Shown piece after piece: positions 1 through 64,000 of a stretch of 64,000 nt of DNA; positions within the stretch are counted from its first letter, which is position 1, and the number at the start of each line of letters is the position of its first letter. A model generated the notes under the pieces. The model saw only the letters and a program-made list of their open reading frames with translations, had not been told where the DNA came from and searched no databases. Both the position numbers and the translations under genes were made by a program. This DNA is from a virus (Duplodnaviria > Caudoviricetes): IMG/VR virus record IMGVR_UViG_3300020046_005360; one strand, written 5' to 3'.

Positions 1-114
1 ATATTTTTTGTAAAAATCAAGTAACTGATTCTTCCTATTTCCAGTAATATATTTTTCAATATTTTCATTAAACTCATTCCAGTTATCTAGAATTTCTTGT
101 GCACTTAATTTCAT
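1..114 (-). CDS. N-terminus of probable HD-domain phosphohydrolase (runs off window)
   Basis: Manual translation MKLSAQEILDNWNEFNENIEKYITGNRKNQLLDFYKKY resembles the start of HD proteins recalled from large phages; HD motif itself is outside the window. Confidence 0.45.
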   Translation of the reverse strand, partial: MKLSAQEILDNWNEFNENIEKYITGNRKNQLLDFYKKY

Positions 115-353
115 AATTTTTATTTAATTTCAATTTTTTCTACAATATATTTTGTATTATCATTATTTTTTAAAGACCAATCAGGATCATCGGAAATAAA
201 CTTATCTACTTCAATCCAATCTCTATCATAAAAGCTATACTCTATTACTAAGTAAGTCATAAATTTGTTGATTTAAAGCGCGTATTTTATAATTTCAATA
301 CTATATATGATTATCGAGTAATATTATTTTAAATCGCTTATATTATTTGAATA

Positions 354-530
354 TTAATAAGTTTCTTGATTGGTATTAAGTAAAGTTTGAATTTCTTCAA
401 TAATCTCTTCTACTTTAACTTCTGTTTCTCTATAAGTCTTAATTTCACCTCTTTCGGCAAGAAATCTAAGTTGTTTTAATCCATTTGATACACCAATAAG
501 TTTATCAATAATTTGAGTTTTGTATCTCAT
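354..530 (-). CDS. hypothetical protein (58 aa, not in ORF track)
   Basis: MRYKTQIIDKLIGV...NQETY*, TAATG-coupled to upstream ORF. Confidence 0.55.
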   Translation of the reverse strand: MRYKTQIIDKLIGVSNGLKQLRFLAERGEIKTYRETEVKVEEIIEEIQTLLNTNQETY

Positions 531-829
531 TATATTTGTTTTAGTTTGTTAATTATTTGATCTATGTCTTCGTATATAAAAATTCTACCAACTTCATCTA
601 GTTCTGTTTTGGTAATAAAAGATGTTGTCATTTCAAAACCATCGAATAATTCTAAAATAGGATAAGTAGTTGTTTTATAAAATTCTTCCAGTTTATCCCC
701 TATTAAAGAGGATATTTTATGTCCATCATCTATAATAGTTTCTTGATATGGAATATGTAATTCGTTTAGTTTACCTTTTAATTCATTACATACTAAGCAA
801 TTTTGGAGGGTGTAAATGTGTATTGTCAT
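530..829 (-). CDS. glutaredoxin/NrdH-like protein
   Basis: N-terminal IYT...CxxC (CLVC) and TYP cis-Pro motif. Confidence 0.7.
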   Translation of the reverse strand: MTIHIYTLQNCLVCNELKGKLNELHIPYQETIIDDGHKISSLIGDKLEEFYKTTTYPILELFDGFEMTTSFITKTELDEVGRIFIYEDIDQIINKLKQI

Positions 830-1038
830 AATATTATTTATAATTTAACCTAATTTCAATTTATAATAATAGATAAAATAAGGGGGTGGAGAGGTAAGTA
901 TTATGTTCTAAATTTCAAATATACTGAAATGTTATAAATAATATAGTTATTTTCTTCTCAACACTCTAATATACGAGATATATAATTTATTACCTCGACC
1001 CTCACTGCTTACTTTAAAATTTTTAGTATCCAAGTGAA

Positions 1039-1371
1039 TTAGTATAAGTCTTCGGAGTAAAGAGTTCCTTCACCTCCACTAACCATAATAATTTGAGACG
1101 CTTCCTTAGCTATAATCCATCCTTCTTGTCTATCGACGAATCGATTTAAATTAGTAAGGAATCCTTGAGTATAAGGGCCGCTTTCACAATCTCTTAATCC
1201 TGTAACTGCGGATTTGAGATATATACATTGCCCATGTCTTATACCTGTAAATACTGCTCCCGTTGGACAGTTCTTAGGAAGATATCTATTTAAAGGTACT
1301 TCCTCGTTTTTAATATGAGGGAATTCTTTATACCAAACAGCAGCGCATAATATTCTTTCTTTTATATCCAT
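1039..1371 (-). CDS. conserved phage hypothetical protein (CAA...RH...QGFLT...RFVDR...LYSEDLY type)
   Basis: ORF track; motif pattern recalled from phage hypotheticals. Confidence 0.65.
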   Translation of the reverse strand: MDIKERILCAAVWYKEFPHIKNEEVPLNRYLPKNCPTGAVFTGIRHGQCIYLKSAVTGLRDCESGPYTQGFLTNLNRFVDRQEGWIIAKEASQIIMVSGGEGTLYSEDLY

Positions 1372-2238
1372 ATTGATGATTCTTCAAATTCTCCGTCTGT
1401 AAATGTTTTATATTTTATCCCTTGAGAAGTAAGGTATTCTCCTAATACAGGTCCTATATAATTTCCAATAACACAACCTTCATATCCATCTAATATAGCT
1501 TTTTCTAATTTATCTATAAAAGGTTTAGCTACGGTAATTATATTATCTCGCTGTAATTGTTTCAGTCTATCTGATTCTTTCATATTTCCTCTAAAGTATA
1601 AATTAAATCTTCATTAAATCTTTCGTTGTGTTCTTCACATAAATCGAGATTTTTATTAGCTAAGTTTAAACTATGGAAAACTTTACCATTCTTGGTATAA
1701 GTTATAAAAGTTCCATATGTAGTCTTTTCTACATATTTACCATTACTACATTTTATTCTATACATAAATATTTAATTTAAATTATTAAAATTTCATAATC
1801 ATATTACGTCGTGAGATCTAAAATATATTGTTTTAAATCGCTTAAAATCGCTAGATTACGCGCATCTTTTATAGAACTATAATACTCTTCTGAATCATCT
1901 ATAAATTTAGAAATAAATAATATTTCATCTTTATTATTTCGAGTCAGTATATTTTTATCCTTCATCTCTAATATAGAATTCAAGGATTGTTGCATTAATT
2001 CTCCTAAAACTGGATTTAGGAAATCATTTATTATTTTATCTTCGTTATCCATAATTAAATTTGTTCAAATTTATAATTCGATATTTCCTCATTATTTCTT
2101 GTTTTACAAAAACATAATATTTCAAAATTTGTGAATGAAGAAGTATTTTCTATTACTTCATCTCCATCACTATCAAAACCTCTATCAATTCCCAAAGTTA
2201 ATTCCTTATTAGTATTTATATTTATAATTCTCCAAAAT

Positions 2239-2574
2239 TTACTTATCATATCTTCCTATTTTTAATCCACAACTTTTACACTGATCCATTACATCACACT
2301 TAACTAATTTACACCAAGGACTTTCTGTTTCTGAATATTCATCTAAGAATTCTTTATCCATCCAATCAGGAACGGGTTTCATATCTTTATACTTAATCCA
2401 TGTATAAAAGGGACAGACTTTAATTTTATAACCCCACCTTCCATCCTCCATTATACCAGGTTTAGAAATAGGAATATAACAATAATGAGTGTCTTTTGGT
2501 ATTTGTTTCTTAAGTTTTCTAGGTACTCTCCAATAGTATGGAGATTTTATAAATAATCCTTTCTCATTTTTCAT
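2239..2574 (-). CDS. Cys-rich hypothetical protein, possible Zn binding
   Basis: HYCY...CPF...WC...DQCKSCG. Confidence 0.55.
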   Translation of the reverse strand: MKNEKGLFIKSPYYWRVPRKLKKQIPKDTHYCYIPISKPGIMEDGRWGYKIKVCPFYTWIKYKDMKPVPDWMDKEFLDEYSETESPWCKLVKCDVMDQCKSCGLKIGRYDK

Positions 2575-2813
2575 ATTAATTCTTTTAAAATATTATAAAC
2601 ATCTGTAGGATAAAATATAGGACTTAAATTTATAATAGCATAAGTTTTACCAAACATTCCTTCTTTAAATTTAGACTCTTCTAATTTATTGGGTCGTAAT
2701 AATTCTCTTATTTCCCAAATTGTAAATCCTAAATCATATTTAGTTTCGAAATTTTTAAGTATTCTATCTAAATTTTCTTGTGTTAATTTAGGAATAGGTT
2801 TATTTACTTTCAT
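2571..2813 (-). CDS. hypothetical protein with MKVNKP N-terminus; paralog of 2810..3016
   Basis: Both share GF...E...LL...L...K(F/Y) pattern. Confidence 0.55.
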   Translation of the reverse strand: MKVNKPIPKLTQENLDRILKNFETKYDLGFTIWEIRELLRPNKLEESKFKEGMFGKTYAIINLSPIFYPTDVYNILKELI

Positions 2814-3019
2814 AATAATTCGTTTATTATACTTCTAAATCCATATGGAGTTATAATTTTACCTGGTTTATTATCCATTTTTAATTCATATTTCTCCAAA
2901 GGAATTTTAAGTATATTTAATAATTCTATAACTTCTTCATGATTAAATCCTATTTTACTTTTTCTAGGATAATCAAGAATTATTTTATCTGTTCTTTCAT
3001 ATAATATTACTTCCATAAT

Positions 3020-3640
3020 TTAATAATAAGTTGGTTCTCCCTTCTTGAAGTCTTTCCCCAAGTTTTCTATTACTTCCACTGCTTCTTTAACTGATATTTC
3101 AAAATATTCTCTACTACTTCCTTGATGGTTATTACATCTTAAGTGAGATAAATGTTTATGAACCAAGAATTCAACTAAATAATCGTCTACTACTGGTAGA
3201 GCGTATTTTAATACCCATTCTGACATTACACCAGCTCCATTTATCTGTTTAACTCGTTTTTGAGGATTAACAGCTTTACCTATCTTACATAGGTTTGGGT
3301 AAATAGGATTAGTTAAAATATAAACATATTTTCCGTCCTCATTATTCTGATCTAAAATTACTTTATTCTTCTGTTTCTTACCATATAAATAAACCCAATT
3401 CGTTGTTTGAGTTTCTGAATCATATGGTAATTGAATTTCAATATAATATTCAGGGTCTAAATAATCTAATAAATAACCTATATCTACCTTTCTATATTTA
3501 TTAGCTAAATCAACCCAATTTTGATACCATTTTGGGTTAAACATATTCCCTAATTCTATTTGATTGGTAAAGTAAACGAATATTTCATTCTTATTCTCTA
3601 ATTCAAGTGCTTGATCTAGAGTAATTTTTTGACGTCTCAT
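3020..3640 (-). CDS. T5orf172 / GIY-YIG-like (MUG113) domain protein
   Basis: YVYILTN...LCKIGK...KRVKQIN...E..VH..L...REYF. Confidence 0.8.
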   Translation of the reverse strand: MRRQKITLDQALELENKNEIFVYFTNQIELGNMFNPKWYQNWVDLANKYRKVDIGYLLDYLDPEYYIEIQLPYDSETQTTNWVYLYGKKQKNKVILDQNNEDGKYVYILTNPIYPNLCKIGKAVNPQKRVKQINGAGVMSEWVLKYALPVVDDYLVEFLVHKHLSHLRCNNHQGSSREYFEISVKEAVEVIENLGKDFKKGEPTYY

Positions 3641-4141
3641 TATATCTCTTCAATTTTATAAATACGTTTAAATACTCTAACATTCGCATGAAATAATGTA
3701 TAAGCATGATGGATATCGTTTGCTTTTAAATCCCATTCTAAATCAACACACTCGTCATTTATTTCTTTCCAATAATAAACTCTATATTTTCTCATTTAAA
3801 TAATATTTTTTATTTAAATTATGACATATTAAAGACATATCTTCAAATTTACCTTTATATATTTGAACTCCATCTTCTAATACTTCCCACTTTTTACCAT
3901 TTAAATCTAATGATTTTCTTTGATATTTTCTTTCCATAATAGGAGGCATTTTAACTTCTTGTGTAATAATTTTTATCATAATCTTAATTCTTTTTATTAA
4001 AGTGTTCTATTATTTCCTTTTCTGTATAAAATCTACTATATCCTTTCTGGACATATTTATCTCCTATTTTATTATATTTATTTAAATGTAAAATAAATTT
4101 ACTTAATATTTTTGAATCCATAACTCATCATTTTTATTTTC

Positions 4142-4196
4142 GTAAATATACGAACCTTTTCTAAATAAAGAAAGACCCTTGATTTCTCAAGAGCCT
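4142..4196 (-). promoter_or_regulatory. terminator of tRNA operon (4174-4196) followed by early promoter -7 box (TTCGTATATTTAC)
   Basis: Minus strand GGCTCTTGAGAAATCAAGGGTCTTTCTTT hairpin + U-tract, then recurrent promoter motif. Confidence 0.7.
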
Positions 4197-4339
4197 AATC
4201 TATAATCCAAATTTTTGTAATACCCCTAGAATTTGGAAACTATGCCAACCTACGATTTGGAGGACCTCCACGCCAACACCCGAAGGGTCTGTAATTCCTA
4301 TCTTCGATCCATATTCCTGCAGAAATAGAGGGCTAATTG

Positions 4340-4412
4340 TGGTCCATACGGGATTTGAACCCGTAACCTTCAAGTTATGAGCTTGCTTCTCTACCAGTTG
4401 AGATAACGGACC
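4340..4412 (-). tRNA. tRNA-Met/Ile2 (CAT)
   Basis: Cloverleaf; CAAG-CT CAT AA-CTTG; GGTTCAAATCC T arm. Confidence 0.88.
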
Positions 4413-4633
4413 GATTTTCATTACATGAGATTACTGTAACTAGATTTTAACGGTTCTTTTTCTTAAAAATTCAACCATTAGTGTCTTACCACATGAAACT
4501 AAAATCAACCTTCCGTGGAGGAGTTGGTAACATCCTTTTATCCAATCGGCCCCTTCTATAAAGTCGTAGACGGAACAACTATAACTTTTTAATGGTGAAG
4601 TTACAAACACTCTGAGTATCTCTTACTCATTAG

Positions 4634-4704
4634 TAGCGTAGTAAGGACTCGAACCTCGACCTCGGGTTATGAGCCCGTCATGTTACCAATTACACCAAAA
4701 CGCA
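4634..4704 (-). tRNA. tRNA-fMet (CAT, initiator type)
   Basis: GGG-CT CAT AA-CCC anticodon stem, unpaired 1:72. Confidence 0.8.
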
Positions 4705-4709
4705 ATTTG

Positions 4710-4780
4710 CTGATTAATAAGGGATCGAACCTTAATCCTGCTTGCGGTAAAGCTTGCTGTGCCCATTACACCATAATCAA
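4710..4780 (-). pseudogene. degenerate tRNA-like sequence, anticodon undetermined
   Basis: Acceptor TTGATTA/TAATCAG, D arm GGTGTAATGGGCAC, T arm GGTTCGATCC; anticodon arm malformed. Confidence 0.5.
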
Positions 4781-4833
4781 TCGATGACTTGCAAATCATC
4801 ATATATAGGTTAATTACTCCTATATTTTATCCG

Positions 4834-4907
4834 CGGTCTATGTGGGACTCGAACCCACGATCTCCTACGTGACAGGCAGGCGTCCACTCCATCTGGACCG
4901 ATAGACC
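4834..4907 (-). tRNA. tRNA-Asp (GTC)
   Basis: Cloverleaf, CCTGC-CT GTC AC-GTAGG. Confidence 0.92.
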
Positions 4908-4990
4908 AATTTGGCGATTTCATACTAGAATTTCCATTTTAGGAAAATCGAAACTCCCTCATTCGCCACGAGGTGGAACTGCATAAATTG

Positions 4991-5062
4991 TGGACCATAT
5001 GGGATTCGAACCCAACCCCTCTTACTTAAAGTAAACCATTCCAACCATTAAACTTAAAGCCC
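4991..5062 (-). tRNA. weak/degenerate tRNA with apparent TTA (ochre-suppressor) anticodon
   Basis: GGGCTTT/ATGGTCC acceptor with mismatch, loop CT TTA AG, GGGTTCGAATCCC T arm. Confidence 0.45.
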
Positions 5063-5152
5063 AATTAAAACAGTAACTATTCTTAAGTTTCGAACCTCTT
5101 AATAGCTTTTTAATATCCTTAGACGCTGTTTCTTCCATCTAATTAACATGTG

Positions 5153-5225
5153 TGGAGTTACCGAGGATCGAACTCGGGACTAGAATTTGCAAAACTCTTA
5201 TTTTAGCCGATTAAACTATAACCCC
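5153..5225 (-). tRNA. tRNA-Ala (TGC)
   Basis: G3:U70, AGAGT-TT TGC AA-ATTCT. Confidence 0.9.
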
Positions 5226-5289
5226 AAATAAGTAGTAATCGTATAGTTGGAAATCATTGCGACTTCTCGGTGTAACTCATACTACTTTG

Positions 5290-5360
5290 TAGCCCGACGG
5301 AGTAACGATCTCCGGTTTCTGAATTGAAAGTACAGTATCCTACCTTTAGATGACCGGGCC
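5290..5360 (-). tRNA. tRNA-Glu (TTC)
   Basis: GGCCCGG/TCGGGCT acceptor, CT TTC AA loop, atypical T loop ATCGTTA. Confidence 0.8.
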
Positions 5361-5465
5361 AATTAAGAAATTTTAGCTTAATCTTTCTCCGTAAACTTAA
5401 TTACGCGCTTTAAATTTCTTATTCTTTAATATACGATTTGAAATTTTAGTATCCAAATCTTTTTG

Positions 5466-5539
5466 TGCAGATTGTGGGATTCGAACCCACGATATCCTAC
5501 TTGGAAGGTAGGCGCAATCGGCCGCTATGCGAAATCTGC
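5466..5539 (-). tRNA. tRNA-Gly (TCC)
   Basis: CCTAC-CT TCC AA-GTAGG. Confidence 0.92.
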
Positions 5540-5611
5540 AAATAATTAGAGAAGGTAGGTGAAGTCGTTATAACTAAAGGTTTACCAAACCATACCTATT
5601 TCTCTAATTTG

Positions 5612-5686
5612 TACTCAAGGTGGGAGTCGAACCCACAAAAATCTTGATCCTAAATCAAGCGCGTCTTCCAGTTCCGCCACTCAAGC
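5612..5686 (-). tRNA. tRNA-Leu (TAG), short variable arm
   Basis: CTTGA-TT TAG GA-TCAAG; Leu-type D arm GGCGGAA..GG..GACGCG. Confidence 0.85.
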
Positions 5687-5731
5687 AATTATATTTCCTT
5701 TATTCATTGTATAATATAAACCAATCCATAG

Positions 5732-5811
5732 TACCCCAGACAGGACTCGAACCTGTACCCTTACGGACAGCTGCTTAAAAGCTGCGTGTCTACCAATTTC
5801 ACCACTGGGGC
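5732..5811 (-). tRNA. tRNA-Leu (TAA)
   Basis: CAGCT-TT TAA GC-AGCTG with variable arm. Confidence 0.9.
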
Positions 5812-5961
5812 ATTTAAGGTGTATTATCCTATTATTACGAACTGTCTTATGACAATATCAGATTCGAACTGATATTTCCTTATTTTATCTTATGTAAGAT
5901 CACTTATCAATTTCGGTAGCGTCCTCTAGTTACTATGTAATAGAGGGTCGACTCTTAATTG

Positions 5962-6033
5962 AGGGTTTATAGAGGATCGAACTCTAAACTCTTAGTTTTG
6001 CAAACTAGAGGCTTAACCATCAGCCTTAAACCC
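5962..6033 (-). tRNA. tRNA-Cys (GCA)
   Basis: CTAGT-TT GCA AA-ACTAA, U73 discriminator. Confidence 0.85.
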
Positions 6034-6038
6034 GTATT

Positions 6039-6695
6039 TTAAAATCTATGTTTTTTACAAATTTCCCATAATTCGGGAATATGATTTTTTATAAATTTTC
6101 CTGAATATTGAGGTGTCCAATTCATTTTTTCACTAATTTTATTTCTCCAACCTGTTATTTTATAATCAACATCAAAATTTAATATTTCATTTTTACATTT
6201 TTCTATCCTAACTAAGTTAGAATCTTGTAAATTATTTATATCTTTTTTATTAGATGATTTTTTCTTATTTTTACTTTTATATGTATCTTGGATTGAATCA
6301 CAATTAGAACATAAAAATCTTAAATTTTGTAATCTATGATCATTATTAATTCCATTTTTGTGATCTAATACTAAGGGCATTATTTTACCTTGCCAATTTT
6401 CATCTTGACCACAACATTCACAAACATAAGGTATTAATTTCTTTTTTATTACTCTTAATCTAATTTTACCCCTAGGTTCATTTGAATCACATTTAAATAA
6501 ATCTTCATTAGTTATCCTATAATATGGATTTATATTATAATTTTTAAAATGAGATATATCTATATTATAGTTTAATATTTTATTATTTATAAAATCTCTA
6601 CTATTTCCATTCTTAATTTGAAGTTTATTTTCTAATTCACTCCAGTTATTACATTCTTTAATTAAAAGTTCTAAATTCTCTTTACTGTATTTCAT
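6039..6695 (-). CDS. free-standing HNH homing endonuclease
   Basis: CECCG...LDHKNGINNDHRLQNLRFLCSNC. Confidence 0.9.
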   Translation of the reverse strand: MKYSKENLELLIKECNNWSELENKLQIKNGNSRDFINNKILNYNIDISHFKNYNINPYYRITNEDLFKCDSNEPRGKIRLRVIKKKLIPYVCECCGQDENWQGKIMPLVLDHKNGINNDHRLQNLRFLCSNCDSIQDTYKSKNKKKSSNKKDINNLQDSNLVRIEKCKNEILNFDVDYKITGWRNKISEKMNWTPQYSGKFIKNHIPELWEICKKHRF

Positions 6696-6753
6696 ATTAC
6701 GTTATTTACACGTATAAATATATAAAAGTTGAACTTTTTATCGATTACTTTCA

Positions 6754-6787
6754 CAAACAGCTCCCTTAACCACTCGGGCATACTACC
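6754..6787 (-). pseudogene. orphan 5' half of a tRNA (probably Cys)
   Basis: GGTAGTATGCCCGAGTGGTTAAGGGAGCTGTTTG then breaks off at the anticodon just upstream of the HNH gene. Confidence 0.7.
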
Positions 6788-7007
6788 AAATAATAATTAA
6801 TAGGCTAATCTAATTATGGATTTAACAGACTTAGTATCTCGCCTGACCTAATATACTTCTTTATAAAGTATTATTAATTATTTATATTGTAAATATATGA
6901 ATAAATATTTTAAAAACCAAATTTATTTTGAATTACTTTTATTCTAAATCCAAACAAATAATAATATTTGTGCCACCCGTCATTGTTTATATAAAATATT
7001 CTCATGA

Positions 7008-7511
7008 TTAAAAAAGAATATATTTTTTCCAACTTTCGGGCACATCACCAACACTTTTGATTAACATTAGAAAGTGAGGTCGTTTTGGATCTGGAATTTC
7101 TCTACCCCATTCTTCTAAAGTTAAATCTGCTTTTTGACCATTACATTTTCTACATGCTGTAACGACATTTTCAAAAGTATTTTGTCCACCTTTCGAAGTG
7201 GGAAAAACGTGATCTAATGTTAATGTTTTTCGATCATCATCTCCACAATAAACACATTCGTAATTATCTCTTTTATAAACATTTTCTCTTGAAAATGGAA
7301 CTTTTTGATACTTTTGATTTACATATTTATTTACCTTTATAATAGAAGGTTTTTTAATTTTCAAAAGTGGATTAACTAAACGAAAAGTTTCATCATGTTC
7401 ATCTATAACTTCAGCATTTCCTTTATAAGAAATTACAAATGCTCTATCTGAACTTATAATACTCCGAGCCATATGGGCTGAGTCTATTACTAATGTTTTA
7501 TTCTGTTTCAT
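7008..7511 (-). CDS. HNH endonuclease (McrA-like)
   Basis: RDNYECVYCG...TLDHVFPTSKGG...NVVTACRKCN. Confidence 0.9.
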   Translation of the reverse strand: MKQNKTLVIDSAHMARSIISSDRAFVISYKGNAEVIDEHDETFRLVNPLLKIKKPSIIKVNKYVNQKYQKVPFSRENVYKRDNYECVYCGDDDRKTLTLDHVFPTSKGGQNTFENVVTACRKCNGQKADLTLEEWGREIPDPKRPHFLMLIKSVGDVPESWKKYILF

Positions 7512-7699
7512 AACTTATACTGTGTTTTTCTATTATATTTCCAAGAACGATATTCTCTGTATTTAAAAGAATAGATTCCACTCTTTTTACTCCAACAATC
7601 TTCCCAATACATAGGATATAATTCATCATATAAAATTCCTTTATATTCCTTATTACCTTGGGTTAACTTTAATTTTGTTCTTCTAGTGTTTATACTCAT
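7508..7699 (-). CDS. small basic phage protein (RSWK..RKTQYK type)
   Basis: C-terminal RSWKYNRKTQYK motif. Confidence 0.6.
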   Translation of the reverse strand: MSINTRRTKLKLTQGNKEYKGILYDELYPMYWEDCWSKKSGIYSFKYREYRSWKYNRKTQYKL

Positions 7700-7765
7700 T
7701 TTTACTCATTTTAGGTTATTAAACCTAATGAGCGTCAAATTTCTTTTTCATAATTATTTTATTAG

Positions 7766-7838
7766 CACAGACGATAGGAATCGAACCTACTCGAAACATG
7801 AGTTTTGGAGACTCACCGGCTACCTTAGCCTCATCTGT
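7766..7838 (-). tRNA. tRNA-Trp (CCA)
   Basis: TGAGT-CT CCA AA-ACTCA. Confidence 0.85.
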
Positions 7839-7916
7839 ATTTGGGTAGGTCGAACGCGTTTCGCCTACCGAGACCTCGTAGTTAGATAAATCCAGCGCTT
7901 ACCGAGACACCATTTG

Positions 7917-7988
7917 AACCCCTACTTGGACTTGAACCAAGATCAAAACGTTAGAAGCGTCTTATTTTTCCAATTAAACTATAGAGGC
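7917..7988 (-). tRNA. tRNA-Arg (TCT)
   Basis: AGACG-CT TCT AA-CGTTT. Confidence 0.88.
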
Positions 7989-7991
7989 AGT

Positions 7992-8280
7992 TTACCTAGA
8001 TTTCGTTCTAGGGAGACGTAAGCTATAAATACCTAGTATTTAACGCTTAACGACTTATTACGCCGCGTATGCAAAGTTGTCCTTTACGATAATATCAATC
8101 TCTTTTTATCTACTAAACCATAATCAAAACCTTTCATCCCCGTATAAGCTATTATATCAACATAATATTTAACAAAAAACCAAGCCGAACTTAATGTTTT
8201 ACTCCCATATCGAGTACTTGTGGAGATGCCGGTAATCGAAACCGGGTCTTACAGAACGTCTATAAACGTCAACAACTAAT
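7992..8280 (-). ncRNA. ssrA: circularly permuted (two-piece) tmRNA: acceptor piece ~8280-8221, intervening spacer 8220-8142, coding piece 8141-~7992
   Basis: 3' TLD GACCCGGTTTCGATTACCGGCATCTCCA precedes 5' TLD GGGGATGAAAGGTTTTGA; acceptor GGGGATG/CATCTCC with G3:U70; TTATGG/CTGTAA helix; tag frame VKDNFAYAA-TAA-TAA at 8087-8055. Confidence 0.85.
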
Positions 8281-8285
8281 ATTTG

Positions 8286-8360
8286 AACGCCAACGAGGAT
8301 TCGAACCTACGATATCTCTTAATCCGTAATTAAGTGTTTTTCCATTTAAACTATAAGCGC
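8286..8360 (-). tRNA. tRNA-Arg (ACG)
   Basis: CTTAA-TT ACG GA-TTAAG. Confidence 0.82.
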
Positions 8361-8456
8361 ATAAAGCTAATCCTTTCAATTAGCCGCTCGGATTAAGGTA
8401 CCAAGTTTAAGACAATTTTCATGTCGACCAGGACTTATACCCTTTGGGTATCGTCG

Positions 8457-8543
8457 TGTGAAAGATGGGACTCGAACCCACAAGTACATTTCTGTCACCT
8501 GATCCACAATCAGGCCCGCTACCAATTACGGACTACAATCACC
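8457..8543 (-). tRNA. tRNA-His (GTG) with unusually long variable arm
   Basis: G-1 start GGTGAT, CCTGA-TT GTG GA-TCAGG, extra arm TGACAGAAATGTAC. Confidence 0.8.
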
Positions 8544-8545
8544 AT

Positions 8546-9013
8546 CTATTTCTTATTCTTGTTTCCAACACAATGAGTATCTAAAGTAGAATTACAGTTT
8601 GGGCATACTATTCTTAAATTAAATAATCTATGATCATTATTAATTCCGTTTATGTGATCTATTATAAGACTCATTTTCTTTCCTCTCCATATTTCTCCTT
8701 GTCCACATAATTCACATTCTCTTTTTTTCAATCCAACATCATATAACCTCTTTTTAAGATAAGTTTTACTATAATTTGAATTTTCAATCATTATTTCTTC
8801 TAAAGAATATCGTCTATTAATATCAGAACAATTCTTTATTATCTGAGACCTAGTAAGGAAATGACTATCATCAATATTATATAATTTAATATATTTACCT
8901 AATTCAGCATACGCTTGACCTCCTTGAAACATTCCTAATTTACCTAAACATTCCTTTTTAGTGAATGAATTTTTAACAGCCTCTTCTACTATTTCTCTTG
9001 TATACTTCTTCAT
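8546..9013 (-). CDS. free-standing HNH homing endonuclease (paralog of 6039..6695)
   Basis: CELCG...IDHINGINNDHRLFNLRIVCPNC. Confidence 0.9.
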   Translation of the reverse strand: MKKYTREIVEEAVKNSFTKKECLGKLGMFQGGQAYAELGKYIKLYNIDDSHFLTRSQIIKNCSDINRRYSLEEIMIENSNYSKTYLKKRLYDVGLKKRECELCGQGEIWRGKKMSLIIDHINGINNDHRLFNLRIVCPNCNSTLDTHCVGNKNKK

Positions 9014-9063
9014 ATCATGTTTTAATATAAATATATAAGAGGGGTAAAGTAATTAATATATTT

Positions 9064-9095
9064 TCAGATGCTTTACCAATTCAGCTACGATCACC
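9064..9095 (-). pseudogene. orphan 5' half of tRNA-His
   Basis: GGTGATCGTAGCTGAATTGGTAAAGCATCTGA, truncated in the anticodon arm just upstream of the HNH gene. Confidence 0.75.
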
Positions 9096-9204
9096 ATATT
9101 AATTAAATAAGGGTTGAGAACTACCTGCGGCTATTTCTATTCATCTCTATACTAGTTATCGTACGTTCTAATATAGCACCACATTTCAACCCTTATTTAA
9201 TTCG

Positions 9205-9272
9205 TACCGAGTACTAGTAACGATCTAGTCTAAAAATGGATATGAGCCATTCTCGATCCCTGATCACTCGGC
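9205..9272 (-). tRNA. tRNA-Met (CAT) with minimal D arm
   Basis: GCCGAGT/ACTCGGT acceptor, AATGG-CT CAT AT-CCATT, D arm GATC-AGG-GATC. Confidence 0.7.
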
Positions 9273-9332
9273 GGCTTCTATATACTTTTCGAAAAGTAAT
9301 GGTAGTATAGACACTATTATTCCATGTTTCTG

Positions 9333-9417
9333 CGGAGACTATGGGGTTCGAACCCATGTAGCTTTTACACCCTACTTGTTTAGCAAACAAGCCTCTTTAC
9401 CATTTGAGTAAATCTCC
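9333..9417 (-). tRNA. tRNA-Ser (GCT)
   Basis: CTTGT-TT GCT AA-ACAAG, long variable arm, G73. Confidence 0.92.
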
Positions 9418-9450
9418 AATAAGGTACTCACTCGCGACACTTTCCCTTAG

Positions 9451-9524
9451 TACTCATAGTAGGATTTGAACCTACGACCTTCATCTTATCAGGATGCTTA
9501 TCTACCTAGCTGATATATATGAGT
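9451..9524 (-). tRNA. tRNA-Ile (GAT)
   Basis: CATC-CT GAT AA-GATG. Confidence 0.88.
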
Positions 9525-9531
9525 AATTTTG

Positions 9532-9605
9532 CTCCCCAACCAGGACTTGAACCTGGAACCTACGCATTAACAGTGCGCCGCTCTAACCAATTGAGCTATT
9601 GAGGA
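9532..9605 (-). tRNA. tRNA-Asn (GTT)
   Basis: GCGCA-CT GTT AA-TGCGT. Confidence 0.93.
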
Positions 9606-9684
9606 ATAATTCTTGTCTTTCCAAGTGTCAACCAGAGCTACAGTGAACGTCTTCTATGTATTATTTTCATAGTTGGATTTATCG

Positions 9685-9756
9685 TGGACCTGGTCCGATT
9701 TGAACGGACGACACCCACGGCTTCAACGTGGTGCTCTACCCCTGAGCTACAGGTCC
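9685..9756 (-). tRNA. tRNA-Phe (GAA)
   Basis: CCACG-TT GAA GC-CGTGG. Confidence 0.92.
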
Positions 9757-9817
9757 AATTACTACTTTGATTTGGACACAGGACAAAGTAGTGAAAACAC
9801 CTCCTGCAATTTATTAG

Positions 9818-10051
9818 TTATTGGTGGTGTTTTTGATAACGACCAAATTTATCTATTCGTAAATTCATACGTGTTAAAGATAAATTCCAATTACTAAAGT
9901 TAGACAATCTAGTTTTTGATTGTGCTTGTTTTAAAGCACTAATCTCTGCTTTTGAACGATCCTTATCTGTTGTTTCAACATAATAAGTGGGAGCTTGAGC
10001 ACCAGTCTGACTGGTAGGAACTACTCTCCAAATTCTAATTTGCGTATCCAT
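9818..10051 (-). CDS. hypothetical protein in tRNA operon
   Basis: ORF track; preceded by uORF + hairpin. Confidence 0.6.
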   Translation of the reverse strand: MDTQIRIWRVVPTSQTGAQAPTYYVETTDKDRSKAEISALKQAQSKTRLSNFSNWNLSLTRMNLRIDKFGRYQKHHQ

Positions 10052-10103
10052 AATTTTAGCTAATAGCTAAAACCAGGGAGGAAATTCAATTGTCTTCATA
10101 AAT

Positions 10104-10385
10104 TTACTTTCTACAATATTTTTCAACATCTTTTTTTGTCCAACCTCTGAATATTTTCATTCGATTATCTTTTTGTTTATCTTCATAAACAATAAATTTA
10201 TAATCACAATAATCCCATTGGTTATAAATTGTTTTTCTAGCTGTAAATGAAAAATCTTCATCCCAAAATTTGGAACTATTCATTTCATTATTCCAAACTC
10301 TTCTAATTGATCTCCAATATAAAGATGTTCTTTTGTAATTTCTTGGTTTATCTTTTATCCAAGGTTCTCTTCTACTTCTTGACAT
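10104..10385 (-). CDS. small basic phage protein (MSRSRR...WD..D type)
   Basis: MSRSRREP start, NQWDYCDYK, ends RK. Confidence 0.65.
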   Translation of the reverse strand: MSRSRREPWIKDKPRNYKRTSLYWRSIRRVWNNEMNSSKFWDEDFSFTARKTIYNQWDYCDYKFIVYEDKQKDNRMKIFRGWTKKDVEKYCRK

Positions 10386-10449
10386 TTTTTCTAAGTTACT
10401 CGTTAGTACTTAGAATAGTGAATGTTTCATAGTTAATAATTTAAATTTG

Positions 10450-10527
10450 TGGGAGTAGAAGGACTCGAACCTTCGTGTGATATCTCGGGGTTACAATCCG
10501 ATGCAGTCGCCGCTGTGCCATACTCCC
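10450..10527 (-). tRNA. tRNA-Tyr (GTA)
   Basis: TCGGA-TT GTA AC-CCCGA. Confidence 0.85.
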
Positions 10528-10572
10528 AAATACACTTTCCTACTTGACCGTCTAAGTGTGAAACCCATCTCG

Positions 10573-10646
10573 TACTCCCTGTAGGATTTGAACCTACGAC
10601 ATCTTGTATGTAAAACAAGCGCTCTCCCGGACTGAGCTAAGGAAGC
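10573..10646 (-). tRNA. tRNA-Val (TAC)
   Basis: CTTGT-TT TAC AT-ACAAG. Confidence 0.9.
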
Positions 10647-10706
10647 GGTTTGCGTTTACTCTTGCAAGAGCTAATGTGGTACGCATACACCATTATCATT
10701 ATTCTG

Positions 10707-10778
10707 TGCTCCCGGAGAATTTTGAAATCTCGACTCCCATATTAAAAGTATGGTGCTCTTCCTCTGAGCTACGAAAGC
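10707..10778 (-). tRNA. tRNA-Lys (TTT)
   Basis: CCATA-CT TTT AA-TATGG. Confidence 0.88.
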
Positions 10779-10838
10779 AAAATCTAATTCTACGCTTACA
10801 ATATGTAGTTCTATGAATTAGTAACAGTCTCGTCTGTG

Positions 10839-10915
10839 TCGGGATAGCCGGAATCCAACCGGCGAATCTCATGTTCCCAAAACATGCGGGTTCTTGCATC
10901 TGCCCTAGTATCCCG
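10839..10915 (-). tRNA. tRNA-Pro (TGG)
   Basis: CGGGATA/TATCCCG, CATGT-TT TGG GA-ACATG. Confidence 0.85.
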
Positions 10916-11027
10916 TGTTCGACTTCGTTTTTGCGAGAACGTTGTCAATAAACTCACTAAACTCCCTCAGATTATTAATCCTGTCTTATTCAGACCTCTT
11001 CAGATTTATTATCCTGTCTAGATTTTG

Positions 11028-11099
11028 TTACCTATGGTGGAATCGAACCACCCTTAATTGCGCCAAAAACAATTGTAATAACCGATATACGAATAGGCA
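11028..11099 (-). tRNA. tRNA-Gln (TTG)
   Basis: ATTGT-TT TTG GC-GCAAT, U1:A72. Confidence 0.85.
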
Positions 11100-11105
11100 A
11101 AATTG

Positions 11106-11197
11106 AAGTGGGTGTGAGATTCGAACTCACGGAGCGCTTTTGACACGCTCTCTAGTTTTCAAGACTAGCGCAATAAGCCGGACTCTGCCAACCCACC
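11106..11197 (-). tRNA. tRNA-Ser (TGA)
   Basis: CTAGT-CT TGA AA-ACTAG, long variable arm. Confidence 0.92.
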
Positions 11198-11293
11198 ATT
11201 TATTATCGAAATGTCAAATAACTTATCGTTTTTAATTTGAGTAAATATACGATTCTAATTTTTAAAATCCAAATCTACTTATAAAAACTTTTG

Positions 11294-11366
11294 AGCCCTC
11301 GATAGGTTTCGAACCTACCACCTTCTGAGTACAAAACAGACGCTCTACCAAATGAGCTACGAGGGC
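11294..11366 (-). tRNA. tRNA-Thr (TGT)
   Basis: TCTG-TT TGT AC-CAGA. Confidence 0.9.
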
Positions 11367-11397
11367 AAAAAGAAACCCGTCTTTTTGGGACGGGTTT
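11367..11397 (-). terminator. intrinsic terminator/attenuator immediately 5' of first tRNA
   Basis: AAACCCGTC-CCAAAAA-GACGGGTTT-CTTTTT. Confidence 0.8.
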
Positions 11398-11424
11398 AAT
11401 ATAATGTTTTTAAATTACCATTAC

Positions 11425-11532
11425 TTAATTTCCGTCCATATTGGGATTCGGTTGAGTATTATACATAACAAGATCCCATGCGATCGAATTAATCGTTCTA
11501 AAAGTCTCGTTTATGTGTTTACTATGTTTCAT
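11425..11532 (-). CDS. putative 35-aa leader peptide of the tRNA operon
   Basis: MKHSKHINETFRTINSIAWDLVMYNTQPNPNMDGN*; its 3' end GGACGG is complementary to the terminator 5' arm CCGTCC. Confidence 0.55.
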   Translation of the reverse strand: MKHSKHINETFRTINSIAWDLVMYNTQPNPNMDGN

Positions 11533-11702
11533 ATGTATATAAATATGTATCTTTTTCTCAAAACGTGAGAAATTTATCCTTCTATTGTTCCTCCTTGTGG
11601 ACTACCATACCATGTTGAACCTTGTTTCATATTAATTATTTTATTTGGAAATAATAAGTGACTTTCACTTATTCTTGTTTATGTAAATATACGAATAAAT
11701 AT

Positions 11703-11933
11703 TTAGGAATCCAACTTTTTATAAGATAATCTTTTAATATCTTGATATAAAGTATGTTTATTACTAATTTCAATTTTATCCCAATTATCCCAACGAAAAG
11801 GATAATAATCTTTTAATTTTATATCTCCGTTCCATAAATACCCCAATGATTGGAGTTTATTACTAATTACACTCCATTCCCTTCTTTTTACTATAATAGG
11901 AAATTCAATATTTCGAGGATTATTTACTTTCAT
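11703..11933 (-). CDS. MK(V/I)NNP-family hypothetical protein
   Basis: MKVNNP...FPI...L..LG(Y/W)...P shared with 19087, 55952, 62960. Confidence 0.7.
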   Translation of the reverse strand: MKVNNPRNIEFPIIVKRREWSVISNKLQSLGYLWNGDIKLKDYYPFRWDNWDKIEISNKHTLYQDIKRLSYKKLDS

Positions 11934-12053
11934 CCTAAAAGTATTGAAAATAATATAACTATTCCAAAAACTATAGTAAATCCAATTCTAAAGAAACTAA
12001 TCATCATACTTCCTCCCATTTGAGAAGAAATATCTTCTGCTAATAACCATCTT

Positions 12054-12272
12054 TTAATAAATTTCATAACTAGGTTCTAAAATATTATCTTTTTTAATAC
12101 ATTCAATAGGATAGTGATATCCGTTTTTACATTCTTTCGGGTAAAAACAATATTCCCTCACATCTTTTACAGTTACTTCTTTACCAATTAAAGCGTCCAT
12201 ACTATCTGTCCAGGAACTCCATTTATTCCTTCTATATGCTCTTTCAATTACAATTTTGTCTCCTATTTTCAT
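12054..12272 (-). CDS. YEIY-tagged small protein (KIGD/KOW-like N-terminus)
   Basis: Ends LEPSYEIY*. Confidence 0.8.
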   Translation of the reverse strand: MKIGDKIVIERAYRRNKWSSWTDSMDALIGKEVTVKDVREYCFYPKECKNGYHYPIECIKKDNILEPSYEIY

Positions 12273-12285
12273 AACAATTTATTTT

Positions 12286-13002
12286 TATTTTGTAATACTT
12301 TTAATTTCTCCTCTATTTATCAGAATTTGTTCTTCTCCATATTTTACTATAGCGTAGTCATCATTCGGGTTATCATAACCAGACTCTATATATTCAACTT
12401 CTATATCGTGGTTACGTTCTTCCCCCACGTTGATCAAAAGTAATATTAAATTTATCTCCTACCTTTAAATCATCATATGTGTATCTACTTGGATTATTCA
12501 CTTTAATTTCATTAATCCCCGCTAATTTTTTCATTCTAGAAATTTGGAGATGTTCTTTCAGGTCCTCAAATTTTTCTAATTTAAATTTAATACCTGCATT
12601 GTTAAGTACAGTTTGTAAAATCTTAGCAGTATTAACTTGTGATGTATTCTTATCCGTAGGGAATAATAATTTATCTCCTCCGTATATATCATAAGTAAGT
12701 AAATTAGGTTTTCCGTCGAAAGATTTGATTAAATCTTCCATAGCTTGTCTCGTCTTGGGAGGAAAAGGAAAACCCTGTTTCTTTTCAAGTGGTTTTTTAT
12801 GAGTAGGTAAGTTTGGACCGAAATGTTTTATAATTGCAGCTTCAACTTCCTTTTTATTCCTTGTATTAATAAGATACTCACCATAATTATCTCTATTTTC
12901 TAATGCAGCAACTACATCTTCTGCACTAGCACCTTGAGGTGTTAAAATAAGGTCTAATTTAGCTGTTTCCCTTGGTGATTGACCTTCTATATTCTCTATC
13001 AT
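12286..13002 (-). CDS. hypothetical (possibly late/virion) protein with RMKKLAGINE-IKVNNP motif; frameshift in G-run ~12425 extends it beyond track end 12412
   Basis: Removing one G gives ...RGEERNHDIEVEY...IKSITK*. Confidence 0.55.
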
Positions 13003-13316
13003 TATTTGTTTTTATAATTATTTAACGCTACATATAATTGATCTTTAATCTGAGCAGCATGACCTCCTATGAATATACCTTCAAGTGAAACCAATAATTC
13101 CTCACTATAGTAAGCTACTTGTTCTAAGTATTCTTGTTGAGAAAATTGATTTTCTCCCAAATTAACAGTAAGTACTGTTTGAGGTAAATTAACTAAATGA
13201 TCGTCATTGGATATGAAATCAGTTATTATTTCATCAGGTTTCGAGAATGTAACAGGTTCTGTGATTTTGGATTTTTCTCCGATTATATCGCTTGATACTA
13301 CTTGTTTCTTTGCCAT
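13002..13316 (-). CDS. hypothetical protein
   Basis: ORF track; TAATG-coupled to downstream gene. Confidence 0.6.
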   Translation of the reverse strand: MAKKQVVSSDIIGEKSKITEPVTFSKPDEIITDFISNDDHLVNLPQTVLTVNLGENQFSQQEYLEQVAYYSEELLVSLEGIFIGGHAAQIKDQLYVALNNYKNK

Positions 13317-13636
13317 AATTAATATATTTATTTGTAAAATTTAACTGGTTTATCCAATTTAAATTCAACTCCATCTACATAATAAATATTACTATAGCCT
13401 ATGAAGTTAGGATTTCTTTCTTCTGTAAGGGTCTGAGTCTTGTCTATTCGAGTAAACTCAATTTTAACCCCATTTACTAAAACTTGTTTCATGATAATGC
13501 TACTATTAATATTGTTGATATTATTGCTATAATACTGAAAATAAATATACTTCCTCTTTTATATTGTGTTTCCATCTCTTGTTTCTTTTTGTAATAATTT
13601 TCTAAATTCACACTTACTAAATTAATTTATTAATCC

Positions 13637-13906
13637 TCAATAAATATCATATATTGGTTCTGAATAAATATCATTTGGTACTAGTTCAAAATACTCTCTA
13701 TCTAAATTAATAGAGTATCTATTCTTTTCGGGATGAAACCAAAGTGAATTATTATCCCAATTTGATTTTAAAACCCAAGTTTTATCTCCTACTCGTAAAT
13801 CAGGAGGAAAAGAATGACTATAACTATGATTACCTTTATAAGGTCTAACTAATGTAATCCATACTACTTCTTTACCTTTCGGTATTTCACTATATTTGTA
13901 ACTCAT
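13637..13906 (-). CDS. YEIY-tagged small protein (YDIY variant)
   Basis: Ends SEPIYDIY*; own promoter at ~13926. Confidence 0.8.
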   Translation of the reverse strand: MSYKYSEIPKGKEVVWITLVRPYKGNHSYSHSFPPDLRVGDKTWVLKSNWDNNSLWFHPEKNRYSINLDREYFELVPNDIYSEPIYDIY

Positions 13907-14416
13907 AACTTATAATTAATTTTATGTAAATATACGAATAAATTTTCAAGAAATTTTTACCCTGTGTATATACTTTTGAAATTGGATACTCAAAATTTTT
14001 TTGAAAGAGATTTGCATTTCATATAATTGCATTCCAAACCGGCATTTCGGGATATAAGTATATATTTTGGGAATGGGTTGTAAAGTTTTACTCGTTATGG
14101 ATTTTGGTCTAATGCCTTCCCGCCGCATCCCGGCCCTTTGCATGGACCGCAACGATGCGATATACTATTTCCCCAACGTGAATAATACTTTATTACCACT
14201 ATATTCCCATTTCATTACATCAAATTTATCTTTAATTTCTTGAACATGAACACTACCTGATATAGATAATTTATAACCATTATCCAATATTGTTACAATA
14301 TTTTGTTTGTAACCCATTTGTGATAGGGTTTCCTTAATTTCAAAACTATTCATATACTTAATTTTGGCCACCAAAAGCACCTACAATGAGGTGCTATGTG
14401 GTTAAGTGATTCTTAA

Positions 14417-14956
14417 TTATACTTCAGTACCACCACTCAACATGTTTTCAAGTACGTTTTCCGCTTCAGCATCAACGATAGCTTCTACCTCACTAACAAC
14501 CGGTTCAACATTCTTAAATGCTGGTCTACCACGTTTCACTTTACCAACTAAAGCAAGTCGTTTTTGACGTTCACTTTCAGGATTGATTGCACGACCTAAT
14601 TTAAGTGTACCCTCAGCACGTTTTGCTGCTAAAGCTGCTTGTTTGATATTCCAAGCACTCGTTGGATCAGCCGGTCTACCTCTACCAGCCATACCTTTTT
14701 GACTTAACCTAATTTGACGTGGTGAATTAGGATCAATAGGACGACCTCTACGTTCTGTTTTAACCTCTTCCTCAACCACAGCTGGTGTATTGGCTAAATG
14801 GTATTCATTAATTCTAGCATCTAATTCAAATGCTTTACCTTTGGTATCTAAACCTAATGCTTTCGCTTCCGCTACTAACGCTTTGTAATCAAATTTTCCT
14901 TGTTCTGAAACTAATACTGTTGTTTCTGTCGGTTTTTTAAATGCGTGTTTGTTCAT
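14417..14956 (-). CDS. putative DNA-binding protein: SAP/Rho-N-like helix pair plus four AT-hook-like (RGRP) repeats
   Basis: YKALVAEAKALGLDTKGKAFELDARI; RRGRP, GRGRP, LGRA, KRGRP; terminator 14373-14396. Confidence 0.7.
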   Translation of the reverse strand: MNKHAFKKPTETTVLVSEQGKFDYKALVAEAKALGLDTKGKAFELDARINEYHLANTPAVVEEEVKTERRGRPIDPNSPRQIRLSQKGMAGRGRPADPTSAWNIKQAALAAKRAEGTLKLGRAINPESERQKRLALVGKVKRGRPAFKNVEPVVSEVEAIVDAEAENVLENMLSGGTEV

Positions 14957-15025
14957 GACCTTAATTTTTAATGATTAAAATAAATTTTACTAATTTTCGA
15001 ATTGTTATATTATTAAATTTCTATA

Positions 15026-15397
15026 TTGTAAATATACGATTAGTATATTATAAATCCACTACCTGAATTATATTATTTTTAATCATTAAATTTAATTTTT
15101 CCAATACAAGTATAGGTTTTATTCCTTCCTCTTTACTTATTTTATTAGAAAATTCTTCTAAAGAAATGAAGTTATTTTCACAATAATCTCCACTTTCATA
15201 CATACCTGCATCTGCAATTAATCTTTCGTTATCATTGAAATCTTCATAATAGTCATAATCTTCATTTTCAACTAAATTGTTGATTCTCTCTAATTCTATT
15301 TTTGAATTTGGTGTTAATTTAATTTCCATTTTATTATATTTTATATTTTTATTTATCTTATTTTGTAAATATACGATTAGTATATTATAAATCCACT
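15026..15397. repeat. 35-bp perfect direct repeat (15026-15060 and 15363-15397) containing the early promoter
   Basis: TTGTAAATATACGATTAGTATATTATAAATCCACT x2. Confidence 0.85.
15048..15329 (-). CDS. acidic hypothetical protein (true start MEIKLTPNSK at 15329)
   Basis: Track start 15506 runs through promoter DNA; internal ATG follows the promoter. Confidence 0.65.
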   Translation of the reverse strand: MEIKLTPNSKIELERINNLVENEDYDYYEDFNDNERLIADAGMYESGDYCENNFISLEEFSNKISKEEGIKPILVLEKLNLMIKNNIIQVVDL

Positions 15398-15594
15398 TCC
15401 TTATATAAATAACTTTCTTTTTCCACCATACAATTTCCAAGAAATGTAATTGTAAATAATGACTAAAATTGACTTTTTCATAACTGATTGTTTTAATTAT
15501 TAACATTTTACTTAAACGATTAAGTAACTTACTTAATCTTACTTTGGTAAATATACGAACGTATTATTTATATAACACGTCCGTATATAATATG

Positions 15595-15909
15595 TTAAAT
15601 GTTTTTAACCCACAATGGGAGTTTTAAATTTTCTAATACCCATATCGTATCTTTCCTCCCATGTTTTTCAATTTCAATAATGATATTATTGTAACCATGT
15701 TCTTTTCTAACTCTAGTAATAACCCAATTCATTTCATAATAATTATTATTTATTGGGTATTCTTTTGGTTTTATAACACAATGTCCATTATTATCCAATT
15801 CACAATCTCCCCAAAATTTTTGTTTTAATATATGTAATTCATTACCTATTGGGTATAAATTTTGACACTCATTTAATAACTCTTTCGAATAAACATAAAA
15901 TACACTCAT
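15595..15909 (-). CDS. hypothetical protein
   Basis: ORF track; own promoter ~15944. Confidence 0.6.
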   Translation of the reverse strand: MSVFYVYSKELLNECQNLYPIGNELHILKQKFWGDCELDNNGHCVIKPKEYPINNNYYEMNWVITRVRKEHGYNNIIIEIEKHGRKDTIWVLENLKLPLWVKNI

Positions 15910-16439
15910 AATTGATTTGTTTATATTATTTAAATCTTATATTGTAAATATACGAACATATAATTAGTAAATCTCGTCCCTAATTAAGTAATTATTAGGT
16001 TTCAATAGCAACGACCTCGTTCATATAAACAAAGAATTACCTAAAATAGACATTAATGAATGTTATTAGGTATTGGTATTATATCAGACGGTAAGAACGT
16101 TATTATAGTTACCTTAATTATGTTACGTTCTTGCTCCTGCACTTACCTCATTCTTATACGTACTATGACGGGAGGGTCGGATTTCACTACTAATGACGTG
16201 TATAAATACCAAATATTTCTAGGAACTTGTATATACTTTTAAAGTTAGTAACGAGGGACGTGGAAAATGCATGCAAGTTCTAGACATGACTAGCTCAACT
16301 CTAGTTTTCGTTTATCTAACTCATCGTTTAGAGCGCTCTAAACTTCCATTTTCATCACCCACAAACACTTATTAGATATATCACCCACTTGAAGCCTGCG
16401 ATATAACATGCTATTCTTCATTAAACACGACACTCTATG

Positions 16440-16703
16440 TTAATATATTTCATATACAGTATCCACTTTATTATCGCTTATTAACACGATATCATTAAAT
16501 TGGAATATCCAATGGCCATCATTCCTTTTACGTGGCATTGTAATACCACGACCACTATCCATATAAATGTTATATGAATTATCTATGTCCTGTCCCAAAT
16601 AACAATTCATTAATCCCTTGTTATTCCATCCTCTAGGACAACCATCTGACCATTGTTTATCACGAATGAATTCTTCCCTAGTTTTGAATCTATACTTTGC
16701 CAT
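16440..16703 (-). CDS. YEIY-tagged small protein (KYRF.T.EEF family, paralog of 24460)
   Basis: Ends DTVYEIY*. Confidence 0.8.
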   Translation of the reverse strand: MAKYRFKTREEFIRDKQWSDGCPRGWNNKGLMNCYLGQDIDNSYNIYMDSGRGITMPRKRNDGHWIFQFNDIVLISDNKVDTVYEIY

Positions 16704-16744
16704 AGCTGAATTGTTTATAAATTTATAAATATACGAACGACATA

Positions 16745-17488
16745 TTAATAATCTCTTCCTCGTTTTAATTTCATAAACGATCTAGAATCATATTCATTCT
16801 TAATATCCTTGATTTTACCGCTATTTAATAAATCAATTAATTGGTATTTAATGAAATCAGCATCCATAGCTAATGAATGTTCTATTACATTAGTAATTTT
16901 CCCATCCCAACTATTTTGTTTTAAAAAGTCATTATTGAATTCGAATTTATATTCACCCTCTTCAGTTCTTGCTTCACAACTATAATTTAATTTATCAATT
17001 TGACTTATTAAAAACATATACGAAAGAAATGTTGGACTACCTATTATATAAGGTATATCCCCATCATTGTGTGCTCTATATTGGATATATTGTATTGATC
17101 TGAATATTTCACCAATTAATGTTTCGCTTGGGCCGCTTTGTTTTATATTCTTTTCCTCAAATGTTTTGGTTAATAGTTTTAATTCGTCTCCAACTCCATC
17201 CCGTGGGAATCTTTCTACACTATGATCAGGACGTCTTATTCTATCACCATTTATTCTCCTATATAGATTATGTTCCATATCATCTTGAGTTAGATTAATA
17301 TATTCTCCTATATCGATCATACCCGCTTCTAAATCATAGTTGCTTATTTGTATACCGGCTTTTTTAGCAATTTTTTGTTCAATGTTCTTTTCATAACATG
17401 TGATATAAAAATTGGGATGTTTGTTTTCCTTTAATTGGTTTACGATATCAACAGATATTCTTAATTTTTGAGTTTTAGATAATTCCAT
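16745..17488 (-). CDS. hypothetical protein (247 aa)
   Basis: Long ORF with own promoter ~17513. Confidence 0.7.
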   Translation of the reverse strand: MELSKTQKLRISVDIVNQLKENKHPNFYITCYEKNIEQKIAKKAGIQISNYDLEAGMIDIGEYINLTQDDMEHNLYRRINGDRIRRPDHSVERFPRDGVGDELKLLTKTFEEKNIKQSGPSETLIGEIFRSIQYIQYRAHNDGDIPYIIGSPTFLSYMFLISQIDKLNYSCEARTEEGEYKFEFNNDFLKQNSWDGKITNVIEHSLAMDADFIKYQLIDLLNSGKIKDIKNEYDSRSFMKLKRGRDY

Positions 17489-17548
17489 GACTATTTAATT
17501 TATTAATTTTGGGTAAATATACGATTATATTATTAGTATAACTCGTCC

Positions 17549-17773
17549 CTAATAAATTTCATAAACAGGATTAATTTCTTTCCTTTCGTATGGTTTGAAT
17601 GAAGTATAAGACCAACTTCTTGTTTTGAATCCATTTCTGTTATATCCATTACCTTCAATAACGACACCACTAAATGTTTTACTTTGTCCAATAGGAGAAG
17701 TTAAACCATCTTCCAAGGCTTCGACTATTTGTCCTAATTTTGAAATGTATAGATTTCCTTTAATTATTTCCAT
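17549..17773 (-). CDS. YEIY-tagged small protein
   Basis: Ends INPVYEIY*. Confidence 0.8.
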   Translation of the reverse strand: MEIIKGNLYISKLGQIVEALEDGLTSPIGQSKTFSGVVIEGNGYNRNGFKTRSWSYTSFKPYERKEINPVYEIY

Positions 17774-17775
17774 GG

Positions 17776-18081
17776 CTAGTAAATTTCGTAAATTGGTTGT
17801 TGTGGTCTTTGTTTTAAATATGATTCTTTACTCATATATTTGTTCTTCTCTATACAGTATTCTAACCAACCGATTTCTTCATTAGTTGCTTCTCGATATG
17901 TTCTTTTTTGGCCATTTCCACCATAACTCCAATCAGCATTTTTATTATAACATCCTTTATTTATGAATTGTGCTTTACTACGATAATACCCATCATCATC
18001 TAATCTTCCATTAGATAATGCTATACCTATCATCCAAAAACCTCCACTATCTTCTACTTTGTAATATTTACCCTCTTCCAT
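17776..18081 (-). CDS. YEIY-tagged small protein (T.EE..WL..CI family)
   Basis: Ends QQPIYEIY*. Confidence 0.8.
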   Translation of the reverse strand: MEEGKYYKVEDSGGFWMIGIALSNGRLDDDGYYRSKAQFINKGCYNKNADWSYGGNGQKRTYREATNEEIGWLEYCIEKNKYMSKESYLKQRPQQPIYEIY

Positions 18082-19086
18082 TATTTCTCATTTATTTCGA
18101 TGCAGCTATTATTATTTTCCGGTTTTACAACTTCATACCCATCACCAAGTTGTTCTTGTAACATAGAACATACTCCATCTAGTTGAGTTGGATTTAATTT
18201 CCAACTAATATACCCTCGTTTTTTAATGTTGTCATATTTTGTAACAGTTCCACTACCGTTATTAGCATTTTTGAATAGAATATATGATTCTATTTTATCA
18301 GCTTCAATTCCTTTCTTGCGATAAAGTTTAGGTAAATCCTCAGGTCCGTAACAACAACTACACATATCTTTTGGATACGTGAAGTGGGCGAAATCAATAT
18401 CTAGGGTTTCTCTAATTACTTTTAGGTTTAAATCACTGTATGTTTTTTTCATGACTATTTATTATTAGTTGTTATAAAATCCTCTTTGTTTCCAAAAGTC
18501 TATCCAAGTAATATACTCTCGATATGGTTTGGTTCCTGGTAGAAAATGATATGTAGTTGAATTCATATTGGTAGTCATTTTATAACAATGAAGACCTCTA
18601 TGAACACCAGCAGTATAACGAGCTCTATCGTTTGTTGTAATTAGGACGTAAAATATCCATAATAAGAATGATGGAAATGCTTTAATATATTTCATAACTG
18701 ATTTATTTATATTATTTGGGTAAATATACGAATAATATTATAGTATTTCTATTCCTTATTTAACCATTCTTTAAATTCACCTTCACTTAATTCTTTGTTA
18801 TCTAGTATAAATATTGTTTTGTTTAGAAAATGTTTATCATTTAATATTAGTAATAATTCACTACATGTATATACCTTTCTACGTAAAGGAAATGTAATAT
18901 CATCTAATACGAAGTATATTTTATCACAATGAGAACAAGCCATTGCTACTAAATCAATGATGCCTAGGTTTATACAATAATCCCAATCTGTTAATAATTC
19001 AGAGAATGGATATGTTTGTAATGAACTATCTTTAAGTCGCTCAGTAAATGTTGGAGTTCGGTATATTCCTAGTAGTATATTCATAA

Positions 19087-19281
19087 TTAAAGAAAATAAT
19101 ATTTATTATGTAATTTTGAAGGTTTTATTTCTAGTGGAAAATGAGCAAAATATTCACCTTTTAAAGTAAATCCATCTAAATGTTTCCATCCTAAATTATG
19201 TAATCTTATTTCCATTTTTAATCCTTCTTCATTATTAATTAGAATAGGAAATTTAGGTGTATTTGGATTATTTACTTTCAT
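19087..19281 (-). CDS. MK(V/I)NNP-family hypothetical protein
   Basis: MKVNNPNTPKFPILI...LGW...FP. Confidence 0.7.
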   Translation of the reverse strand: MKVNNPNTPKFPILINNEEGLKMEIRLHNLGWKHLDGFTLKGEYFAHFPLEIKPSKLHNKYYFL

Positions 19282-19357
19282 AACTATTTATTTTTATTTG
19301 GGTAAATATACGAATATAGTATGGATAAGAAAAGACCCTCAACTGAGAGTCTTATAA

Positions 19358-19585
19358 TTATTTATCATCAAGTTTAATTATTGATTTGATTTTACCATCA
19401 TTTGTCATATGAATTTTATATATATGGAGAGTATCCATCACTAAATGATTCCATGAATCTAATCTATATATTTTAGCTTTCGGATATCGTGTTTGGAGAA
19501 ACATTATATCTTCTTCTACTGATGTAATAAATACACAACTACTTAATAATACTATTAATAACAGAGTAAATAATAACTTTTTCAT
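19358..19585 (-). CDS. putative lipoprotein
   Basis: MKK + hydrophobic stretch + lipobox LSSC. Confidence 0.65.
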   Translation of the reverse strand: MKKLLFTLLLIVLLSSCVFITSVEEDIMFLQTRYPKAKIYRLDSWNHLVMDTLHIYKIHMTNDGKIKSIIKLDDK

Positions 19586-19853
19586 AACTATTGTTTTAAT
19601 TGATTAATACATTCCTTCAATATACTGATTATTAGTTTTCTTGGGGTTTGTTTATTATGGAATTGATATTTATTTAATTCCACTAATTTTTCTATATCAT
19701 AACCAAATATGAATAATGTACTTTTTAATCCCCAATCAGTTATGTGTCTTTCGTATTGATTATCTTTAAATAATGTAAGTAAAAAATTGTCTGATTTTTT
19801 ATAAACCTCTAATAATTTACAATAGGCGATTAATCTTTTCTCTACTTTCATAA

Positions 19854-20048
19854 CTAATAAATTTCGTAATTAGGTTCTTGGTTAATTAATTCCAAATGAT
19901 CTAAATTGCAATTCCAACAATGTCTATCTTTTCCTCTATCTCCACCTGAGTGTCCATTAATATCTTCATCAAATTCTACTAATAGAACAGAATTAGTTAT
20001 ATTTAATATAGCCCCCAGTTTTCCCTGATATTTTATTTGGTATTTCAC
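19854..20048 (-). CDS. YEIY-tagged small protein (SH3-like, GHS...HCW)
   Basis: Ends QEPNYEIY*. Confidence 0.8.
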   Translation of the reverse strand: MKYQIKYQGKLGAILNITNSVLLVEFDEDINGHSGGDRGKDRHCWNCNLDHLELINQEPNYEIY

Positions 20049-20631
20049 CTAATTTTTACCAATAACTCTATCTCCTACTTTCATAACTTCTTATTTAGAG
20101 TACCAGATGCTTTTGCTCGGGATTTATACTGCCTAGTTCCACTAGGTATACTCTTACCGTCTGCTCCGCGATATTTAGTTTCCACTAATTCTGTTCTAAT
20201 TTCAGAGAACTTACAATCAGCTAATTTCCAACCAGCTTTTCTAACCATTTGTCCAATAGTTTCTTTAGTCGCTTGGATTTGGTTGTTTTTTGGTAATGTT
20301 GAATTGGTGATCTGTATATACATTTTTCCTTTATTTAAATTAATATGTCGTAAATATACGATTAAAACCTAGTTAATCCAATTCCTTATTTTTGATTCGC
20401 AAAATGTTTTTCAACACGTTCCGTAATATACTTTCTTTGTTTTAAAGTACAGTTACTTTTCTTAATCTTAATTAGCTCGTATTCAGCTATACAAGATTCG
20501 ATTGGAACAGATTCAACAACTCGTTCGGTTGGATTCATTCTACGTGCTGGAAACGCATCGTGTGGACCTGTTTCTTGTACTGTTGATTCCTTGTCAAAAT
20601 TTACGTATTCTTCTTTTGTTTCTTTCATAAT

Positions 20632-20913
20632 TTAATATATTTCGTAAGTTGGTTCAACGTTTTTGTTTAATACTAATCTGGAGAAGTCTGAGAATGATAT
20701 TATTTCAAAACCAATCATAGAATTGGATTCTTTACTCAAACATCCACCATTATATTTATCTCCTACCATTCTCATATAATAATCAAGAGCGTCTTGATTT
20801 GTCCAACTACTACAACCCTCTTCAATAGCTAATGGAGTTGCATAATCTGCAATAATTTTTGCTTCTTTATTGTTGGTGGCCTTTATAGCCCAATTTTCTG
20901 GTAGTTTTTCCAT
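20632..20913 (-). CDS. YEIY-tagged small protein (W(C/A)I...ISF..F family)
   Basis: Ends VEPTYEIY*; tandem paralog of 20916. Confidence 0.8.
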   Translation of the reverse strand: MEKLPENWAIKATNNKEAKIIADYATPLAIEEGCSSWTNQDALDYYMRMVGDKYNGGCLSKESNSMIGFEIISFSDFSRLVLNKNVEPTYEIY

Positions 20914-20915
20914 AA

Positions 20916-21200
20916 CTAGTAAATTTCGTATGTTGGTTCTGATTTAGGTTGTCTAAATGCTAGGTTTTCGAAGTCTTCAAATGATATTTGTGTATAACCA
21001 TCATTTATTGCCTTAAAAATACTTTTTCCTCCACCTTTGTATTTACCATTTTCTATTAGGAGTACATACTTTTTGGAATCTGATGTAGACCAACGAAAAC
21101 CATTATATATTCGATTTAATGGATCAGCATAATCAGCGATTAGTATAGCTTCGTGATTGTTTTCAGCTCTTATACACCATTTATTAGGTAATTGCTCCAT
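20916..21200 (-). CDS. YEIY-tagged small protein (W(C/A)I...ISF..F family)
   Basis: Ends SEPTYEIY*. Confidence 0.8.
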   Translation of the reverse strand: MEQLPNKWCIRAENNHEAILIADYADPLNRIYNGFRWSTSDSKKYVLLIENGKYKGGGKSIFKAINDGYTQISFEDFENLAFRQPKSEPTYEIY

Positions 21201-21499
21201 AACTAATTAATTTGATTTGTTGATGTGAAATATAAATCACTAATATATTTACTTGCTTCACTAGGTAATATTCCACCACCTTTTGATACGTATTTTTGTA
21301 ACCCTTTCATACTATGAGTGGAAGATATTTCATAAGTAATTTGATTTACTTTCATGAATACTTCTATAGGTATTTTAGCTGGATGTAATGTATAATACTT
21401 ATCTAAAGATTTGATTTCTTCCGCTAAAACAAATGCTTTTACATTGTCGAGTAATATATTATCTGATTTCATAACTTACTTATTTTATTTGGGTAAATA

Positions 21500-21996
21500 T
21501 ATGAAAGGGGATCGTTAAATCCCCTTCCTTTTTCCAATCCATTTCTAAGTGGAATATCCTTTCATTAGTTTCGGGTAATTCTTATAATTTGATACTATCT
21601 CCTTACAGTTTATTACTTACCTAGATTCCTGAGAATATCTTACAATAAATAACTCACTCTTAGCAGTGATATAATCCCTAGACCTTATCAAAATAAGGAA
21701 CCTTTATTTCAGTATTATTATTTATCTTCAGTTGGTATTTTACCTCATTTTAGCAAATCCAACGCTATCGTATATTTGCTTCTAGTTGGTATTAATTATA
21801 AATAAACCGCTACCACGCTAGCGAACAAAATTATATCTATACTCAATTATAAGTTTTAATACAATATAATTTTATTGAGGCTTAATCTCGTCAAGGTCGA
21901 ACTTAATCTTATTTATAATTTTTATCCCCTATACACCGATTACCTCTAGTGCTTAGTAGTTGCTATAACGCTCCATCTTTCAATGGAATAAGGAGG
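21500..21996 (-). ncRNA. candidate large structured ncRNA (~480 nt) of unknown family
   Basis: No ORF; many helices incl. long-range CTCCTTA/TAAGGAG; ends in GAAGGGGAT/ATCCCCTTTC terminator. Confidence 0.55.
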
Positions 21997-21997
21997 A

Positions 21998-22222
21998 TTA
22001 ATATATTTCGTATGTTGGTGAATTAGTTATGGGTTTCCAAACTGTACCTTCATTAAGATATCTTACTACAGTGGGTTTTGCCCAATCACCTCTCGATCCA
22101 TTAAGATTTTCAGATCTAGATATTTGAACATGATTTCTTTTATATGGATGTACTAATATGGTATGCTTTATATTAAAAATATAAAATTCTACTCCAATTA
22201 TGTTATCTTCAGTATATACCAT
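21998..22222 (-). CDS. YEIY-tagged small protein (MxYT.E..IG..F family)
   Basis: Ends NSPTYEIY*. Confidence 0.8.
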   Translation of the reverse strand: MVYTEDNIIGVEFYIFNIKHTILVHPYKRNHVQISRSENLNGSRGDWAKPTVVRYLNEGTVWKPITNSPTYEIY

Positions 22223-22233
22223 AATCTTATTAT

Positions 22234-22515
22234 TTAATATATTTCGTAATTACTTATAGTACCATCTTTAAGTTGGATATTACTAACCTTATTAAATCCT
22301 GGATCATCGGGATATTGACATTTCCAACCATACTTATAATTAAAACCTGATCTTTCGACTATTGACGCCCAACCACCACATCTTTGATCTTGGATTATAT
22401 AATAATTACCATCTAAATAATATATTTTGGCTGATGGGATCTCCCTATGTTCTATCTTACAAGATATTTCTTTACCTGATAAATCTGGAGTTAGTATTTT
22501 TAATTTCCATAACAT
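22234..22515 (-). CDS. YEIY-tagged small protein
   Basis: Ends ISNYEIY*. Confidence 0.8.
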   Translation of the reverse strand: MLWKLKILTPDLSGKEISCKIEHREIPSAKIYYLDGNYYIIQDQRCGGWASIVERSGFNYKYGWKCQYPDDPGFNKVSNIQLKDGTISNYEIY

Positions 22516-22584
22516 TCATTATTTATTTCGAACACCAAAAGCATCCCGAAGGATGCTTATGATTTTCTAATTTAATTCAATTTC

Positions 22585-23043
22585 TTACAATGCAGTTAAT
22601 GATCCTGCTAATTTTGCTAAGAAAATTGATTTTTGATCTTCTTGTGATAAGAACGTTCTTGCTTCTGATTGTAAAGCTTTCAATTTATCCAACTCATCTT
22701 TGTGAGTGATGATAGCAATTCTCAATTTGATATCATTTTTCCAATCTTCTACTGAACCACCATCCACTACGAATTCTGGATATGATTCTACTCCCAAATC
22801 TTCTGCTGATTTAGCATATGCATTTGCTCTACCAGAAACTGATGAAAATGCTTTAACTAAATTATCAATTTTGGTTTCTTTTGACAAATCTCCAAAACCG
22901 GCTAAATTCATTGTTGTTTTGAATTTACTTGTTTCGATTCCTTTGAATGATTTGATTTTTATTTCAATCGCATCCAAGATTGATGGAATTGTAAATTGAC
23001 CTTCTAATGCTAAACCTGTTTCTACTTTTGCAGCTGTACTCAT
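22585..23043 (-). CDS. hypothetical protein, probably highly expressed
   Basis: Three tandem promoters upstream, terminator 22539-22558 downstream. Confidence 0.75.
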   Translation of the reverse strand: MSTAAKVETGLALEGQFTIPSILDAIEIKIKSFKGIETSKFKTTMNLAGFGDLSKETKIDNLVKAFSSVSGRANAYAKSAEDLGVESYPEFVVDGGSVEDWKNDIKLRIAIITHKDELDKLKALQSEARTFLSQEDQKSIFLAKLAGSLTAL

Positions 23044-23099
23044 AATCTTTGTTTTTAATTTAATTGTTTGTTAATTATTGTTTTTATTAATTTTACTTT

Positions 23100-23330
23100 G
23101 TAAATATACGAATTTAAATTTTGGAATCCTAATTGTTTTACGAAAATCTTTATTTTCTTTTTAGGACTTTATGGATCAAAACTTACATTAATATATGAAC
23201 TTTAATACTTTGTAAATATACGATTCTAATTTTTGGAATCCAAATTTACTTTTAAGAAAAGTTTGAAATGTTTTTTATTTTAATACTTATCTTATTTTGT
23301 AAATATACGAATTCAAATTTTAATATCAAA
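23100..23330 (-). promoter_or_regulatory. three tandem Bacteroidota-type early promoters
   Basis: (T/A)TCGTATATTTAC at ~23100, ~23212, ~23299; the 23212 copy has TTTG 20 nt upstream. Confidence 0.8.
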
Positions 23331-23613
23331 ATGATTTATAAAAGCTTTTTAAAATAATATTTCGACTTACAGACCCATTGGTAATTGCGAAAACGGCAGT
23401 TTGTGTTTAATTTAAGTTACTCACTTCGGTGGTTATTATGTAATTAGGCATATAGTGTAACACTTTTATAAATCAAAATTTCAAATAACTTATTAAAATA
23501 TAGAAATTTAATGATAAGGCACCATAATCTGTCCTTCCTTCTCGGTATAAATTAATTACTAATCTATCTTTAAATTTCTATGTTGTAAATATACGAATTT
23601 TTATTTGGGAAAC

Positions 23614-23847
23614 CTAATAAATCTCGTAATTAGGTTCTTGAAGTATTAATTTTTCGGGTCGTTGTTCCTCTAATTCTAATTTTCCTTCCCACACAGCCCA
23701 TATATTTCCTCCTCTATCTGATATATAATTATCCCATTTTACTTCAGGAGATTGATGTAATTCCATCACAGTTCCTAATTCACCCTGTGGTACGTAGCTA
23801 CCAGTACTTATCATGCGTACTCGATCACCTATTTGAAATTTTGCCAT
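23614..23847 (-). CDS. YEIY-tagged small protein (KIGD/KOW-like); true start MAKFQIGDRV
   Basis: Ends QEPNYEIY*; track start overlaps the tRNA-like element. Confidence 0.8.
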   Translation of the reverse strand: MAKFQIGDRVRMISTGSYVPQGELGTVMELHQSPEVKWDNYISDRGGNIWAVWEGKLELEEQRPEKLILQEPNYEIY

Positions 23848-23859
23848 GATTATTTTATT

Positions 23860-23993
23860 TGGAGTTAAGATGGGACTCGAACCCACACTGTGTACCCGTC
23901 GTGACGCATTATCGCGGAGCAGTACTATTTCACTATACTTACTCTATTTTATACTCACTTGCGAGGCGTTCTACCAATTGGACAACTTAACTC
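23860..23993 (-). ncRNA. tRNA-like RNA (134 nt) with expanded central domain in place of an anticodon arm
   Basis: 8-bp acceptor GAGTTAAG/CTTAACTC, D loop AATTGGTA, T arm GTGGG-TTCGAGT-CCCAT. Confidence 0.65.
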
Positions 23994-23998
23994 ATTCA

Positions 23999-24274
23999 TT
24001 AATATATTTCGTATTGTGGTGTTTTATTCTCTATTAGATCAAGAATTTCTTGATATGGAATTATATTTTTACTTCCTGCTCTATGACCACAAACTCCCTC
24101 ATAACTATATCCAAAATATTCGTAATCAAAATATTTTTCTTCAATTCTTATTTCAGTAGTATAATACATTTTATTACCACTATCTTCCAAAAATTGACTT
24201 AATTTAATAAAATCTTTAAATAGTATTCCCTTGGTATCAATGTAATCATTTTCTCCTAATATATAATTTGCCAT
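23999..24274 (-). CDS. YEIY-tagged small protein
   Basis: Ends KTPQYEIY*. Confidence 0.8.
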   Translation of the reverse strand: MANYILGENDYIDTKGILFKDFIKLSQFLEDSGNKMYYTTEIRIEEKYFDYEYFGYSYEGVCGHRAGSKNIIPYQEILDLIENKTPQYEIY

Positions 24275-24459
24275 AACTATTCAGTTAATTGTTTTAATTT
24301 TTGCTCTGTTTCCTCTATTTTTTTAAATAGAAAGGCTAATACGTCAATTATACTCATGATACTCCAGCGTTAAGTTCTAATAAATAAAGTTCTATTTCTT
24401 CTTCGTTCATAAACCCAAATTCAGTCCAATATAAACCATCTAAATAAGGATAATCTAAT

Positions 24460-24699
24460 TTAGTAAATTTCATAAGTTGGTTCATTACTTATTAATACGT
24501 AATTATTTTCTCTAAAAGACCATCTATCAAAATGAAAATCATAATTACCATCACATCGGGAATTAAATTCTTCTGGGATAGGTTGACCTAGATATTTATT
24601 CATTTCTCTATCATCATTCCAACCTATTGGATATCCACCACTATGCCATCTTCCAATTTCCCTAAATTCTTCCTTTGTTCTAAATCTATACTTAATCAT
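24460..24699 (-). CDS. YEIY-tagged small protein (KYRF.T.EEF family)
   Basis: Ends NEPTYEIY*. Confidence 0.8.
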   Translation of the reverse strand: MIKYRFRTKEEFREIGRWHSGGYPIGWNDDREMNKYLGQPIPEEFNSRCDGNYDFHFDRWSFRENNYVLISNEPTYEIY

Positions 24700-24701
24700 A
24701 A

Positions 24702-24983
24702 CTAATAAATTTCGTATGTTGGTTCTTTGTTTAAATATTCTATTATATTGAAATAATCTTCTTTACTATATTCATCACGATAACCATATTGTCCATTATC
24801 ATATAATATTTCGGTTTTATCTCCACTTACTCCAGTGATAATTCCTTTATCACCTACGTTCGCAAAATATAAACCTAATTTTAATCCAAAACCATTCGAA
24901 GTTTTTCCACCACTAGTTGTTATTATTCTATCCCCAATTTTATATCCAAAACTTGATGGACTTATTTCTCCACTACCTTTCAT
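24702..24983 (-). CDS. YEIY-tagged small protein (KIGD/KOW-like)
   Basis: Ends KEPTYEIY*. Confidence 0.8.
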   Translation of the reverse strand: MKGSGEISPSSFGYKIGDRIITTSGGKTSNGFGLKLGLYFANVGDKGIITGVSGDKTEILYDNGQYGYRDEYSKEDYFNIIEYLNKEPTYEIY

Positions 24984-25396
24984 AATATGATTAATTGGTT
25001 TGAAACATATCCATCTCTAACACCTTTATGATTACCAATATAATATGCAGACCCTTTAGGAATAATACATTTTTTAATAACATATTCAGTTGTATGTTGG
25101 TCTCCAAAATGATTATATATATCTGGTTTTATTGATGAATGATATCCACACATAATATGTCTTTTAGTTGAATACCACTCTTCATATGTAATTTCGACTT
25201 TTGGTTGTGGTTTACCAACCAAATGTTTCGTAAGTCGATATGGAGATTTAACTACACCAGGAATATCACTTACTCGATATAATTTATAACAAACTATATC
25301 TCGTTTAGCAATAAGTGGTTTTATTTCTGGTTGAATACCGAATATTTTTTGGAAAATATTTCTAGGTAGTTCATTCTGGCGAATAGTCATACACAT
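24980..25396 (-). CDS. conserved phage hypothetical protein (AK.DI.CYK...GYHS...CIIPKGS.YY)
   Basis: Motif pattern recalled from Bacteroidota phages. Confidence 0.6.
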   Translation of the reverse strand: MCMTIRQNELPRNIFQKIFGIQPEIKPLIAKRDIVCYKLYRVSDIPGVVKSPYRLTKHLVGKPQPKVEITYEEWYSTKRHIMCGYHSSIKPDIYNHFGDQHTTEYVIKKCIIPKGSAYYIGNHKGVRDGYVSNQLIIL

Positions 25397-25878
25397 AACT
25401 TTATTTTTTTACATTAATTGATATTCTGTCTAAAATAGTGGATTTACGATCAAGAATAGTACTTTTTCTAACTTGCATTTCGTCTGAAATAATATCTATT
25501 ATTCTTTTGATAACTCTATTTCTTACATCTTCACAAACTTCAAGACTCACTATATCTTTAGTGTTTACTAATAACACTTTATTAGATGATATTATTAAAT
25601 CGTAGTGAGTTTTTTTATTTCCAACAATATATTCGTTAAGTTTTGAATCGTAAAACGCTTTTGAATTAGAGTTATTTATATGACTCATAATAATTCTATA
25701 ACCTTGGATATCAGACTCTGATACAGGTTTTCTCAATTTATTATTTGTAATATTTCTTAATCTGTTCCAATATCTTTTCATAACTATTTGATTTGTATTA
25801 TTAATTTATTTTGTAAATATACGAATATATTATATGTATAAAAATTCCCTGAAATAGTACTAATTTTATTTTAACATC

Positions 25879-26134
25879 CTAATAAATTTCGTATTTAGGT
25901 TCTACTTTTTGTCTAGATATAACTACTGCCCAAACGTTTCTCTCACCACAATATATTTGACATGAACCAAAGAATATATGAATATTCCCATAAAAATATG
26001 GATCATTTTTCTTTACGTATAGAAGATAGTTTTATTGTAACAGTATCAATATTACATCCAAATCCTTTTCTACTAATTTCATCACCAATAGAATAATTAT
26101 CCCTTGCGTACTGTAATTTTTCTTCGTCGTTCAT
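25879..26134 (-). pseudogene. frameshifted YEIY-tagged gene
   Basis: MNDEEKLQYARDNY... then shifted frame ...QKVEPKYEIY*; indel in A-run ~26031. Confidence 0.7.
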
Positions 26135-26410
26135 GTTAACTTATATAGATTAATTTTCCCTCTTTATCTTCAACTTTAGTTACTTCATATACTTTATCTA
26201 AGTAGTCTAATACTTCAATAGATTGAAGTGAAAACATCATTTGGAATGGATTCATAAATTGGTTTGCGGGAATTAATTCTCGTTGAATGGTTTGACCATT
26301 TTTAAACCAAGTTTGTGGAATATTTGGAAATTCTTGAACATAATATTCATAGAACCAATTTAAATCAAATTGGCCTGTACTTCTCATTTGGATGTATCTT
26401 TCTCTCATGG

Positions 26411-26650
26411 TTAGTAAATTTCGTAATTAGGTTCATCTGATATTAATTTAAGAGCTTTAACATATACTCCAACATGTCTTCCACTTTCCCAAGCAACGTT
26501 CCCCTGATTAGAAGTATCAGTAATTCTATGTACTATAAATTTGTACTCGGGACTATAACCCGCCCCACCATATTTTGGTCCTTTACCATTTGACTCTGAT
26601 TCGAAACCAGGGATGCAAATCACTTCATCACCAATTTTAAATTTACTCAT
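26411..26650 (-). CDS. YEIY-tagged small protein (KIGD/KOW-like)
   Basis: Ends DEPNYEIY*. Confidence 0.8.
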   Translation of the reverse strand: MSKFKIGDEVICIPGFESESNGKGPKYGGAGYSPEYKFIVHRITDTSNQGNVAWESGRHVGVYVKALKLISDEPNYEIY

Positions 26651-27764
26651 AACTATTTCGATCTATGTTAATAATTTTCGGGAACCTTAATGAACCATCA
26701 ACTGTATATTCAAAATATTTAACGGTAGCTTGTTTTCCTATCAATGTTTCTTTAATAGCAAATAATTCTTCTAAATATTGCATGGTTCCGTTTATAGTGC
26801 AGTCTACAGCAACGCCATCCACGTCTACTTTGAGTGTAGCGAGTTTACCTGCAAACTTGCCCAATCCCTCTGCATAACCTATGATCTTGAATTCTTCGTC
26901 CACAAACGTCTTATGTTTAATCAGCGATTTACTGCGCTTATTTTCATATAAAGAATTGGGAACACGGAGTATTTGGCCTTCAAAACCATCTGCGATATAT
27001 TCGGCTAATTTTGTGTGGATTTCTTCTTCGTAACCAATAGAATATGTAGGTGTTATAACTAATAATTTTGATTGTATTTCATCTAGTATATCTAATGTTT
27101 TTAACATCCTATCATAGAACCCATAATCATTGTTATCCCAATTAGGTAAATCGTATACCCAATAGTTAATATATTGTTTAGATATCTCTAAATCTTCTGT
27201 GGTTGGTTTGGTTTTACGAACACAAGATATAATAGTATTGAAATCTACATCTTTATTACTTGTGTATAACTCTCCATCTAATATTAAATCAGGATATTTA
27301 TCAAATATATGTTTAATACTATCGAATATATGGGGAGCAGATAATACTTCTTTACCTGTTCTAGACCACATTCCGTCTGATTTGATTATGCACCTCATAC
27401 CATCCAGTTTCGGTTGACTCAGAATTGGGTATGATATTGTTTTAATTTTATCAAAATCAGTAGCTAACATTGGAGCGTAGAATGTTTTCTTATCACAATC
27501 TTCAATATTCTCGTGATGACCTAAATCCTTACGTTTTTGCCACATCTGTGTTGCCTCGAATATAGCTTGTTGTTCAGGAGTAGTTTCATTCTTTTTACCA
27601 ATGTTTTTACCCACACAACGAGTTGGTTCATTTTGGAATTGCTTCATCCCTACAAAACCACTCGTACTATAATAACTATCTCCATCGATGGTTATATCCC
27701 ATTGATTGATGTTATTTTTTGAATTGCTTCGTTTATATAAAGTAGGTAATTTAATAGATTTCAT
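26643..27764 (-). CDS. lig: ATP-dependent DNA ligase
   Basis: PMLA, KLDGMR (motif I), LDGELY, EGQILR, KRS..LIKHK, SLRFP. Confidence 0.95.
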   Translation of the reverse strand: MKSIKLPTLYKRSNSKNNINQWDITIDGDSYYSTSGFVGMKQFQNEPTRCVGKNIGKKNETTPEQQAIFEATQMWQKRKDLGHHENIEDCDKKTFYAPMLATDFDKIKTISYPILSQPKLDGMRCIIKSDGMWSRTGKEVLSAPHIFDSIKHIFDKYPDLILDGELYTSNKDVDFNTIISCVRKTKPTTEDLEISKQYINYWVYDLPNWDNNDYGFYDRMLKTLDILDEIQSKLLVITPTYSIGYEEEIHTKLAEYIADGFEGQILRVPNSLYENKRSKSLIKHKTFVDEEFKIIGYAEGLGKFAGKLATLKVDVDGVAVDCTINGTMQYLEELFAIKETLIGKQATVKYFEYTVDGSLRFPKIINIDRNSYE

Positions 27765-28035
27765 ATTGTGGTGTTTCAGGATTATTAATTTCAGTTACAT
27801 CGAATGGTATACCTAACCTTTCATATTCGTTGATTTCGAATTGAGTTGCGTAACGCCAATTCTTTTTATTTTTATATTGTAAAGAATTATTACCGTTTTT
27901 TTTACTTCCTTTTATATCGGCGTATGGACTTATTGATTGGCTGTCTTGTCTTTGTTTAAAACAAAAATTTTCTCTAACACAATGACTTCCTTGAGTAGTA
28001 ATTAGACAAACTATATAATCGTCTTTTTTAAACAT
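27751..28035 (-). CDS. YEIY-tagged small protein (MFKKDDYIV...WRYAT family, paralog of 35336)
   Basis: Ends ETPQYEIY*. Confidence 0.8.
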   Translation of the reverse strand: MFKKDDYIVCLITTQGSHCVRENFCFKQRQDSQSISPYADIKGSKKNGNNSLQYKNKKNWRYATQFEINEYERLGIPFDVTEINNPETPQYEIY

Positions 28036-28045
28036 AACTTTTTAT

Positions 28046-28291
28046 TTAATAAATTTCGTAACTAGGTTCTTGATTGGTCATCTCTCTAAATTGTTCTATC
28101 GTAATTTCTTTAGCATCGTTATAAAAAGAATTACGGGGAGCTCCATGACATCCATTATGATATGAACACCCATCAAACCCTACACACTCTTGTCTCCAAA
28201 TTATAATACCTTTTACTTTATATTTTTCAGCTAAATATTCTCTAACTTCAGGATATTTATTTTCTATAAACCAATATTTATGTAATTCCAT
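28046..28291 (-). CDS. YEIY-tagged small protein
   Basis: Ends QEPSYEIY*. Confidence 0.8.
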   Translation of the reverse strand: MELHKYWFIENKYPEVREYLAEKYKVKGIIIWRQECVGFDGCSYHNGCHGAPRNSFYNDAKEITIEQFREMTNQEPSYEIY

Positions 28292-28346
28292 AACTTTATT
28301 ATTTTACTTTGTAAATATACGAATAAATTATAAGTGAATCTATTCC

Positions 28347-28590
28347 TTAATAAATTTCATAATTAGATTCAATATTTTGTCCTAATATATCTCTTTGAAA
28401 TTCTTCTAAAGTAAGTTCTTTCTTACCTACATGAGGTTTTGAAGTAGAATAACATAAATATGTTCCATCCTAATAACCATCCTTTAAATTGAAAATCTTT
28501 TACAGTTATTTTTGAAACTAAAGTTTTCCAATATGGAAGTAAAATATGCTTATTTTCTTTTGTGATTCTTATACACCATTTACTTTCCAT
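28347..28590 (-). pseudogene. frameshifted YEIY-tagged gene (WCI family)
   Basis: MESKWCIRITKEN... then shifted frame ...ELTLEEFQRDILGQNIESNYEIY*. Confidence 0.7.
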
Positions 28591-28837
28591 CTATCCATTT
28601 ATTAAATTTAAGTACTAATAATATAACTCCAATTACTATTCCAAGAAATGAAATATATAATGGTTTCCATATTTGAGTTGTTCTCCTATTAAATGATCCT
28701 ATTTCCATTAAAAGAAATATAGAAGGTATAAGTAATAAGAATAAACTAAATATCCATTCTCCATGATATATTAACCATACATTAAGTATTATTAATAATA
28801 GGGAGTAAAATTTTTCACTATTCTTCATGTATTTCAA
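28580..28837 (-). CDS. small membrane protein
   Basis: Two to three hydrophobic segments. Confidence 0.6.
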   Translation of the reverse strand: MKYMKNSEKFYSLLLIILNVWLIYHGEWIFSLFLLLIPSIFLLMEIGSFNRRTTQIWKPLYISFLGIVIGVILLVLKFNKWIDGK

Positions 28838-29093
28838 CTTTATATACTGAATTTTTAGTGTTTAACATCATAGTTTTTTCATCAAATGATACTACTGGGG
28901 AAGTCCAACAAGTTCCATAACCAAATCCTGCTTGCATAAATAGTTGTTCTCCAACCTTTGGTTCATCAACACATATTCCTTGAATAGCTGTGTTACCAAC
29001 ATTAATCCCGTTTGGATGATTTCCATCAAATTTTAAATCTTCTAACTTAGTTAGTTTTATATATTTACCTTTCATAACTTATATATTTAATTG

Positions 29094-29606
29094 TTAATAA
29101 ATTTCGTAAGTTGGTTCACCACCTTGGATTAATTGTTCGAATTGTTTGTATGTCATTGGGTTAGTAACTTGTTTCCGACTACTAGTTACCCATTTACCTT
29201 TTGCGTTGAAACGGAAGTTATTTTGGAATTGATTAGCTCCCGGATAATGGTAATGGGGATTTGAACTATATTCTGAATGAGATGGATATTTATGTTTTTT
29301 TAGTAACTTATATATTTTCTCTCTTTCTTCAACTGTTGCTGTTAGGTGAGTTACACCATCCCCTTCTTTAAATTGATATTTCATATTTGATATTTCGTGA
29401 TTAGGTTCTATATTATTTATTGGAGTAAGTAATGTTACCGTTTTTCCAACTCTGTCGTTAATCCATTTAGTGTTATATCCATTGTATTTATATCCACTTT
29501 TATATGTAAAGATTAAATGATCTCCATTACCTCCAGAAGATATAGTATATTCACTAGTTCCTATTAAAAATTTAACTCCTAATAGTTGTTCTTTAGTATA
29601 TTTCAT
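29094..29606 (-). CDS. YEIY-tagged protein, in-frame fusion of two modules
   Basis: Internal EPNHEISN-MKYQ; ends GEPTYEIY*. Confidence 0.8.
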   Translation of the reverse strand: MKYTKEQLLGVKFLIGTSEYTISSGGNGDHLIFTYKSGYKYNGYNTKWINDRVGKTVTLLTPINNIEPNHEISNMKYQFKEGDGVTHLTATVEEREKIYKLLKKHKYPSHSEYSSNPHYHYPGANQFQNNFRFNAKGKWVTSSRKQVTNPMTYKQFEQLIQGGEPTYEIY

Positions 29607-30045
29607 ATCGAGGTTCTTGATTTGGAGTAGTAACTAGAGTTATATCATTTTTCCATATCATATTATTTACTCTTTCAACAGTATAACCTGTATAAAAATA
29701 ATTTGGATCTGAGGGTTTATGAAATTTTAAACCATCTAAATCATCACTACTTGATATTATATAATGTGATGTACCTTGAGTAAATTCCAATCCAATTAAT
29801 TGTTCTTTAGTATATTTCATAATTAATATTTCGTATGTTGGTTCTGGCATTGGTTCTAATCTAAATGATTTGGATTTAATATTTGAATTTACCCAATCAA
29901 TGGTAAAAGAGTCATTGGTATGAATTTTATGTGTTTTAGCGTCTTTAAAATCGAACCTACTTCTATTTTCATTATATGAAAGAATATAAGTAGAACCAAC
30001 ATGTTTTAAAGTTCTTCCGATTAATTGTTCTTTAGTATAGTCCAT
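29593..30045 (-). CDS. YEIY-tagged protein, in-frame fusion of two MxYTKEQL modules
   Basis: Internal EPTYEILI-MKYTKEQL; ends QEPRYEIY*. Confidence 0.8.
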   Translation of the reverse strand: MDYTKEQLIGRTLKHVGSTYILSYNENRSRFDFKDAKTHKIHTNDSFTIDWVNSNIKSKSFRLEPMPEPTYEILIMKYTKEQLIGLEFTQGTSHYIISSSDDLDGLKFHKPSDPNYFYTGYTVERVNNMIWKNDITLVTTPNQEPRYEIY

Positions 30046-30047
30046 AA

Positions 30048-30326
30048 CTAATAAATTTCATAATTAGTTGATAATTCTGGTTTAGGTGCTAGCCTACCTA
30101 TTTTTATACAATCTTCTAACCAAGTTCGTTCTTCATAGGTTGGTTCTATATTTTGTCTCCATCCATGGCTACCAGAATTCCTCCTAAAATCCCCACCACC
30201 ATTTTTAGTTATATATAATCTAAAACTAGCAGTATTTTCACCATCTAGACCACACATCCAAATATATTTTACTCCAGTTGAAATTTCATCTATAGCTGTG
30301 TATATGTTTCCTTTAATTAATTCCAT
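30048..30326 (-). CDS. YEIY-tagged small protein (T.EE..WL..CI family)
   Basis: Ends STNYEIY*. Confidence 0.8.
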   Translation of the reverse strand: MELIKGNIYTAIDEISTGVKYIWMCGLDGENTASFRLYITKNGGGDFRRNSGSHGWRQNIEPTYEERTWLEDCIKIGRLAPKPELSTNYEIY

Positions 30327-30329
30327 AAC

Positions 30330-30929
30330 TTATACTTTTATATTAGGTCTAAATGATGTTACTTTCGAGAATCCTTTATTTTCCAATTTCTCTACATCAG
30401 TTAGATTAGATTTAATATTTTGTTGATTATCAATTTGTTGAGCTAACCATTGACTCAACCATTGATATAATTGTTCGGCAGGAATAAATGAAGCTAGGTT
30501 TAATTCCTCTAATTTTGGGAATTTCTCATAATTATTTAAACCTTTTTCGATTAGAATAGGACAATCATATTGTTTATTGATAATGTCGAATCCTAGAACA
30601 GGTTCTAAAGCTAATTTGATATTATAATGCCTCATACAATTCAACTTCCTAATAGTGATGTAATCATATTTTATTCCATCCCATTTTGAATTTTCAGCAT
30701 TTTTAAATTGGATTAGATCTTGACCATAATAAATTTTATTTTGATATCGATAACCCTCAATACGTCTACCACAAATAACTAAAGTTACTTTATGTTCTTT
30801 ATCCAATTCATGTTGATAATTTATTGGTTCCGAATATCCTTCACGTCTATCTAATATTAGTTTAGGATCAACTCCATAAATACCTGTTAGGTAGTCATAG
30901 TAATCTTTATACTTGCTCAAGATATACAT
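30330..30929 (-). CDS. conserved phage hypothetical protein (SKYKDYYDY...GF...TSFR)
   Basis: ORF track, motif pattern. Confidence 0.65.
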   Translation of the reverse strand: MYILSKYKDYYDYLTGIYGVDPKLILDRREGYSEPINYQHELDKEHKVTLVICGRRIEGYRYQNKIYYGQDLIQFKNAENSKWDGIKYDYITIRKLNCMRHYNIKLALEPVLGFDIINKQYDCPILIEKGLNNYEKFPKLEELNLASFIPAEQLYQWLSQWLAQQIDNQQNIKSNLTDVEKLENKGFSKVTSFRPNIKV

Positions 30930-30931
30930 AA

Positions 30932-31131
30932 TTAGTAAATTTCGTATGTTGGTTCATCTATTACTACTTCATATTTCGTACCTATTGCTTCCATTTCTAC
31001 TGAATATGAATTTTGGGAAGGAAATGAGTATACATTTTCTCTCCCTTTTATATGAACTCCTATTTCTCCTTTCTTTACCCTACCTGAATTTGGGTAATCT
31101 TTTAATGCTCTTAATTTTTAGGATATCCCAT
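30932..31131 (-). pseudogene. frameshifted YEIY-tagged gene
   Basis: MGYPK[+A]KLRALKDY...VIDEPTYEIY*; one A missing in A-run ~31115. Confidence 0.75.
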
Positions 31132-31133
31132 AA

Positions 31134-31355
31134 CTAGTATATTTCATATTGAGGTTCACTTGCTTTAACAACTTCTAGACATGATATTCCAACCCGTCCT
31201 TCTTGAACAGAATTCTTATATCCTTTTAATAATACTCCAGTTTCTCCACAGTAACCGTTAGGTACTATTTTAAGAATGGTATATTCTTTACCAATACTAC
31301 CCTTACCAAAACCCTTACCACTCACTGTTACTTTTACTTTATCTCCTATTTTCAT
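31134..31355 (-). CDS. YEIY-tagged small protein (KIGD/KOW-like)
   Basis: Ends SEPQYEIY*. Confidence 0.8.
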   Translation of the reverse strand: MKIGDKVKVTVSGKGFGKGSIGKEYTILKIVPNGYCGETGVLLKGYKNSVQEGRVGISCLEVVKASEPQYEIY

Positions 31356-32104
31356 AACTTATAATATTTTTCTTAATTTTTCAATTACCTTTTTCAAATG
31401 TCTTGAATTATCATAATTATTGATAAAACTACCTTGAATTTCACTTGCTGTGAATAGAGTTTTAGTTATAAACCCATCAATAAAGCGGGATCTACATTCT
31501 TCCAATATTTCAGGACATTTACTTTCACTAGTAATTAATCCACACACCCAATATTCTTCATGTTTTTCTAATAAAATATAGGGATGATTAAATATAGGAT
31601 GCATGTAAATATCTCCTACTTTATTAAATGATGGTTTTCTAGTAGTACATGATCCTGGTAAGCACGTAACCCAAGCTAATAATTGTTCATGAGAGAACCC
31701 TTGTTTTTTAACTTTCTCTAATAATGTAACTTTATCCATAACTTTATTATTTTACTTTGTAAATATACGAATATTATACGCGTAATTCTATTCCATTTCA
31801 AAATTTCTTATATACTCTTCTAACTCTTCCCTATCTTTATCTAATTGAATTTGAACTTTTTTAGGAATTTTTAAAGTAGTATATTCTTTATTAGCTAAAA
31901 ATGTCTTATCTAGTGAAAAGTCATTCATATCTAATAAATCTTTATCTAATTGACCACGAAATATCATGAAATCCTCCAATATATTACCTTCATTAGTTTC
32001 ATCTGGAACAAATTGAATTGAATGGAAGAATTGTACTATTTCTCCATTTGATGCCATTACATTTGGGGTAGTAGCTAATAATTTAGCTATTTCTATACGT
32101 TTCA

Positions 32105-32419
32105 TTAATAAATTTCGTATTGTGGTTTTAGTTTTATTCTATCTTTTGGAATAAATTTATTAGCAGCTATACAATTGTCCAACCATTGTCTTTCTTCCCA
32201 AGTTACTAAATGTACTGCTCTTTCACCCCCTATATATGGTGTTGTAGCGCTTCTATATTCCCATTTACCATCCATATTACTAATACATGAACCTTTAATT
32301 CTTTCCAAATCTATGTCTCCACGACCATCCTTATCTGGTCCTTCATTTTTGGTTATTAAAAAGGTGTCACCTTTCATAATTTTGTAATATTCTCCAACTA
32401 TTAAGTCTGTTGATTTCAT
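32105..32419 (-). CDS. YEIY-tagged small protein (T.EE..WL..CI family)
   Basis: Ends LKPQYEIY*. Confidence 0.8.
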   Translation of the reverse strand: MKSTDLIVGEYYKIMKGDTFLITKNEGPDKDGRGDIDLERIKGSCISNMDGKWEYRSATTPYIGGERAVHLVTWEERQWLDNCIAANKFIPKDRIKLKPQYEIY

Positions 32420-32421
32420 AA

Positions 32422-32673
32422 CTAGTATATTTCGTATTGAGGTTCGTCAAAATAAAATTCCAAATCACATTCTAAAAATCCACTTTGGGGTCTTTTCATA
32501 CTACTCCCCAATACTATTTCATATTGCTCTATTCTAACAATATAAGCAAATTTTTGGGATTTTATAGAATTCGTTATTAATGAACAACGTTCTAATGATG
32601 TACCTACTGATTTAGTAGTAGGTATTTTGACTTTATCCCCAACTTTAAATTTTTTCATCTTCTTTCCACTCAA
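32422..32673 (-). CDS. YEIY-tagged small protein (KFKVGD/KOW-like)
   Basis: Ends DEPQYEIY*. Confidence 0.8.
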   Translation of the reverse strand: MSGKKMKKFKVGDKVKIPTTKSVGTSLERCSLITNSIKSQKFAYIVRIEQYEIVLGSSMKRPQSGFLECDLEFYFDEPQYEIY

Positions 32674-33382
32674 TTAATGGGCAATTATTTTTATAAATAT
32701 TATAAATCATATCAGATACGATTTGTATTCCGTGCCAAATTTTACTAGCAACATTTTTAATGAAATTCCAAATAATGTCAAGAAAGTTAAAGAATATACT
32801 ATTGATAAATAAGTATTTCCATATGTGATAAAAACCAACAACAAATACAACTATATTACCAACATCTAATAATAATTTACCCAATAATTTCCAATCAATT
32901 GGTCTCCATTCTATACTCCATATAAGAAAACCAACAACTCCTAATAATGAAGTAAATAAAACACCTATAAGTACAAGATCCCAATCAACATCTAGTTTCT
33001 TCTTATATATTGGTTTATGTTGTTTACATAAATCATATATTTTATGCCATATATCATCAGATATAAATCCTGAGTATATCCTCCACTCATTAGAATTATA
33101 TAATATGTATGCTTCTTCTGGTGTTAAATCTCGATTACAATATTCGAGAAATTTGGATTTACGTTTTTGGTATTTGTCTTCTTTACGTTGATAATTCCAT
33201 TTATAATATTTTGATGATAAATTACCAAATAATTTTAAAATTACCATAAATGGTAAAAGTATAAAAGTAATTATTAGTGACCAAAAATAAGGACACATAT
33301 TTTTATACTTTTTGGTAGGATCTACGTCATATAACCACTTATATAACTTTACATGCCAAGCATCTTTTGAGAACGAATACAA
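32645..33382 (-). CDS. membrane protein
   Basis: WH...Y...CPYFW followed by several TM segments. Confidence 0.7.
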   Translation of the reverse strand: MYSFSKDAWHVKLYKWLYDVDPTKKYKNMCPYFWSLIITFILLPFMVILKLFGNLSSKYYKWNYQRKEDKYQKRKSKFLEYCNRDLTPEEAYILYNSNEWRIYSGFISDDIWHKIYDLCKQHKPIYKKKLDVDWDLVLIGVLFTSLLGVVGFLIWSIEWRPIDWKLLGKLLLDVGNIVVFVVGFYHIWKYLFINSIFFNFLDIIWNFIKNVASKIWHGIQIVSDMIYNIYKNNCPLIEWKEDEKI

Positions 33383-33449
33383 GTTTTCATAATCTTAATT
33401 GTTTTTTATTAATTTATTTTGTAAATATACGAATTCCATTCTTAAAATC

Positions 33450-33656
33450 CTAAAGGACTTCAAGAATTTTTGTTTCTTTAATACTTACAACCTTAAAATC
33501 TAGGTTTGTTCCTTCATCAACAAATTTTTTAACTGTAATGGTTTCGGCATCTAAACAACTAATTGCGGAAACAATATATTGTTCATTTTGTTTTTTTAAC
33601 TTACCCTTTTCGTCTTCAGATTTTACTTGGACATTTACTTGGAAATACTTGTTCAT
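33450..33656 (-). CDS. DUF4494-like protein
   Basis: YF.V.V...G..KK..EQY.V.A.S..DAE......V.SIKETKI.EV matches this Bacteroidota family from memory. Confidence 0.7.
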   Translation of the reverse strand: MNKYFQVNVQVKSEDEKGKLKKQNEQYIVSAISCLDAETITVKKFVDEGTNLDFKVVSIKETKILEVL

Positions 33657-33670
33657 TTTTATTTAGTTTT

Positions 33671-34041
33671 AAATTATTTTGTGTATTTTTCTACGATTGC
33701 TCTAATTGTATTATCTACGTTTCCTTTAATATTGGAAACGATAAGTTCTCTTTCGATAGTTTTAACATCAATAACATGTTGGGGTTTATCCACATCATCT
33801 ACATAAGTCCTGCCGTTATAGTGTTGACTTAAAGTTAATTTTGGGTGGACCAATTTATATTCTTCTTCTAATGAAAGTTCGAATGCTTCCCTTTTTGTTC
33901 AATCTCTTTATTTACTTCTTTTTTTAGAAGACATAATTCTTGATATTCTTTTTGTTCAGGAGAATCTTTTTTACTCTCTTTAATTTGATCAACGATAGTT
34001 TCTACTACCGCATCCAATTCATATTTGGATAATTTTGCCAT
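33671..34041 (-). pseudogene. frameshifted hypothetical gene (MAKLSKYELDAVV...)
   Basis: One A added at ~33893 restores a ~120-aa ORF. Confidence 0.6.
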
Positions 34042-34063
34042 AATCTTTGTTTATATTTAATTG

Positions 34064-34318
34064 TTAATAAATTTCGTAATTAGGTTCTACGTTTTGTTTT
34101 AATATTTCTGTTTGGAATTCTTGGAATGTTAAAACGTTTCCTTTAGGTCTTGTATAATATACATCCCCAGGTTTAATTCCATAAATATAATAATATGATA
34201 TCGCGGGGTCAGTTTGGTACATTTTGTTATTACATACATTACCCCAATTTTCATCAAACCACTTACTAATAATAAATGCTTCTTCTTTATTTCCAGGTTT
34301 AATACACCACATTTCCAT
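34064..34318 (-). CDS. YEIY-tagged small protein (WCI family)
   Basis: Ends VEPNYEIY*. Confidence 0.8.
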   Translation of the reverse strand: MEMWCIKPGNKEEAFIISKWFDENWGNVCNNKMYQTDPAISYYYIYGIKPGDVYYTRPKGNVLTFQEFQTEILKQNVEPNYEIY

Positions 34319-34320
34319 AA

Positions 34321-34611
34321 TTAGTATATTTCGTAAGTTGGGTTAATTTCTTTTCCTAGAACCAATTCTTTGAATTCATCAAATGTTAATTCTCTATAGT
34401 CAGAATGATCAAAATCCTCTCTATTTCTACTTATAGAATTAGTATTACTAAATCCATGTCCTATATTTTTATATCCAGGTTTTAAAATATTCTCACTATA
34501 ACAGTATCCACTGTAGGATGAATAAATACTATTATTAGGATCTAATTTATTCATAAATTCGTTTACTACATCACCATTTTCATATGTTCTTTTTATACAC
34601 CACTTTTCCAT
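34321..34611 (-). CDS. YEIY-tagged small protein (WCI family)
   Basis: Ends INPTYEIY*. Confidence 0.8.
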   Translation of the reverse strand: MEKWCIKRTYENGDVVNEFMNKLDPNNSIYSSYSGYCYSENILKPGYKNIGHGFSNTNSISRNREDFDHSDYRELTFDEFKELVLGKEINPTYEIY

Positions 34612-34661
34612 AACTTTATTATTTATATTGTAAATATACGAAATTTTATTTGAAAATCAAA

Positions 34662-34988
34662 CTATTCTTCATCTTTAATAGAAAATACTATCTTTTCGAA
34701 ATTGCGTACTCTAGCAGCTATTTCGTATTTCTGGTTTTTAACAAAGTAATTCTTCATCTCCATGAAAGCATCTCCCCACTCCTTTTCATATATAGATAAA
34801 AATTCAACATCATCATCTGATTCTGTAATTTCTATCCTATATATGTCTACAGTTTGGACTTCTTGTTTAGATTTCCATGATTTCTCTAATTTATCTAAAG
34901 TATATAAATGGACTTCTTCTTCACTTTCTTCATAAAAGTCGAACATATCATCATAGTCTCGAAACTTTAATAGTTTTAACTTTCCCAT
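34662..34988 (-). CDS. hypothetical protein with C-terminal UVR-like motif
   Basis: FVKNQKYEIAARVRN. Confidence 0.55.
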   Translation of the reverse strand: MGKLKLLKFRDYDDMFDFYEESEEEVHLYTLDKLEKSWKSKQEVQTVDIYRIEITESDDDVEFLSIYEKEWGDAFMEMKNYFVKNQKYEIAARVRNFEKIVFSIKDEE

Positions 34989-35335
34989 TCTTTAATATTT
35001 TTGTTGTTGTAGCATCTTCTGGAAAACGACCATTGTGATATTCAGTTAGATCTAATTCAATTTGTTCAATTCTTTGCTTATCTTCCTTCGTTACACGTTT
35101 TTTACGTTCACTTCCTTTCGTAATATATTTTTTATTTAAAGTATCTAATTCTTTTAATAACTTTTCTGAGAAAGCATATTGAGGATCATCTATTTCTACG
35201 CTTAATGGAGTATGTTTAGATATATTTAAATCCCATTCCCATTTATATCTTGTTCCGTCTTTGTCTTGGAAATGCTGAGTGTATTTAAGTATTGGTGTTA
35301 TATTCTCAACTGGGCGACCTTTATTACTACTCTTA

Positions 35336-35632
35336 CTAATAGATTTCATAATTTGGTTCGTAATTCTGTTTAGTTACATCGAAAGGTTTACCTAATTCAT
35401 CGTATTTAGCAATTTCTTGAGGAGTTGCGTAACGCCAATCTTTTAAAAATTTGGATTTATCAAAAGACATGACTTCATGTCCATTCGTATTAGTTCCAGA
35501 CATATCAATTACTGGGTATATACCATAATTATCTATTCTTTGTTTAAAACAATAGTTTGTCCTAGCACAATTATAACCATCAAATTCATCTTTTAATTTC
35601 AATGTAACTATATAATCGTCTTTTTTAAACAT
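35336..35632 (-). CDS. YEIY-tagged small protein (MFKKDDYIV family)
   Basis: Ends YEPNYEIY*. Confidence 0.8.
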   Translation of the reverse strand: MFKKDDYIVTLKLKDEFDGYNCARTNYCFKQRIDNYGIYPVIDMSGTNTNGHEVMSFDKSKFLKDWRYATPQEIAKYDELGKPFDVTKQNYEPNYEIY

Positions 35633-35641
35633 AATTTTTAT

Positions 35642-35866
35642 TTAATAAATTTCGTAATTAGGTTCATAATTTGGTATTTCTTCTGGTAAAGCCCACCTAA
35701 ATGAATTTTGATGTAAACTAAACTCGTCACTTATTCCTTCATTATGTAATCCTTTGGAAGAAATTATAGCTCTATCTCCTCTCCAACTTATAACTTCACA
35801 AACACGACCAATATTTTCTGGATATGTTCCCCAACCTCCTTTTGTTATTACTATATATTCTTCCAT
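35642..35866 (-). CDS. YEIY-tagged small protein
   Basis: Ends IPNYEPNYEIY*. Confidence 0.8.
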   Translation of the reverse strand: MEEYIVITKGGWGTYPENIGRVCEVISWRGDRAIISSKGLHNEGISDEFSLHQNSFRWALPEEIPNYEPNYEIY

Positions 35867-35868
35867 AA

Positions 35869-36102
35869 CTAGTATATTTCGTAATTAGGTTCTAAATAAC
35901 CCCATTTAGTTAATAATATATTCGCTTTATCTCCACAATATTTACCTTCCAATGTTTGGTATAATCCGTATTCTAAACTATAATTAATAATATATACTAA
36001 TTCATCATAGTCAGATGTTTTAGGTATATTATCCATAGTATAATTGGAACCGTAGTGTTTATCGTAATTTCCCATATTTATCTCCTTTTTATATAATCCC
36101 AT
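35869..36102 (-). CDS. YEIY-tagged small protein
   Basis: Ends LEPNYEIY*. Confidence 0.75.
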   Translation of the reverse strand: MGLYKKEINMGNYDKHYGSNYTMDNIPKTSDYDELVYIINYSLEYGLYQTLEGKYCGDKANILLTKWGYLEPNYEIY

Positions 36103-36589
36103 CTATGTCCAAATGTTATGAACCCACTCAATTTATCTTCGGGTTTCCATCTAAATATTTCTTGGTCATATCTTTTATCTAATGTTGTTCTTAAACCTAT
36201 AAAATAATGTTCACCTAACCTTTGTTGGATACCAGCCTCTAAACCATAGTTTATTCTAAAAGCACCATCACGATCTACTTTAGCCATTCGAGCTCCAGCA
36301 TATATTCTAGTTTTTCAAATAATCCTAAAGTAGTATTCAATCCAATAGCACCATGAATATCGAAATATCCTCCAGTTAATGCTCCAAAACTTTCAAATCC
36401 CATTTTAGCATAAACATATCCTACATATTCAATCTCTCCCACTATATCTAATCCACCTTCTTTATATGATGCAAAGGGATCAATATGGGTACTTATAGTA
36501 AAATATTCTTTGTCCGAAAAATGTATAAAACTTTGTTTCTGTGCGAATAAACTATTACATAGTAATAGTAATAGGATTAATTTTTTCAT
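36078..36589 (-). CDS. secreted / outer-membrane beta-barrel-like protein split by a frameshift (track ORFs 36275..36589 + 36078..36287)
   Basis: Signal peptide MKKLILLLLLCNSLFAQ, alternating beta pattern; +1 A at ~36312 joins frames. Confidence 0.6.
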
Positions 36590-37059
36590 AACTGTTTTTG
36601 TTTTACAATTTCAATTAATTTCTTTAAGCATTCAAGTTCTGCTTCTTCTTCATTAGAATTATCATACCCATCCCATTCAATTTTATCTCTTAAACCTCCT
36701 CTATACTGGTCAAAAGAATAAATTCTGTAACCAAATTCAAGTATTTCAAAATGGTCTTCTTCTGTTGAATAGAGTCTTTGAAAAGGTACACAAGGTTCTA
36801 TAACTAAATCATACTTCTCTCTAAACCATCTAAATACTTGTGAGAAAGTTGGTTTTGAAATATAATATTCATCTTTTAAAAATTTTCTAACTTCTTCACC
36901 TTCAGAGTTTTTATAACCACTATAACTTGATTGTCCACAAAACGTAATATAATCGTTTATTTTACTATTGTAAGTGAAAGTTGCTCCGAAACAAGGTTCA
37001 TCAAACCCTAATTCTTTAAGTGCTAATGCTTGTTCGTAAGGTATAAACTCATTTTCCAT
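36586..37059 (-). CDS. phage protein, FIPY..AL.LKELGFDE family (paralogs 59700, 57878)
   Basis: Shared LKELGFDE...FRWFREKY...EEAEL.CL.KLIEIVKQ. Confidence 0.7.
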   Translation of the reverse strand: MENEFIPYEQALALKELGFDEPCFGATFTYNSKINDYITFCGQSSYSGYKNSEGEEVRKFLKDEYYISKPTFSQVFRWFREKYDLVIEPCVPFQRLYSTEEDHFEILEFGYRIYSFDQYRGGLRDKIEWDGYDNSNEEEAELECLKKLIEIVKQKQL

Positions 37060-38257
37060 AACTAATCATTTTATTACTTTATATATCGTAAATATACGAA
37101 ATAATATATAATATTTTTATTCCCTAACAGAAAAAGGTCTCTTTTCAGAGACCTAATGAATTAATAAAAACAATTATAATTAATCAAATGTACCAGGGTA
37201 TAATTTCTGAATAACGTTATATAAATCATCTGGAGTTCTGATATAAATTTCATCTCCATTATCGTTGGTTAAGAATTGTTCATTACCAGATTCATCTAAT
37301 CTTTCATAAAAAAAGAATGCAATTAACTGATATATATCGGGTCCATAACTTAGTAGTAGTATTTCATCTATTATAGAGTAGAAGGGGTCTTCATATGAAG
37401 ATAAATCTATATTAAATTGTGATTGAAGCATTATTGATTTAAGAAGTGCTTCATCATATTTTTTAATAATAGATATGAATTGAATCTTCTTTTGATTTTT
37501 TGCGTTACGTTTTTGTCTTCGCACGATGGTTTCACCACCTAATAGGCTTGTAAAACCATATTGAATGTCTTGTTTATCAATCATTACTTTCTAATTTAAT
37601 TAATAAATCTCTAATAGTTGAACATCTTGGATAATCTTCTTTCAACAAGTAGTATTTTTCCAATGTTTCTAATGTAACTTTATATGTTTTTTGAGGGATT
37701 ATAACTTGGTATTCCTGCACATAACAAAAAACACATTCTTTCTTGTTTTTATTTACAGCTACTTCTATATTTGGTAAAAGTTTATCATAAATAACTTGTT
37801 GAACAGAATCCATCGCTAATCCCTTCACTATTACGTCAAGATTCTCACTTGCAAAGGTAACTGTGGGGATGTTTGCCATATTTTAACGACTTAAGATTGC
37901 TTTAATAAACGGGAAAATACTTCCCACAGGAATATTCATTTTTACAGAAGTATTACCTTCTTTACCTTCTTCTGCATTAAGTTCAAGTTTATACTTTGCG
38001 AATTTAGGTCCTAATGAAGTCATAAGACTGTTTTGAAGTGTTTTAATTTCTTCATCAGATAGATTATAAATCATATTTCCTTCTGGATTGACAGGAACTA
38101 ATTCAAGATTAATTCCATTTTTATCAACATCTAAATTGACTTGGAATGTTTCTCCATTTAGGTTGACTTTATATTGTAAATCTCCTCCATCTTCTTCTAA
38201 CATTAATTGTCTTAATGATGTGTTTATATGCGCCATATTATTATTTTTGTATAAATA

Positions 38258-38875
38258 TTAATTATAATAGTCTAATCTATTTCTTTTTATTTCTCTATTT
38301 ACTTTACTACACAAAGGTTGTAGGTTAGAGAAATGGTTCAATTTATAAATATCTTCTTCTGTATTTATAGAACTTAAGGGAATTATATGATCTATATCCC
38401 AAGTTTTATTAAATTCGAATATCCCATCTTTAGGATAACCTCTATTATTCCAAGTCATCCAAGATTCGAATTTAGATTCTAAATGTAATTTAAATTCTTC
38501 AAATGAACAACATAATATATCTTCAGTACATTTTGATTTAATACAAGATCCATTTAAATAATTTTTGAAACTACTAAGTATTGATGATCTCATATTTTGT
38601 TTTAATTTATATAAATGATCATTTTCCCTTTTATTTTTTTGATAATCATTATGATGTCCCGGATTAAGTTTATTCCATTTTATATTAGTTTTTTTAAAAT
38701 AATCCCTATTTATATTATAATATTCATTATTATATATTTTAGTAATATCCTTTTTACTATCATTATGTTTCTTTTTACAATTTCTGCATTGAAAATTAAA
38801 TCCGTCCTTTTTGGCTCGATTAATACAAAAATCACTAAATTCTTTTAACTCACCACACTTACTACATTTCTTCAT
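38258..38875 (-). CDS. HNH/endonuclease VII-like homing endonuclease (WDIDHIIP family)
   Basis: N-terminal CxxC..CxxC; C-terminal MTW.N...WDIDHIIP...LNHFSNLQPL. Confidence 0.85.
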   Translation of the reverse strand: MKKCSKCGELKEFSDFCINRAKKDGFNFQCRNCKKKHNDSKKDITKIYNNEYYNINRDYFKKTNIKWNKLNPGHHNDYQKNKRENDHLYKLKQNMRSSILSSFKNYLNGSCIKSKCTEDILCCSFEEFKLHLESKFESWMTWNNRGYPKDGIFEFNKTWDIDHIIPLSSINTEEDIYKLNHFSNLQPLCSKVNREIKRNRLDYYN

Positions 38876-39002
38876 ATCAAATAAAAAGGAGAAATTAAAG
38901 AAAACTACCTCGTCCGTAGTGAATCCTTAAAATCTCCTATATAATTTCTTTATTGGTAGGACGAGTACCGTTTGATATAAATATATAAGGAGAATGGAAA
39001 CA

Positions 39003-40121
39003 TTAACTTACTTTAATTAAATCATTAATACTATTATTAATATTATTAACTTTTATTTTAAAAATATCGATTTCATATTCTTCACCTTTATTAACGTTAT
39101 TTAGGATGTTTTGGAGATTCTTAATAATTTCGAAATTATTATTATCCAAACGCAAACCATCGAATTTAATTACAATATCTTCACTTACTTCATCATCAAT
39201 ATGTTTTAATTTATATTTTATGGGAAATATTGTTGTTGGTTGTTCTTTTTCATAATAACTAGTTGTATCTATGTTAGTATATATCCCAAGACACCATGGT
39301 TCTAATACTTCTAATAATTGTTCTGTACAATTTTCAACAATAAACCCAATATCAAATTTGTTTTGTGAATTCATTGAACCCCATTTTCTCAAATAAGTTC
39401 TATTTGAATTACGTTCAATTTGTTGAGTTTTTGTTTTAGCTTCTTCACTAAATCTACTAGTTTTAGATACAAAATGATAAACAATTGAATCTAATGATGT
39501 AAAACAAGTTAATCCTTTTAATTTAAGACGTTTAATTAAATCATCATCTTCCGAAAAATACGGATTGAATATATTATCAAATCCTCCAATATCCAACAAG
39601 ATTTGACGAGAAAGACACATAAAAAATGAAACTCCATCACTAGTACCGTTTTGGTATTTAATTCTTTCTTGACTAGCGAAAGTATAGAAATCTTGACTAA
39701 ATGTCTCTATATCTGTACCAAAATCTTCTATAATTTTACCTGGTCTTTCGTGGTCTACGAATATTGGTGGTTCTATTGTAGTATAACTTATTACTCTGTC
39801 TTTATGAGTGTATTTTTCTAAATTTTCTAAAAAATTAGGAGCAACAACCATATCATTATGAGCAAATACTACGAAATCTTTAGTAGCAATTTCTATTGCT
39901 TTATTATATGTGTCCGAGAATGTTTTCCCTTCCTCCTCAAAAAATGTAATAGTATTAGGGTCATTTAGATTAAATAACCAAGAATTAGTTCCATCAGTAC
40001 TTCCATAAGAAACAAAAACCAACTCTTGAGTTGGATAGATTTGTCTAAACGTATTATAGAAATGTTGTGAGTATTCTAAGTTATTTTTAAGTCCGACTAG
40101 TGTGCTTATATTATTCCTCAT
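39003..40121 (-). CDS. glycosyltransferase family 2
   Basis: GSTDGT, HND, GGFD..F.PYFSEDDD, VYHF. Confidence 0.9.
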   Translation of the reverse strand: MRNNISTLVGLKNNLEYSQHFYNTFRQIYPTQELVFVSYGSTDGTNSWLFNLNDPNTITFFEEEGKTFSDTYNKAIEIATKDFVVFAHNDMVVAPNFLENLEKYTHKDRVISYTTIEPPIFVDHERPGKIIEDFGTDIETFSQDFYTFASQERIKYQNGTSDGVSFFMCLSRQILLDIGGFDNIFNPYFSEDDDLIKRLKLKGLTCFTSLDSIVYHFVSKTSRFSEEAKTKTQQIERNSNRTYLRKWGSMNSQNKFDIGFIVENCTEQLLEVLEPWCLGIYTNIDTTSYYEKEQPTTIFPIKYKLKHIDDEVSEDIVIKFDGLRLDNNNFEIIKNLQNILNNVNKGEEYEIDIFKIKVNNINNSINDLIKVS

Positions 40122-40365
40122 ATAATTTATAACTATTTCCTAACATTAATAATAAATTAGCGCAATCCGCTATATGTTCTTTAATTAATTTATATTCATT
40201 ATCGTACATAGCATTAACTAATTTATCTTCATGATATTTTAATTCTTTCAATATTTCTCTAGGATCGATAAAGTCTTCCCAATCCCCTTTATGAGAATTG
40301 TCAATTAATTCTTTTTGCATCTCTAGTGCAAAATTATATACTTTATCTTGCATAATTAAGACCAA
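40111..40365 (-). CDS. small all-alpha NTP-pyrophosphatase-like protein
   Basis: E..E..L...EHIADCAN. Confidence 0.45.
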   Translation of the reverse strand: MVLIMQDKVYNFALEMQKELIDNSHKGDWEDFIDPREILKELKYHEDKLVNAMYDNEYKLIKEHIADCANLLLMLGNSYKLYEE

Positions 40366-40546
40366 ATTTTGGATTTTCTATTTTTAGGAACAGCGGGAGG
40401 AGGTGGGAGTGCCTTTTTTCTAGGAATAGTACAAAAATTTTTTATATTTGTTTTTGTACTACCTTCAGTCAAATTTTTATATTCAATTTTACTACATTCA
40501 CACTCACATCTTCTTTCACCACATCTACTACAAGGATCATTCCAAC

Positions 40547-41434
40547 TCATAATGTTAATACTTTATTATATAATTCGTAATGTTGTTTACATACTATACT
40601 TCGTTTAAATCTATCCATTTTTGGTGGATATTTTAACGCAATGTCTAGTATCCTACCTTGAGGATCTACTTTATAAATGTAACTTGGTATACCACACATC
40701 CAACCTTCTATCGTAGTACGCCCACCAATACCTACTGTAAAATCAGCGTGTTTAACGTATTTTTCTGTATCATAACACGGATCTACGACTGTTATTAGTT
40801 TGTTGTTAAAATCGTGTTTACTATTTGATACTATGACGAGTTCGGTACCGTTTTGAATACATTCTGACACAACATGTTCAATCATTGGTCTACGTAATGA
40901 ATCATTAATTTCACCAATTAATGTTCCTGTTGGGTTGTAATAAATTATTTTATCAAAATCTAAATCCGCATCCTTATTAAATCTAGTTTCATCAATAGGG
41001 TTATATATCATTGATATATCCTTTGTTTTTATTCTATATTGATTTTTAAGGCAACGATATATATCAGGCTGTACTGATATGTAATGTTTTATTGATGGAT
41101 GTTTAATAGCCTCTTCACTTCTTAGTGCGGAATGGATTATAGATATCTTTGGTATATTTGGATAATAATGACATACTGCAGATGTTGGCCAAGGTTGCGA
41201 AACAATAATTAAATCGAAATTTTCTCTAATATGACAAACTTCATCCATTAATTTTACTTTTACTCCCAACTTTATTACATCTTTCCATAAATGGTAATCT
41301 AAATTAGGTTCTGTGGCTGTAGCTACAGTAATATCAAGATCTTTGTATTCAGTTAATCCTATTATTAGTTCGTGGTGATAGAGTTCACTACCACCGAGAC
41401 CATTCATGTTTTGGAAACTAATTAATATCTTCAT
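40547..41434 (-). CDS. GT-B fold glycosyltransferase-like protein
   Basis: MKILI...GGSE, IYNPID..RF, GR...EGWMCGIP. Confidence 0.75.
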   Translation of the reverse strand: MKILISFQNMNGLGGSELYHHELIIGLTEYKDLDITVATATEPNLDYHLWKDVIKLGVKVKLMDEVCHIRENFDLIIVSQPWPTSAVCHYYPNIPKISIIHSALRSEEAIKHPSIKHYISVQPDIYRCLKNQYRIKTKDISMIYNPIDETRFNKDADLDFDKIIYYNPTGTLIGEINDSLRRPMIEHVVSECIQNGTELVIVSNSKHDFNNKLITVVDPCYDTEKYVKHADFTVGIGGRTTIEGWMCGIPSYIYKVDPQGRILDIALKYPPKMDRFKRSIVCKQHYELYNKVLTL

Positions 41435-42080
41435 AATTTATTAGTATTTTATACCTTCCATAATGGTCTTGTAATTTTATATCAGTAATTCCCGCACGTT
41501 GTAATCCAATTTTATTTTCTTTCAAGAATTTTATTGGGTTACCCACATATATACATCCTGGTTCTACTTTGGTTGATTTTGTAACAATACCCCCCATTCC
41601 GATCATAGCATAAGAACCTATTACTGAGTATTGATGGCAGATTGAACCTAATGCCATATTAGCTCCTTCCATAACATGAGAATGTCCACCTAACAAAACG
41701 TTGCAACTTATAGTTACGTTGTTTTCTATAATTACGTCATGCCCACAATGGCTACCTCGTAACATAATATTATCATTTCCTATTACAGTATCTTGTTCTG
41801 TACCAGCATTTATTGTAGTGAATTCTCTAATAGTATTATTATTACCAATTACGGTTCCAAATGATGTACCACTAATGAAATATGATTTATGTTCTGGTAG
41901 AGAATTTACTATACAATGTGATTCAAATCTATTACCATCTCCTATAATAGTATTATCTCTAATAATACAATAAGGTCCTATATAATTATATTTACCAATT
42001 TCGACATAATCCCCAATTATTGCTGTGGGATGTATGTAATTACCATATATAGGTTCGTTGTATTTTTTTATAGATTCCAT
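41418..42080 (-). CDS. LpxA-like hexapeptide-repeat acyl/acetyltransferase
   Basis: IHPTAIIG, IGNNNTIREFTTINAGT, HCGHD, HQY. Confidence 0.88.
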   Translation of the reverse strand: MESIKKYNEPIYGNYIHPTAIIGDYVEIGKYNYIGPYCIIRDNTIIGDGNRFESHCIVNSLPEHKSYFISGTSFGTVIGNNNTIREFTTINAGTEQDTVIGNDNIMLRGSHCGHDVIIENNVTISCNVLLGGHSHVMEGANMALGSICHQYSVIGSYAMIGMGGIVTKSTKVEPGCIYVGNPIKFLKENKIGLQRAGITDIKLQDHYGRYKILINYEDIN

Positions 42081-42083
42081 AAT

Positions 42084-42728
42084 TTATTTATTATAATTTC
42101 CAGTTAAATAACTTTCATTCTGTTTTTGTTGTTTTTCGAAGCTCTTAATGTGTAGTAAATCATATTCACCTCCAATAGGTAATTCTGTTCTTACTTTATA
42201 ATTTATTATAGTTTCATGTACTTGTCCTCCCCACTCTATTCCGGGGCGATTTATCATGATACGATACTGGAAATCAGGATAATTTATACGCTCTTTAATA
42301 TCTTGACGCCACCCCATTTGTTTTACATATTCAGGTGTTATTCCTGTTACAAAATTAGCTCTAGGAACTCCAATTACATCGACTTCCGGATTTAATTCAA
42401 TTATTAATGGAAGGTTTTCAATTAAAATTGGATTTGGTATTTCATCTGCATCTAAGAAAAATAAATAGTCTTTACACAATGGATGACTTCTTAATTTATT
42501 TTTCCATTCTCCAAAATTCCCTCCAAACTTATCGTCTATCAGTTTGATATGTCGAGCTTTATGGAGATCTGTCAGAAATTCAAAGAATTCACTATATTTA
42601 GGACATTTATTAGTATCTACTAAAACGATTATATTATCTTCGTCACGTTTATTAATACGTAGAGTTTCATACAATTTTTTAAATTCAACTATTTCATTAG
42701 CAACAGTTATGGCGTATGTTATTCTCAT
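42084..42728 (-). CDS. glycosyltransferase family 2
   Basis: LFFLDADE, PD.QYR, W.G.VHE. Confidence 0.88.
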   Translation of the reverse strand: MRITYAITVANEIVEFKKLYETLRINKRDEDNIIVLVDTNKCPKYSEFFEFLTDLHKARHIKLIDDKFGGNFGEWKNKLRSHPLCKDYLFFLDADEIPNPILIENLPLIIELNPEVDVIGVPRANFVTGITPEYVKQMGWRQDIKERINYPDFQYRIMINRPGIEWGGQVHETIINYKVRTELPIGGEYDLLHIKSFEKQQKQNESYLTGNYNK

Positions 42729-42949
42729 AATGTATCTCCTTGTTTTAAATCTTTGACATCAAATGTAGGTACTTTAATATAAAATGTACTATCTTTATTT
42801 TTCACCCATAAAAACTCACTTCCTGTATCGGAATCTGGATTCTCTAATAATATAATTCCCTTACCTCTATATTGTTCGATAGGAATAATTTTCCTTTCAG
42901 TACATGAAATCAACAATATAAAACTTAATATTAATACGACTTTTTTCAT
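42725..42949 (-). CDS. putative lipoprotein
   Basis: MKK + hydrophobic stretch + LISC lipobox. Confidence 0.6.
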   Translation of the reverse strand: MKKVVLILSFILLISCTERKIIPIEQYRGKGIILLENPDSDTGSEFLWVKNKDSTFYIKVPTFDVKDLKQGDTL

Positions 42950-43746
42950 AATTAATAATCTATATGAATGAATATTGTTTCACCTTCTAATTCGGGATAT
43001 GTGTCTATTATCCAATTGGTCATATCAAAGTCATCATCAAATTCATCTTGTTGATCTCTTGATGTTACTTCATATTCAATATAACTATCACATGATGCTT
43101 CGTTCACAGAATAATTAGCTTCTGTTATCTCTTCTGGGATTTCACAATATGATACTACTTTTCTTGTTATTTCTTTATACATAATTATTTTTTAAATTCA
43201 ACAGATCCATTTTTACTTAATTCTTGTGAGTATTCAAATATAATTTGATAAGCTCTATATAAATCCATTTCACAGCTTCTATAATCAAATCTTTTATTAA
43301 ACATATCTAAAACTACGATTCGTAAAAATTCAGGTAATCTTATATCAGTTTTGAATAGTAGTTCATATGCTTTTCTTCTACCAGTAAAATCACCTATATC
43401 TAATATAGCTTCTTCTAATTCTTGTTTAGTATAGATCATTTAACGCATATCATTTAATAGTTTATTTAATATAATTAAAGCTTGGCGTTTTTCTGTGAAA
43501 GTATTTAAATCACCAACGAAATAATCTAATGCTTCAAAACTAGCATACTCACAAATATAATCATACTCTTCATCGGATATTCTCCAAGTAAACTTCATCA
43601 CATCATCAAAGGCATCCGTAATACCACCATGACCTTTATAAACAATGTCTGTTCTATTTTTACGAGATAATCTAGTCATAATACTTAATTTATTTCGTAA
43701 ATATACGAATATCTTATTAGTAAAAAAATTCCCTTTCGGGAATCTT

Positions 43747-44211
43747 TTATTCTAATAAACCCACTGAGGAGAGAGCATCTATAAATCCGTTTTGATTGAA
43801 TTTTTGTAGAGTGGTATTATCATTTTTAAATTTGATATATTCACCTGTTTTTGGATGTTTGAATCTTTCTTTTTCTTCTTCTGAAACAGGTATGGATTGC
43901 ATTGAAGCCCATTCCCAATCTGCAGCGCAAGTTCCTAAAATGAACACAATGCCTTTACCTTCTACATTTACTACTTGTGGGTACCAACATCTTCCTTCTT
44001 CATCCACAATTACAATATCTCGATAAAGTTCTGGTAGTGTTTCCTCATATTTTTCGATATCGAAACCTTCAGATTCCTTCATAAGATCTGTTGTCTCAAA
44101 TCCAGTTATTAACGATTTATATGAATTGTAATGTTCATTAATTGGTGTAATATAACAACTTTCAGGTAATCCGCTTAAGGGACAAGTCCCAATATAATCT
44201 TTTTCTATCAT
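43747..44211 (-). CDS. conserved phage hypothetical protein
   Basis: ORF track; terminator 43727-43743 downstream. Confidence 0.65.
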   Translation of the reverse strand: MIEKDYIGTCPLSGLPESCYITPINEHYNSYKSLITGFETTDLMKESEGFDIEKYEETLPELYRDIVIVDEEGRCWYPQVVNVEGKGIVFILGTCAADWEWASMQSIPVSEEEKERFKHPKTGEYIKFKNDNTTLQKFNQNGFIDALSSVGLLE

Positions 44212-45498
44212 TTATTTAACTAATTTAAGTTGTGGAAGTTTAAGTGAGTATGGAAGTATAATATTAGCGTCCAATACTTCTTGTATTTTTTCTTTAATTT
44301 TCGAAAAGCTAAAATTTTCTTTACAATAATAACTTAATCGTTTACCATTGTCTTTATATTTAGAATATTCTTCATGGTAGTCTCTCATTATTGCACCAGC
44401 ATGACCTAAATCCACACTATACCATTTCGAACCTTCAATTAACATATCTTTAACTTGAGCTGATGGGTGGATTGGTGTAAGTGTTCCTGGTAATAGAGTT
44501 GTAAATTTTGAATGGCAAAAATCTAATTGTCCTCCCCAACCTGACACAATTAATGGCTTTTTGGATTGAGTAAATTCTAGGAGTGGTTTACCCCAACCTT
44601 CACCTTTTGTAGTAGAAATCATTGCTTTTACCTTAGAATGATTATATAATTCATTCATTTCTTGGTCTGTAATTTCTCCATGAAATAAGTAAATATTAGG
44701 TAAATTAGTAGAGTTTACTGTTTTGCGAATATTTTCTATTCTTTTCAATATTTCTTCTCTATGAGGAATAGAACACGAACCTATTGAAGTTTTCAGAATA
44801 AGAGCCGGTTTATTTTTCTTGTTTTTAAATGTCTCGAAAAATACTTTAACTAATCCTGTTATATTCTTCCTATCTTCAGAAAAATTACCATTTAACCAAG
44901 TTCCTACATTTAAGAAACAGAAATCTTCTTTAATTAAATCTAATTCTTTTTTAATTTCGCTTTCACCATCTAAAAATGGTAAATATTTATATATTTCTTC
45001 AATAAATCCCTCTCCAATGATTTCTATAGGTTTTTCTACTTTAATTATACCTAGTGATTGTTGAGTATTATTATCCTTTTTCTCAAATTGAGAATTCATG
45101 AATGTATCTTTAGAATGTTTAGACGGAACAATATTTAAATCCATCTTATTAATTCCTTCAATCCATTGTGGTGCGCAAACGTCCGTTTCTATTCCAGCAG
45201 TCCATCCAATATTATAACCGCCAATAGCTTGGAATTCGGTTGGTATTGTATGCCAAATCATGATATCAGGTTTATATGTTAGGTTTTCAGATAAGATATA
45301 TTCACTTAAAAATCCCCAATCTTCTAAGTTATCTTTAATGAAACCTGAGGGTAAATTACCCCACCCACATGATATAATTTTTATATCGAATTTATCTTTA
45401 TATAACTCTATTAATGACTTTGCTATACCACGCCCACAAGCGGGATATCCTCCATATACATCAATACTAGAGTATAATACTAATTTTGGTTTATTCAT
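44212..45498 (-). CDS. glycosyltransferase family 4 (GT-B)
   Basis: RKNI, GEGWGKPLLE. Confidence 0.88.
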   Translation of the reverse strand: MNKPKLVLYSSIDVYGGYPACGRGIAKSLIELYKDKFDIKIISCGWGNLPSGFIKDNLEDWGFLSEYILSENLTYKPDIMIWHTIPTEFQAIGGYNIGWTAGIETDVCAPQWIEGINKMDLNIVPSKHSKDTFMNSQFEKKDNNTQQSLGIIKVEKPIEIIGEGFIEEIYKYLPFLDGESEIKKELDLIKEDFCFLNVGTWLNGNFSEDRKNITGLVKVFFETFKNKKNKPALILKTSIGSCSIPHREEILKRIENIRKTVNSTNLPNIYLFHGEITDQEMNELYNHSKVKAMISTTKGEGWGKPLLEFTQSKKPLIVSGWGGQLDFCHSKFTTLLPGTLTPIHPSAQVKDMLIEGSKWYSVDLGHAGAIMRDYHEEYSKYKDNGKRLSYYCKENFSFSKIKEKIQEVLDANIILPYSLKLPQLKLVK

Positions 45499-45500
45499 TT

Positions 45501-46925
45501 TTAATATACTAATGGGTGATTAATCTTATTTTCTTTAATTCCTTCAAATTTGATTAACTCAAATGATTTGCGTGGTTTCCATACTTTCAATGTTTCATCA
45601 ATACCTTCAATCATATTCTTACACATATTTTTTGCGGACATCATAGATTCATCTGATTTGGCCCATTCTCTACCTTTTAATCCTTTGAATTTGCGTTCTT
45701 CTGGATGAAGGCTGTATACTTCTTCAATAGCTTTAGTTAAATCACGGAAATCTAAATGAGTATCCCAAATATATGGTGTTGCTGGTGAACCTACTAATGA
45801 TAAGTTTGAAGGGAATACAGGTACTGCCCACTCTCCATGTTTTTTATATCTTCCGAAATGGTTTGATTGAAATTTACTATCAAATTCAATCCATTTTCCA
45901 TTTTGTCCAACAAATCTCATTTGATCTTGCATTCCACCAGTAACGTTAGCTATAATCATTTTGCCAGCCATCATAGATTCTGTTAAACTCAATCCCCACC
46001 CCTCATTTGATGAAGGCAAAACAGTTACATCAGCTATATTATATAGTTGATTCATACCCGCATCGTCTAACTTTTTATGAGTAAAATATACGTTAGATTT
46101 TTTACCAAACAACATTTCTCTTACTGCTCCTAAATCTGTACCATTATTATCAACAACATCAGTATGAAGTAATAATGCTGTGTTACGTTGTTGATCAGGA
46201 GTTAATTTATCTTGGAATAATTTCCAAGCAGCCATAAGATCTGATGGGCATTTTCTTCGAATATTTCTTGAATTAAATAATGCAACAAATTGTGGGACAT
46301 TACCATTGAAGTATTCGGTTTTTGTTTTGTTAATTAGTTCTAAATCTTCTATTGGATAAAACTTATTTTCATTAATTCCATGAGGGATATATCTAAGTGT
46401 TTTATTTTTAGCTAAATCTCCTAATACCATTTTATGGATATTATCAGTTTGTTTTGAAATACCAAACAATGAATCACAACTATCATAGGCTGCTTTATTC
46501 CATAATGGAGTAGGTAATTCATCCCAAATAGAATAATACATTATAGGACATTGTTTACGAATTTCATTTTCTATACTAAATAACCATTGGTAAAAACGAG
46601 GGTCAGTAAAAATTAATACACCATCAGGTTTATCATTTTTTAATATATGTCTCATTAAATTTACGTCACCATAACCGTTAAAAGGATATAGAATAACTGA
46701 AGAGTCCTCATTACCAGACATTTTGTTAATCTGTTCAGAAACGTCGATTCTTTGTCCCGCGTTTGGGTGATCTATTCCTGCGGCGATGTTAATATAGTTG
46801 TATTTATGGGAAGTTCCTACTATGATTTCTCTAGCCATAGTTGCGATTCCCGAAAATAAAAAAGGATCATCTGCAATAAATAATATAGTTTTTCTTTGGT
46901 TTTTAGGTATGTAACCTTCTTTCAT
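45501..46925 (-). CDS. glycosyltransferase family 4 (GT-B)
   Basis: RNIRRK, SSNEGWGLSLTESMMAG. Confidence 0.9.
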   Translation of the reverse strand: MKEGYIPKNQRKTILFIADDPFLFSGIATMAREIIVGTSHKYNYINIAAGIDHPNAGQRIDVSEQINKMSGNEDSSVILYPFNGYGDVNLMRHILKNDKPDGVLIFTDPRFYQWLFSIENEIRKQCPIMYYSIWDELPTPLWNKAAYDSCDSLFGISKQTDNIHKMVLGDLAKNKTLRYIPHGINENKFYPIEDLELINKTKTEYFNGNVPQFVALFNSRNIRRKCPSDLMAAWKLFQDKLTPDQQRNTALLLHTDVVDNNGTDLGAVREMLFGKKSNVYFTHKKLDDAGMNQLYNIADVTVLPSSNEGWGLSLTESMMAGKMIIANVTGGMQDQMRFVGQNGKWIEFDSKFQSNHFGRYKKHGEWAVPVFPSNLSLVGSPATPYIWDTHLDFRDLTKAIEEVYSLHPEERKFKGLKGREWAKSDESMMSAKNMCKNMIEGIDETLKVWKPRKSFELIKFEGIKENKINHPLVY

Positions 46926-47577
46926 AATTTATTTTATTAATTTTTATATAACGATTTGTATATGAGCATAGTGGTTGAAAATTAGTATAATGATTTAACC
47001 GGATTATATCCTCTTCTGTTTTGGCACTTGATATTGGGATTATATGGTCTATATCCCAACCATAGTTTAATTCACCATTGTATAATCCTTGGTTTTCCCA
47101 AGTCATCCAAGGTTCGAATTTCGATTCAAGATATTGTTTAAATTCTTCAAAGGTACAACCTAATATTTGATAACTTCTAGGATTTTTTGTAAATCCATTA
47201 TTTCTAAAACTCGAGGATATTAAAGAAATAATTAGTCTTTTAGTTCTATATATAGTATCTTCTTGATATTTAATCCTTAATGATTGATTAATTTTATTTC
47301 TATTTTCAGATTTATATATTTTATTTTTAACCTTCCATAAATCTTTATTATTTTCGTAATTTTCTTTATCCTTTTGTTTATAATATTCAGGATTTAATAA
47401 TTGATGTTCTTTAACATTATTTCGAACTCTTTCTTTATTCTCAGGTTTAGATAAATAATTACTAAAAGCTTTACTACAACAGGACCTACAGCGAGAATTT
47501 AAACCATCCTTCTTACTTTTATCATTAGAATAATTATCTAATGATTTAGGTTCATTACATTTTTTACACGTTTTCAT
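46903..47577 (-). CDS. HNH/endonuclease VII-like homing endonuclease (WDIDHIIP family)
   Basis: CKKC...CRSC; MTWEN...WDIDHIIP...LNHYTNFQPL. Confidence 0.85.
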   Translation of the reverse strand: MKTCKKCNEPKSLDNYSNDKSKKDGLNSRCRSCCSKAFSNYLSKPENKERVRNNVKEHQLLNPEYYKQKDKENYENNKDLWKVKNKIYKSENRNKINQSLRIKYQEDTIYRTKRLIISLISSSFRNNGFTKNPRSYQILGCTFEEFKQYLESKFEPWMTWENQGLYNGELNYGWDIDHIIPISSAKTEEDIIRLNHYTNFQPLCSYTNRYIKINKINYERRLHT

Positions 47578-47620
47578 ATCATGAATATATAACCTTTATT
47601 TTACTAATCCAAATTTATTT

Positions 47621-47800
47621 TTAAAATTCTAAATCATTAGTGTTGTGTAATTTTTTTCTAAATTCATCATCATTTAAATAGAGAAATATAGATCTATCTA
47701 CTAATTTTTGTAGTGAAAATTTGGATGACACACATTTAATTTTGAATTGATCAAAAGTATCAGGATTTACCTTAACGCTAGTTAAAATTTTAGGCTTCAT
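47621..47800 (-). CDS. ribbon-helix-helix-like small DNA-binding protein (59 aa, not in track)
   Basis: MKPKILTSVKVNPDTFDQFKIKCVSSKFSLQKLVDRSIFLYLNDDEFRKKLHN... Confidence 0.65.
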   Translation of the reverse strand: MKPKILTSVKVNPDTFDQFKIKCVSSKFSLQKLVDRSIFLYLNDDEFRKKLHNTNDLEF

Positions 47801-47838
47801 ATTTATACGTTTTTTATTTTACGTATATAAATATATAA

Positions 47839-48816
47839 CTAAAAGATTTCGAATGGGGAAGGTTGTTTTTTAAATGGAGTACCTCGATTACAATGTTGGT
47901 CTAAATCTTTATATGGACAGAACCCACAATTAAATTGTGATATTTCTTTTTTAAATTTAGTTTGTCTTATTACACCATGTTCATCAAAAGTTGAATTAGC
48001 AAAGTTTTCTAACATAGAATATGCTTTAACTATTTTACCTTTACCCGAAGCAGGAATAAATGATTGGAATCGTTTTTCAGGAAAATCACTATCTTCCTTA
48101 ATTTTACGTTTTAATATTAAAAACTTAACCTCAATATTTTCTATAGGAAAGTTGAATTGTTCAGAGAATAATTTTTTATATAATAATAATTGAGCTAGTT
48201 TACCTTCATCTTTTTTAGCCTTATCATACCAAGCTTTAGTTGATGTTTTTAAATCTATTATTTCAATAGTATTGGTTGGTTCATGATATAAAACTAAATC
48301 TAAGAAACCATTATAAAATACATTCGGTAATATATTATGAGATATAGGTACTTCACATCCAACTAGATGCCATCCTTTTTTAGAGAAGTAACCACCTACT
48401 TTATTTTTAAAATATTTTAAAATAGCAATACCATCTTCACAAAATTCATCCAATTCTTCAGGAGTTGAGAAATGTTTCTTGCCGTTTTTTTCATATTCAT
48501 CTAAATACAACGATTTAAGTTTTTGACGGAAAGTCATTATAAGATCTAGACGATCTGCAGCAGCTTTACTTTGTTCGTAATATATAGTAAGATATGATTG
48601 AATTAACTCATGACACGCAACCCCAAATATTAAATTAATGGATGGATCAGGAATTTTGATTTTATCACGATAACGAAGACCCCATCTATACGAACATTGT
48701 CCGAATATAGTCATTTGTGAATGACTTATTATACTTTGGCAAGACCAATCTATTGGAGGTGGTTTATACGCTTTTACCTGTTTAATTATATCAGGAATTT
48801 TTTGAGTTTTAGCCAT
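47839..48816 (-). CDS. PD-(D/E)XK Cas4/RecB-like exonuclease
   Basis: ISHSQ..C, G...H, GFLD, IIDLKT, QL.LY, C-terminal CxxCP.....C. Confidence 0.88.
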   Translation of the reverse strand: MAKTQKIPDIIKQVKAYKPPPIDWSCQSIISHSQMTIFGQCSYRWGLRYRDKIKIPDPSINLIFGVACHELIQSYLTIYYEQSKAAADRLDLIMTFRQKLKSLYLDEYEKNGKKHFSTPEELDEFCEDGIAILKYFKNKVGGYFSKKGWHLVGCEVPISHNILPNVFYNGFLDLVLYHEPTNTIEIIDLKTSTKAWYDKAKKDEGKLAQLLLYKKLFSEQFNFPIENIEVKFLILKRKIKEDSDFPEKRFQSFIPASGKGKIVKAYSMLENFANSTFDEHGVIRQTKFKKEISQFNCGFCPYKDLDQHCNRGTPFKKQPSPFEIF

Positions 48817-49527
48817 ATTTTATTTGGAGATTTAAGTTAACCTAACAGACGATCTTAATGGGTATTTCGAGGTTACTGGTTTGTTAACACTACTATTAAC
48901 CTTTTTTCGTATCTCCTTTATAGTTTTAAAAATTTAAAATTTACTGAATTAAAATCAACTCCAGGTCGTTCAACTAATTCAAGTGTACTACTTGATCTAC
49001 CAACATTCATTGATTTTAGAGTGAATGGAGTATTAATAGACATTCCATTTTTATATAATTTATGGCTATCAGATTCATATCCATTATGCCAAGTTTCTCT
49101 TGTAATAATTAATTTAATTTCGTTTTCTTGAAGAAATTGATAATCTTCCGGTCCATTTTCTCCCATTCCAAAGTAATTCATTCGGAAATAAATCCCCATT
49201 ACTTTTTCTTCTAATAAATCGTCTATTTCTAACATTTTTCAGAAATTTTATATTTTTTAGATAATTCTTTAGCAAATTGGTCTGCGTCTATAGGTTTAGG
49301 ATAAATTCCATCTGGTCTCCATGATTCCCATTGATAGTTCCAATTTCGGAATTCTTCAACTAAATCCCCCATTAAAGTTTCATCACTTTTTACAAAATAT
49401 TCATCTAATATGTCTTCTTCGAAGTTATCTTGTGTAGTAGTTTGATGAAAGAAACCTATTCCCGAACGATCACTAACTTCAATGTTAATATCATTTAATT
49501 CTTCATATTTTTTTCTAGAATCACCCA

Positions 49528-49935
49528 TTATTTTAGTAATTTAGTTATTTCTTTTTCGGATAAACCCGTTTGTTGTAATATTTTAATAATTTTTGGTTCA
49601 TCCAACACACATAAACCGTCTAAAACCTCGCGGGAACTAATTGAATAATACGCAGCCAATTTATCTATGACGTCCTTGCTATACTCTTTTTTCTTCGCTT
49701 TAATCCATTGAAACCAACGTTTCTTTTTTGGTAAGTTAGTTAAAAAGAAATTATAATGGTCGCGATTAGGTACCTGCTGCTTCTGTACCTCATTAACTAT
49801 TTCAATCAAAGTTGGATCCATACTTAGCCATAGATTGGTTATAAAAGGGAGGTATGTTTTCTGTTCATCCTTGGAAAATGAATTCCAAGGAGTTTTAAGA
49901 ACAGTAAAATGATTAATCCAATCTCCAGGACTCAT
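49528..49935 (-). CDS. clamp loader small subunit (T4 gp62-like)
   Basis: Y.PFI.N.WLS...Y.F....LPKKKRWF.WIK...YYSIS.RE. Confidence 0.75.
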   Translation of the reverse strand: MSPGDWINHFTVLKTPWNSFSKDEQKTYLPFITNLWLSMDPTLIEIVNEVQKQQVPNRDHYNFFLTNLPKKKRWFQWIKAKKKEYSKDVIDKLAAYYSISSREVLDGLCVLDEPKIIKILQQTGLSEKEITKLLK

Positions 49936-50396
49936 ACTAATTTACTTTCTAATATTGATAATATACTATTCCAATATGAATATCGATTATGCCATTCAGC
50001 ACTATAACCGTTGGATGAAATATATAGAGCCTCTTTAGCTAATTCAATAGCACTTAAAGTTTTTAATTTTTCAACCTGTTCATATTCTAATCCCCATATA
50101 TTATCATATAAGGGTTCGAATCTAGATCTTATTTCCTCGGCTCGTTCTTCTTTAGTTAATTTATTCTTCATCTCCTAACATTCCTATTAATTCCGTAGGT
50201 AAACCCTCTTTGCAGATCTTACCAGTTTCAGGACAATAGAAAATATCGATAGGAATTATAGCATCACGATCTCCCCCTGTCAAAAAACGGGATGCTTTAC
50301 GTAATAGTACACCTTGATGCCAAATTTTTCCACCTGATGGAGTTAATATCTCGGTTGTTTTTCTAATATCTAACGGTTGTGTTTGTTTTTCCATTT

Positions 50397-50957
50397 TTAT
50401 TTATCTTTTAATTTTTCAAGGTGATCTAAATCTTGTGATGTTCCAGCAAAGTTAACTAATTCAAACCAAGATATAAGTTGGTCATCTGATAATTTAGTAT
50501 CAGGATATTCATAAACAACATTAAATAATAATGAATAATCAATAACTCTATATTGAGCCATATCATCTAAGTCATTATAAAAATATTCTACCCCATCGAC
50601 TAATAATCCAAATTCTCCTTTATAAAATTCTTCAATAGTTTTTAAACGTTGCTTACCATCAATAATTTTATAAGTTGTAACTCTATCTTTATGTGATAAT
50701 GAGTCATCTTGGTACACAACTATTGCAAAGTTTGGAATTTGAAGTTCTTTCATTAATGAAACAATTAGTGAACGTTTTTGTTCAATTGTCCACACAAAAT
50801 CTCTTTGAAGATTTTTACCATTTGATAATTTAATATCATAATCTATAACATATCTATATTTTGGATCAAAAAGCCTTCTGGCAGAATGACTTGTAGCAGA
50901 TTGTATGTTAAGTTTATATTTTGGTTCAAATGCTTTAGTTGATAATTTGTTTTTCAT
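50397..50957 (-). CDS. DUF262 (ParB-like) domain protein
   Basis: QRDFVW, IIDGKQRL.T, F..VN..G. Confidence 0.8.
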   Translation of the reverse strand: MKNKLSTKAFEPKYKLNIQSATSHSARRLFDPKYRYVIDYDIKLSNGKNLQRDFVWTIEQKRSLIVSLMKELQIPNFAIVVYQDDSLSHKDRVTTYKIIDGKQRLKTIEEFYKGEFGLLVDGVEYFYNDLDDMAQYRVIDYSLLFNVVYEYPDTKLSDDQLISWFELVNFAGTSQDLDHLEKLKDK

Positions 50958-50959
50958 AA

Positions 50960-51865
50960 CTATTTATTATTTATAATTCTTGAACAAAGACCTAGAAAAC
51001 ATATTTGTTTATCTGGACTAGTAGTACTTTGGAATGCGCTTTCTGCAATATACCAAGGATCAATTGAATTATTTGACCAATCATCTAAACGTTCCGATAG
51101 AAGTACGTATAATTCTGTATAGTCACGAAGTTGAAGATCAATTACTATTTTTCTTATTTTATTTAGATTTTTTGATTTAAGGTATCCAATTAATTCATCA
51201 CTTACTTTGCTTATATTTGAAGATGAATCAGTAACAATCAATTCGCCTGATTTAGAAAATGATTGTAATTTGATTAATGTTTGACGATTATCAGGATAGC
51301 AAATATTTACCACTTTAGCTATGTCTTTTAAATCGTATTTTATTTGTTCTTGTTCAAGAATATCTTTACATTTTTTAGCTAGTTCTTGTTTTGTAGGAGG
51401 GTGTAATTCATATCTCTCTAATCTAGATTGAATCGGTTCCAACATTCTTTCGAAATAGTTACAAGTAAATATAAAACGAGTATTTAATGAAAATGTTTCA
51501 ATTGTATTACGTAATGCGGATTGAGCATTTGCTGTAAGGAAATCTGCTTCATCTAATATAATAATTTTAACAGGTTTAAATGATGCAGATGAAGCAAATG
51601 AATTTACTTTTTCACGAATAGTTTCGATACCATTTTCACTTGATGCATTTATATACAGAGAATCGCAATCAATACAGTTTACTATCAACTTAGCACTCGT
51701 AGTTTTACCACAACCAGCTTTACCACTAAGAATTATATTGGGTATTGTTCCTTCTTGTATCCACCTTTCTAAATCTTTTCTATAATTTTCATTACCTATA
51801 TAGCCATCCAGAGTGTTAGGACGATAACGTTCAGTCCAGAGATAATGCATTGGGTTCATTTCCAT
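50960..51865 (-). CDS. clamp loader ATPase subunit (T4 gp44 / RFC-like)
   Basis: [24 protein letters not shown]. Confidence 0.93.
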
Positions 51866-52130
51866 AATCTAATTTATCTTTTTTAATATCACGATTTACT
51901 TTACTACATAATGGTTGAAGGTTTGTGTAATGATTTAATCTTATTACATCTTCAATACTTTTAGCTTCACTAATAGGTATTTTATGATCAATATCCCAAT
52001 CAAAATTTAATTCGCCATTATATTTACCTTTATTATCCCAAGTCATCCAAGGTTCAAATTTATTCTCTAAATATACGAAGAATTCTTCAAAAGTACAACC
52101 TAATATTTCATAAGTTCTACAATTCTTTTG
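51831..52130 (-). pseudogene. truncated remnant of WDIDH-family HNH endonuclease
   Basis: Frame reads KNCRTYEILGCTFEEF...MTWDN...WDIDHKIP but lacks the N-terminal Zn/DNA-binding part. Confidence 0.7.
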
Positions 52131-52488
52131 AAGTAAGTAATCTATGATATCTTTGACCTTCGTAACCTTTTAAATAGTTATTAAAGTAATCAGCAAAGTC
52201 TTCTTTATTGTTGAATTTTTTATGTTCATAATAAAAACCTTGCCAAGTCAATCCAACTATAAAAGATAATCTTTTTTCTTGTATAAATTCCCAATTCTTA
52301 TTATTAATAGTTCCATTTTGGATACTACCATCAGAATTACAATCCATTTGAATAATAAATTTACCCGTAAAATTTTGTACTTCTTCTGGTGTTATTTGCA
52401 TTTTCATAACTTATTTATTTTAAATTTATATTATGAATATACGAACTTTTTTCGAGAAAAACAAACCCTCTTTCGAGGGTTTTAATTT

Positions 52489-54198
52489 TTAAAATTGAGC
52501 TTCTTGTTCTTTTCTATCTTCTCTACGTTCGTATACTAGGTTGTTTGTAGTAAGGATAGTACTTGCTACTGATGCTGCATTAATCAATGCACCTTTAGTA
52601 ACTTTCATTGGATCTAAAATACCTTCTTCCTTCATATTAACAATTAACTCTGATTTAAGATTATATCCAAACCAAGGGTCATATATTTTAGTATGGTTAG
52701 ATTTTTCTAAATTTGGTTTGGTCCAAAATTTTAACGTTTCTAATCGAGTTTTACTTCTATTATATCTATTTATTCCTACTAATTTATCATACAATTCCTG
52801 TATCCTATTTATATTATACCCAGCATTTTCCAAAATTCTTTGGAAGGGGGCTGCACAAGCATCCATAATAATTTCCTGTCCTAATTTAATGTCCTTATCT
52901 TCAGATAATTCTATATTATTAAGTGCATATAATAATGCTACTCCTCCTCCAGGTAAAATACCTTCTTCCAAGGCTGATTTGGTAGCGAATAATGCATCTT
53001 CTACTCTATCTTTCTTTTCATCAATCTCTAGTTCAGAATTACCTCCAACTGAAATAATAGCTACTCCACCAATTAATCTGCCTAGACGTTCTTGTAGTTT
53101 TTCTTTTTCAAACATTGATTGACTTGAGTCAATTTGTTTTTTCAACTCTTCAGAACGTTTTTCGATGTCTTCTTGAGTACAATCACCGTCAACAATGGTA
53201 GTTTTGTCTTTAGAAACATTTACTGTACGTGCAGAACCTAAGAATTTAACAAATTGTGCTTCAGTTAATTTATCTAACTTAAATCCCTTTTCTGGGGAAA
53301 TTACCTCACCACCAACAATAATAGCTAGATCTTCCAACACTTGAGTTCTTCTATCACCATAATCAGGTGCTTTAACAGCCACTGAATTGACAATTCCTCT
53401 CATTTTATTTACAATAAGAGTAGATAGGGCTTCTCCTTCAATATCTTCTGCAATAATAAGCAATGGTTTGTTTTCAAGATTAGCTTTGTTCATTACCCCA
53501 ACAATATCAGATGCTGCTGTAATTCTACCATTATAAATTAATATTAATGGTTTTTCCAAAGTAGTAGTCATAGTATCGTTATTTGTAACGAAGTATGGTG
53601 ATTTATATCCTCTATCAAATTGCATACCTTCCACAACTTCTAATGAAGTTTCTCCAGATTTTGATTTTTCAATAGATACAATACCTTCTCTACCAACTTT
53701 CCCTATAGCAGCAGCAATCAACTCTCCAATTTCAGGATCGTTATTACCAGAAATAGTAGCAACCTCTTTAATTTGAGAATCTTCGGTAATATCCACCTTA
53801 ATTTCATTAAGATAAGTAATTACTTGTTTTACAGCATCATCAATACCTTTCTTTACTTGTACTACATTAGAACCTGCTTCTAGAGCTTTAAAACCTTCTT
53901 CAATAATAGAAGTAGCTAATAGTGTTGAAGTAGTTGTTCCATCTCCATTTTCGATGGCAGATTTAATTGCAACTTCTTTAACCATTTGAGCTCCATAGTT
54001 TTCGATTTCATTTTCTAATTCATGAAATGATTTAGCTACAGAAACTCCATCTTTAGTTGCTCTTCTTTTTCCATATTGATCTTGAATTAATACACTACGT
54101 CCAAAAGGTCCTAATGTATCCGAGACAGCAGAATTTAGTTTTTTAACACCTGCTATAATTCCTTCTTTTAATTCTTTTCCGCTTGATACGTTTGTCAT
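52489..54198 (-). CDS. groEL: chaperonin GroEL
   Basis: [34 protein letters not shown]. Confidence 0.97.
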
Positions 54199-54208
54199 AT
54201 ATTTGTTT

Positions 54209-54508
54209 TTATTCTTCTATAATTGCTGCTGGTAAGTCTGTTATTCCACAAATAATGAAATCTTCTCCATCAATTTTTTGTTTTGTACTTCCCATAGGTG
54301 GTATTAATACAGTATCTCCGACTTTAAATTTACAGGGAGCTTCTTTTCCTAGATTAAAATTATATATAGGAGTTATAGCTATAATAACACCCTGTAATAA
54401 TTTGGTATTCTCCAAATCTGGTACCACGATGTTTCCATATACTTTTTCACCTTCTTCGATAGGTTTAATTATTGTTTGTCCGTAATTTGGTACTAGCCTT
54501 TTTGCCAT
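54209..54508 (-). CDS. groES: co-chaperonin GroES
   Basis: GNIVVPD, G.IIA, KVGDTVL; adjacent to groEL. Confidence 0.9.
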   Translation of the reverse strand: MAKRLVPNYGQTIIKPIEEGEKVYGNIVVPDLENTKLLQGVIIAITPIYNFNLGKEAPCKFKVGDTVLIPPMGSTKQKIDGEDFIICGITDLPAAIIEE

Positions 54509-55049
54509 TATGAAATTTGTTTTAGTTTTGTATTTAAATTATTTACTGCGTCTTTATATTCGTCTATATATTGTCTGAATGAGTAAACTTGGTTAGGTCT
54601 AAGCATTTTTTCATTTACTTGTCTTTTCATCACTGAATTAATAGCTGATTCTAATGAGGTGTAGAATCCACATTCTTTATCTTTACTTGGCTTGTTTTCT
54701 TTCATTAATGTGAAACAATCCTTACTAAGTTTGATATAGAAATCACCCAATAATGGATCTCTAATTATTGAATTTTCATCACCTTTTGGTTTAGATGGTC
54801 TACCTTTACTTCTTTTTACAGCTAATTCTTCCATAATCTTTATTTTAATTGTTTTTGTAAATGTTCTATTAATAATTTAATTCCTTCTTGATCTAAAAAC
54901 ATACTATAACTTTCATTATACTCATTGAAAGTAATCTCAACATCATCCCCACTATCTCTACTATAAACATCCAAACTTTTATTCTTACCCCATCTTAATA
55001 TAAGATTAGTATAAGTTGTATCAGGGTATAATATTTCATGACTCATAAT

Positions 55050-55772
55050 TTACTGTTTTAATGGAACAATCCAATATTGAACTTCTATTTCATCTTCCTT
55101 TGTTATTAAAGATATTACACCCATCGGATAAACATACATTTTTATATCTGAATCCTTATTGTTTGATATAATCTCTCTAAAATTAGCTACATTATATGTA
55201 AAAACAGGAATTTCATTATATATTTCTGTTGGTTGATTAAATGTAATTTTATTTGCATATCTTTCTTTTAAACCAATAGTGAATTTAAGGTTGTTAATCT
55301 TAAGTTTATCAATTTCATTTTTAATTGTGAATGTTTCAACTTTCATTAGGGCATTATGAGCCTTGATAAACCTAGTTATAAATTCTTGATCTATAGTCAA
55401 TACTATTGATGGATCAGGCATTTGATTAGATAATTTACCTTCACTAATAAGACCTAAATCACCAAGATTATAAGATAAATCAAATTGATTATCTTTTATA
55501 TCAAGTTTCATTGCTTTACCATCTTTTTCTATAACCTCTAATTCAATAGGATCATTTGTGATAGATACTAGTTTATATAATTGAGTTAAATCATATATCC
55601 CTAATTCAGAATCAACTAATTCGAATGGAGACTTAACTTTAATGATACAATCTTTTAAAGTAACAGATGCATCGATATTCAACTCATTGTCCTTAATTTT
55701 AAGTCTAATTTGTTCTGTAAGTCCACCAAGATGTACTTTTTCAATAATACTTATTAAGTGTTTTTTATTCAT
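55050..55772 (-). CDS. DNA polymerase sliding clamp (T4 gp45-like)
   Basis: Size, GIYDL..L motif and context with clamp loader and polB. Confidence 0.7.
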   Translation of the reverse strand: MNKKHLISIIEKVHLGGLTEQIRLKIKDNELNIDASVTLKDCIIKVKSPFELVDSELGIYDLTQLYKLVSITNDPIELEVIEKDGKAMKLDIKDNQFDLSYNLGDLGLISEGKLSNQMPDPSIVLTIDQEFITRFIKAHNALMKVETFTIKNEIDKLKINNLKFTIGLKERYANKITFNQPTEIYNEIPVFTYNVANFREIISNNKDSDIKMYVYPMGVISLITKEDEIEVQYWIVPLKQ

Positions 55773-55955
55773 AAAATTGTTTTTGGACGAAATGAATTAG
55801 GATCATATACGATCCTAAGATTTTCTTTATATTTTTTTATTATGTTCTTCAATAATATCCCAAATATTTATTCCTTTTATCCAACCATCATTATCATCCA
55901 CTAGTAATTCTATATTACGTCGAGATTGTATTTTATTTGGATTATTTATTTTCAT
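55769..55955 (-). pseudogene. frameshifted MKINNP-start gene (not in track)
   Basis: MKINNPNKIQSRR...; removing one A from A7 run gives a stop overlapping the clamp ATG. Confidence 0.55.
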
Positions 55956-56167
55956 CTAATATATCTAAAATTAGCACAATTAGGATAATCTGTTCTAAGT
56001 ACTACTTCAAATTTATAATCAGGAGAGAATTTATGTTCTTCAGGTTTTAATCCATATCCAGGATAACTATATTTAAATTTGTTTAATAAACAAATAATAT
56101 AATCATAATCATTTTGGTTATTTACCATAAATGGTAATGATGGTCTATTTGGATTATTAATTTTCAT
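55952..56167 (-). CDS. MK(V/I)NNP-family hypothetical protein
   Basis: MKINNPNRPSLPF. Confidence 0.65.
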   Translation of the reverse strand: MKINNPNRPSLPFMVNNQNDYDYIICLLNKFKYSYPGYGLKPEEHKFSPDYKFEVVLRTDYPNCANFRYIR

Positions 56168-56223
56168 AACTTAAATCTTGTATAGTAAATATATGATTTT
56201 CTAAATTAATATCCAAATTTATT

Positions 56224-56970
56224 TTAAAAACTTAATCTATTTCTTTTAATTTCTCGGTTTACTTTACTACAAAGAGGTTGGAAATTAGTATAATGATTTA
56301 ATCTTATTATTTCTTCCTCATTACATGCACTACTTGAAGGGGTAATATGGTCTAGGTCCCAATTTTTATTGAATTCGAGAATTCCATCTTTTGGGTCTCC
56401 TTTATTTTCCCAATTCATCCAAGGTTCGAATAAGGACTCGATATAAATTTTAAATTCTTCAAAAGTACAACCAAGTATTTCTTCGGTTCGTTTAGATTTA
56501 TAATAATCATCTCCTAAAATAGATTTTAAACTTCTCCAAATATTATATCTAATAGACTTTGTTAATTTATATTGTGGGTTTATTTTTACTTTATTATTCT
56601 CATAATCTCTTTTATTTTTCTTAACTCGTTCAGGATTACGTATATTCCATAATATACTGCGTAATTTAGCAGGTTCAGGATCATCTATATATCTCTGTTT
56701 ATTATTTTTATTTATAGTATGTTTATTTTCATTATAATAATTTCCACGATAATCGGGATTATTGTCATACCATCTATTTACTCTATCGTTATGTTCTTCT
56801 TTATTATCTAAATAATATTGAGCCCAATATTCAGATGTTTGACCCTTTCTTGAGTCTCTATACGATTTATTACAATTTTTACATTTGGTGTTATAACCAT
56901 CACCTCTAGTTTTGTCTTTTGAAAATTGATTTAAATCTTTAGTTACTTTACATAAAATACATTCTTTCAT
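56224..56970 (-). CDS. HNH/endonuclease VII-like homing endonuclease (WDLDH family)
   Basis: CILC...CKNC; MNWEN...WDLDHITP...LNHYTNFQPL. Confidence 0.85.
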   Translation of the reverse strand: MKECILCKVTKDLNQFSKDKTRGDGYNTKCKNCNKSYRDSRKGQTSEYWAQYYLDNKEEHNDRVNRWYDNNPDYRGNYYNENKHTINKNNKQRYIDDPEPAKLRSILWNIRNPERVKKNKRDYENNKVKINPQYKLTKSIRYNIWRSLKSILGDDYYKSKRTEEILGCTFEEFKIYIESLFEPWMNWENKGDPKDGILEFNKNWDLDHITPSSSACNEEEIIRLNHYTNFQPLCSKVNREIKRNRLSF

Positions 56971-56972
56971 TA

Positions 56973-57878
56973 CTATGAGAAATTAAAATAATCCGCAATA
57001 TACGAATTAAATATTGGGGATCCCCATCTTAAATCGGAATATATTTTTTCTATTTTATTATACAAAATAGAAGTAAATAGTTTATCTTTATCAATGTATT
57101 CTTCTACTAAATCTAATATGAAATCAGGATCATTAGTCCCTTTAACTGCTATTAAATCTATTTTTAATGGATTTTTCTTAAGATAAATTAAATATATTTT
57201 ATCCCCCAGTTGGATTTGAGGATACTCTTGATCTAATTTTTTAAATTTAATTAAATCATTATAAACTATGGATCCCCTACTATTCATAGGACATTTTTTA
57301 GCTAAACTAGAGAATATTTTTCCTGAAGGGGGAGGGGCTGATATATATTCCCCTATTTTCTTAACTCCAGAAGGTTTACATATATCTAACCATGGAGCTC
57401 CGTTTATAGAGTCCCTAAATTCAATAAGGAACTTATCAACTTCCGATTTAGAAGTAGAAAATAATATCTTTTTAATAATTTCAGAACCAAAACTACCAAA
57501 AAACTTAGGATAATTACTTTTTACTATATCTAAACCCATTACTACTAATTTTTCGATAGGCATACCTTCTTTATCTACTAAGAATTGAGCATAACGACGT
57601 TTTCCTGACCAATATGCTGATTGTAATATAAATTCGGGCTTTAAATCAAAATAATGGTCATCAGAATTTAATATACTTTTTGCTATAATACTTTGATAGT
57701 CATTAAGAATAGGTCTTAATTCTGTCTGTAGTGCTTTAGCTTTAGGTAAAGTATCCGGTACAGAAGTTAAATCCAAATCAGGATATAATTTTTTTAAAAT
57801 AGGTTCAAAACATATAAAGGCACTATCTGTATCAGATGCAACGATATGTTTGTTTATTTTTTGTATATCAAAATTCAT
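56973..57878 (-). CDS. family B DNA polymerase, C-terminal part (motif C, thumb)
   Basis: ASDTDS, KRRYA, GLDIVKS, GDKI. Confidence 0.92.
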   Translation of the reverse strand: MNFDIQKINKHIVASDTDSAFICFEPILKKLYPDLDLTSVPDTLPKAKALQTELRPILNDYQSIIAKSILNSDDHYFDLKPEFILQSAYWSGKRRYAQFLVDKEGMPIEKLVVMGLDIVKSNYPKFFGSFGSEIIKKILFSTSKSEVDKFLIEFRDSINGAPWLDICKPSGVKKIGEYISAPPPSGKIFSSLAKKCPMNSRGSIVYNDLIKFKKLDQEYPQIQLGDKIYLIYLKKNPLKIDLIAVKGTNDPDFILDLVEEYIDKDKLFTSILYNKIEKIYSDLRWGSPIFNSYIADYFNFS

Positions 57879-58750
57879 TATATTAATTTAAGTGCTTCAA
57901 CTAATCCTACTTCTAACGCTTCTTCATACGTTCTATAAAAACATTCTGTTGTTTTATTATGGGTCCTATGAAAAATAGTTACTGAATAAGTATTCCAACC
58001 TAACTCGTCATCATAGTAATTACATTCTACTTGAACTATAATTTTATTAACTTCTCTTAAATGTTTTTGTAATAATGATTGAGTTATTTGAAAATACCAT
58101 GGTTGATATTCTCTAGGATTATAATTAGAATTAAGATTTTTAGGATTTTCGTTATCAATAGTTAAATATGGTATTAAATCAAACCCTTTTTCTTTAGCTA
58201 AACGTGCTGTCTCAAAACTTATTAATTGCTCTTGCATAATTCTAGATTTAATGGATTATTCCAATAATTAGGTAATCCGTATTTTTTAATATTTTTACCA
58301 CCTTCCCAATTAACTCCCATTGAGTTAGGGTCTTGATATTTTGTAATAATACCCTTTAATTCAGTACCTGAATATACGACCTCTTTATGATATAACTCGT
58401 TACAATTAATACATTTTATTGAAGTCATTTTTAATTTAAGTCCTTCATTACTATACCAATTTCCATTACATAAATGAACTTTAGACACGTAAGTTCGTTC
58501 TAAGTTATTGTCTAATAGGAATAAATTAGTATCGTTAAAATAACTATTTTCTCTATATTTTAGTAAGGTTTTCAGACTCATAAATATTTATCCATTTTTG
58601 AATTATTTGGGATTAAATACCAAAAATCTTCCATACTATCCCTTTTAGTTATCACCCAATATAAAGGGTATAAACATAATGAAATTAAAAATAATATAAT
58701 AAATATTGGTAATACGACCCCTCTATAAAATACTCCTAATATAAATTTTT

Positions 58751-59437
58751 TCATTTGATATAATCTTTATATGCGATGAAATCATCATCTTTCCCAGGTT
58801 CGTCATCATCTCCAAGTCCTAAACTTTTAAGATGTTCTCTCATATGTTCATCCATATCCCATTCAACTATTCCTGTTCCTGTTTGTGGAATATGAGACTC
58901 AATGTCTTTAATTTGTTTTTTAGTGAAAACATCACCAACTGTTAAATAATAACAATTATAACAAACTAACTCTAGGTTATTTCCTCTCCAATTTCTTCTA
59001 TTTCCATCTTTGAAACTAAGGAGTAATGGAACTTTATAATCTAATATTCGAGCTTCATTAAATCCACACCTTACACATTTTTCTTCCAAAATGGCATCAA
59101 TAATCAGTCGTTCTTTGAAAGTGTTTATATCATAATTATCTATTGTAGTAATTTCACCACTTAAAATCATTCTAAGTTCACCTTTAGGTGCTCTTACATA
59201 TTGACTATATTGATTTTTTTTCTTTTTACCTTGTAAAAATTTAGGAATACCTTTACCACATTGATTTTTATGTTTTTCATATAGAGTTTTACCGGTCTCA
59301 GGGTCAAAATACAACTTAGCATAAATCATATAAGTCCAATAACTTATATTAAGGTATCGGGCTGCGGCCTTATTTGACTTAGTGACAGCCATTGCTCTAA
59401 GTATGTCTTGCTCACTCTGTGGTTTAGCTACTGGCAT
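58751..59437 (-). CDS. HTH + HNH-like protein
   Basis: AAARYLNIS HTH; CVRCG...FKDGNRRNW...NLELVCYNC. Confidence 0.7.
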   Translation of the reverse strand: MPVAKPQSEQDILRAMAVTKSNKAAARYLNISYWTYMIYAKLYFDPETGKTLYEKHKNQCGKGIPKFLQGKKKKNQYSQYVRAPKGELRMILSGEITTIDNYDINTFKERLIIDAILEEKCVRCGFNEARILDYKVPLLLSFKDGNRRNWRGNNLELVCYNCYYLTVGDVFTKKQIKDIESHIPQTGTGIVEWDMDEHMREHLKSLGLGDDDEPGKDDDFIAYKDYIK

Positions 59438-60103
59438 TATTTCTTAATTTGTTCAAACCAATCCTTAAAGGATGGTTTATCATTATTCGGGTTTTCACCA
59501 TGTAAGTTTAATCTATAATCTAAAAATTCATCAAAATAACCCCTTTTATCAGATATAAAAAGAGTAGATATTTCATCTAATGTATAACTTCTTTCAGCCT
59601 GCCATTTAACACCTGCTATAAAACCTAATTCATATCCATACATTTGATTTGGAGTTGTCTTTCTATATCGTTTAGCGGCTTTTTCTAATTCTTTCATAAC
59701 TATTTTTGTTTTACTATTTCGATTAATTTACGGAGACATGATAATTCTGCTTCTTCATAAGTTTTCCATTGTTGGTTTGGATTATTATTTTCCCAATCTA
59801 TTTCAGAATAAATAATATAATCATACCAAGAAGTTTCTGTTGTTTTTCCACCTTTAAAAATTGGATAACCTATTATATGGTATTTTTCTCTAAACCATCT
59901 AAAAGCTTGTTGATAAAGAGGAGATGAAATATAGTCTTTATTAAAATTAACTAGTTGTAAATTTCTTCTTATACTACCTTGCTTGTTAAAGTATGTAAAA
60001 CATTGTTCATCAAAACCTAATTCTTTAAGTGCTAGTGCTTCTTTGTAAGGTATAAATTCTTTTTCCATAACTTTCTTATTTGAGTAAATATACGAATTTT
60101 ATT

Positions 60104-61036
60104 TTAGGAATCCAATAAACCTTTTAAAATTAGATTTATATTACTGAATTCAATATATGCTATTCTAATTAATCCTATATTATTATCTTTACAGAATTGG
60201 TTTTTAATTTGATCTAATCTTATTTGTTTATCTAGAGCTTTTTGACCTCCAAAAAATTTAACAGGGATAGTATGTAATTGACCATCATATTCTACACAAA
60301 TGTTTTGTTTAGGGAGATAGAAATCAAATTTTAATTTATGGTTAGTTTCAGGATTAATACATTTATCGAATTTTTTCTGTGTTTCATATTTAATATTATT
60401 CTCTTTTAAGAATAATTCAACACTTTCTTCCCCTTTACTATTATTACATTTAGGACATCTTTGTCCAAATAAATGGTTACTTATTTGTTGTTTAAACCAA
60501 CCATGTTTTGGACATTTTATTCTAAATCCAGGATCATAATATCCTTTATAAGAGTCCCAATCATATTCGAAATCATGACCTAAGTTAAACACTTTTTCTT
60601 TTATATTATCAAGAGTTAAAGAGTTTCGTCCATAAACGGCACACTTAGGACATTCATGTTTTGGATGTATATGATTAGTCCATAGTTGTTTAAAAATTCC
60701 ATGATCTTTACATATTATCGGAACTACAGTATCAGTTTTAAAATCTTTAGTTATTAATGAGTAGTCATATTTAAAATTATGAATTCGATTAGCTTGAGTT
60801 ATTTTTTCTAAATACGTTAACTTATGACCTTTACATTTAGGACATTTAGACTTTTTATTTATATGATTATCTAATGAAACTTCCCAAACCCCATGTTCTT
60901 TGCATATAATGGGATATTTTTTCATTACACCTTCATACTCTTTTATTAAAGAATAATCATATTCACCATGAATTGTATTTGCCTTATTAATAAAATATTC
61001 CAAACCCATTCCTTTTTTTAAAAACTTAGTAGCCAT
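60104..61036 (-). CDS. homing-type endonuclease: CxxH/CPKC repeats + PD-(D/E)XK (Vsr-like) domain
   Basis: IIC..HG.....H....CPKC x3; FDFYLP...EYDG..H. Confidence 0.85.
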   Translation of the reverse strand: MATKFLKKGMGLEYFINKANTIHGEYDYSLIKEYEGVMKKYPIICKEHGVWEVSLDNHINKKSKCPKCKGHKLTYLEKITQANRIHNFKYDYSLITKDFKTDTVVPIICKDHGIFKQLWTNHIHPKHECPKCAVYGRNSLTLDNIKEKVFNLGHDFEYDWDSYKGYYDPGFRIKCPKHGWFKQQISNHLFGQRCPKCNNSKGEESVELFLKENNIKYETQKKFDKCINPETNHKLKFDFYLPKQNICVEYDGQLHTIPVKFFGGQKALDKQIRLDQIKNQFCKDNNIGLIRIAYIEFSNINLILKGLLDS

Positions 61037-61078
61037 AAATCCTATTTAATTGTGTGGCTATAAATATACGAAAAAGAA

Positions 61079-62941
61079 TTAAGTATTCAAATATTTTTCA
61101 TCAATTACTTCATTAGCATATTTAATAGTTTGTACAAGCATACGTTGTCCTGTACAAGTTATAGCAGAAGATAAGACCTTATAACCATCAGTAAAACGCC
61201 AACTATTGATGGCGAAGGCACCGTATACTGCGTTTAATAATACTTTATTTACTAATTGCTTACGATCATATAAATTTCCTAAATCTTCATTTCCATTTTT
61301 ATAAGCTTCTTCCATTTGTCTTTTAAACTCTTTCCTCATTCGGAACCAATCTGTAAGTACATCAGCTACAATACTTCTTTCATCAGTTCGGAAACAAACT
61401 CCGTTAGCAGATATAGTCCATTTCTTACTTTCTATAGTTTGAATAAGTTTTTCTACAGTAACTTTATTAGTTGAAAATTTATAAGTTTCTTTATTTAGAA
61501 TTTCGAATTCTAATTCAAGTTTAGGATCTTTATTTTTTAAATCTTCTAGCCCCCACCAAATATTTCGTGTTGGATTGTCTATAACAATTCTACCTACTAA
61601 GGTTTCGATTCCCAGATTAAGACTACGAATAATAGATGGATATAAACTCGCATAGTCATAGTCACTTAACCAGCGGTAGACACCGGGACATGGGTCGAGG
61701 AGGAAGCCTCCAGCATATCCTTCTTTTTTCTTAACTGTTTTTAGTTCGCGCGTCTTTAGTTCATTAGAAGCGGTTTTAACCACAACAAAATCACCATCAA
61801 TAGAATGTATTTCTCCCTCAATTGTTGATGTACCTCGCTGATGTACAACCAAGTCACCTTCGTTAAGTTCTTTAATTTCTTTGTTTACTGTAGTAGGTTT
61901 ATTATGAACAACTATTTTCTTACGTTTAAGGTAAGTAAGAATAGCTCCTTCATTTAATACAGTATTAAAATAAATAGATTCATAAGGGGTATGACATAAA
62001 TGGGAAATCAAAACTGTTAATTGTACGAATTGTAAATTTTCTTCCAATTTTTCCAATATCTCAACATCTCGAATATTATATTCGATATACTTTTCAGGAT
62101 CTTTAGCTAATAATTCGTCTAGATTACCAGAGTATTCAATTTTTCCTAATTTAGCATATTTTATCCCAATATTATTTAATGTATATGAAGGTTCTTCACG
62201 TGTGATATATTTCTTTAGAAGACGCATGAAATCCAAACTTGATATACCACCAATTGTTATTGGTTTATCAGGCATAGCTGGGTTATTAATTACCTTTTTA
62301 ATTGGGGATAATAAATTTGCTGTTTCTTCACCAAATATTTTAAGTATTCTGCAGTAAAGATATGGTATATCGAAGAAATCTGAATTATATCCTATCAGTA
62401 TGGTAGGGTCAATTTCTTTCCACATTTTCAAGAATTTATTAATCATATCCCTTTCAGAATAACACGTAATAACTGTGTTTATTCCGATTGTTTTATTTTC
62501 TAATTTACCTGCTGTATCTACAATCCAACATATTCTTTTCTTTTCTTTACCTTCAAAATAGGTTAAAGCAAGTGATGTTAATTCTGCAGGAGCTGCTTGT
62601 ATGTAACTAGGAGTTAATGAACCTAATAATTGGATCTCAATATCCAGGTAAACTATATTATGGAATGTAGGTTGTGAATCATCTTTGTAATAGAAATCTC
62701 TAAGTACTGCTACTTCTTTTGTGATATCCTTTTCTAAAATTTGATTATCAAACCAATCATACTTTCCTTCAACTTTAGAAACTTTTTTCCCGAATAGTGT
62801 TGTGTACTCACCTTCTTCATCTAATTGATAAACAGGGGGAGTGTATTTAAAACGTTTCCAACCCTGTTCATCGTCTTTCAAATAGGTATAACCACGATCT
62901 GGATTACCCTTTCTTCTCTCTTGATATATTGATAAATAGAT
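61079..62941 (-). CDS. family B DNA polymerase, N-terminal part (3'-5' exonuclease, motifs A and B); start uncertain (ATC 62941 or TTG 62881)
   Basis: DIE, GYNSDFFDIPY, YNIRDV, DYASLYPSII, KVLLNAVYG. Confidence 0.92.
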   Translation of the reverse strand: MYLSIYQERRKGNPDRGYTYLKDDEQGWKRFKYTPPVYQLDEEGEYTTLFGKKVSKVEGKYDWFDNQILEKDITKEVAVLRDFYYKDDSQPTFHNIVYLDIEIQLLGSLTPSYIQAAPAELTSLALTYFEGKEKKRICWIVDTAGKLENKTIGINTVITCYSERDMINKFLKMWKEIDPTILIGYNSDFFDIPYLYCRILKIFGEETANLLSPIKKVINNPAMPDKPITIGGISSLDFMRLLKKYITREEPSYTLNNIGIKYAKLGKIEYSGNLDELLAKDPEKYIEYNIRDVEILEKLEENLQFVQLTVLISHLCHTPYESIYFNTVLNEGAILTYLKRKKIVVHNKPTTVNKEIKELNEGDLVVHQRGTSTIEGEIHSIDGDFVVVKTASNELKTRELKTVKKKEGYAGGFLLDPCPGVYRWLSDYDYASLYPSIIRSLNLGIETLVGRIVIDNPTRNIWWGLEDLKNKDPKLELEFEILNKETYKFSTNKVTVEKLIQTIESKKWTISANGVCFRTDERSIVADVLTDWFRMRKEFKRQMEEAYKNGNEDLGNLYDRKQLVNKVLLNAVYGAFAINSWRFTDGYKVLSSAITCTGQRMLVQTIKYANEVIDEKYLNT

Positions 62942-62959
62942 AATATTAAATTTTAGTAG

Positions 62960-63148
62960 TTAATATATAATATATATTTTAGGATATCTCATTAAACAAC
63001 TTATACTTTTGGGAAATTTAATATGATATGGATTTTTCTTGAATAATTTCCAACCTAAATTATTAAGTTTATTTACATAATATTCCTCTTGTTTTATGGA
63101 TTTAATTTCTATTGGAAATTGGATATCGTTTGGATTATTTATTTTCAT
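62960..63148 (-). CDS. MK(V/I)NNP-family hypothetical protein
   Basis: MKINNPNDIQFPI...LGW...FP. Confidence 0.65.
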   Translation of the reverse strand: MKINNPNDIQFPIEIKSIKQEEYYVNKLNNLGWKLFKKNPYHIKFPKSISCLMRYPKIYIIY

Positions 63149-63346
63149 CGTAAACTATTTTAATGTATTAATTATACCAATCCCAAAATATTTATTATTA
63201 TAATTTTTAAATTTTTTAAAATAGTATGGGAAATCATCATTTGTATCCCCTCCTCTTAATTCCCAACCTATAGAAGTTAAATATCTCATAACTTTTATTT
63301 TTGTAAATATACGAAAGACAATCTAGGTCTCCTAAGAGACCTAATA

Positions 63347-63850
63347 TTATTTATTTTTACAACTTTCAATTTCTTCTGGTGTGAAAAATTGTTTTAAATT
63401 TGGTTTAAAATATGACAAAGATTTTTGGACTTTTTTATCTTTAGTACGATATACAACCCAATGATTATCTACTTTTTCATAATGACATGGAACTCCTAAT
63501 ATGTTTTCTCTATCTTTAACAGTATCTATAGCTTCTAATTCAGATAAACACAATTTAGACATATTAGACGCTTGTATTTCCTTATATACGTCTTGTATTT
63601 TATCTTTCATCCCATGCAACATAATACCATTACATAAAACATACATAATATCTCCAAGAGCATCTGCTACTCCTATTAAATCATTATTCTCACAAGCTTC
63701 TTTATACTCGTCTAATTCTTCTTTAATAAAATCATAAACAAATTCCCACTCCCATTTTTCTTTAGGAATATTTGGTTCATAATAATTAGGCTTATTCATA
63801 GCCTTATTGAAGGTTTCTACTTCATCAACGAACGGAACATTTTTATTCAT
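63347..63850 (-). CDS. MazG-like / PRA-PH all-alpha NTP pyrophosphohydrolase
   Basis: EELDEY...ADALGDIMYV...SNMSK...KVQKS. Confidence 0.88.
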   Translation of the reverse strand: MNKNVPFVDEVETFNKAMNKPNYYEPNIPKEKWEWEFVYDFIKEELDEYKEACENNDLIGVADALGDIMYVLCNGIMLHGMKDKIQDVYKEIQASNMSKLCLSELEAIDTVKDRENILGVPCHYEKVDNHWVVYRTKDKKVQKSLSYFKPNLKQFFTPEEIESCKNK

Positions 63851-64000
63851 ATTAAATATTTTGTTATTATTTTAATTCATCTATTAATTCCAAAATTTTC
63901 TTTTGAATTTTTTCTGCATCTTCATACTCCCAACCTAATTCAAATAAAGGCATATCAAATTCCTCTTCTTCCTTTCCTTCTTCCTTTACTCTTTTAGTTA

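Follow-up and report, generated by a model that had tools for sequence, protein, structure and literature searches.

The question raised by this locus is how the 5' halves of two tRNA genes came to stand in a phage tRNA array, each ahead of an HNH endonuclease gene and an intact tRNA gene. The stretch of DNA analyzed here (the window, 64,000 nucleotides) belongs to a large phage, has 29% GC, and carries an array of 25 tRNA genes on the minus strand. Small shares of the words of the window were present in 20 public runs. A promoter-like motif, YRTATATTTAYA, occurs 22 times in the window, with every copy on the minus strand, versus 1.0 copies expected. An earlier note, made from the letters of this DNA, had described in the array two orphan tRNA halves, two HNH genes and two intact tRNAs, and each of these elements was confirmed, on the minus strand, at the positions given below. 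The note had proposed that each HNH gene belongs to a mobile cassette of a nuclease and an immune tRNA, which inserts in an anticodon arm and complements the damage. That interpretation was largely supported, with four qualifications: the new tRNA-His is at least partly chimeric, the immunity and the cut site are deduced from the junctions, the wider HNH family usually has another layout, and there are alleles that have the new tRNA and no nuclease. We consider it probable that HNH-A and HNH-B, the two genes, belong to a family of free-standing homing endonucleases specialized for phage tRNA arrays, and that each arrived in a cassette together with a tRNA of the same isotype as its target.

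At the first locus, the stump of a resident tRNA-His gene (9064-9095, minus strand; G-1 and positions 1-31) ends with the final base in the 5' strand of the anticodon stem. It was identified from its match to contigs of two metagenomes (X3 and X4, described below) and to the tRNA-His of relatives, being identical at 29/31 positions to the 5' half of a 74-nt tRNA-His present in at least 11 IMG/VR relatives, which include L079, L088, L091, L093 and L119-L121. The stump is followed on the same strand by a 50-nt leader (9014-9063) with the promoter-like motif TATATATTTATA at 9026-9037, by the HNH-A gene (8546-9013, 155 aa), the stop codon of which is 2 nt ahead of the G-1 of the next tRNA, and by a working tRNA-His(GTG) of 87 nt, or 88 nt with the G-1 at 8543 (8456-8543; called by ARAGORN at 8456-8542, with an Rfam score of 41.8 bits). 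Relative to the resident type, this new tRNA has a re-spelled D arm and a variable arm that is 13 nt longer, and its acceptor, anticodon arm, T arm and 3' end are those of the resident type, the anticodon stem-loop being nearly the same (CTGATTGTGG[A/T]TCAGG). The replacement tRNA-His is intact and divergent, as had been claimed, but its T arm and 3' end do not differ from those of the resident gene, and this identity places the right-hand junction inside the tRNA. Since the T arm is common to both, the new tRNA-His is at least partly chimeric and is not demonstrably a wholly imported gene. An exact scan of metagenome contigs for its long variable arm gave no match. The long-variable-arm class of tRNA-His was also found in unrelated arrays, distant from any HNH gene, which indicates that the new spelling was not invented for immunity. 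Within the phage group, at least four types of tRNA-His occupy this same array position.

At the second locus, the resident tRNA-Cys stump (6754-6787, minus strand; positions 1-34) ends at the first anticodon base. Its assignment is based on an X4 contig and on matches to tRNA-Cys genes, which made up 7 of its 10 top hits, with 25-28 of 34 positions identical to the tRNA-Cys of L076, L126 and L122. Next on this strand come a 58-nt leader (6696-6753) with TATATATTTATA at 6713-6724, the HNH-B gene (6039-6695, 218 aa), with its stop codon 5 nt ahead of the following tRNA, and a replacement tRNA-Cys(GCA) of 73 nt (5961-6033; ARAGORN; Rfam 43.6 bits) whose spelling is very different from that of the resident type. 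At least five types of tRNA-Cys are found at the same array position within the phage group. In view of the complete tRNA of the same identity, differently spelled, that lies downstream at each of the two loci, the phage retains both tRNA functions.

The two HNH proteins are paralogs, as had been suggested, sharing 38% identity (E 6e-26), with a C-terminal extension of ~70 aa in HNH-B. Both matched PHROG 10822, "HNH endonuclease" (HNH-A, E 9e-37; HNH-B, E 9e-32). HNH-A also matched the Pfam HNH family PF01844 at 23.5 bits, above the cut-off of 21.4; HNH-B had no match of its own in the Pfam search and is related to the family through its alignment with HNH-A. Profile searches of the two proteins matched HNH families only, with no GIY-YIG domain. 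In an alignment of 120 homologs, the residues that are invariant for the HNH motif (columns conserved at 97-100%; C100, C103, W109, D119, H120, G123, N132, C137, N139 and C140 in HNH-A numbering) are all present in both proteins, and the series CxxC...DH.NG...N...CPNC is fully retained in HNH-A. Since these residues have been kept, both enzymes look active. The closest relative of HNH-B (48% aa identity) lies at a different array position, in L074/L075, and all metagenome relatives of HNH-A were at most 60% identical, meaning that there were no closer filled sites among them.

The state of each locus before the HNH gene was present could be read from relatives. Two independent metagenomes, an aquatic run from 2018 (X3) and a freshwater run from 2022 (X4), yielded assembled contigs with flanks 98-100% identical to the window in which the HNH genes are absent. 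At the His locus, contigs from both runs join 9064 to 8483 through 15 other letters, and ARAGORN identified the result as a 74-nt tRNA-His. At the Cys locus, a single X4 contig (1312 nt) joins 6754 to 5964 through 36 other letters, giving a 74-nt tRNA-Cys by ARAGORN whose 3' acceptor strand pairs 7/7 with the stump, and has 0 mismatches to the window across 5900-5964. Thus, as the earlier note had predicted, relatives that lack the HNH genes have intact tRNA-His and tRNA-Cys genes that begin with the orphan halves, and in no relative lacking the HNH gene did the halves stand as orphans. Compared with the empty alleles of these near-identical relatives, the stumps were identical at 33/34 and about 34/34 positions; exact-pattern scans of IMG/VR for either stump gave no match. 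Given that the exact halves are the 5' parts of complete tRNA genes in contigs without the HNH genes, the stumps are not chance resemblances. Furthermore, the window lacks the letters that are unique to the empty alleles (the short variable loop for His and the whole 3' half for Cys), and for that reason the empty forms cannot be deletion products of the filled form.

Comparison of the empty and filled alleles defines the inserted DNA. In tRNA-His, a 580-nt segment (8484-9063, minus strand) replaces 15 nt, corresponding to the anticodon loop, the 3' strand of the anticodon stem and the short variable loop, and in tRNA-Cys a 789-nt segment (5965-6753, minus strand) replaces the 36-nt 3' half, with the last 4 nt of the tRNA (CCTC) and the downstream flank common to both alleles. 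Each cassette interrupts the resident tRNA gene at the anticodon loop, behind position 31 for His and position 34 for Cys. For Cys the whole 3' part of the resident gene has been replaced, and for His the replacement stops at the T arm. The inserts contain only leader, HNH ORF and tRNA sequence: the leader with its promoter-like motif, HNH-A and the 5' two-thirds of the new tRNA in the case of His, and the leader, HNH-B and almost all of the new tRNA in the case of Cys. Neither an integrase or recombinase gene nor att repeats were among the contents of the two inserts.

A further class of allele appears to have retained the new tRNA after loss of the nuclease. HNH-A is absent at the same locus from L145 as well as from the X3 and X4 contigs, and HNH-B is absent from L074, L076 and L126 as well as from the X4 contig. 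L145 has the identical 87-nt tRNA-His with no HNH gene and no stump; in pairwise alignment it differs from the window by a clean gap of 552 bp (8546-9097, minus strand; stump, leader and HNH-A), which is bounded by an 8-bp direct repeat, ATGGTGAT, at 9090-9097 and 8538-8545, and both flanks of which are 97-99% identical. Similarly, L074 and L075 have a tRNA-Cys identical to the new tRNA-Cys of the window. The 35 nt ahead of it in these two genomes are similar to the HNH-B ORF at its 3' end: when the comparison for L074 was anchored by position, none of 2000 shuffles reached the score, and the controls L076 and L126 were negative, but an unanchored local alignment of the L074 spacer with HNH-B was no better than shuffles (z -0.3), so that the anchored test alone was significant. 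The new tRNA-Cys and about 120 nt downstream of it are ~99% identical between the window and L074 compared with 70-90% elsewhere in the array, a picture that strong RNA constraint could also give. We infer that L145 (His) and L074 (Cys) are probably alleles of this retained type.

These observations suggest the following mechanism. A cassette in which a short leader bearing a phage promoter-like motif precedes the nuclease ORF, with a tRNA of the target's isotype right behind the stop codon, would enter a resident tRNA gene at the anticodon loop, leaving the resident 5' half upstream as a dead stump. The nuclease would then cut the un-invaded tRNA gene of a co-infecting relative in or near the anticodon-loop DNA, and repair would copy the cassette, with homology supplied on the left by the stump and on the right by the shared T arm or the downstream flank. 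The carrier would escape cutting because the insertion has divided the target and the new tRNA has a different sequence in that region. In time the nuclease gene may be lost and the new tRNA allele stay, as we propose for L145 and L074, resulting in turnover of tRNA sequence at a fixed locus. It is the positions of the junctions that point to cleavage in the anticodon arm and to immunity of the new tRNAs, and the putative cut site is placed solely by the end points of the stumps. As the anticodon stem-loops of the new and resident tRNA-His are nearly the same, the immunity of the new tRNA-His, if real, must rest on the changed D arm, the variable arm or the split site.

The wider HNH family is found almost exclusively in phage tRNA arrays (~150 homologs). 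Of 156 complete homolog ORFs, from 153 loci, 95 are preceded on the same strand by a tRNA whose end lies 20-110 nt from the ATG, and in 47 cases a tRNA begins no more than 15 nt from the stop codon. The cultured phages Michonne and Francesca have the same tight packing of tRNA and HNH genes; in Michonne, a gap of 266 nt precedes the HNH gene, and inspection by eye revealed no obvious stump in it. Across ~55 relatives with a syntenic array, HNH paralogs lie at different inter-tRNA sites in different genomes, and L074 has two of them at sites that are empty in the window. In the usual layout of the family, the HNH gene is flanked by a pair of intact, unrelated tRNAs, and same-isotype flanking tRNAs were not enriched (7/36 homologs versus a baseline of 27%); as such, the layout of stump plus replacement is one outcome and not the rule. 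A BLAST search for tRNA fragments upstream of the 52 homologs without an upstream tRNA, a scan with little power when no close relatives are available for comparison, gave five matches above the 95th shuffle percentile, of which a single one (L053) was a 5' fragment near the ATG. Given so few stumps, this layout may be uncommon, or the detector may be insensitive.

The prevalence of homologs between two intact tRNAs lends some support to a different origin for the stumps, in which two complete tRNAs of the same isotype flanked an intergenic HNH gene and the sensitive upstream copy lost its 3' half, possibly after self-cleavage. The distances from stump end to ATG (50 and 58 nt) are also those usual in the family between the end of a tRNA and the ATG (mode 60-80 nt). 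We nevertheless regard decay of a tandem copy as quite improbable, since the empty alleles have a single tRNA whose 5' half is contiguous with the left flank of the window and which runs on into the right flank through its T arm and 3' end in the case of His and through its last bases in the case of Cys, and since the His right-hand junction is inside the tRNA, which fits insertion into one gene rather than two genes and a deletion. Somewhat more credible, though still unlikely, is that stump, HNH gene and new tRNA were made once in a different phage and arrived by ordinary homologous recombination across the conserved array, with the nuclease driving nothing now. Cleavage is, after all, read from sequence, the arrays in the phage group are highly mosaic, and L145 and L074 retain the new alleles without the HNH gene. 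Against passive spread of this kind are the intact HNH-A and HNH-B ORFs with complete catalytic residues and their own promoter-like motif, the near identity of the stumps to the empty alleles of near-identical relatives, and the occurrence of the same type of event twice in one array with diverged paralogs.

That the halves are exons, of a tRNA split by an HNH-bearing intron or of a trans-spliced tRNA, was the objection that the earlier note had itself raised, and we consider it excluded for practical purposes, its probability being vanishingly small. Group I introns with homing endonucleases do occur in tRNA anticodon loops (PMC3984707). However, Rfam at E<=1 across 4000-12000 gave no match to Intron_gpI or any other ribozyme (the stumps themselves went unreported as well), only 50-58 nt of non-coding leader is available, and each HNH gene is followed by a complete tRNA. 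A search for acceptor complements found no missing 3' half on the right strand and in the right place within 15 kb, and the true 3' halves exist only in the relatives without the HNH genes. One candidate for a lost 3' half, TACTACC at 9307, was rejected because it has no T arm ahead of it. Possible decayed T-loop remnants in the leaders (GTTCAAC for HNH-B and CCCCTCTT for HNH-A) were matches too short to claim.

The closest known system to these cassettes is SegB of phages T4 and T6, a free-standing GIY-YIG homing endonuclease whose gene lies in a phage tRNA cluster. It cuts inside tRNA genes, is co-inherited with neighboring ones, is not present in close relatives and, across many phages, shows a statistical association with tRNAs (PMC2330249; PMC13096335). 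HNH-A and HNH-B are likewise free-standing nuclease genes among phage tRNA genes that are absent from close relatives, but they have an HNH rather than a GIY-YIG fold. SegB recognizes the T-loop coding sequence (motif GGTTCRANTCC) at the 3' end of the tRNA gene (PMC2330249; PMC13096335), whereas the junctions here, at the anticodon loop after positions 31 and 34, hint at a different target. Neither of these two reports describes SegB inside a broken tRNA gene beside a same-isotype replacement. HNH endonuclease genes have also been noted in the tRNA arrays of mycobacteriophages and actinophages, with a suggested role in tRNA repertoire diversity (PMC6409571). These belong to the same superfamily as HNH-A and HNH-B, an example being gp94 of Rhodococcus phage Francesca, which is 40% identical to HNH-A and lies between two tRNAs with no spacer, but they have been annotated or discussed in general terms only; no description of a stump plus replacement, nor any comparison of empty and filled alleles, was found for them in the literature searched. 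More generally, we found no published description of this layout for an HNH gene.

In the classical homing cycle, endonucleases borne by introns and inteins are gained, become fixed, decay and are lost. The loci described here resemble them in that the element sits in its target gene, at or close to where the cut presumably falls, and splits the recognition site, and in that empty, filled and nuclease-lost states are all present among relatives, but there is no splicing: the element brings in a second copy of the gene, partial or whole, and function is thereby restored in the DNA itself. Islands and prophages that are driven by an integrase also enter tRNA genes and reconstitute the end of the gene. 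There too a tRNA gene is the target, the element carries part of a tRNA and an intact gene persists; in contrast, no integrase or att recombination is involved here, the 5' part is duplicated and not the 3' end, and the probable route is copying by repair once a nuclease has cut.

Within one phage group, two loci thus provide a natural series of un-invaded and invaded alleles and of alleles in which the nuclease was apparently lost and the tRNA kept. They suggest that a selfish nuclease can break a useful gene at no cost to its carrier by supplying a substitute, and nuclease-linked tRNA replacement would explain why orthologous array positions in related phages differ strongly in sequence. The empty and filled alleles are also substrates for determining the specificity of a large, uncharacterized HNH family. 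More tentatively, we speculate that this family could be a distinct mobile element that homes to the anticodon-loop DNA of tRNA genes with a same-isotype tRNA "patch" instead of an intron, and that its repeated invasion and loss might be a main engine of allele turnover in the arrays, a proposition that we would sooner doubt than assert. Phage tRNA arrays have been linked to escape from host defenses that cut tRNAs, and SegB indicates that homing nucleases reshape arrays (PMC13096335). If the broader proposition is true, unusual alleles, such as class-I tRNAs with long variable arms, could be among those spread by this turnover, and such alleles may also resist the tRNA-cutting defenses of the host.

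The arrangement described in the earlier note, in which an orphan 5' half of a tRNA gene, an HNH gene and an intact tRNA gene of the same isotype succeed one another at two sites with paralogous nucleases, proved to be real when both sites were read on the minus strand. The nuclease genes inside the tRNA-His and tRNA-Cys sites, HNH-A (8546-9013, 155 aa) and HNH-B (6039-6695, 218 aa), both belong to PHROG 10822 and are paralogs (38% identity, E 6e-26) with a common four-part layout on the minus strand: a tRNA 5' half (the stump), a leader, the nuclease ORF, and a complete same-isotype tRNA that begins 2 to 5 nt past the nuclease stop codon. The His stump (9095..9064, minus strand) comprises G-1, the acceptor strand, the D arm and the 5' strand of the anticodon stem, and the Cys stump (6787..6754, minus strand) extends up to and including the first anticodon base. 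A search near the stumps found no 3' half whose acceptor strand would pair with theirs, and the Rfam intron models gave no match around the two sites. Both nuclease genes are intact, with every residue that is invariant in a 120-sequence family alignment, and each has its own promoter-like motif: the leaders (50 nt for HNH-A and 58 nt for HNH-B) hold TATATATTTATA, a variant of a motif with the consensus CGTATATTTACA. That motif (YRTATATTTAYA) occurs at 22 sites in the window (for example, 11682-11693 and 23099-23110), exclusively on the coding (minus) strand, versus 1.0 expected, and we infer that it is probably the promoter element of the phage.

Assembled contigs of four public metagenome runs were compared with positions 5900-9400 of the window, and nuclease-free relatives whose intact tRNAs start with the orphan halves, as the earlier note had predicted, were identified at the His site in runs X3 and X4, which are from separate studies, and at the Cys site in X4. 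The X3 contig (6.6 kb; 98% identity over 7838-8483) and the X4 contig covering the His site both pass directly from 9064 to 8483 via 15 other letters. The resulting empty allele is precisely of the 74-nt tRNA-His type, and consists of the stump, an anticodon loop, the 3' stem and a short variable loop, followed by the T arm and 3' end of the 87-nt tRNA-His of the window (8456-8543). For Cys, a 1312-nt contig of X4 runs from 6754 into 5964 via 36 other letters, with no mismatches over 5900-5964, and forms a 74-nt tRNA-Cys in which the stump and the 3' acceptor strand pair at 7/7 positions. ARAGORN called both joined forms as normal tRNAs. The insertions and their positions are thereby defined: at the His site, 580 nt (8484-9063) comprising the leader, HNH-A and the 5' two-thirds of the new tRNA-His, including its long variable arm; at the Cys site, 789 nt (5965-6753) comprising the leader, HNH-B and the new tRNA-Cys (5961-6033) minus its last four bases. 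In both, the 3' part of the resident tRNA has been lost and a complete substitute is present. The possibility that the empty alleles are deletion derivatives of the filled form was ruled out because the letters unique to them are absent from the window, and the direction was therefore from empty to filled.

Three allelic states exist among close relatives, the third having the new tRNA but no nuclease. The IMG/VR contig L145, which is 97-99% identical to the window on either side of the His site, has the identical 87-nt tRNA-His and neither stump nor HNH-A; the two sequences differ there by a clean gap of 552 bp with the 8-bp repeat ATGGTGAT at its boundaries. We read this state as nuclease loss by deletion between the repeated tRNA starts; a less likely alternative is that the 552 bp arose by insertion into an L145-like genome. 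In addition to this candidate deletion, a second contig, L074, has the identical new tRNA-Cys with HNH-B absent. The 35 nt upstream of its tRNA resemble the last HNH-B codons in an alignment anchored to the start of the tRNA (score reached in 0/2000 shuffles; controls L076 and L126 negative), and an unanchored search of the upstream sequence against HNH-B was not significant. L074 and the window share about 99% identity over the new tRNA-Cys and about 120 nt downstream, versus 70-90% for the rest of the array; this tract could reflect either co-conversion or strong constraint.

Using a neighboring protein and the conserved third HNH gene of the array as queries, we obtained about 55 IMG/VR contigs in which the array is syntenic (...Ile, Ser, His, (Leu), Arg, Arg, (Trp), conserved HNH, Cys, Leu, (Thr), Gly, Glu, Ala, Asp, Met). 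HNH-A or HNH-B occupied the two sites of the window in none of them. PHROG 10822 paralogs lie elsewhere between the tRNA genes of L074/L075 (two sites, both empty in the window), L078, L083, L086, L096 and L098. Such a spread over different sites is typical of mobile nuclease genes. In L074 the paralogs lie at 15886-16569, after tRNA-Gly, and at 17133-17831, after tRNA-Asp; the tRNA just upstream of each is very unlike its window ortholog, the outer flanks are 90-95% identical, and a T-arm scrap, TTGGGTTCGAGT, lies between tRNA-Asp and the HNH leader.

Several very different tRNA sequence types occupy the His and Cys positions among the relatives. The His stump is identical at 29/31 positions to the commonest 74-nt type, with which the new tRNA-His shares the acceptor, the anticodon arm and the last 27 nt; its D arm is re-spelled and its variable arm is 13 nt longer. 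The Cys stump resembles the tRNA-Cys of L076 and L126, the closest HNH-less relatives, and the new tRNA-Cys is of another type, identical to that of L074. The common His type of the phage group (window 8456-8543; L079, L088, L091, L119-L121) has two conserved acceptor-stem U-U mismatches (5:68 and 6:67), both retained, with covariation at 4:69, in a degenerate His-like gene in L074. Many class-I tRNAs in contigs L001-L073 (His, Pro, Gly, Asp, Glu, Gln, Thr, Arg and Val) are 83-94 nt long, apparently because their variable arms are long (for example, L006 3972-4061, L015 2620-2709 and L010 2080-2169), and are found in arrays that also hold PHROG 10822-type HNH genes.

The window (29% G+C, all long ORFs on the minus strand) is part of a large phage, based on an ORF set that includes DNA polymerase, GroEL, DNA ligase and glycosyltransferases. 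Its tRNA array spans 11366 down to 4339, with 23 genes called by ARAGORN, two more by Rfam, and three HNH genes. The third (7008-7511, minus strand) encodes a 167-aa HNH_5-type protein of a different HNH family and does not belong to the arrangement described above; a 63-aa ORF (7508-7699, minus strand) precedes it and overlaps its start by 4 nt. This HNH gene looks fixed rather than mobile, since about 55 relatives have it at the corresponding place in the array (61-82% aa identity). Its HNH domain partially matches IscB and Cas9 models. At the downstream edge of the array, a 206-aa protein (3020-3640, minus strand) has weak PHROG matches, including the "homing endonuclease" phrog_18411 (E 1e-6).

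Other structured elements, all on the minus strand, were observed nearby. A tRNA-like gene at 9205-9272, whose anticodon loop contains CAT and whose T loop is unusual (GATCGTTAC), was not called by ARAGORN or Rfam; it is kept in L074 (13623-13696, 89% identity) with a compensatory acceptor-stem change and is nearly identical in L145. Between this Met-like gene and the His stump is an element of ~106 nt (9098-9203) closed by the inverted repeat AATAAGGGTTGA...TCAACCCTTATT. At its place L074 has a 102-nt weak Rfam tRNA match (13693-13794, 33.9 bits), and the X3 contig has GTTT instead of the whole element, which is therefore another insertion/deletion difference. Between two tRNA-Arg genes, 8058-8267 gave a sub-threshold Rfam permuted tmRNA match (42 bits; gathering score 47). 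Just downstream of tRNA-Cys, 5850-5960 is a conserved structured element with a T-arm-like hairpin (ATCAGTTCGAATCTGAT) and compensatory changes in L076; next to its counterpart L074 has a weak Y-RNA-like (YrlA) match (15333-15410, E 0.06).

Scans of IMG/VR and metagenomes for the wider nuclease family yielded 153 loci with 156 complete homolog ORFs. In 95 of these the ATG is preceded by a tRNA on the same strand that ends 20-110 nt away, and in 47 a tRNA starts no more than 15 nt past the stop. Similar behavior was seen in cultured phages (Citrobacter phage Michonne gp141 and Rhodococcus phage Francesca gp94). In the usual arrangement, two intact tRNAs of differing isotypes flank the HNH gene. 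As same-isotype flanking tRNAs were not enriched among the homologs and a tRNA-fragment scan upstream of 52 homologs that lack a preceding tRNA found few further stumps, stump plus replacement is one outcome of family activity and may not be the commonest. In L045, an HNH homolog ORF has at its 3' end a perfect 34-nt duplicate (1537-1570) of the 5' half of the tRNA-Glu that follows (1657-1730); here the stump is on the opposite side of the nuclease gene, and it too ends at position 34.

The closest studied system is SegB of T4/T6, a free-standing GIY-YIG nuclease encoded in the tRNA cluster; it cleaves within tRNA genes, with the T loop as target, and carries neighboring tRNA genes along (PMC2330249; PMC13096335). 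Unlike the two sites in the window, these accounts do not include a broken target beside a same-isotype substitute. Earlier work mentions HNH genes in the tRNA arrays of actinophages in general terms (PMC6409571), and a non-exhaustive literature search found no published description of the stump-plus-replacement anatomy.

The comparison of empty and filled alleles supports the interpretation put forward in the earlier note, a cassette of nuclease and replacement tRNA inserted in a tRNA gene; cleavage specificity and tRNA immunity are putative. The nuclease would cut within or close to the anticodon-loop DNA of the un-invaded tRNA gene, and repair from an invaded genome would copy the cassette, with homology arms provided by the stump and by the shared T arm or flank. 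The carrier may be protected by its split target and re-spelled tRNA. The anticodon stem-loop of the new tRNA-His is nearly the same as that of the resident, so any immunity must rest on the D arm, the variable arm or the interruption itself. Nuclease ORF and tRNA would be co-transcribed, with RNase P releasing the tRNA right behind the stop codon. This tRNA-array nuclease element is documented by an unusually complete natural set of alleles.

Follow-up and report, generated by a model that had tools for sequence, protein, structure and literature searches.

A C-terminal peptide shared by some thirty small early proteins in an uncultured phage of Flavobacterium type, and a linked candidate reader gene

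Short C-terminal handles in known systems

Different phage proteins can reach one phage-encoded partner through the same short, unstructured, aromatic C-terminal tail, the free terminal aromatic residue of which matters. In the T4 family, such tails are the clamp motif and allow gp43, gp33 and gp55 to dock on the gp45 clamp; in T7, gp2.5 and gp4 share a single site on T7 DNA polymerase through acidic, Phe-terminated tails. The array described here lies in a 64,000-nucleotide stretch (the window) of an uncultured Flavobacterium-type phage. It resembles these systems, but its tail, with the consensus (E)-P-x-Y-E-I-Y-COOH, is carried by about thirty unrelated small early proteins instead of two to four replication or transcription proteins. 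Unlike the T4 tails, its motif differs from that of the phage's own polymerase, and tag-bearing relatives without a T4-type clamp exist.

Other likenesses are more distant. Viral adaptor families such as the poxvirus ankyrin/PRANC (F-box-like) proteins combine a variable target-binding part with a constant C-terminal handle for a common machine, and come as tandem arrays with quick turnover. PRANC, however, is a folded domain some 30-40 aa long, found on one body type (ankyrin repeats) and docking on host Skp1, whereas the phage handle is a linear peptide of 4-7 residues on unrelated folds. Degrons (ssrA, ending ..ALAA, for ClpXP with SspB; non-polar tails for FtsH and Tsp) are likewise short, strictly terminal and portable to any body, and the SspB adaptor, of about 160 aa, can read part of the ssrA tag. 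In contrast, the phage tag is unrelated in sequence, encoded instead of added, and lineage-specific among phages; no link of it to a protease was found. A shared short peptide also directs unrelated proteins to a single structure, viral or of viral origin, in encapsulins (cargo-loading peptides) and among the internal proteins of T4 (capsid-targeting sequence), but the T4 sequence is N-terminal and cleaved, and the cargo genes are late or capsid-linked, whereas the tagged genes lie behind early host-type promoters, far from the structural genes. The original prediction knew of no described phage system of this kind, and no described counterpart was found.

The tail and the proteins that carry it

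All 28 ORFs initially listed as having Y[ED]IY immediately before the stop were verified (64-170 aa, all on the minus strand between 12054 and 36102). The three frameshifted copies noted with them are real, each being a frame without a start that ends in the tail. The features are as follows.

12054-12272, minus: tagged ORF, 72 aa, KIGD/SH3-like body, ends EPSYEIY
13637-13906, minus: tagged ORF, 89 aa, ends EPIYDIY
16440-16703, minus: tagged ORF, 87 aa, KYRF.T.EEF family, ends DTVYEIY
17549-17773, minus: tagged ORF, 74 aa, ends NPVYEIY
17776-18081, minus: tagged ORF, 101 aa, AT.EE..WL..CI family, ends QPIYEIY
19854-20048, minus: tagged ORF, 64 aa, ends EPNYEIY
20632-20913, minus: tagged ORF, 93 aa, LPxKW.I..ITFEEF family; body 1-82 predicted folded, tail 83-93 disordered
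20916-21200, minus: tagged ORF, 94 aa, LPxKW.I..ITFEEF family, as 20632
21998-22222, minus: tagged ORF, 74 aa, M.YT..NIIG family, ends SPTYEIY
22234-22515, minus: tagged ORF, 93 aa, ends ISNYEIY; homologues in contigs G001 and G005
23614-23886, minus: tagged ORF, 90 aa, KIGD/SH3-like body, ends EPNYEIY
23999-24274, minus: tagged ORF, 91 aa, ends TPQYEIY
24460-24699, minus: tagged ORF, 79 aa, KYRF.T.EEF family
24702-24983, minus: tagged ORF, 93 aa, ends EPTYEIY
25879-26031, minus: decayed copy, 50-codon frame without start, ends EPKYEIY-stop
26411-26650, minus: tagged ORF, 79 aa, KIGD/SH3-like body
27751-28035, minus: tagged ORF, 94 aa, MFKKDDYIV..WRYAT family
28046-28291, minus: tagged ORF, 81 aa, distant member of ITFEEF family
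28347-28469, minus: decayed copy, 40-codon frame without start, ends ESNYEIY-stop
29094-29606, minus: tagged ORF, 170 aa, two units fused, decayed internal tail EPNHEIS
29593-30045, minus: tagged ORF, 150 aa, two M.YTKEQL units fused, vestigial internal tail EPTYEIL
30048-30326, minus: tagged ORF, 92 aa, T.EE..WL..CI family
30932-31117, minus: decayed copy, 61-codon frame without usable start, ends EPTYEIY-stop
31134-31355, minus: tagged ORF, 73 aa, KIGD/SH3-like body
32105-32419, minus: tagged ORF, 104 aa, T.EE..WL..CI family
32422-32673, minus: tagged ORF, 83 aa, KVGD/SH3-like body
34064-34318, minus: tagged ORF, 84 aa, WCI..TFQEF family
34321-34611, minus: tagged ORF, 96 aa, WCI..TFDEF family
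35336-35632, minus: tagged ORF, 98 aa, MFKKDDYIV..WRYAT family
35642-35866, minus: tagged ORF, 74 aa, ends EPNYEIY
35869-36102, minus: tagged ORF, 77 aa, ends EPNYEIY

Counted in every frame of the minus strand, Y[ED]I[YF] occurs 33 times before a stop and twice internally; the plus strand of the window has no terminal site, and codon shuffles, used as the null, gave a mean of 0.22 terminal sites and a maximum of 2. As originally proposed, the codons vary synonymously while the peptide stays fixed. In the 28 tails, TAT/TAC stand at 10/18 for Tyr(-4) and 19/9 for Tyr(-1), and ATT/ATA/ATC at 16/10/2 for Ile(-2); Pro(-6) is CCT or CCA (15/13), and TAA, TAG and TGA all serve as stops. Positions 1 and 2 of the Y-E-I-Y codons are invariant, with the sole exception of the GAT (Asp at -3) of ORF 13637. 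Conservation does not extend equally into third positions or past the stop, where nothing is conserved except a frequent TT-ATG coupling to the following gene. With variation confined to the stop and to third codon positions, it is the peptide that is under selection. Its terminal position is under selection as well: the internal tails of the two fused genes have degenerated. When homologous tagged proteins of different phages are paired, identity is 49% in the bodies and 97% over the last four residues.

The window and eight IMG/VR contigs, nine phage sources in all, supplied 122 tagged ORFs; stripped of their tails, these fell into 65 clusters. When the eight largest were compared by hhalign, a single pair reached 75% probability and every other pair stayed under 15%, supporting the claim that the bodies are mostly unrelated as judged by sequence. 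Folds differ too: the family folded by AF2 has a predicted alpha/beta body (residues 1-82 confident), and the KIGD bodies are SH3-like. In that one family, the model supports the tail being an unstructured extension (pLDDT <50). The tagged genes lie in a region studded with host-type promoters; the presence of these in front of the genes supports the predicted early expression. A distinct array, in locus L068, resembles a diverged paralogous family.

Lineage-specific endings in other phages

YEIY-stop sites number 31, 18, 6, 9 and 16 in five IMG/VR contigs, on one strand, against 0-1 for a control pattern. Two of these contigs (G004 and G005) have almost no other genes in common with the window, and the replication module of G005 is of the PolA/DnaB type. 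At least 20 further contigs from uncultured phages hold such libraries, every one with an ending of its own. The endings include YEIY, NY[EQKS]I[YF], YEIF/YDIF, [YF]SIF, F[KSQ]I[YF], YP[IL][YF], FPIY, [TL]LEIF, (E)P[LQ]IFN (about 20 copies) and PEFIFN[IL]; the general motif, located at the free C-terminus or next to it, is hydrophobic/aromatic - x - I/L - aromatic. Within one phage, unrelated bodies share one tail, while the same three body families end differently from phage to phage; homologues of ORF 17776-18081, for instance, end in FSIY, LEIF, YDIF and EPQIFN. Thus, the tag follows the phage and not the protein, and this concerted change is what a common reader predicts. Because the tail tyrosines are replaced by Phe, Leu or Asn in other lineages (FKIF, LEIF, PxIFN), an EPIYA-like, Tyr-specific modification is disfavoured as a general mechanism. 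That alternative in the original interpretation is weakened; peptide selection, terminal position, mostly unrelated bodies and early genes are supported.

The original prediction held that none of the core replication, chaperonin or glycosyltransferase genes has the tail. This needs correcting, as one core enzyme has a tail-like end, ..QPSPFEIF:

47839-48816, minus: PD-(D/E)XK nuclease, 12-aa C-terminal extension ending PSPFEIF

The extension is kept in G001 and G002 and absent from immuto, a complete phage that is syntenic for chaperonin, nuclease and glycosyltransferases and has neither tags nor the 152-aa family gene described below. By this comparison, the conserved nuclease has acquired a tail-like extension only in tag-bearing phages.

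A linked candidate reader and competing explanations

One untagged gene within the array is a candidate for reading the tag:

22585-23043, minus: gene of an untagged 152-aa protein, helical, family A3/A5, phrog_2574; candidate reader or co-factor of the tag
23044-23613, minus: ORF-free leader preceding the 152-aa gene, with four tandem host-type promoters (TCGTATATTTAC at 23100, 23212, 23299 and 23585)

The 152-aa protein has no Pfam match, belongs to no known family and shows no recognisable peptide-binding fold. Its four tandem consensus promoters fit an abundant, stoichiometric partner. It represents the sole untagged window protein family present in 8/9 other contigs examined, namely 4/5 whole contigs reached by the tail DNA pattern and four loci fetched through the 152-aa gene itself. 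All seven informative tail-ascertained contigs have the gene within or adjoining the array; the eighth begins downstream of its expected position. Conversely, 22 of 25 loci found through the 152-aa gene have at least two small ORFs within 5 kb that share their last three residues, against 1/22 control blocks. The family comprises 1122 clusters at 50% identity, far above the known tagged families. In at least two loci (L069 and L076) no clear tag lies nearby; the gene can therefore occur where no library is evident, and the linkage could partly reflect both being early-region genes. Tag type does not simply track how similar the 152-aa proteins are: YEIY goes with copies that share only 20-23% identity with that of the window (G004, G005/L074), while SIF, KIY or IFN endings go with copies at 35-50%. 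No column showed charge compensation. This mismatch fits a host-encoded reader at least as well.

Such a host reader is the main rival, a possible explanation although a rather doubtful one. It could be a protease or unfoldase that reads C-terminal degrons and times the turnover of early proteins, or else a host hub, the 152-aa gene being syntenic or having another role. The tail is strictly terminal and its internal copies decay, as in ssrA-type degrons; a common factor would explain why unrelated PolB/T4-like and PolA phages share an identical YEIY although their 152-aa proteins are about 21% identical, and differing hosts could account for differing endings (locus G+C ranges from 0.26 to 0.43). 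However, when 185,579 bacterial species genomes were scanned for the DNA pattern, no host ORFs with a YEIY-type ending turned up, only 12 chance sites, and hence no sign of a mimicked host motif. A host reader also fails to explain why linkage to the 152-aa gene is almost universal and often abutting, or why a conserved nuclease would have acquired a degron. Docking on the phage sliding clamp or another replication protein, after the manner of T4, seems very unlikely. The window does encode a gp45-like clamp, a gp44/62 loader and a split PolB, and both the aromatic tails and the nuclease ending PFEIF would suit it. The phage's own polymerase, however, ends in a different, T4-like tail (..IADYFNFS), tag-bearing G005, L072 and L073 have PolA/DnaB modules, no clamp homologue was found in G003-G005, and thirty competitors for the clamp are hard to square with replication. 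The chaperonin, like the clamp, is an unlikely reader.

Even less probable is a DNA or RNA element (a recombination cassette boundary, or a signal that initiates or couples translation of the next gene) with the peptide as by-product. Many junctions do read TAG-TT-ATG, the start ATG of ORF 29094-29606 sits within the TATGAA of the upstream tail, homologous cassettes occur in scrambled order in the window and G001, and TAC makes up 64% of Tyr(-4) codons against 17% genome-wide. Avoiding an out-of-frame ATG accounts for this last bias, however, and the confinement of variation to third positions and stop choice speaks against an element. Moreover, what comes after several of the tails is a long spacer or a promoter instead of a gene, quite different codons keep the amino-acid pattern across lineages (Y/F, E/S/K/P), and the motif is absent from the other strand and out of frame, except for the decayed copies and two short out-of-frame sites (29807 and 18682). 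That all tagged proteins form one hyper-diverged paralogous family, with the ending as a structural C-terminal strand, is the most improbable of all. They are small, tandem and alike in size, one cluster pair is distantly related, and the L068 array has such an appearance; against this stand the hhalign values of most cluster pairs, the differing folds, the disorder of the modelled tail, and the exchange of tails on homologous bodies between phages while unrelated bodies share one tail within a phage.

We consider it fairly probable that (E)-P-x-Y-E-I-Y-COOH serves as a docking or address peptide at the C-terminus and that each phage has one partner that reads it, with the 152-aa protein as leading candidate. 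The proposal builds on selection at the peptide level, the terminal position, the unrelatedness of the bodies, the disorder of the tail, early promoters, concerted tag change and the 152-aa linkage; from these we infer binding by a partner, its identity and the functions of the bodies. A large, fast-turning-over repertoire of unrelated small early proteins would each bear the short unstructured peptide, through which one common partner would handle them all; each lineage holds all its copies to one version of the tail. The strongly promoted, helical 152-aa protein may be that partner or an obligatory co-factor, and the bodies presumably provide individual host-takeover or accessory functions. 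The pattern points to an undescribed tag-and-reader system.

The terminal peptide in the window and its codon pattern

A six-frame ORF scan recovered exactly the 28 genes that the original prediction had listed as ending in Y[ED]IY-stop; they encode proteins of 64-170 aa and all lie within 12054-36102 on the minus strand. The three copies described as frameshifted are present as start-less frames at 30932, 28347 and 25879 (61, 40 and 50 codons, respectively), with the tail still at the end. When all frames and ORFs of any length were considered, the minus strand had 33 Y[ED]I[YF]-stop sites versus 2 internal occurrences of the motif, and the plus strand had no terminal site. The excess over shuffled controls was confirmed, as the mean number of terminal sites over 200 codon shuffles was 0.22 and no shuffle had more than 2. 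The tag is carried by about one in five ORFs called in the 64-kb window. The tag library is genuine, has overwhelming statistical support and is conserved.

When the 28 genes were aligned at their ends, codon positions 1 and 2 of Y-E-I-Y proved invariant, except for one GAT (Asp at -3, the last residue being -1) in ORF 13637. Third positions vary: TAT/TAC are used 10/18 times at Tyr(-4) and 19/9 times at Tyr(-1), ATT/ATA/ATC 16/10/2 times for Ile and CCT/CCA 15/13 times for Pro, and TAA, TAG and TGA all serve as stops. Past the stop, conservation is absent from the alignment, a frequent TT-ATG coupling excepted. The synonymous variation around a strictly terminal peptide is as originally described. 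Between phages, homologous tagged proteins are 49% identical in their bodies (the protein minus its tail) and 97% identical in the last four residues. Selection acts on the peptide. A nucleotide-level bias is found at Tyr(-4), which is TAC in 64% of the tails versus 17% genome-wide; since TAT-GAA would create an out-of-frame ATG, we interpret this bias as avoidance of spurious starts. At 29593-29606, where two genes overlap by 14 nt, the ATG of ORF 29094-29606 is contained in TATGAA, the Tyr and Glu codons of the tail upstream, and the same bases thus give YEIY-stop in one frame and M-K-Y-T-K in another. The longest tagged ORFs, 29593-30045 and 29094-29606, are two-unit fusions in which the internal tail is degenerate, reading EPTYEIL and EPNHEIS, respectively; a motif that functions at a free end only would be expected to decay in this way.

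The window originates from an uncultured, myophage-like genome of 29% G+C that encodes a T4-type replication set (split PolB, gp45-like clamp, gp44/62 loader), a chaperonin, four glycosyltransferases, a PD-(D/E)XK nuclease, 23 tRNAs and, within the tagged array, a DNA ligase. Among cultured phages, Flavobacterium phage immuto is the nearest relative, with 52% identity in the chaperonin; no near relative by DNA was found among 50,697 GenBank phages, and no Rfam family in the 11.5-37 kb interval. The motif TCGTATATTTAC occurs at 32 sites in the window, against an expectation of 1, and almost every site is on the minus strand. Together with a TTTG about 20 nt upstream, it resembles the Bacteroidota sigma-A promoter type. 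As the array is full of these promoter-like sites, the tagged genes are presumably early genes.

Promoter-like sites and further features of the window
23100, 23212, 23299, 23585, 34630, 37088, 43697, 60084, 63303: examples of TCGTATATTTAC sites
3020-3640: T5orf172/MUG113-domain protein ending ..KKGEPTYY, like the start of the tail, without the E-I-Y end
4339-11366, minus strand: 23-tRNA array, with small ORFs and promoter motifs among the tRNA genes
36586-37059 and 59700-60068: second pair of paralogues
38258-38875, 46903-47577 and 56224-56970: three paralogous ORFs (205-248 aa) in the replication and glycosyltransferase region, probably homing-endonuclease-like
56973-57878: C-terminal part of the split family B DNA polymerase
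58751-59437: HNH endonuclease, between the polymerase parts
60104-61036: zinc-ribbon/DUF723 protein, between the polymerase parts along with other ORFs
61079-62881: N-terminal part of the polymerase, with a weak intein-splicing match

Bodies of the tagged proteins

After removal of the tails, BLAST sorted the tagged proteins of the window into five small groups and 17 singletons. The 122 tagged ORFs of the window and eight IMG/VR contigs together formed 65 phmmer clusters, and profile-profile comparison (hhalign) of the eight largest identified one related pair at 75%, all other pairs remaining below 15%. Searches of Pfam and PHROGs with the 28 tagged proteins returned a single match, SH3-like (SH3_12). 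In the AF2 model of the LPxKW.I..ITFEEF family (25-row alignment), residues 1-82 form a confident alpha/beta body (pTM 0.75), for which no PDB match was found, and the tail is unstructured and of low confidence, pLDDT falling below 50 over residues 87-91. All 15 database relatives fetched for one body family also bear the tail. The claim of several unrelated body families is thus upheld. The alternative, one paralogous family whose C-terminus is structural, is opposed by the number of clusters and the low hhalign values, by the disorder of the tail in the one family modelled and by the association of the tail with the phage rather than with the body. The bodies are mostly unrelated, and the tail is appended to them.

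Tagged arrays in other phages and the linked 152-aa gene

Scanning IMG/VR with the DNA pattern of the tail identified several contigs with multiple tail sites. Single-strand counts of YEIY-stop in five whole contigs were 31, 18, 6, 9 and 16, with 0-1 for a control pattern; the same pattern gave chance sites only (n=12) in 185,579 bacterial species genomes. Two of the five (G004 and G005) have almost no other genes in common with the window, and replication in G005 relies on PolA and a DnaB-type helicase. PolA/DnaB modules are likewise found in L072 and L073, two of the loci fetched from databases. In contig G001 (IMGVR_UViG_3300020045_010841) the replication gene order of the window is kept and the best-matching tagged cassettes are scrambled; position -5 of the tail is Gln nearly throughout G001 and Asn, Thr or Gln in the window. 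The comparison suggests fast turnover of cassettes and homogenisation of the tag within a genome.

An untagged ORF inside the array (window 22585-23043, minus strand) encodes a protein of 152 aa. No other untagged protein of the window has homologues in eight of the nine other contigs examined, these eight being four of the five whole contigs reached via the tail pattern and four loci fetched via the 152-aa gene itself. In each of the eight, the homologue lies inside the array or at its edge; the sole contig lacking it (G003) starts downstream of the position expected for the gene. In the window, the gene is preceded by an ORF-free leader of 570 nt with four tandem copies of the TCGTATATTTAC promoter. 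The protein is helical (AF2 pLDDT 74) and its family comprises 1122 clusters at 50% identity. It has no counterpart in Pfam, NCBIfam or the ESM Atlas; PDB sequences gave artificial alpha-repeat noise only, and Foldseek/VIA fold searches generic helical hairpins only. A tblastn search of the 50,697 GenBank phages with four family members found nothing. Immuto keeps the chaperonin-nuclease-glycosyltransferase synteny; neither tags nor the 152-aa gene were found in it, positive controls being included.

The surroundings of more distant family members were taken from IMG/VR, ENA, JGI and Logan. Small-ORF arrays abutting these homologues also have a common C-terminus, which differs from lineage to lineage. 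At 22 of 25 loci, versus 1 of 22 control blocks, two or more small ORFs within 5 kb had the same last three residues.

Common endings of small-ORF arrays next to 152-aa homologues
L065: NY[EQKS]I[YF]
L078: YEIF / YDIF
L080: [YF]SIF
L082, L084, L086: Y[NES]IF
L085: YSIF / YDIF
L071: F[KSQ]I[YF]
L072: YP[IL][YF]
L061, L073, L087: FPIY
L077: [TL]LEIF
L083: (E)P[LQ]IFN, about 20 copies
L088: PEFIFN[IL]

Bodies of the AT.EE..WL..CI, LPxKW.I..ITFEEF and MKYT..NIIG types occur in several phages, each time with the resident ending. Since unrelated bodies share one tag per phage and homologous bodies carry different tags, these data point to a recognition code with one reader, the partner proposed to bind the tag, per phage or host. 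A 197-kb Logan contig, L068, has another kind of array at 11000-20500, with about 25 ORFs of 64-92 aa ending in [IVL]-K-[IL]-[LMI]. These ORFs also have an N-terminal G-[DN]-I-[YF] pattern in common and may therefore form one hyper-diverged paralogous family rather than carry a portable tag. In the same contig, the ORF adjoining the 152-aa homologue ends in LYEIW.

Candidate partners of the tag

The original prediction took the tail for a modular docking tag. An address peptide for a common partner is indeed the best-supported explanation and, in our judgement, a probable one; as to who the partner is, the 152-aa protein is put forward by inference. Its linkage to the arrays and the strength of its promoter region make it the best candidate for the reader, an identification that we regard as plausible rather than probable. 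Copies about 21% identical to that of the window go with YEIY and copies 35-50% identical go with other tags, and no column of the protein was found to co-vary in charge with tag residue -3. Because tag type does not follow overall similarity of the 152-aa protein and no charge-compensating column was found, a host-encoded reader, either a hub or a protease reading the tail as a degron, stays a serious rival. The terminal bias and the decay of internal tails fit a C-terminal degron and would be expected equally for any C-terminal docking motif. Complex prediction with the 152-aa protein (116-row alignment) and the C-terminal 34 residues of a tagged protein gave a score of 0.00 and no verdict on binding. 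Neither the phage clamp nor the chaperonin is a likely reader. The gp45-type clamp is encoded by the window, G001 and G002, and searches of G003-G005, which are incomplete contigs, found no homologue; moreover, the C-terminal polymerase piece ends in ..IADYFNFS, unlike the tag. A chaperonin homologue was likewise not found in incomplete G003-G005. In the window, G001 and G002, the PD-(D/E)XK nuclease carries a 12-residue extension ending in PFEIF or PFTIF. The immuto enzyme lacks it, suggesting that an ordinary enzyme was recruited into the tag scheme in the tagged phages.

Shared C-terminal tails that serve one partner on a small scale are known from T4-family clamp-binding proteins, the acidic tails of T7 gp2.5 and gp4, and ssrA-type degrons, and poxvirus ANK/PRANC proteins follow the logic of a variable body with a constant handle. 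As in T4 clamp binding, the tag is an extreme C-terminal hydrophobic/aromatic peptide, here on 28 ORFs; unlike there, the polymerase of the window lacks the motif and a gp45-type clamp was not found in all tagged contigs, some being incomplete. The tip of SSB, D-D-D-I-P-F, combines an acidic run, a Pro and a terminal aromatic residue; mimicry of it is opposed by lineages that are basic or neutral at -3 (FKIY, YSIF) or end in Asn (PxIFN). The PRANC/F-box handle, about 30-40 aa long, is a folded helical domain resembling an F-box, which does not match a conserved part of 4-7 residues that is disordered in the model. Capsid targeting in T4 uses an N-terminal, cleaved sequence, and encapsulin cargo peptides are linked to late/shell genes; neither agrees with a C-terminal tag on genes that follow early host-type promoters and belong to the replication-side region. 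Class II/III PDZ ligands have a hydrophobic or acidic residue at -2 and a hydrophobic one at 0, a pattern to which the E-I-Y, S-I-F and K-I-Y endings conform; Pfam matched no PDZ domain among the window proteins scanned. What sets the present case apart from the T4/T7 tails, ssrA degrons and ANK/PRANC proteins is that some 30 unrelated small phage proteins share one terminal peptide of 4-7 residues, which changes in a coordinated way from phage to phage and has a dedicated gene linked to it. A search of the literature on the motif and on shared C-terminal tags of phage early proteins found nothing relevant.

In the most far-reaching reading, the 152-aa family, with more than 1000 sequence clusters and no annotation, would be a dedicated hub binding a lineage-specific C-terminal peptide. 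Small effector domains would be interchangeable and would pass between phages, being made functional simply by bearing the resident tag. We tentatively propose that hub and tagged genes constitute a widespread, undescribed "plug-in" system of low-G+C phages, probably those of Bacteroidota. That homologous bodies change their tag in concert, lineage by lineage, is a rare and clean mark of a recognition code that either co-evolves or is matched to the host, and it makes the question of such a code directly testable. If the pair is real, it would also offer a compact, natural, orthogonal tag-reader combination for engineering. The early genes of large phages are mostly small orphans that offer no handle for study; here a single peptide could serve as the biochemical entry point, retrieving the reader together with the whole set. 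For the phage, the rule for adopting a new accessory gene may be that it acquires the resident tag.
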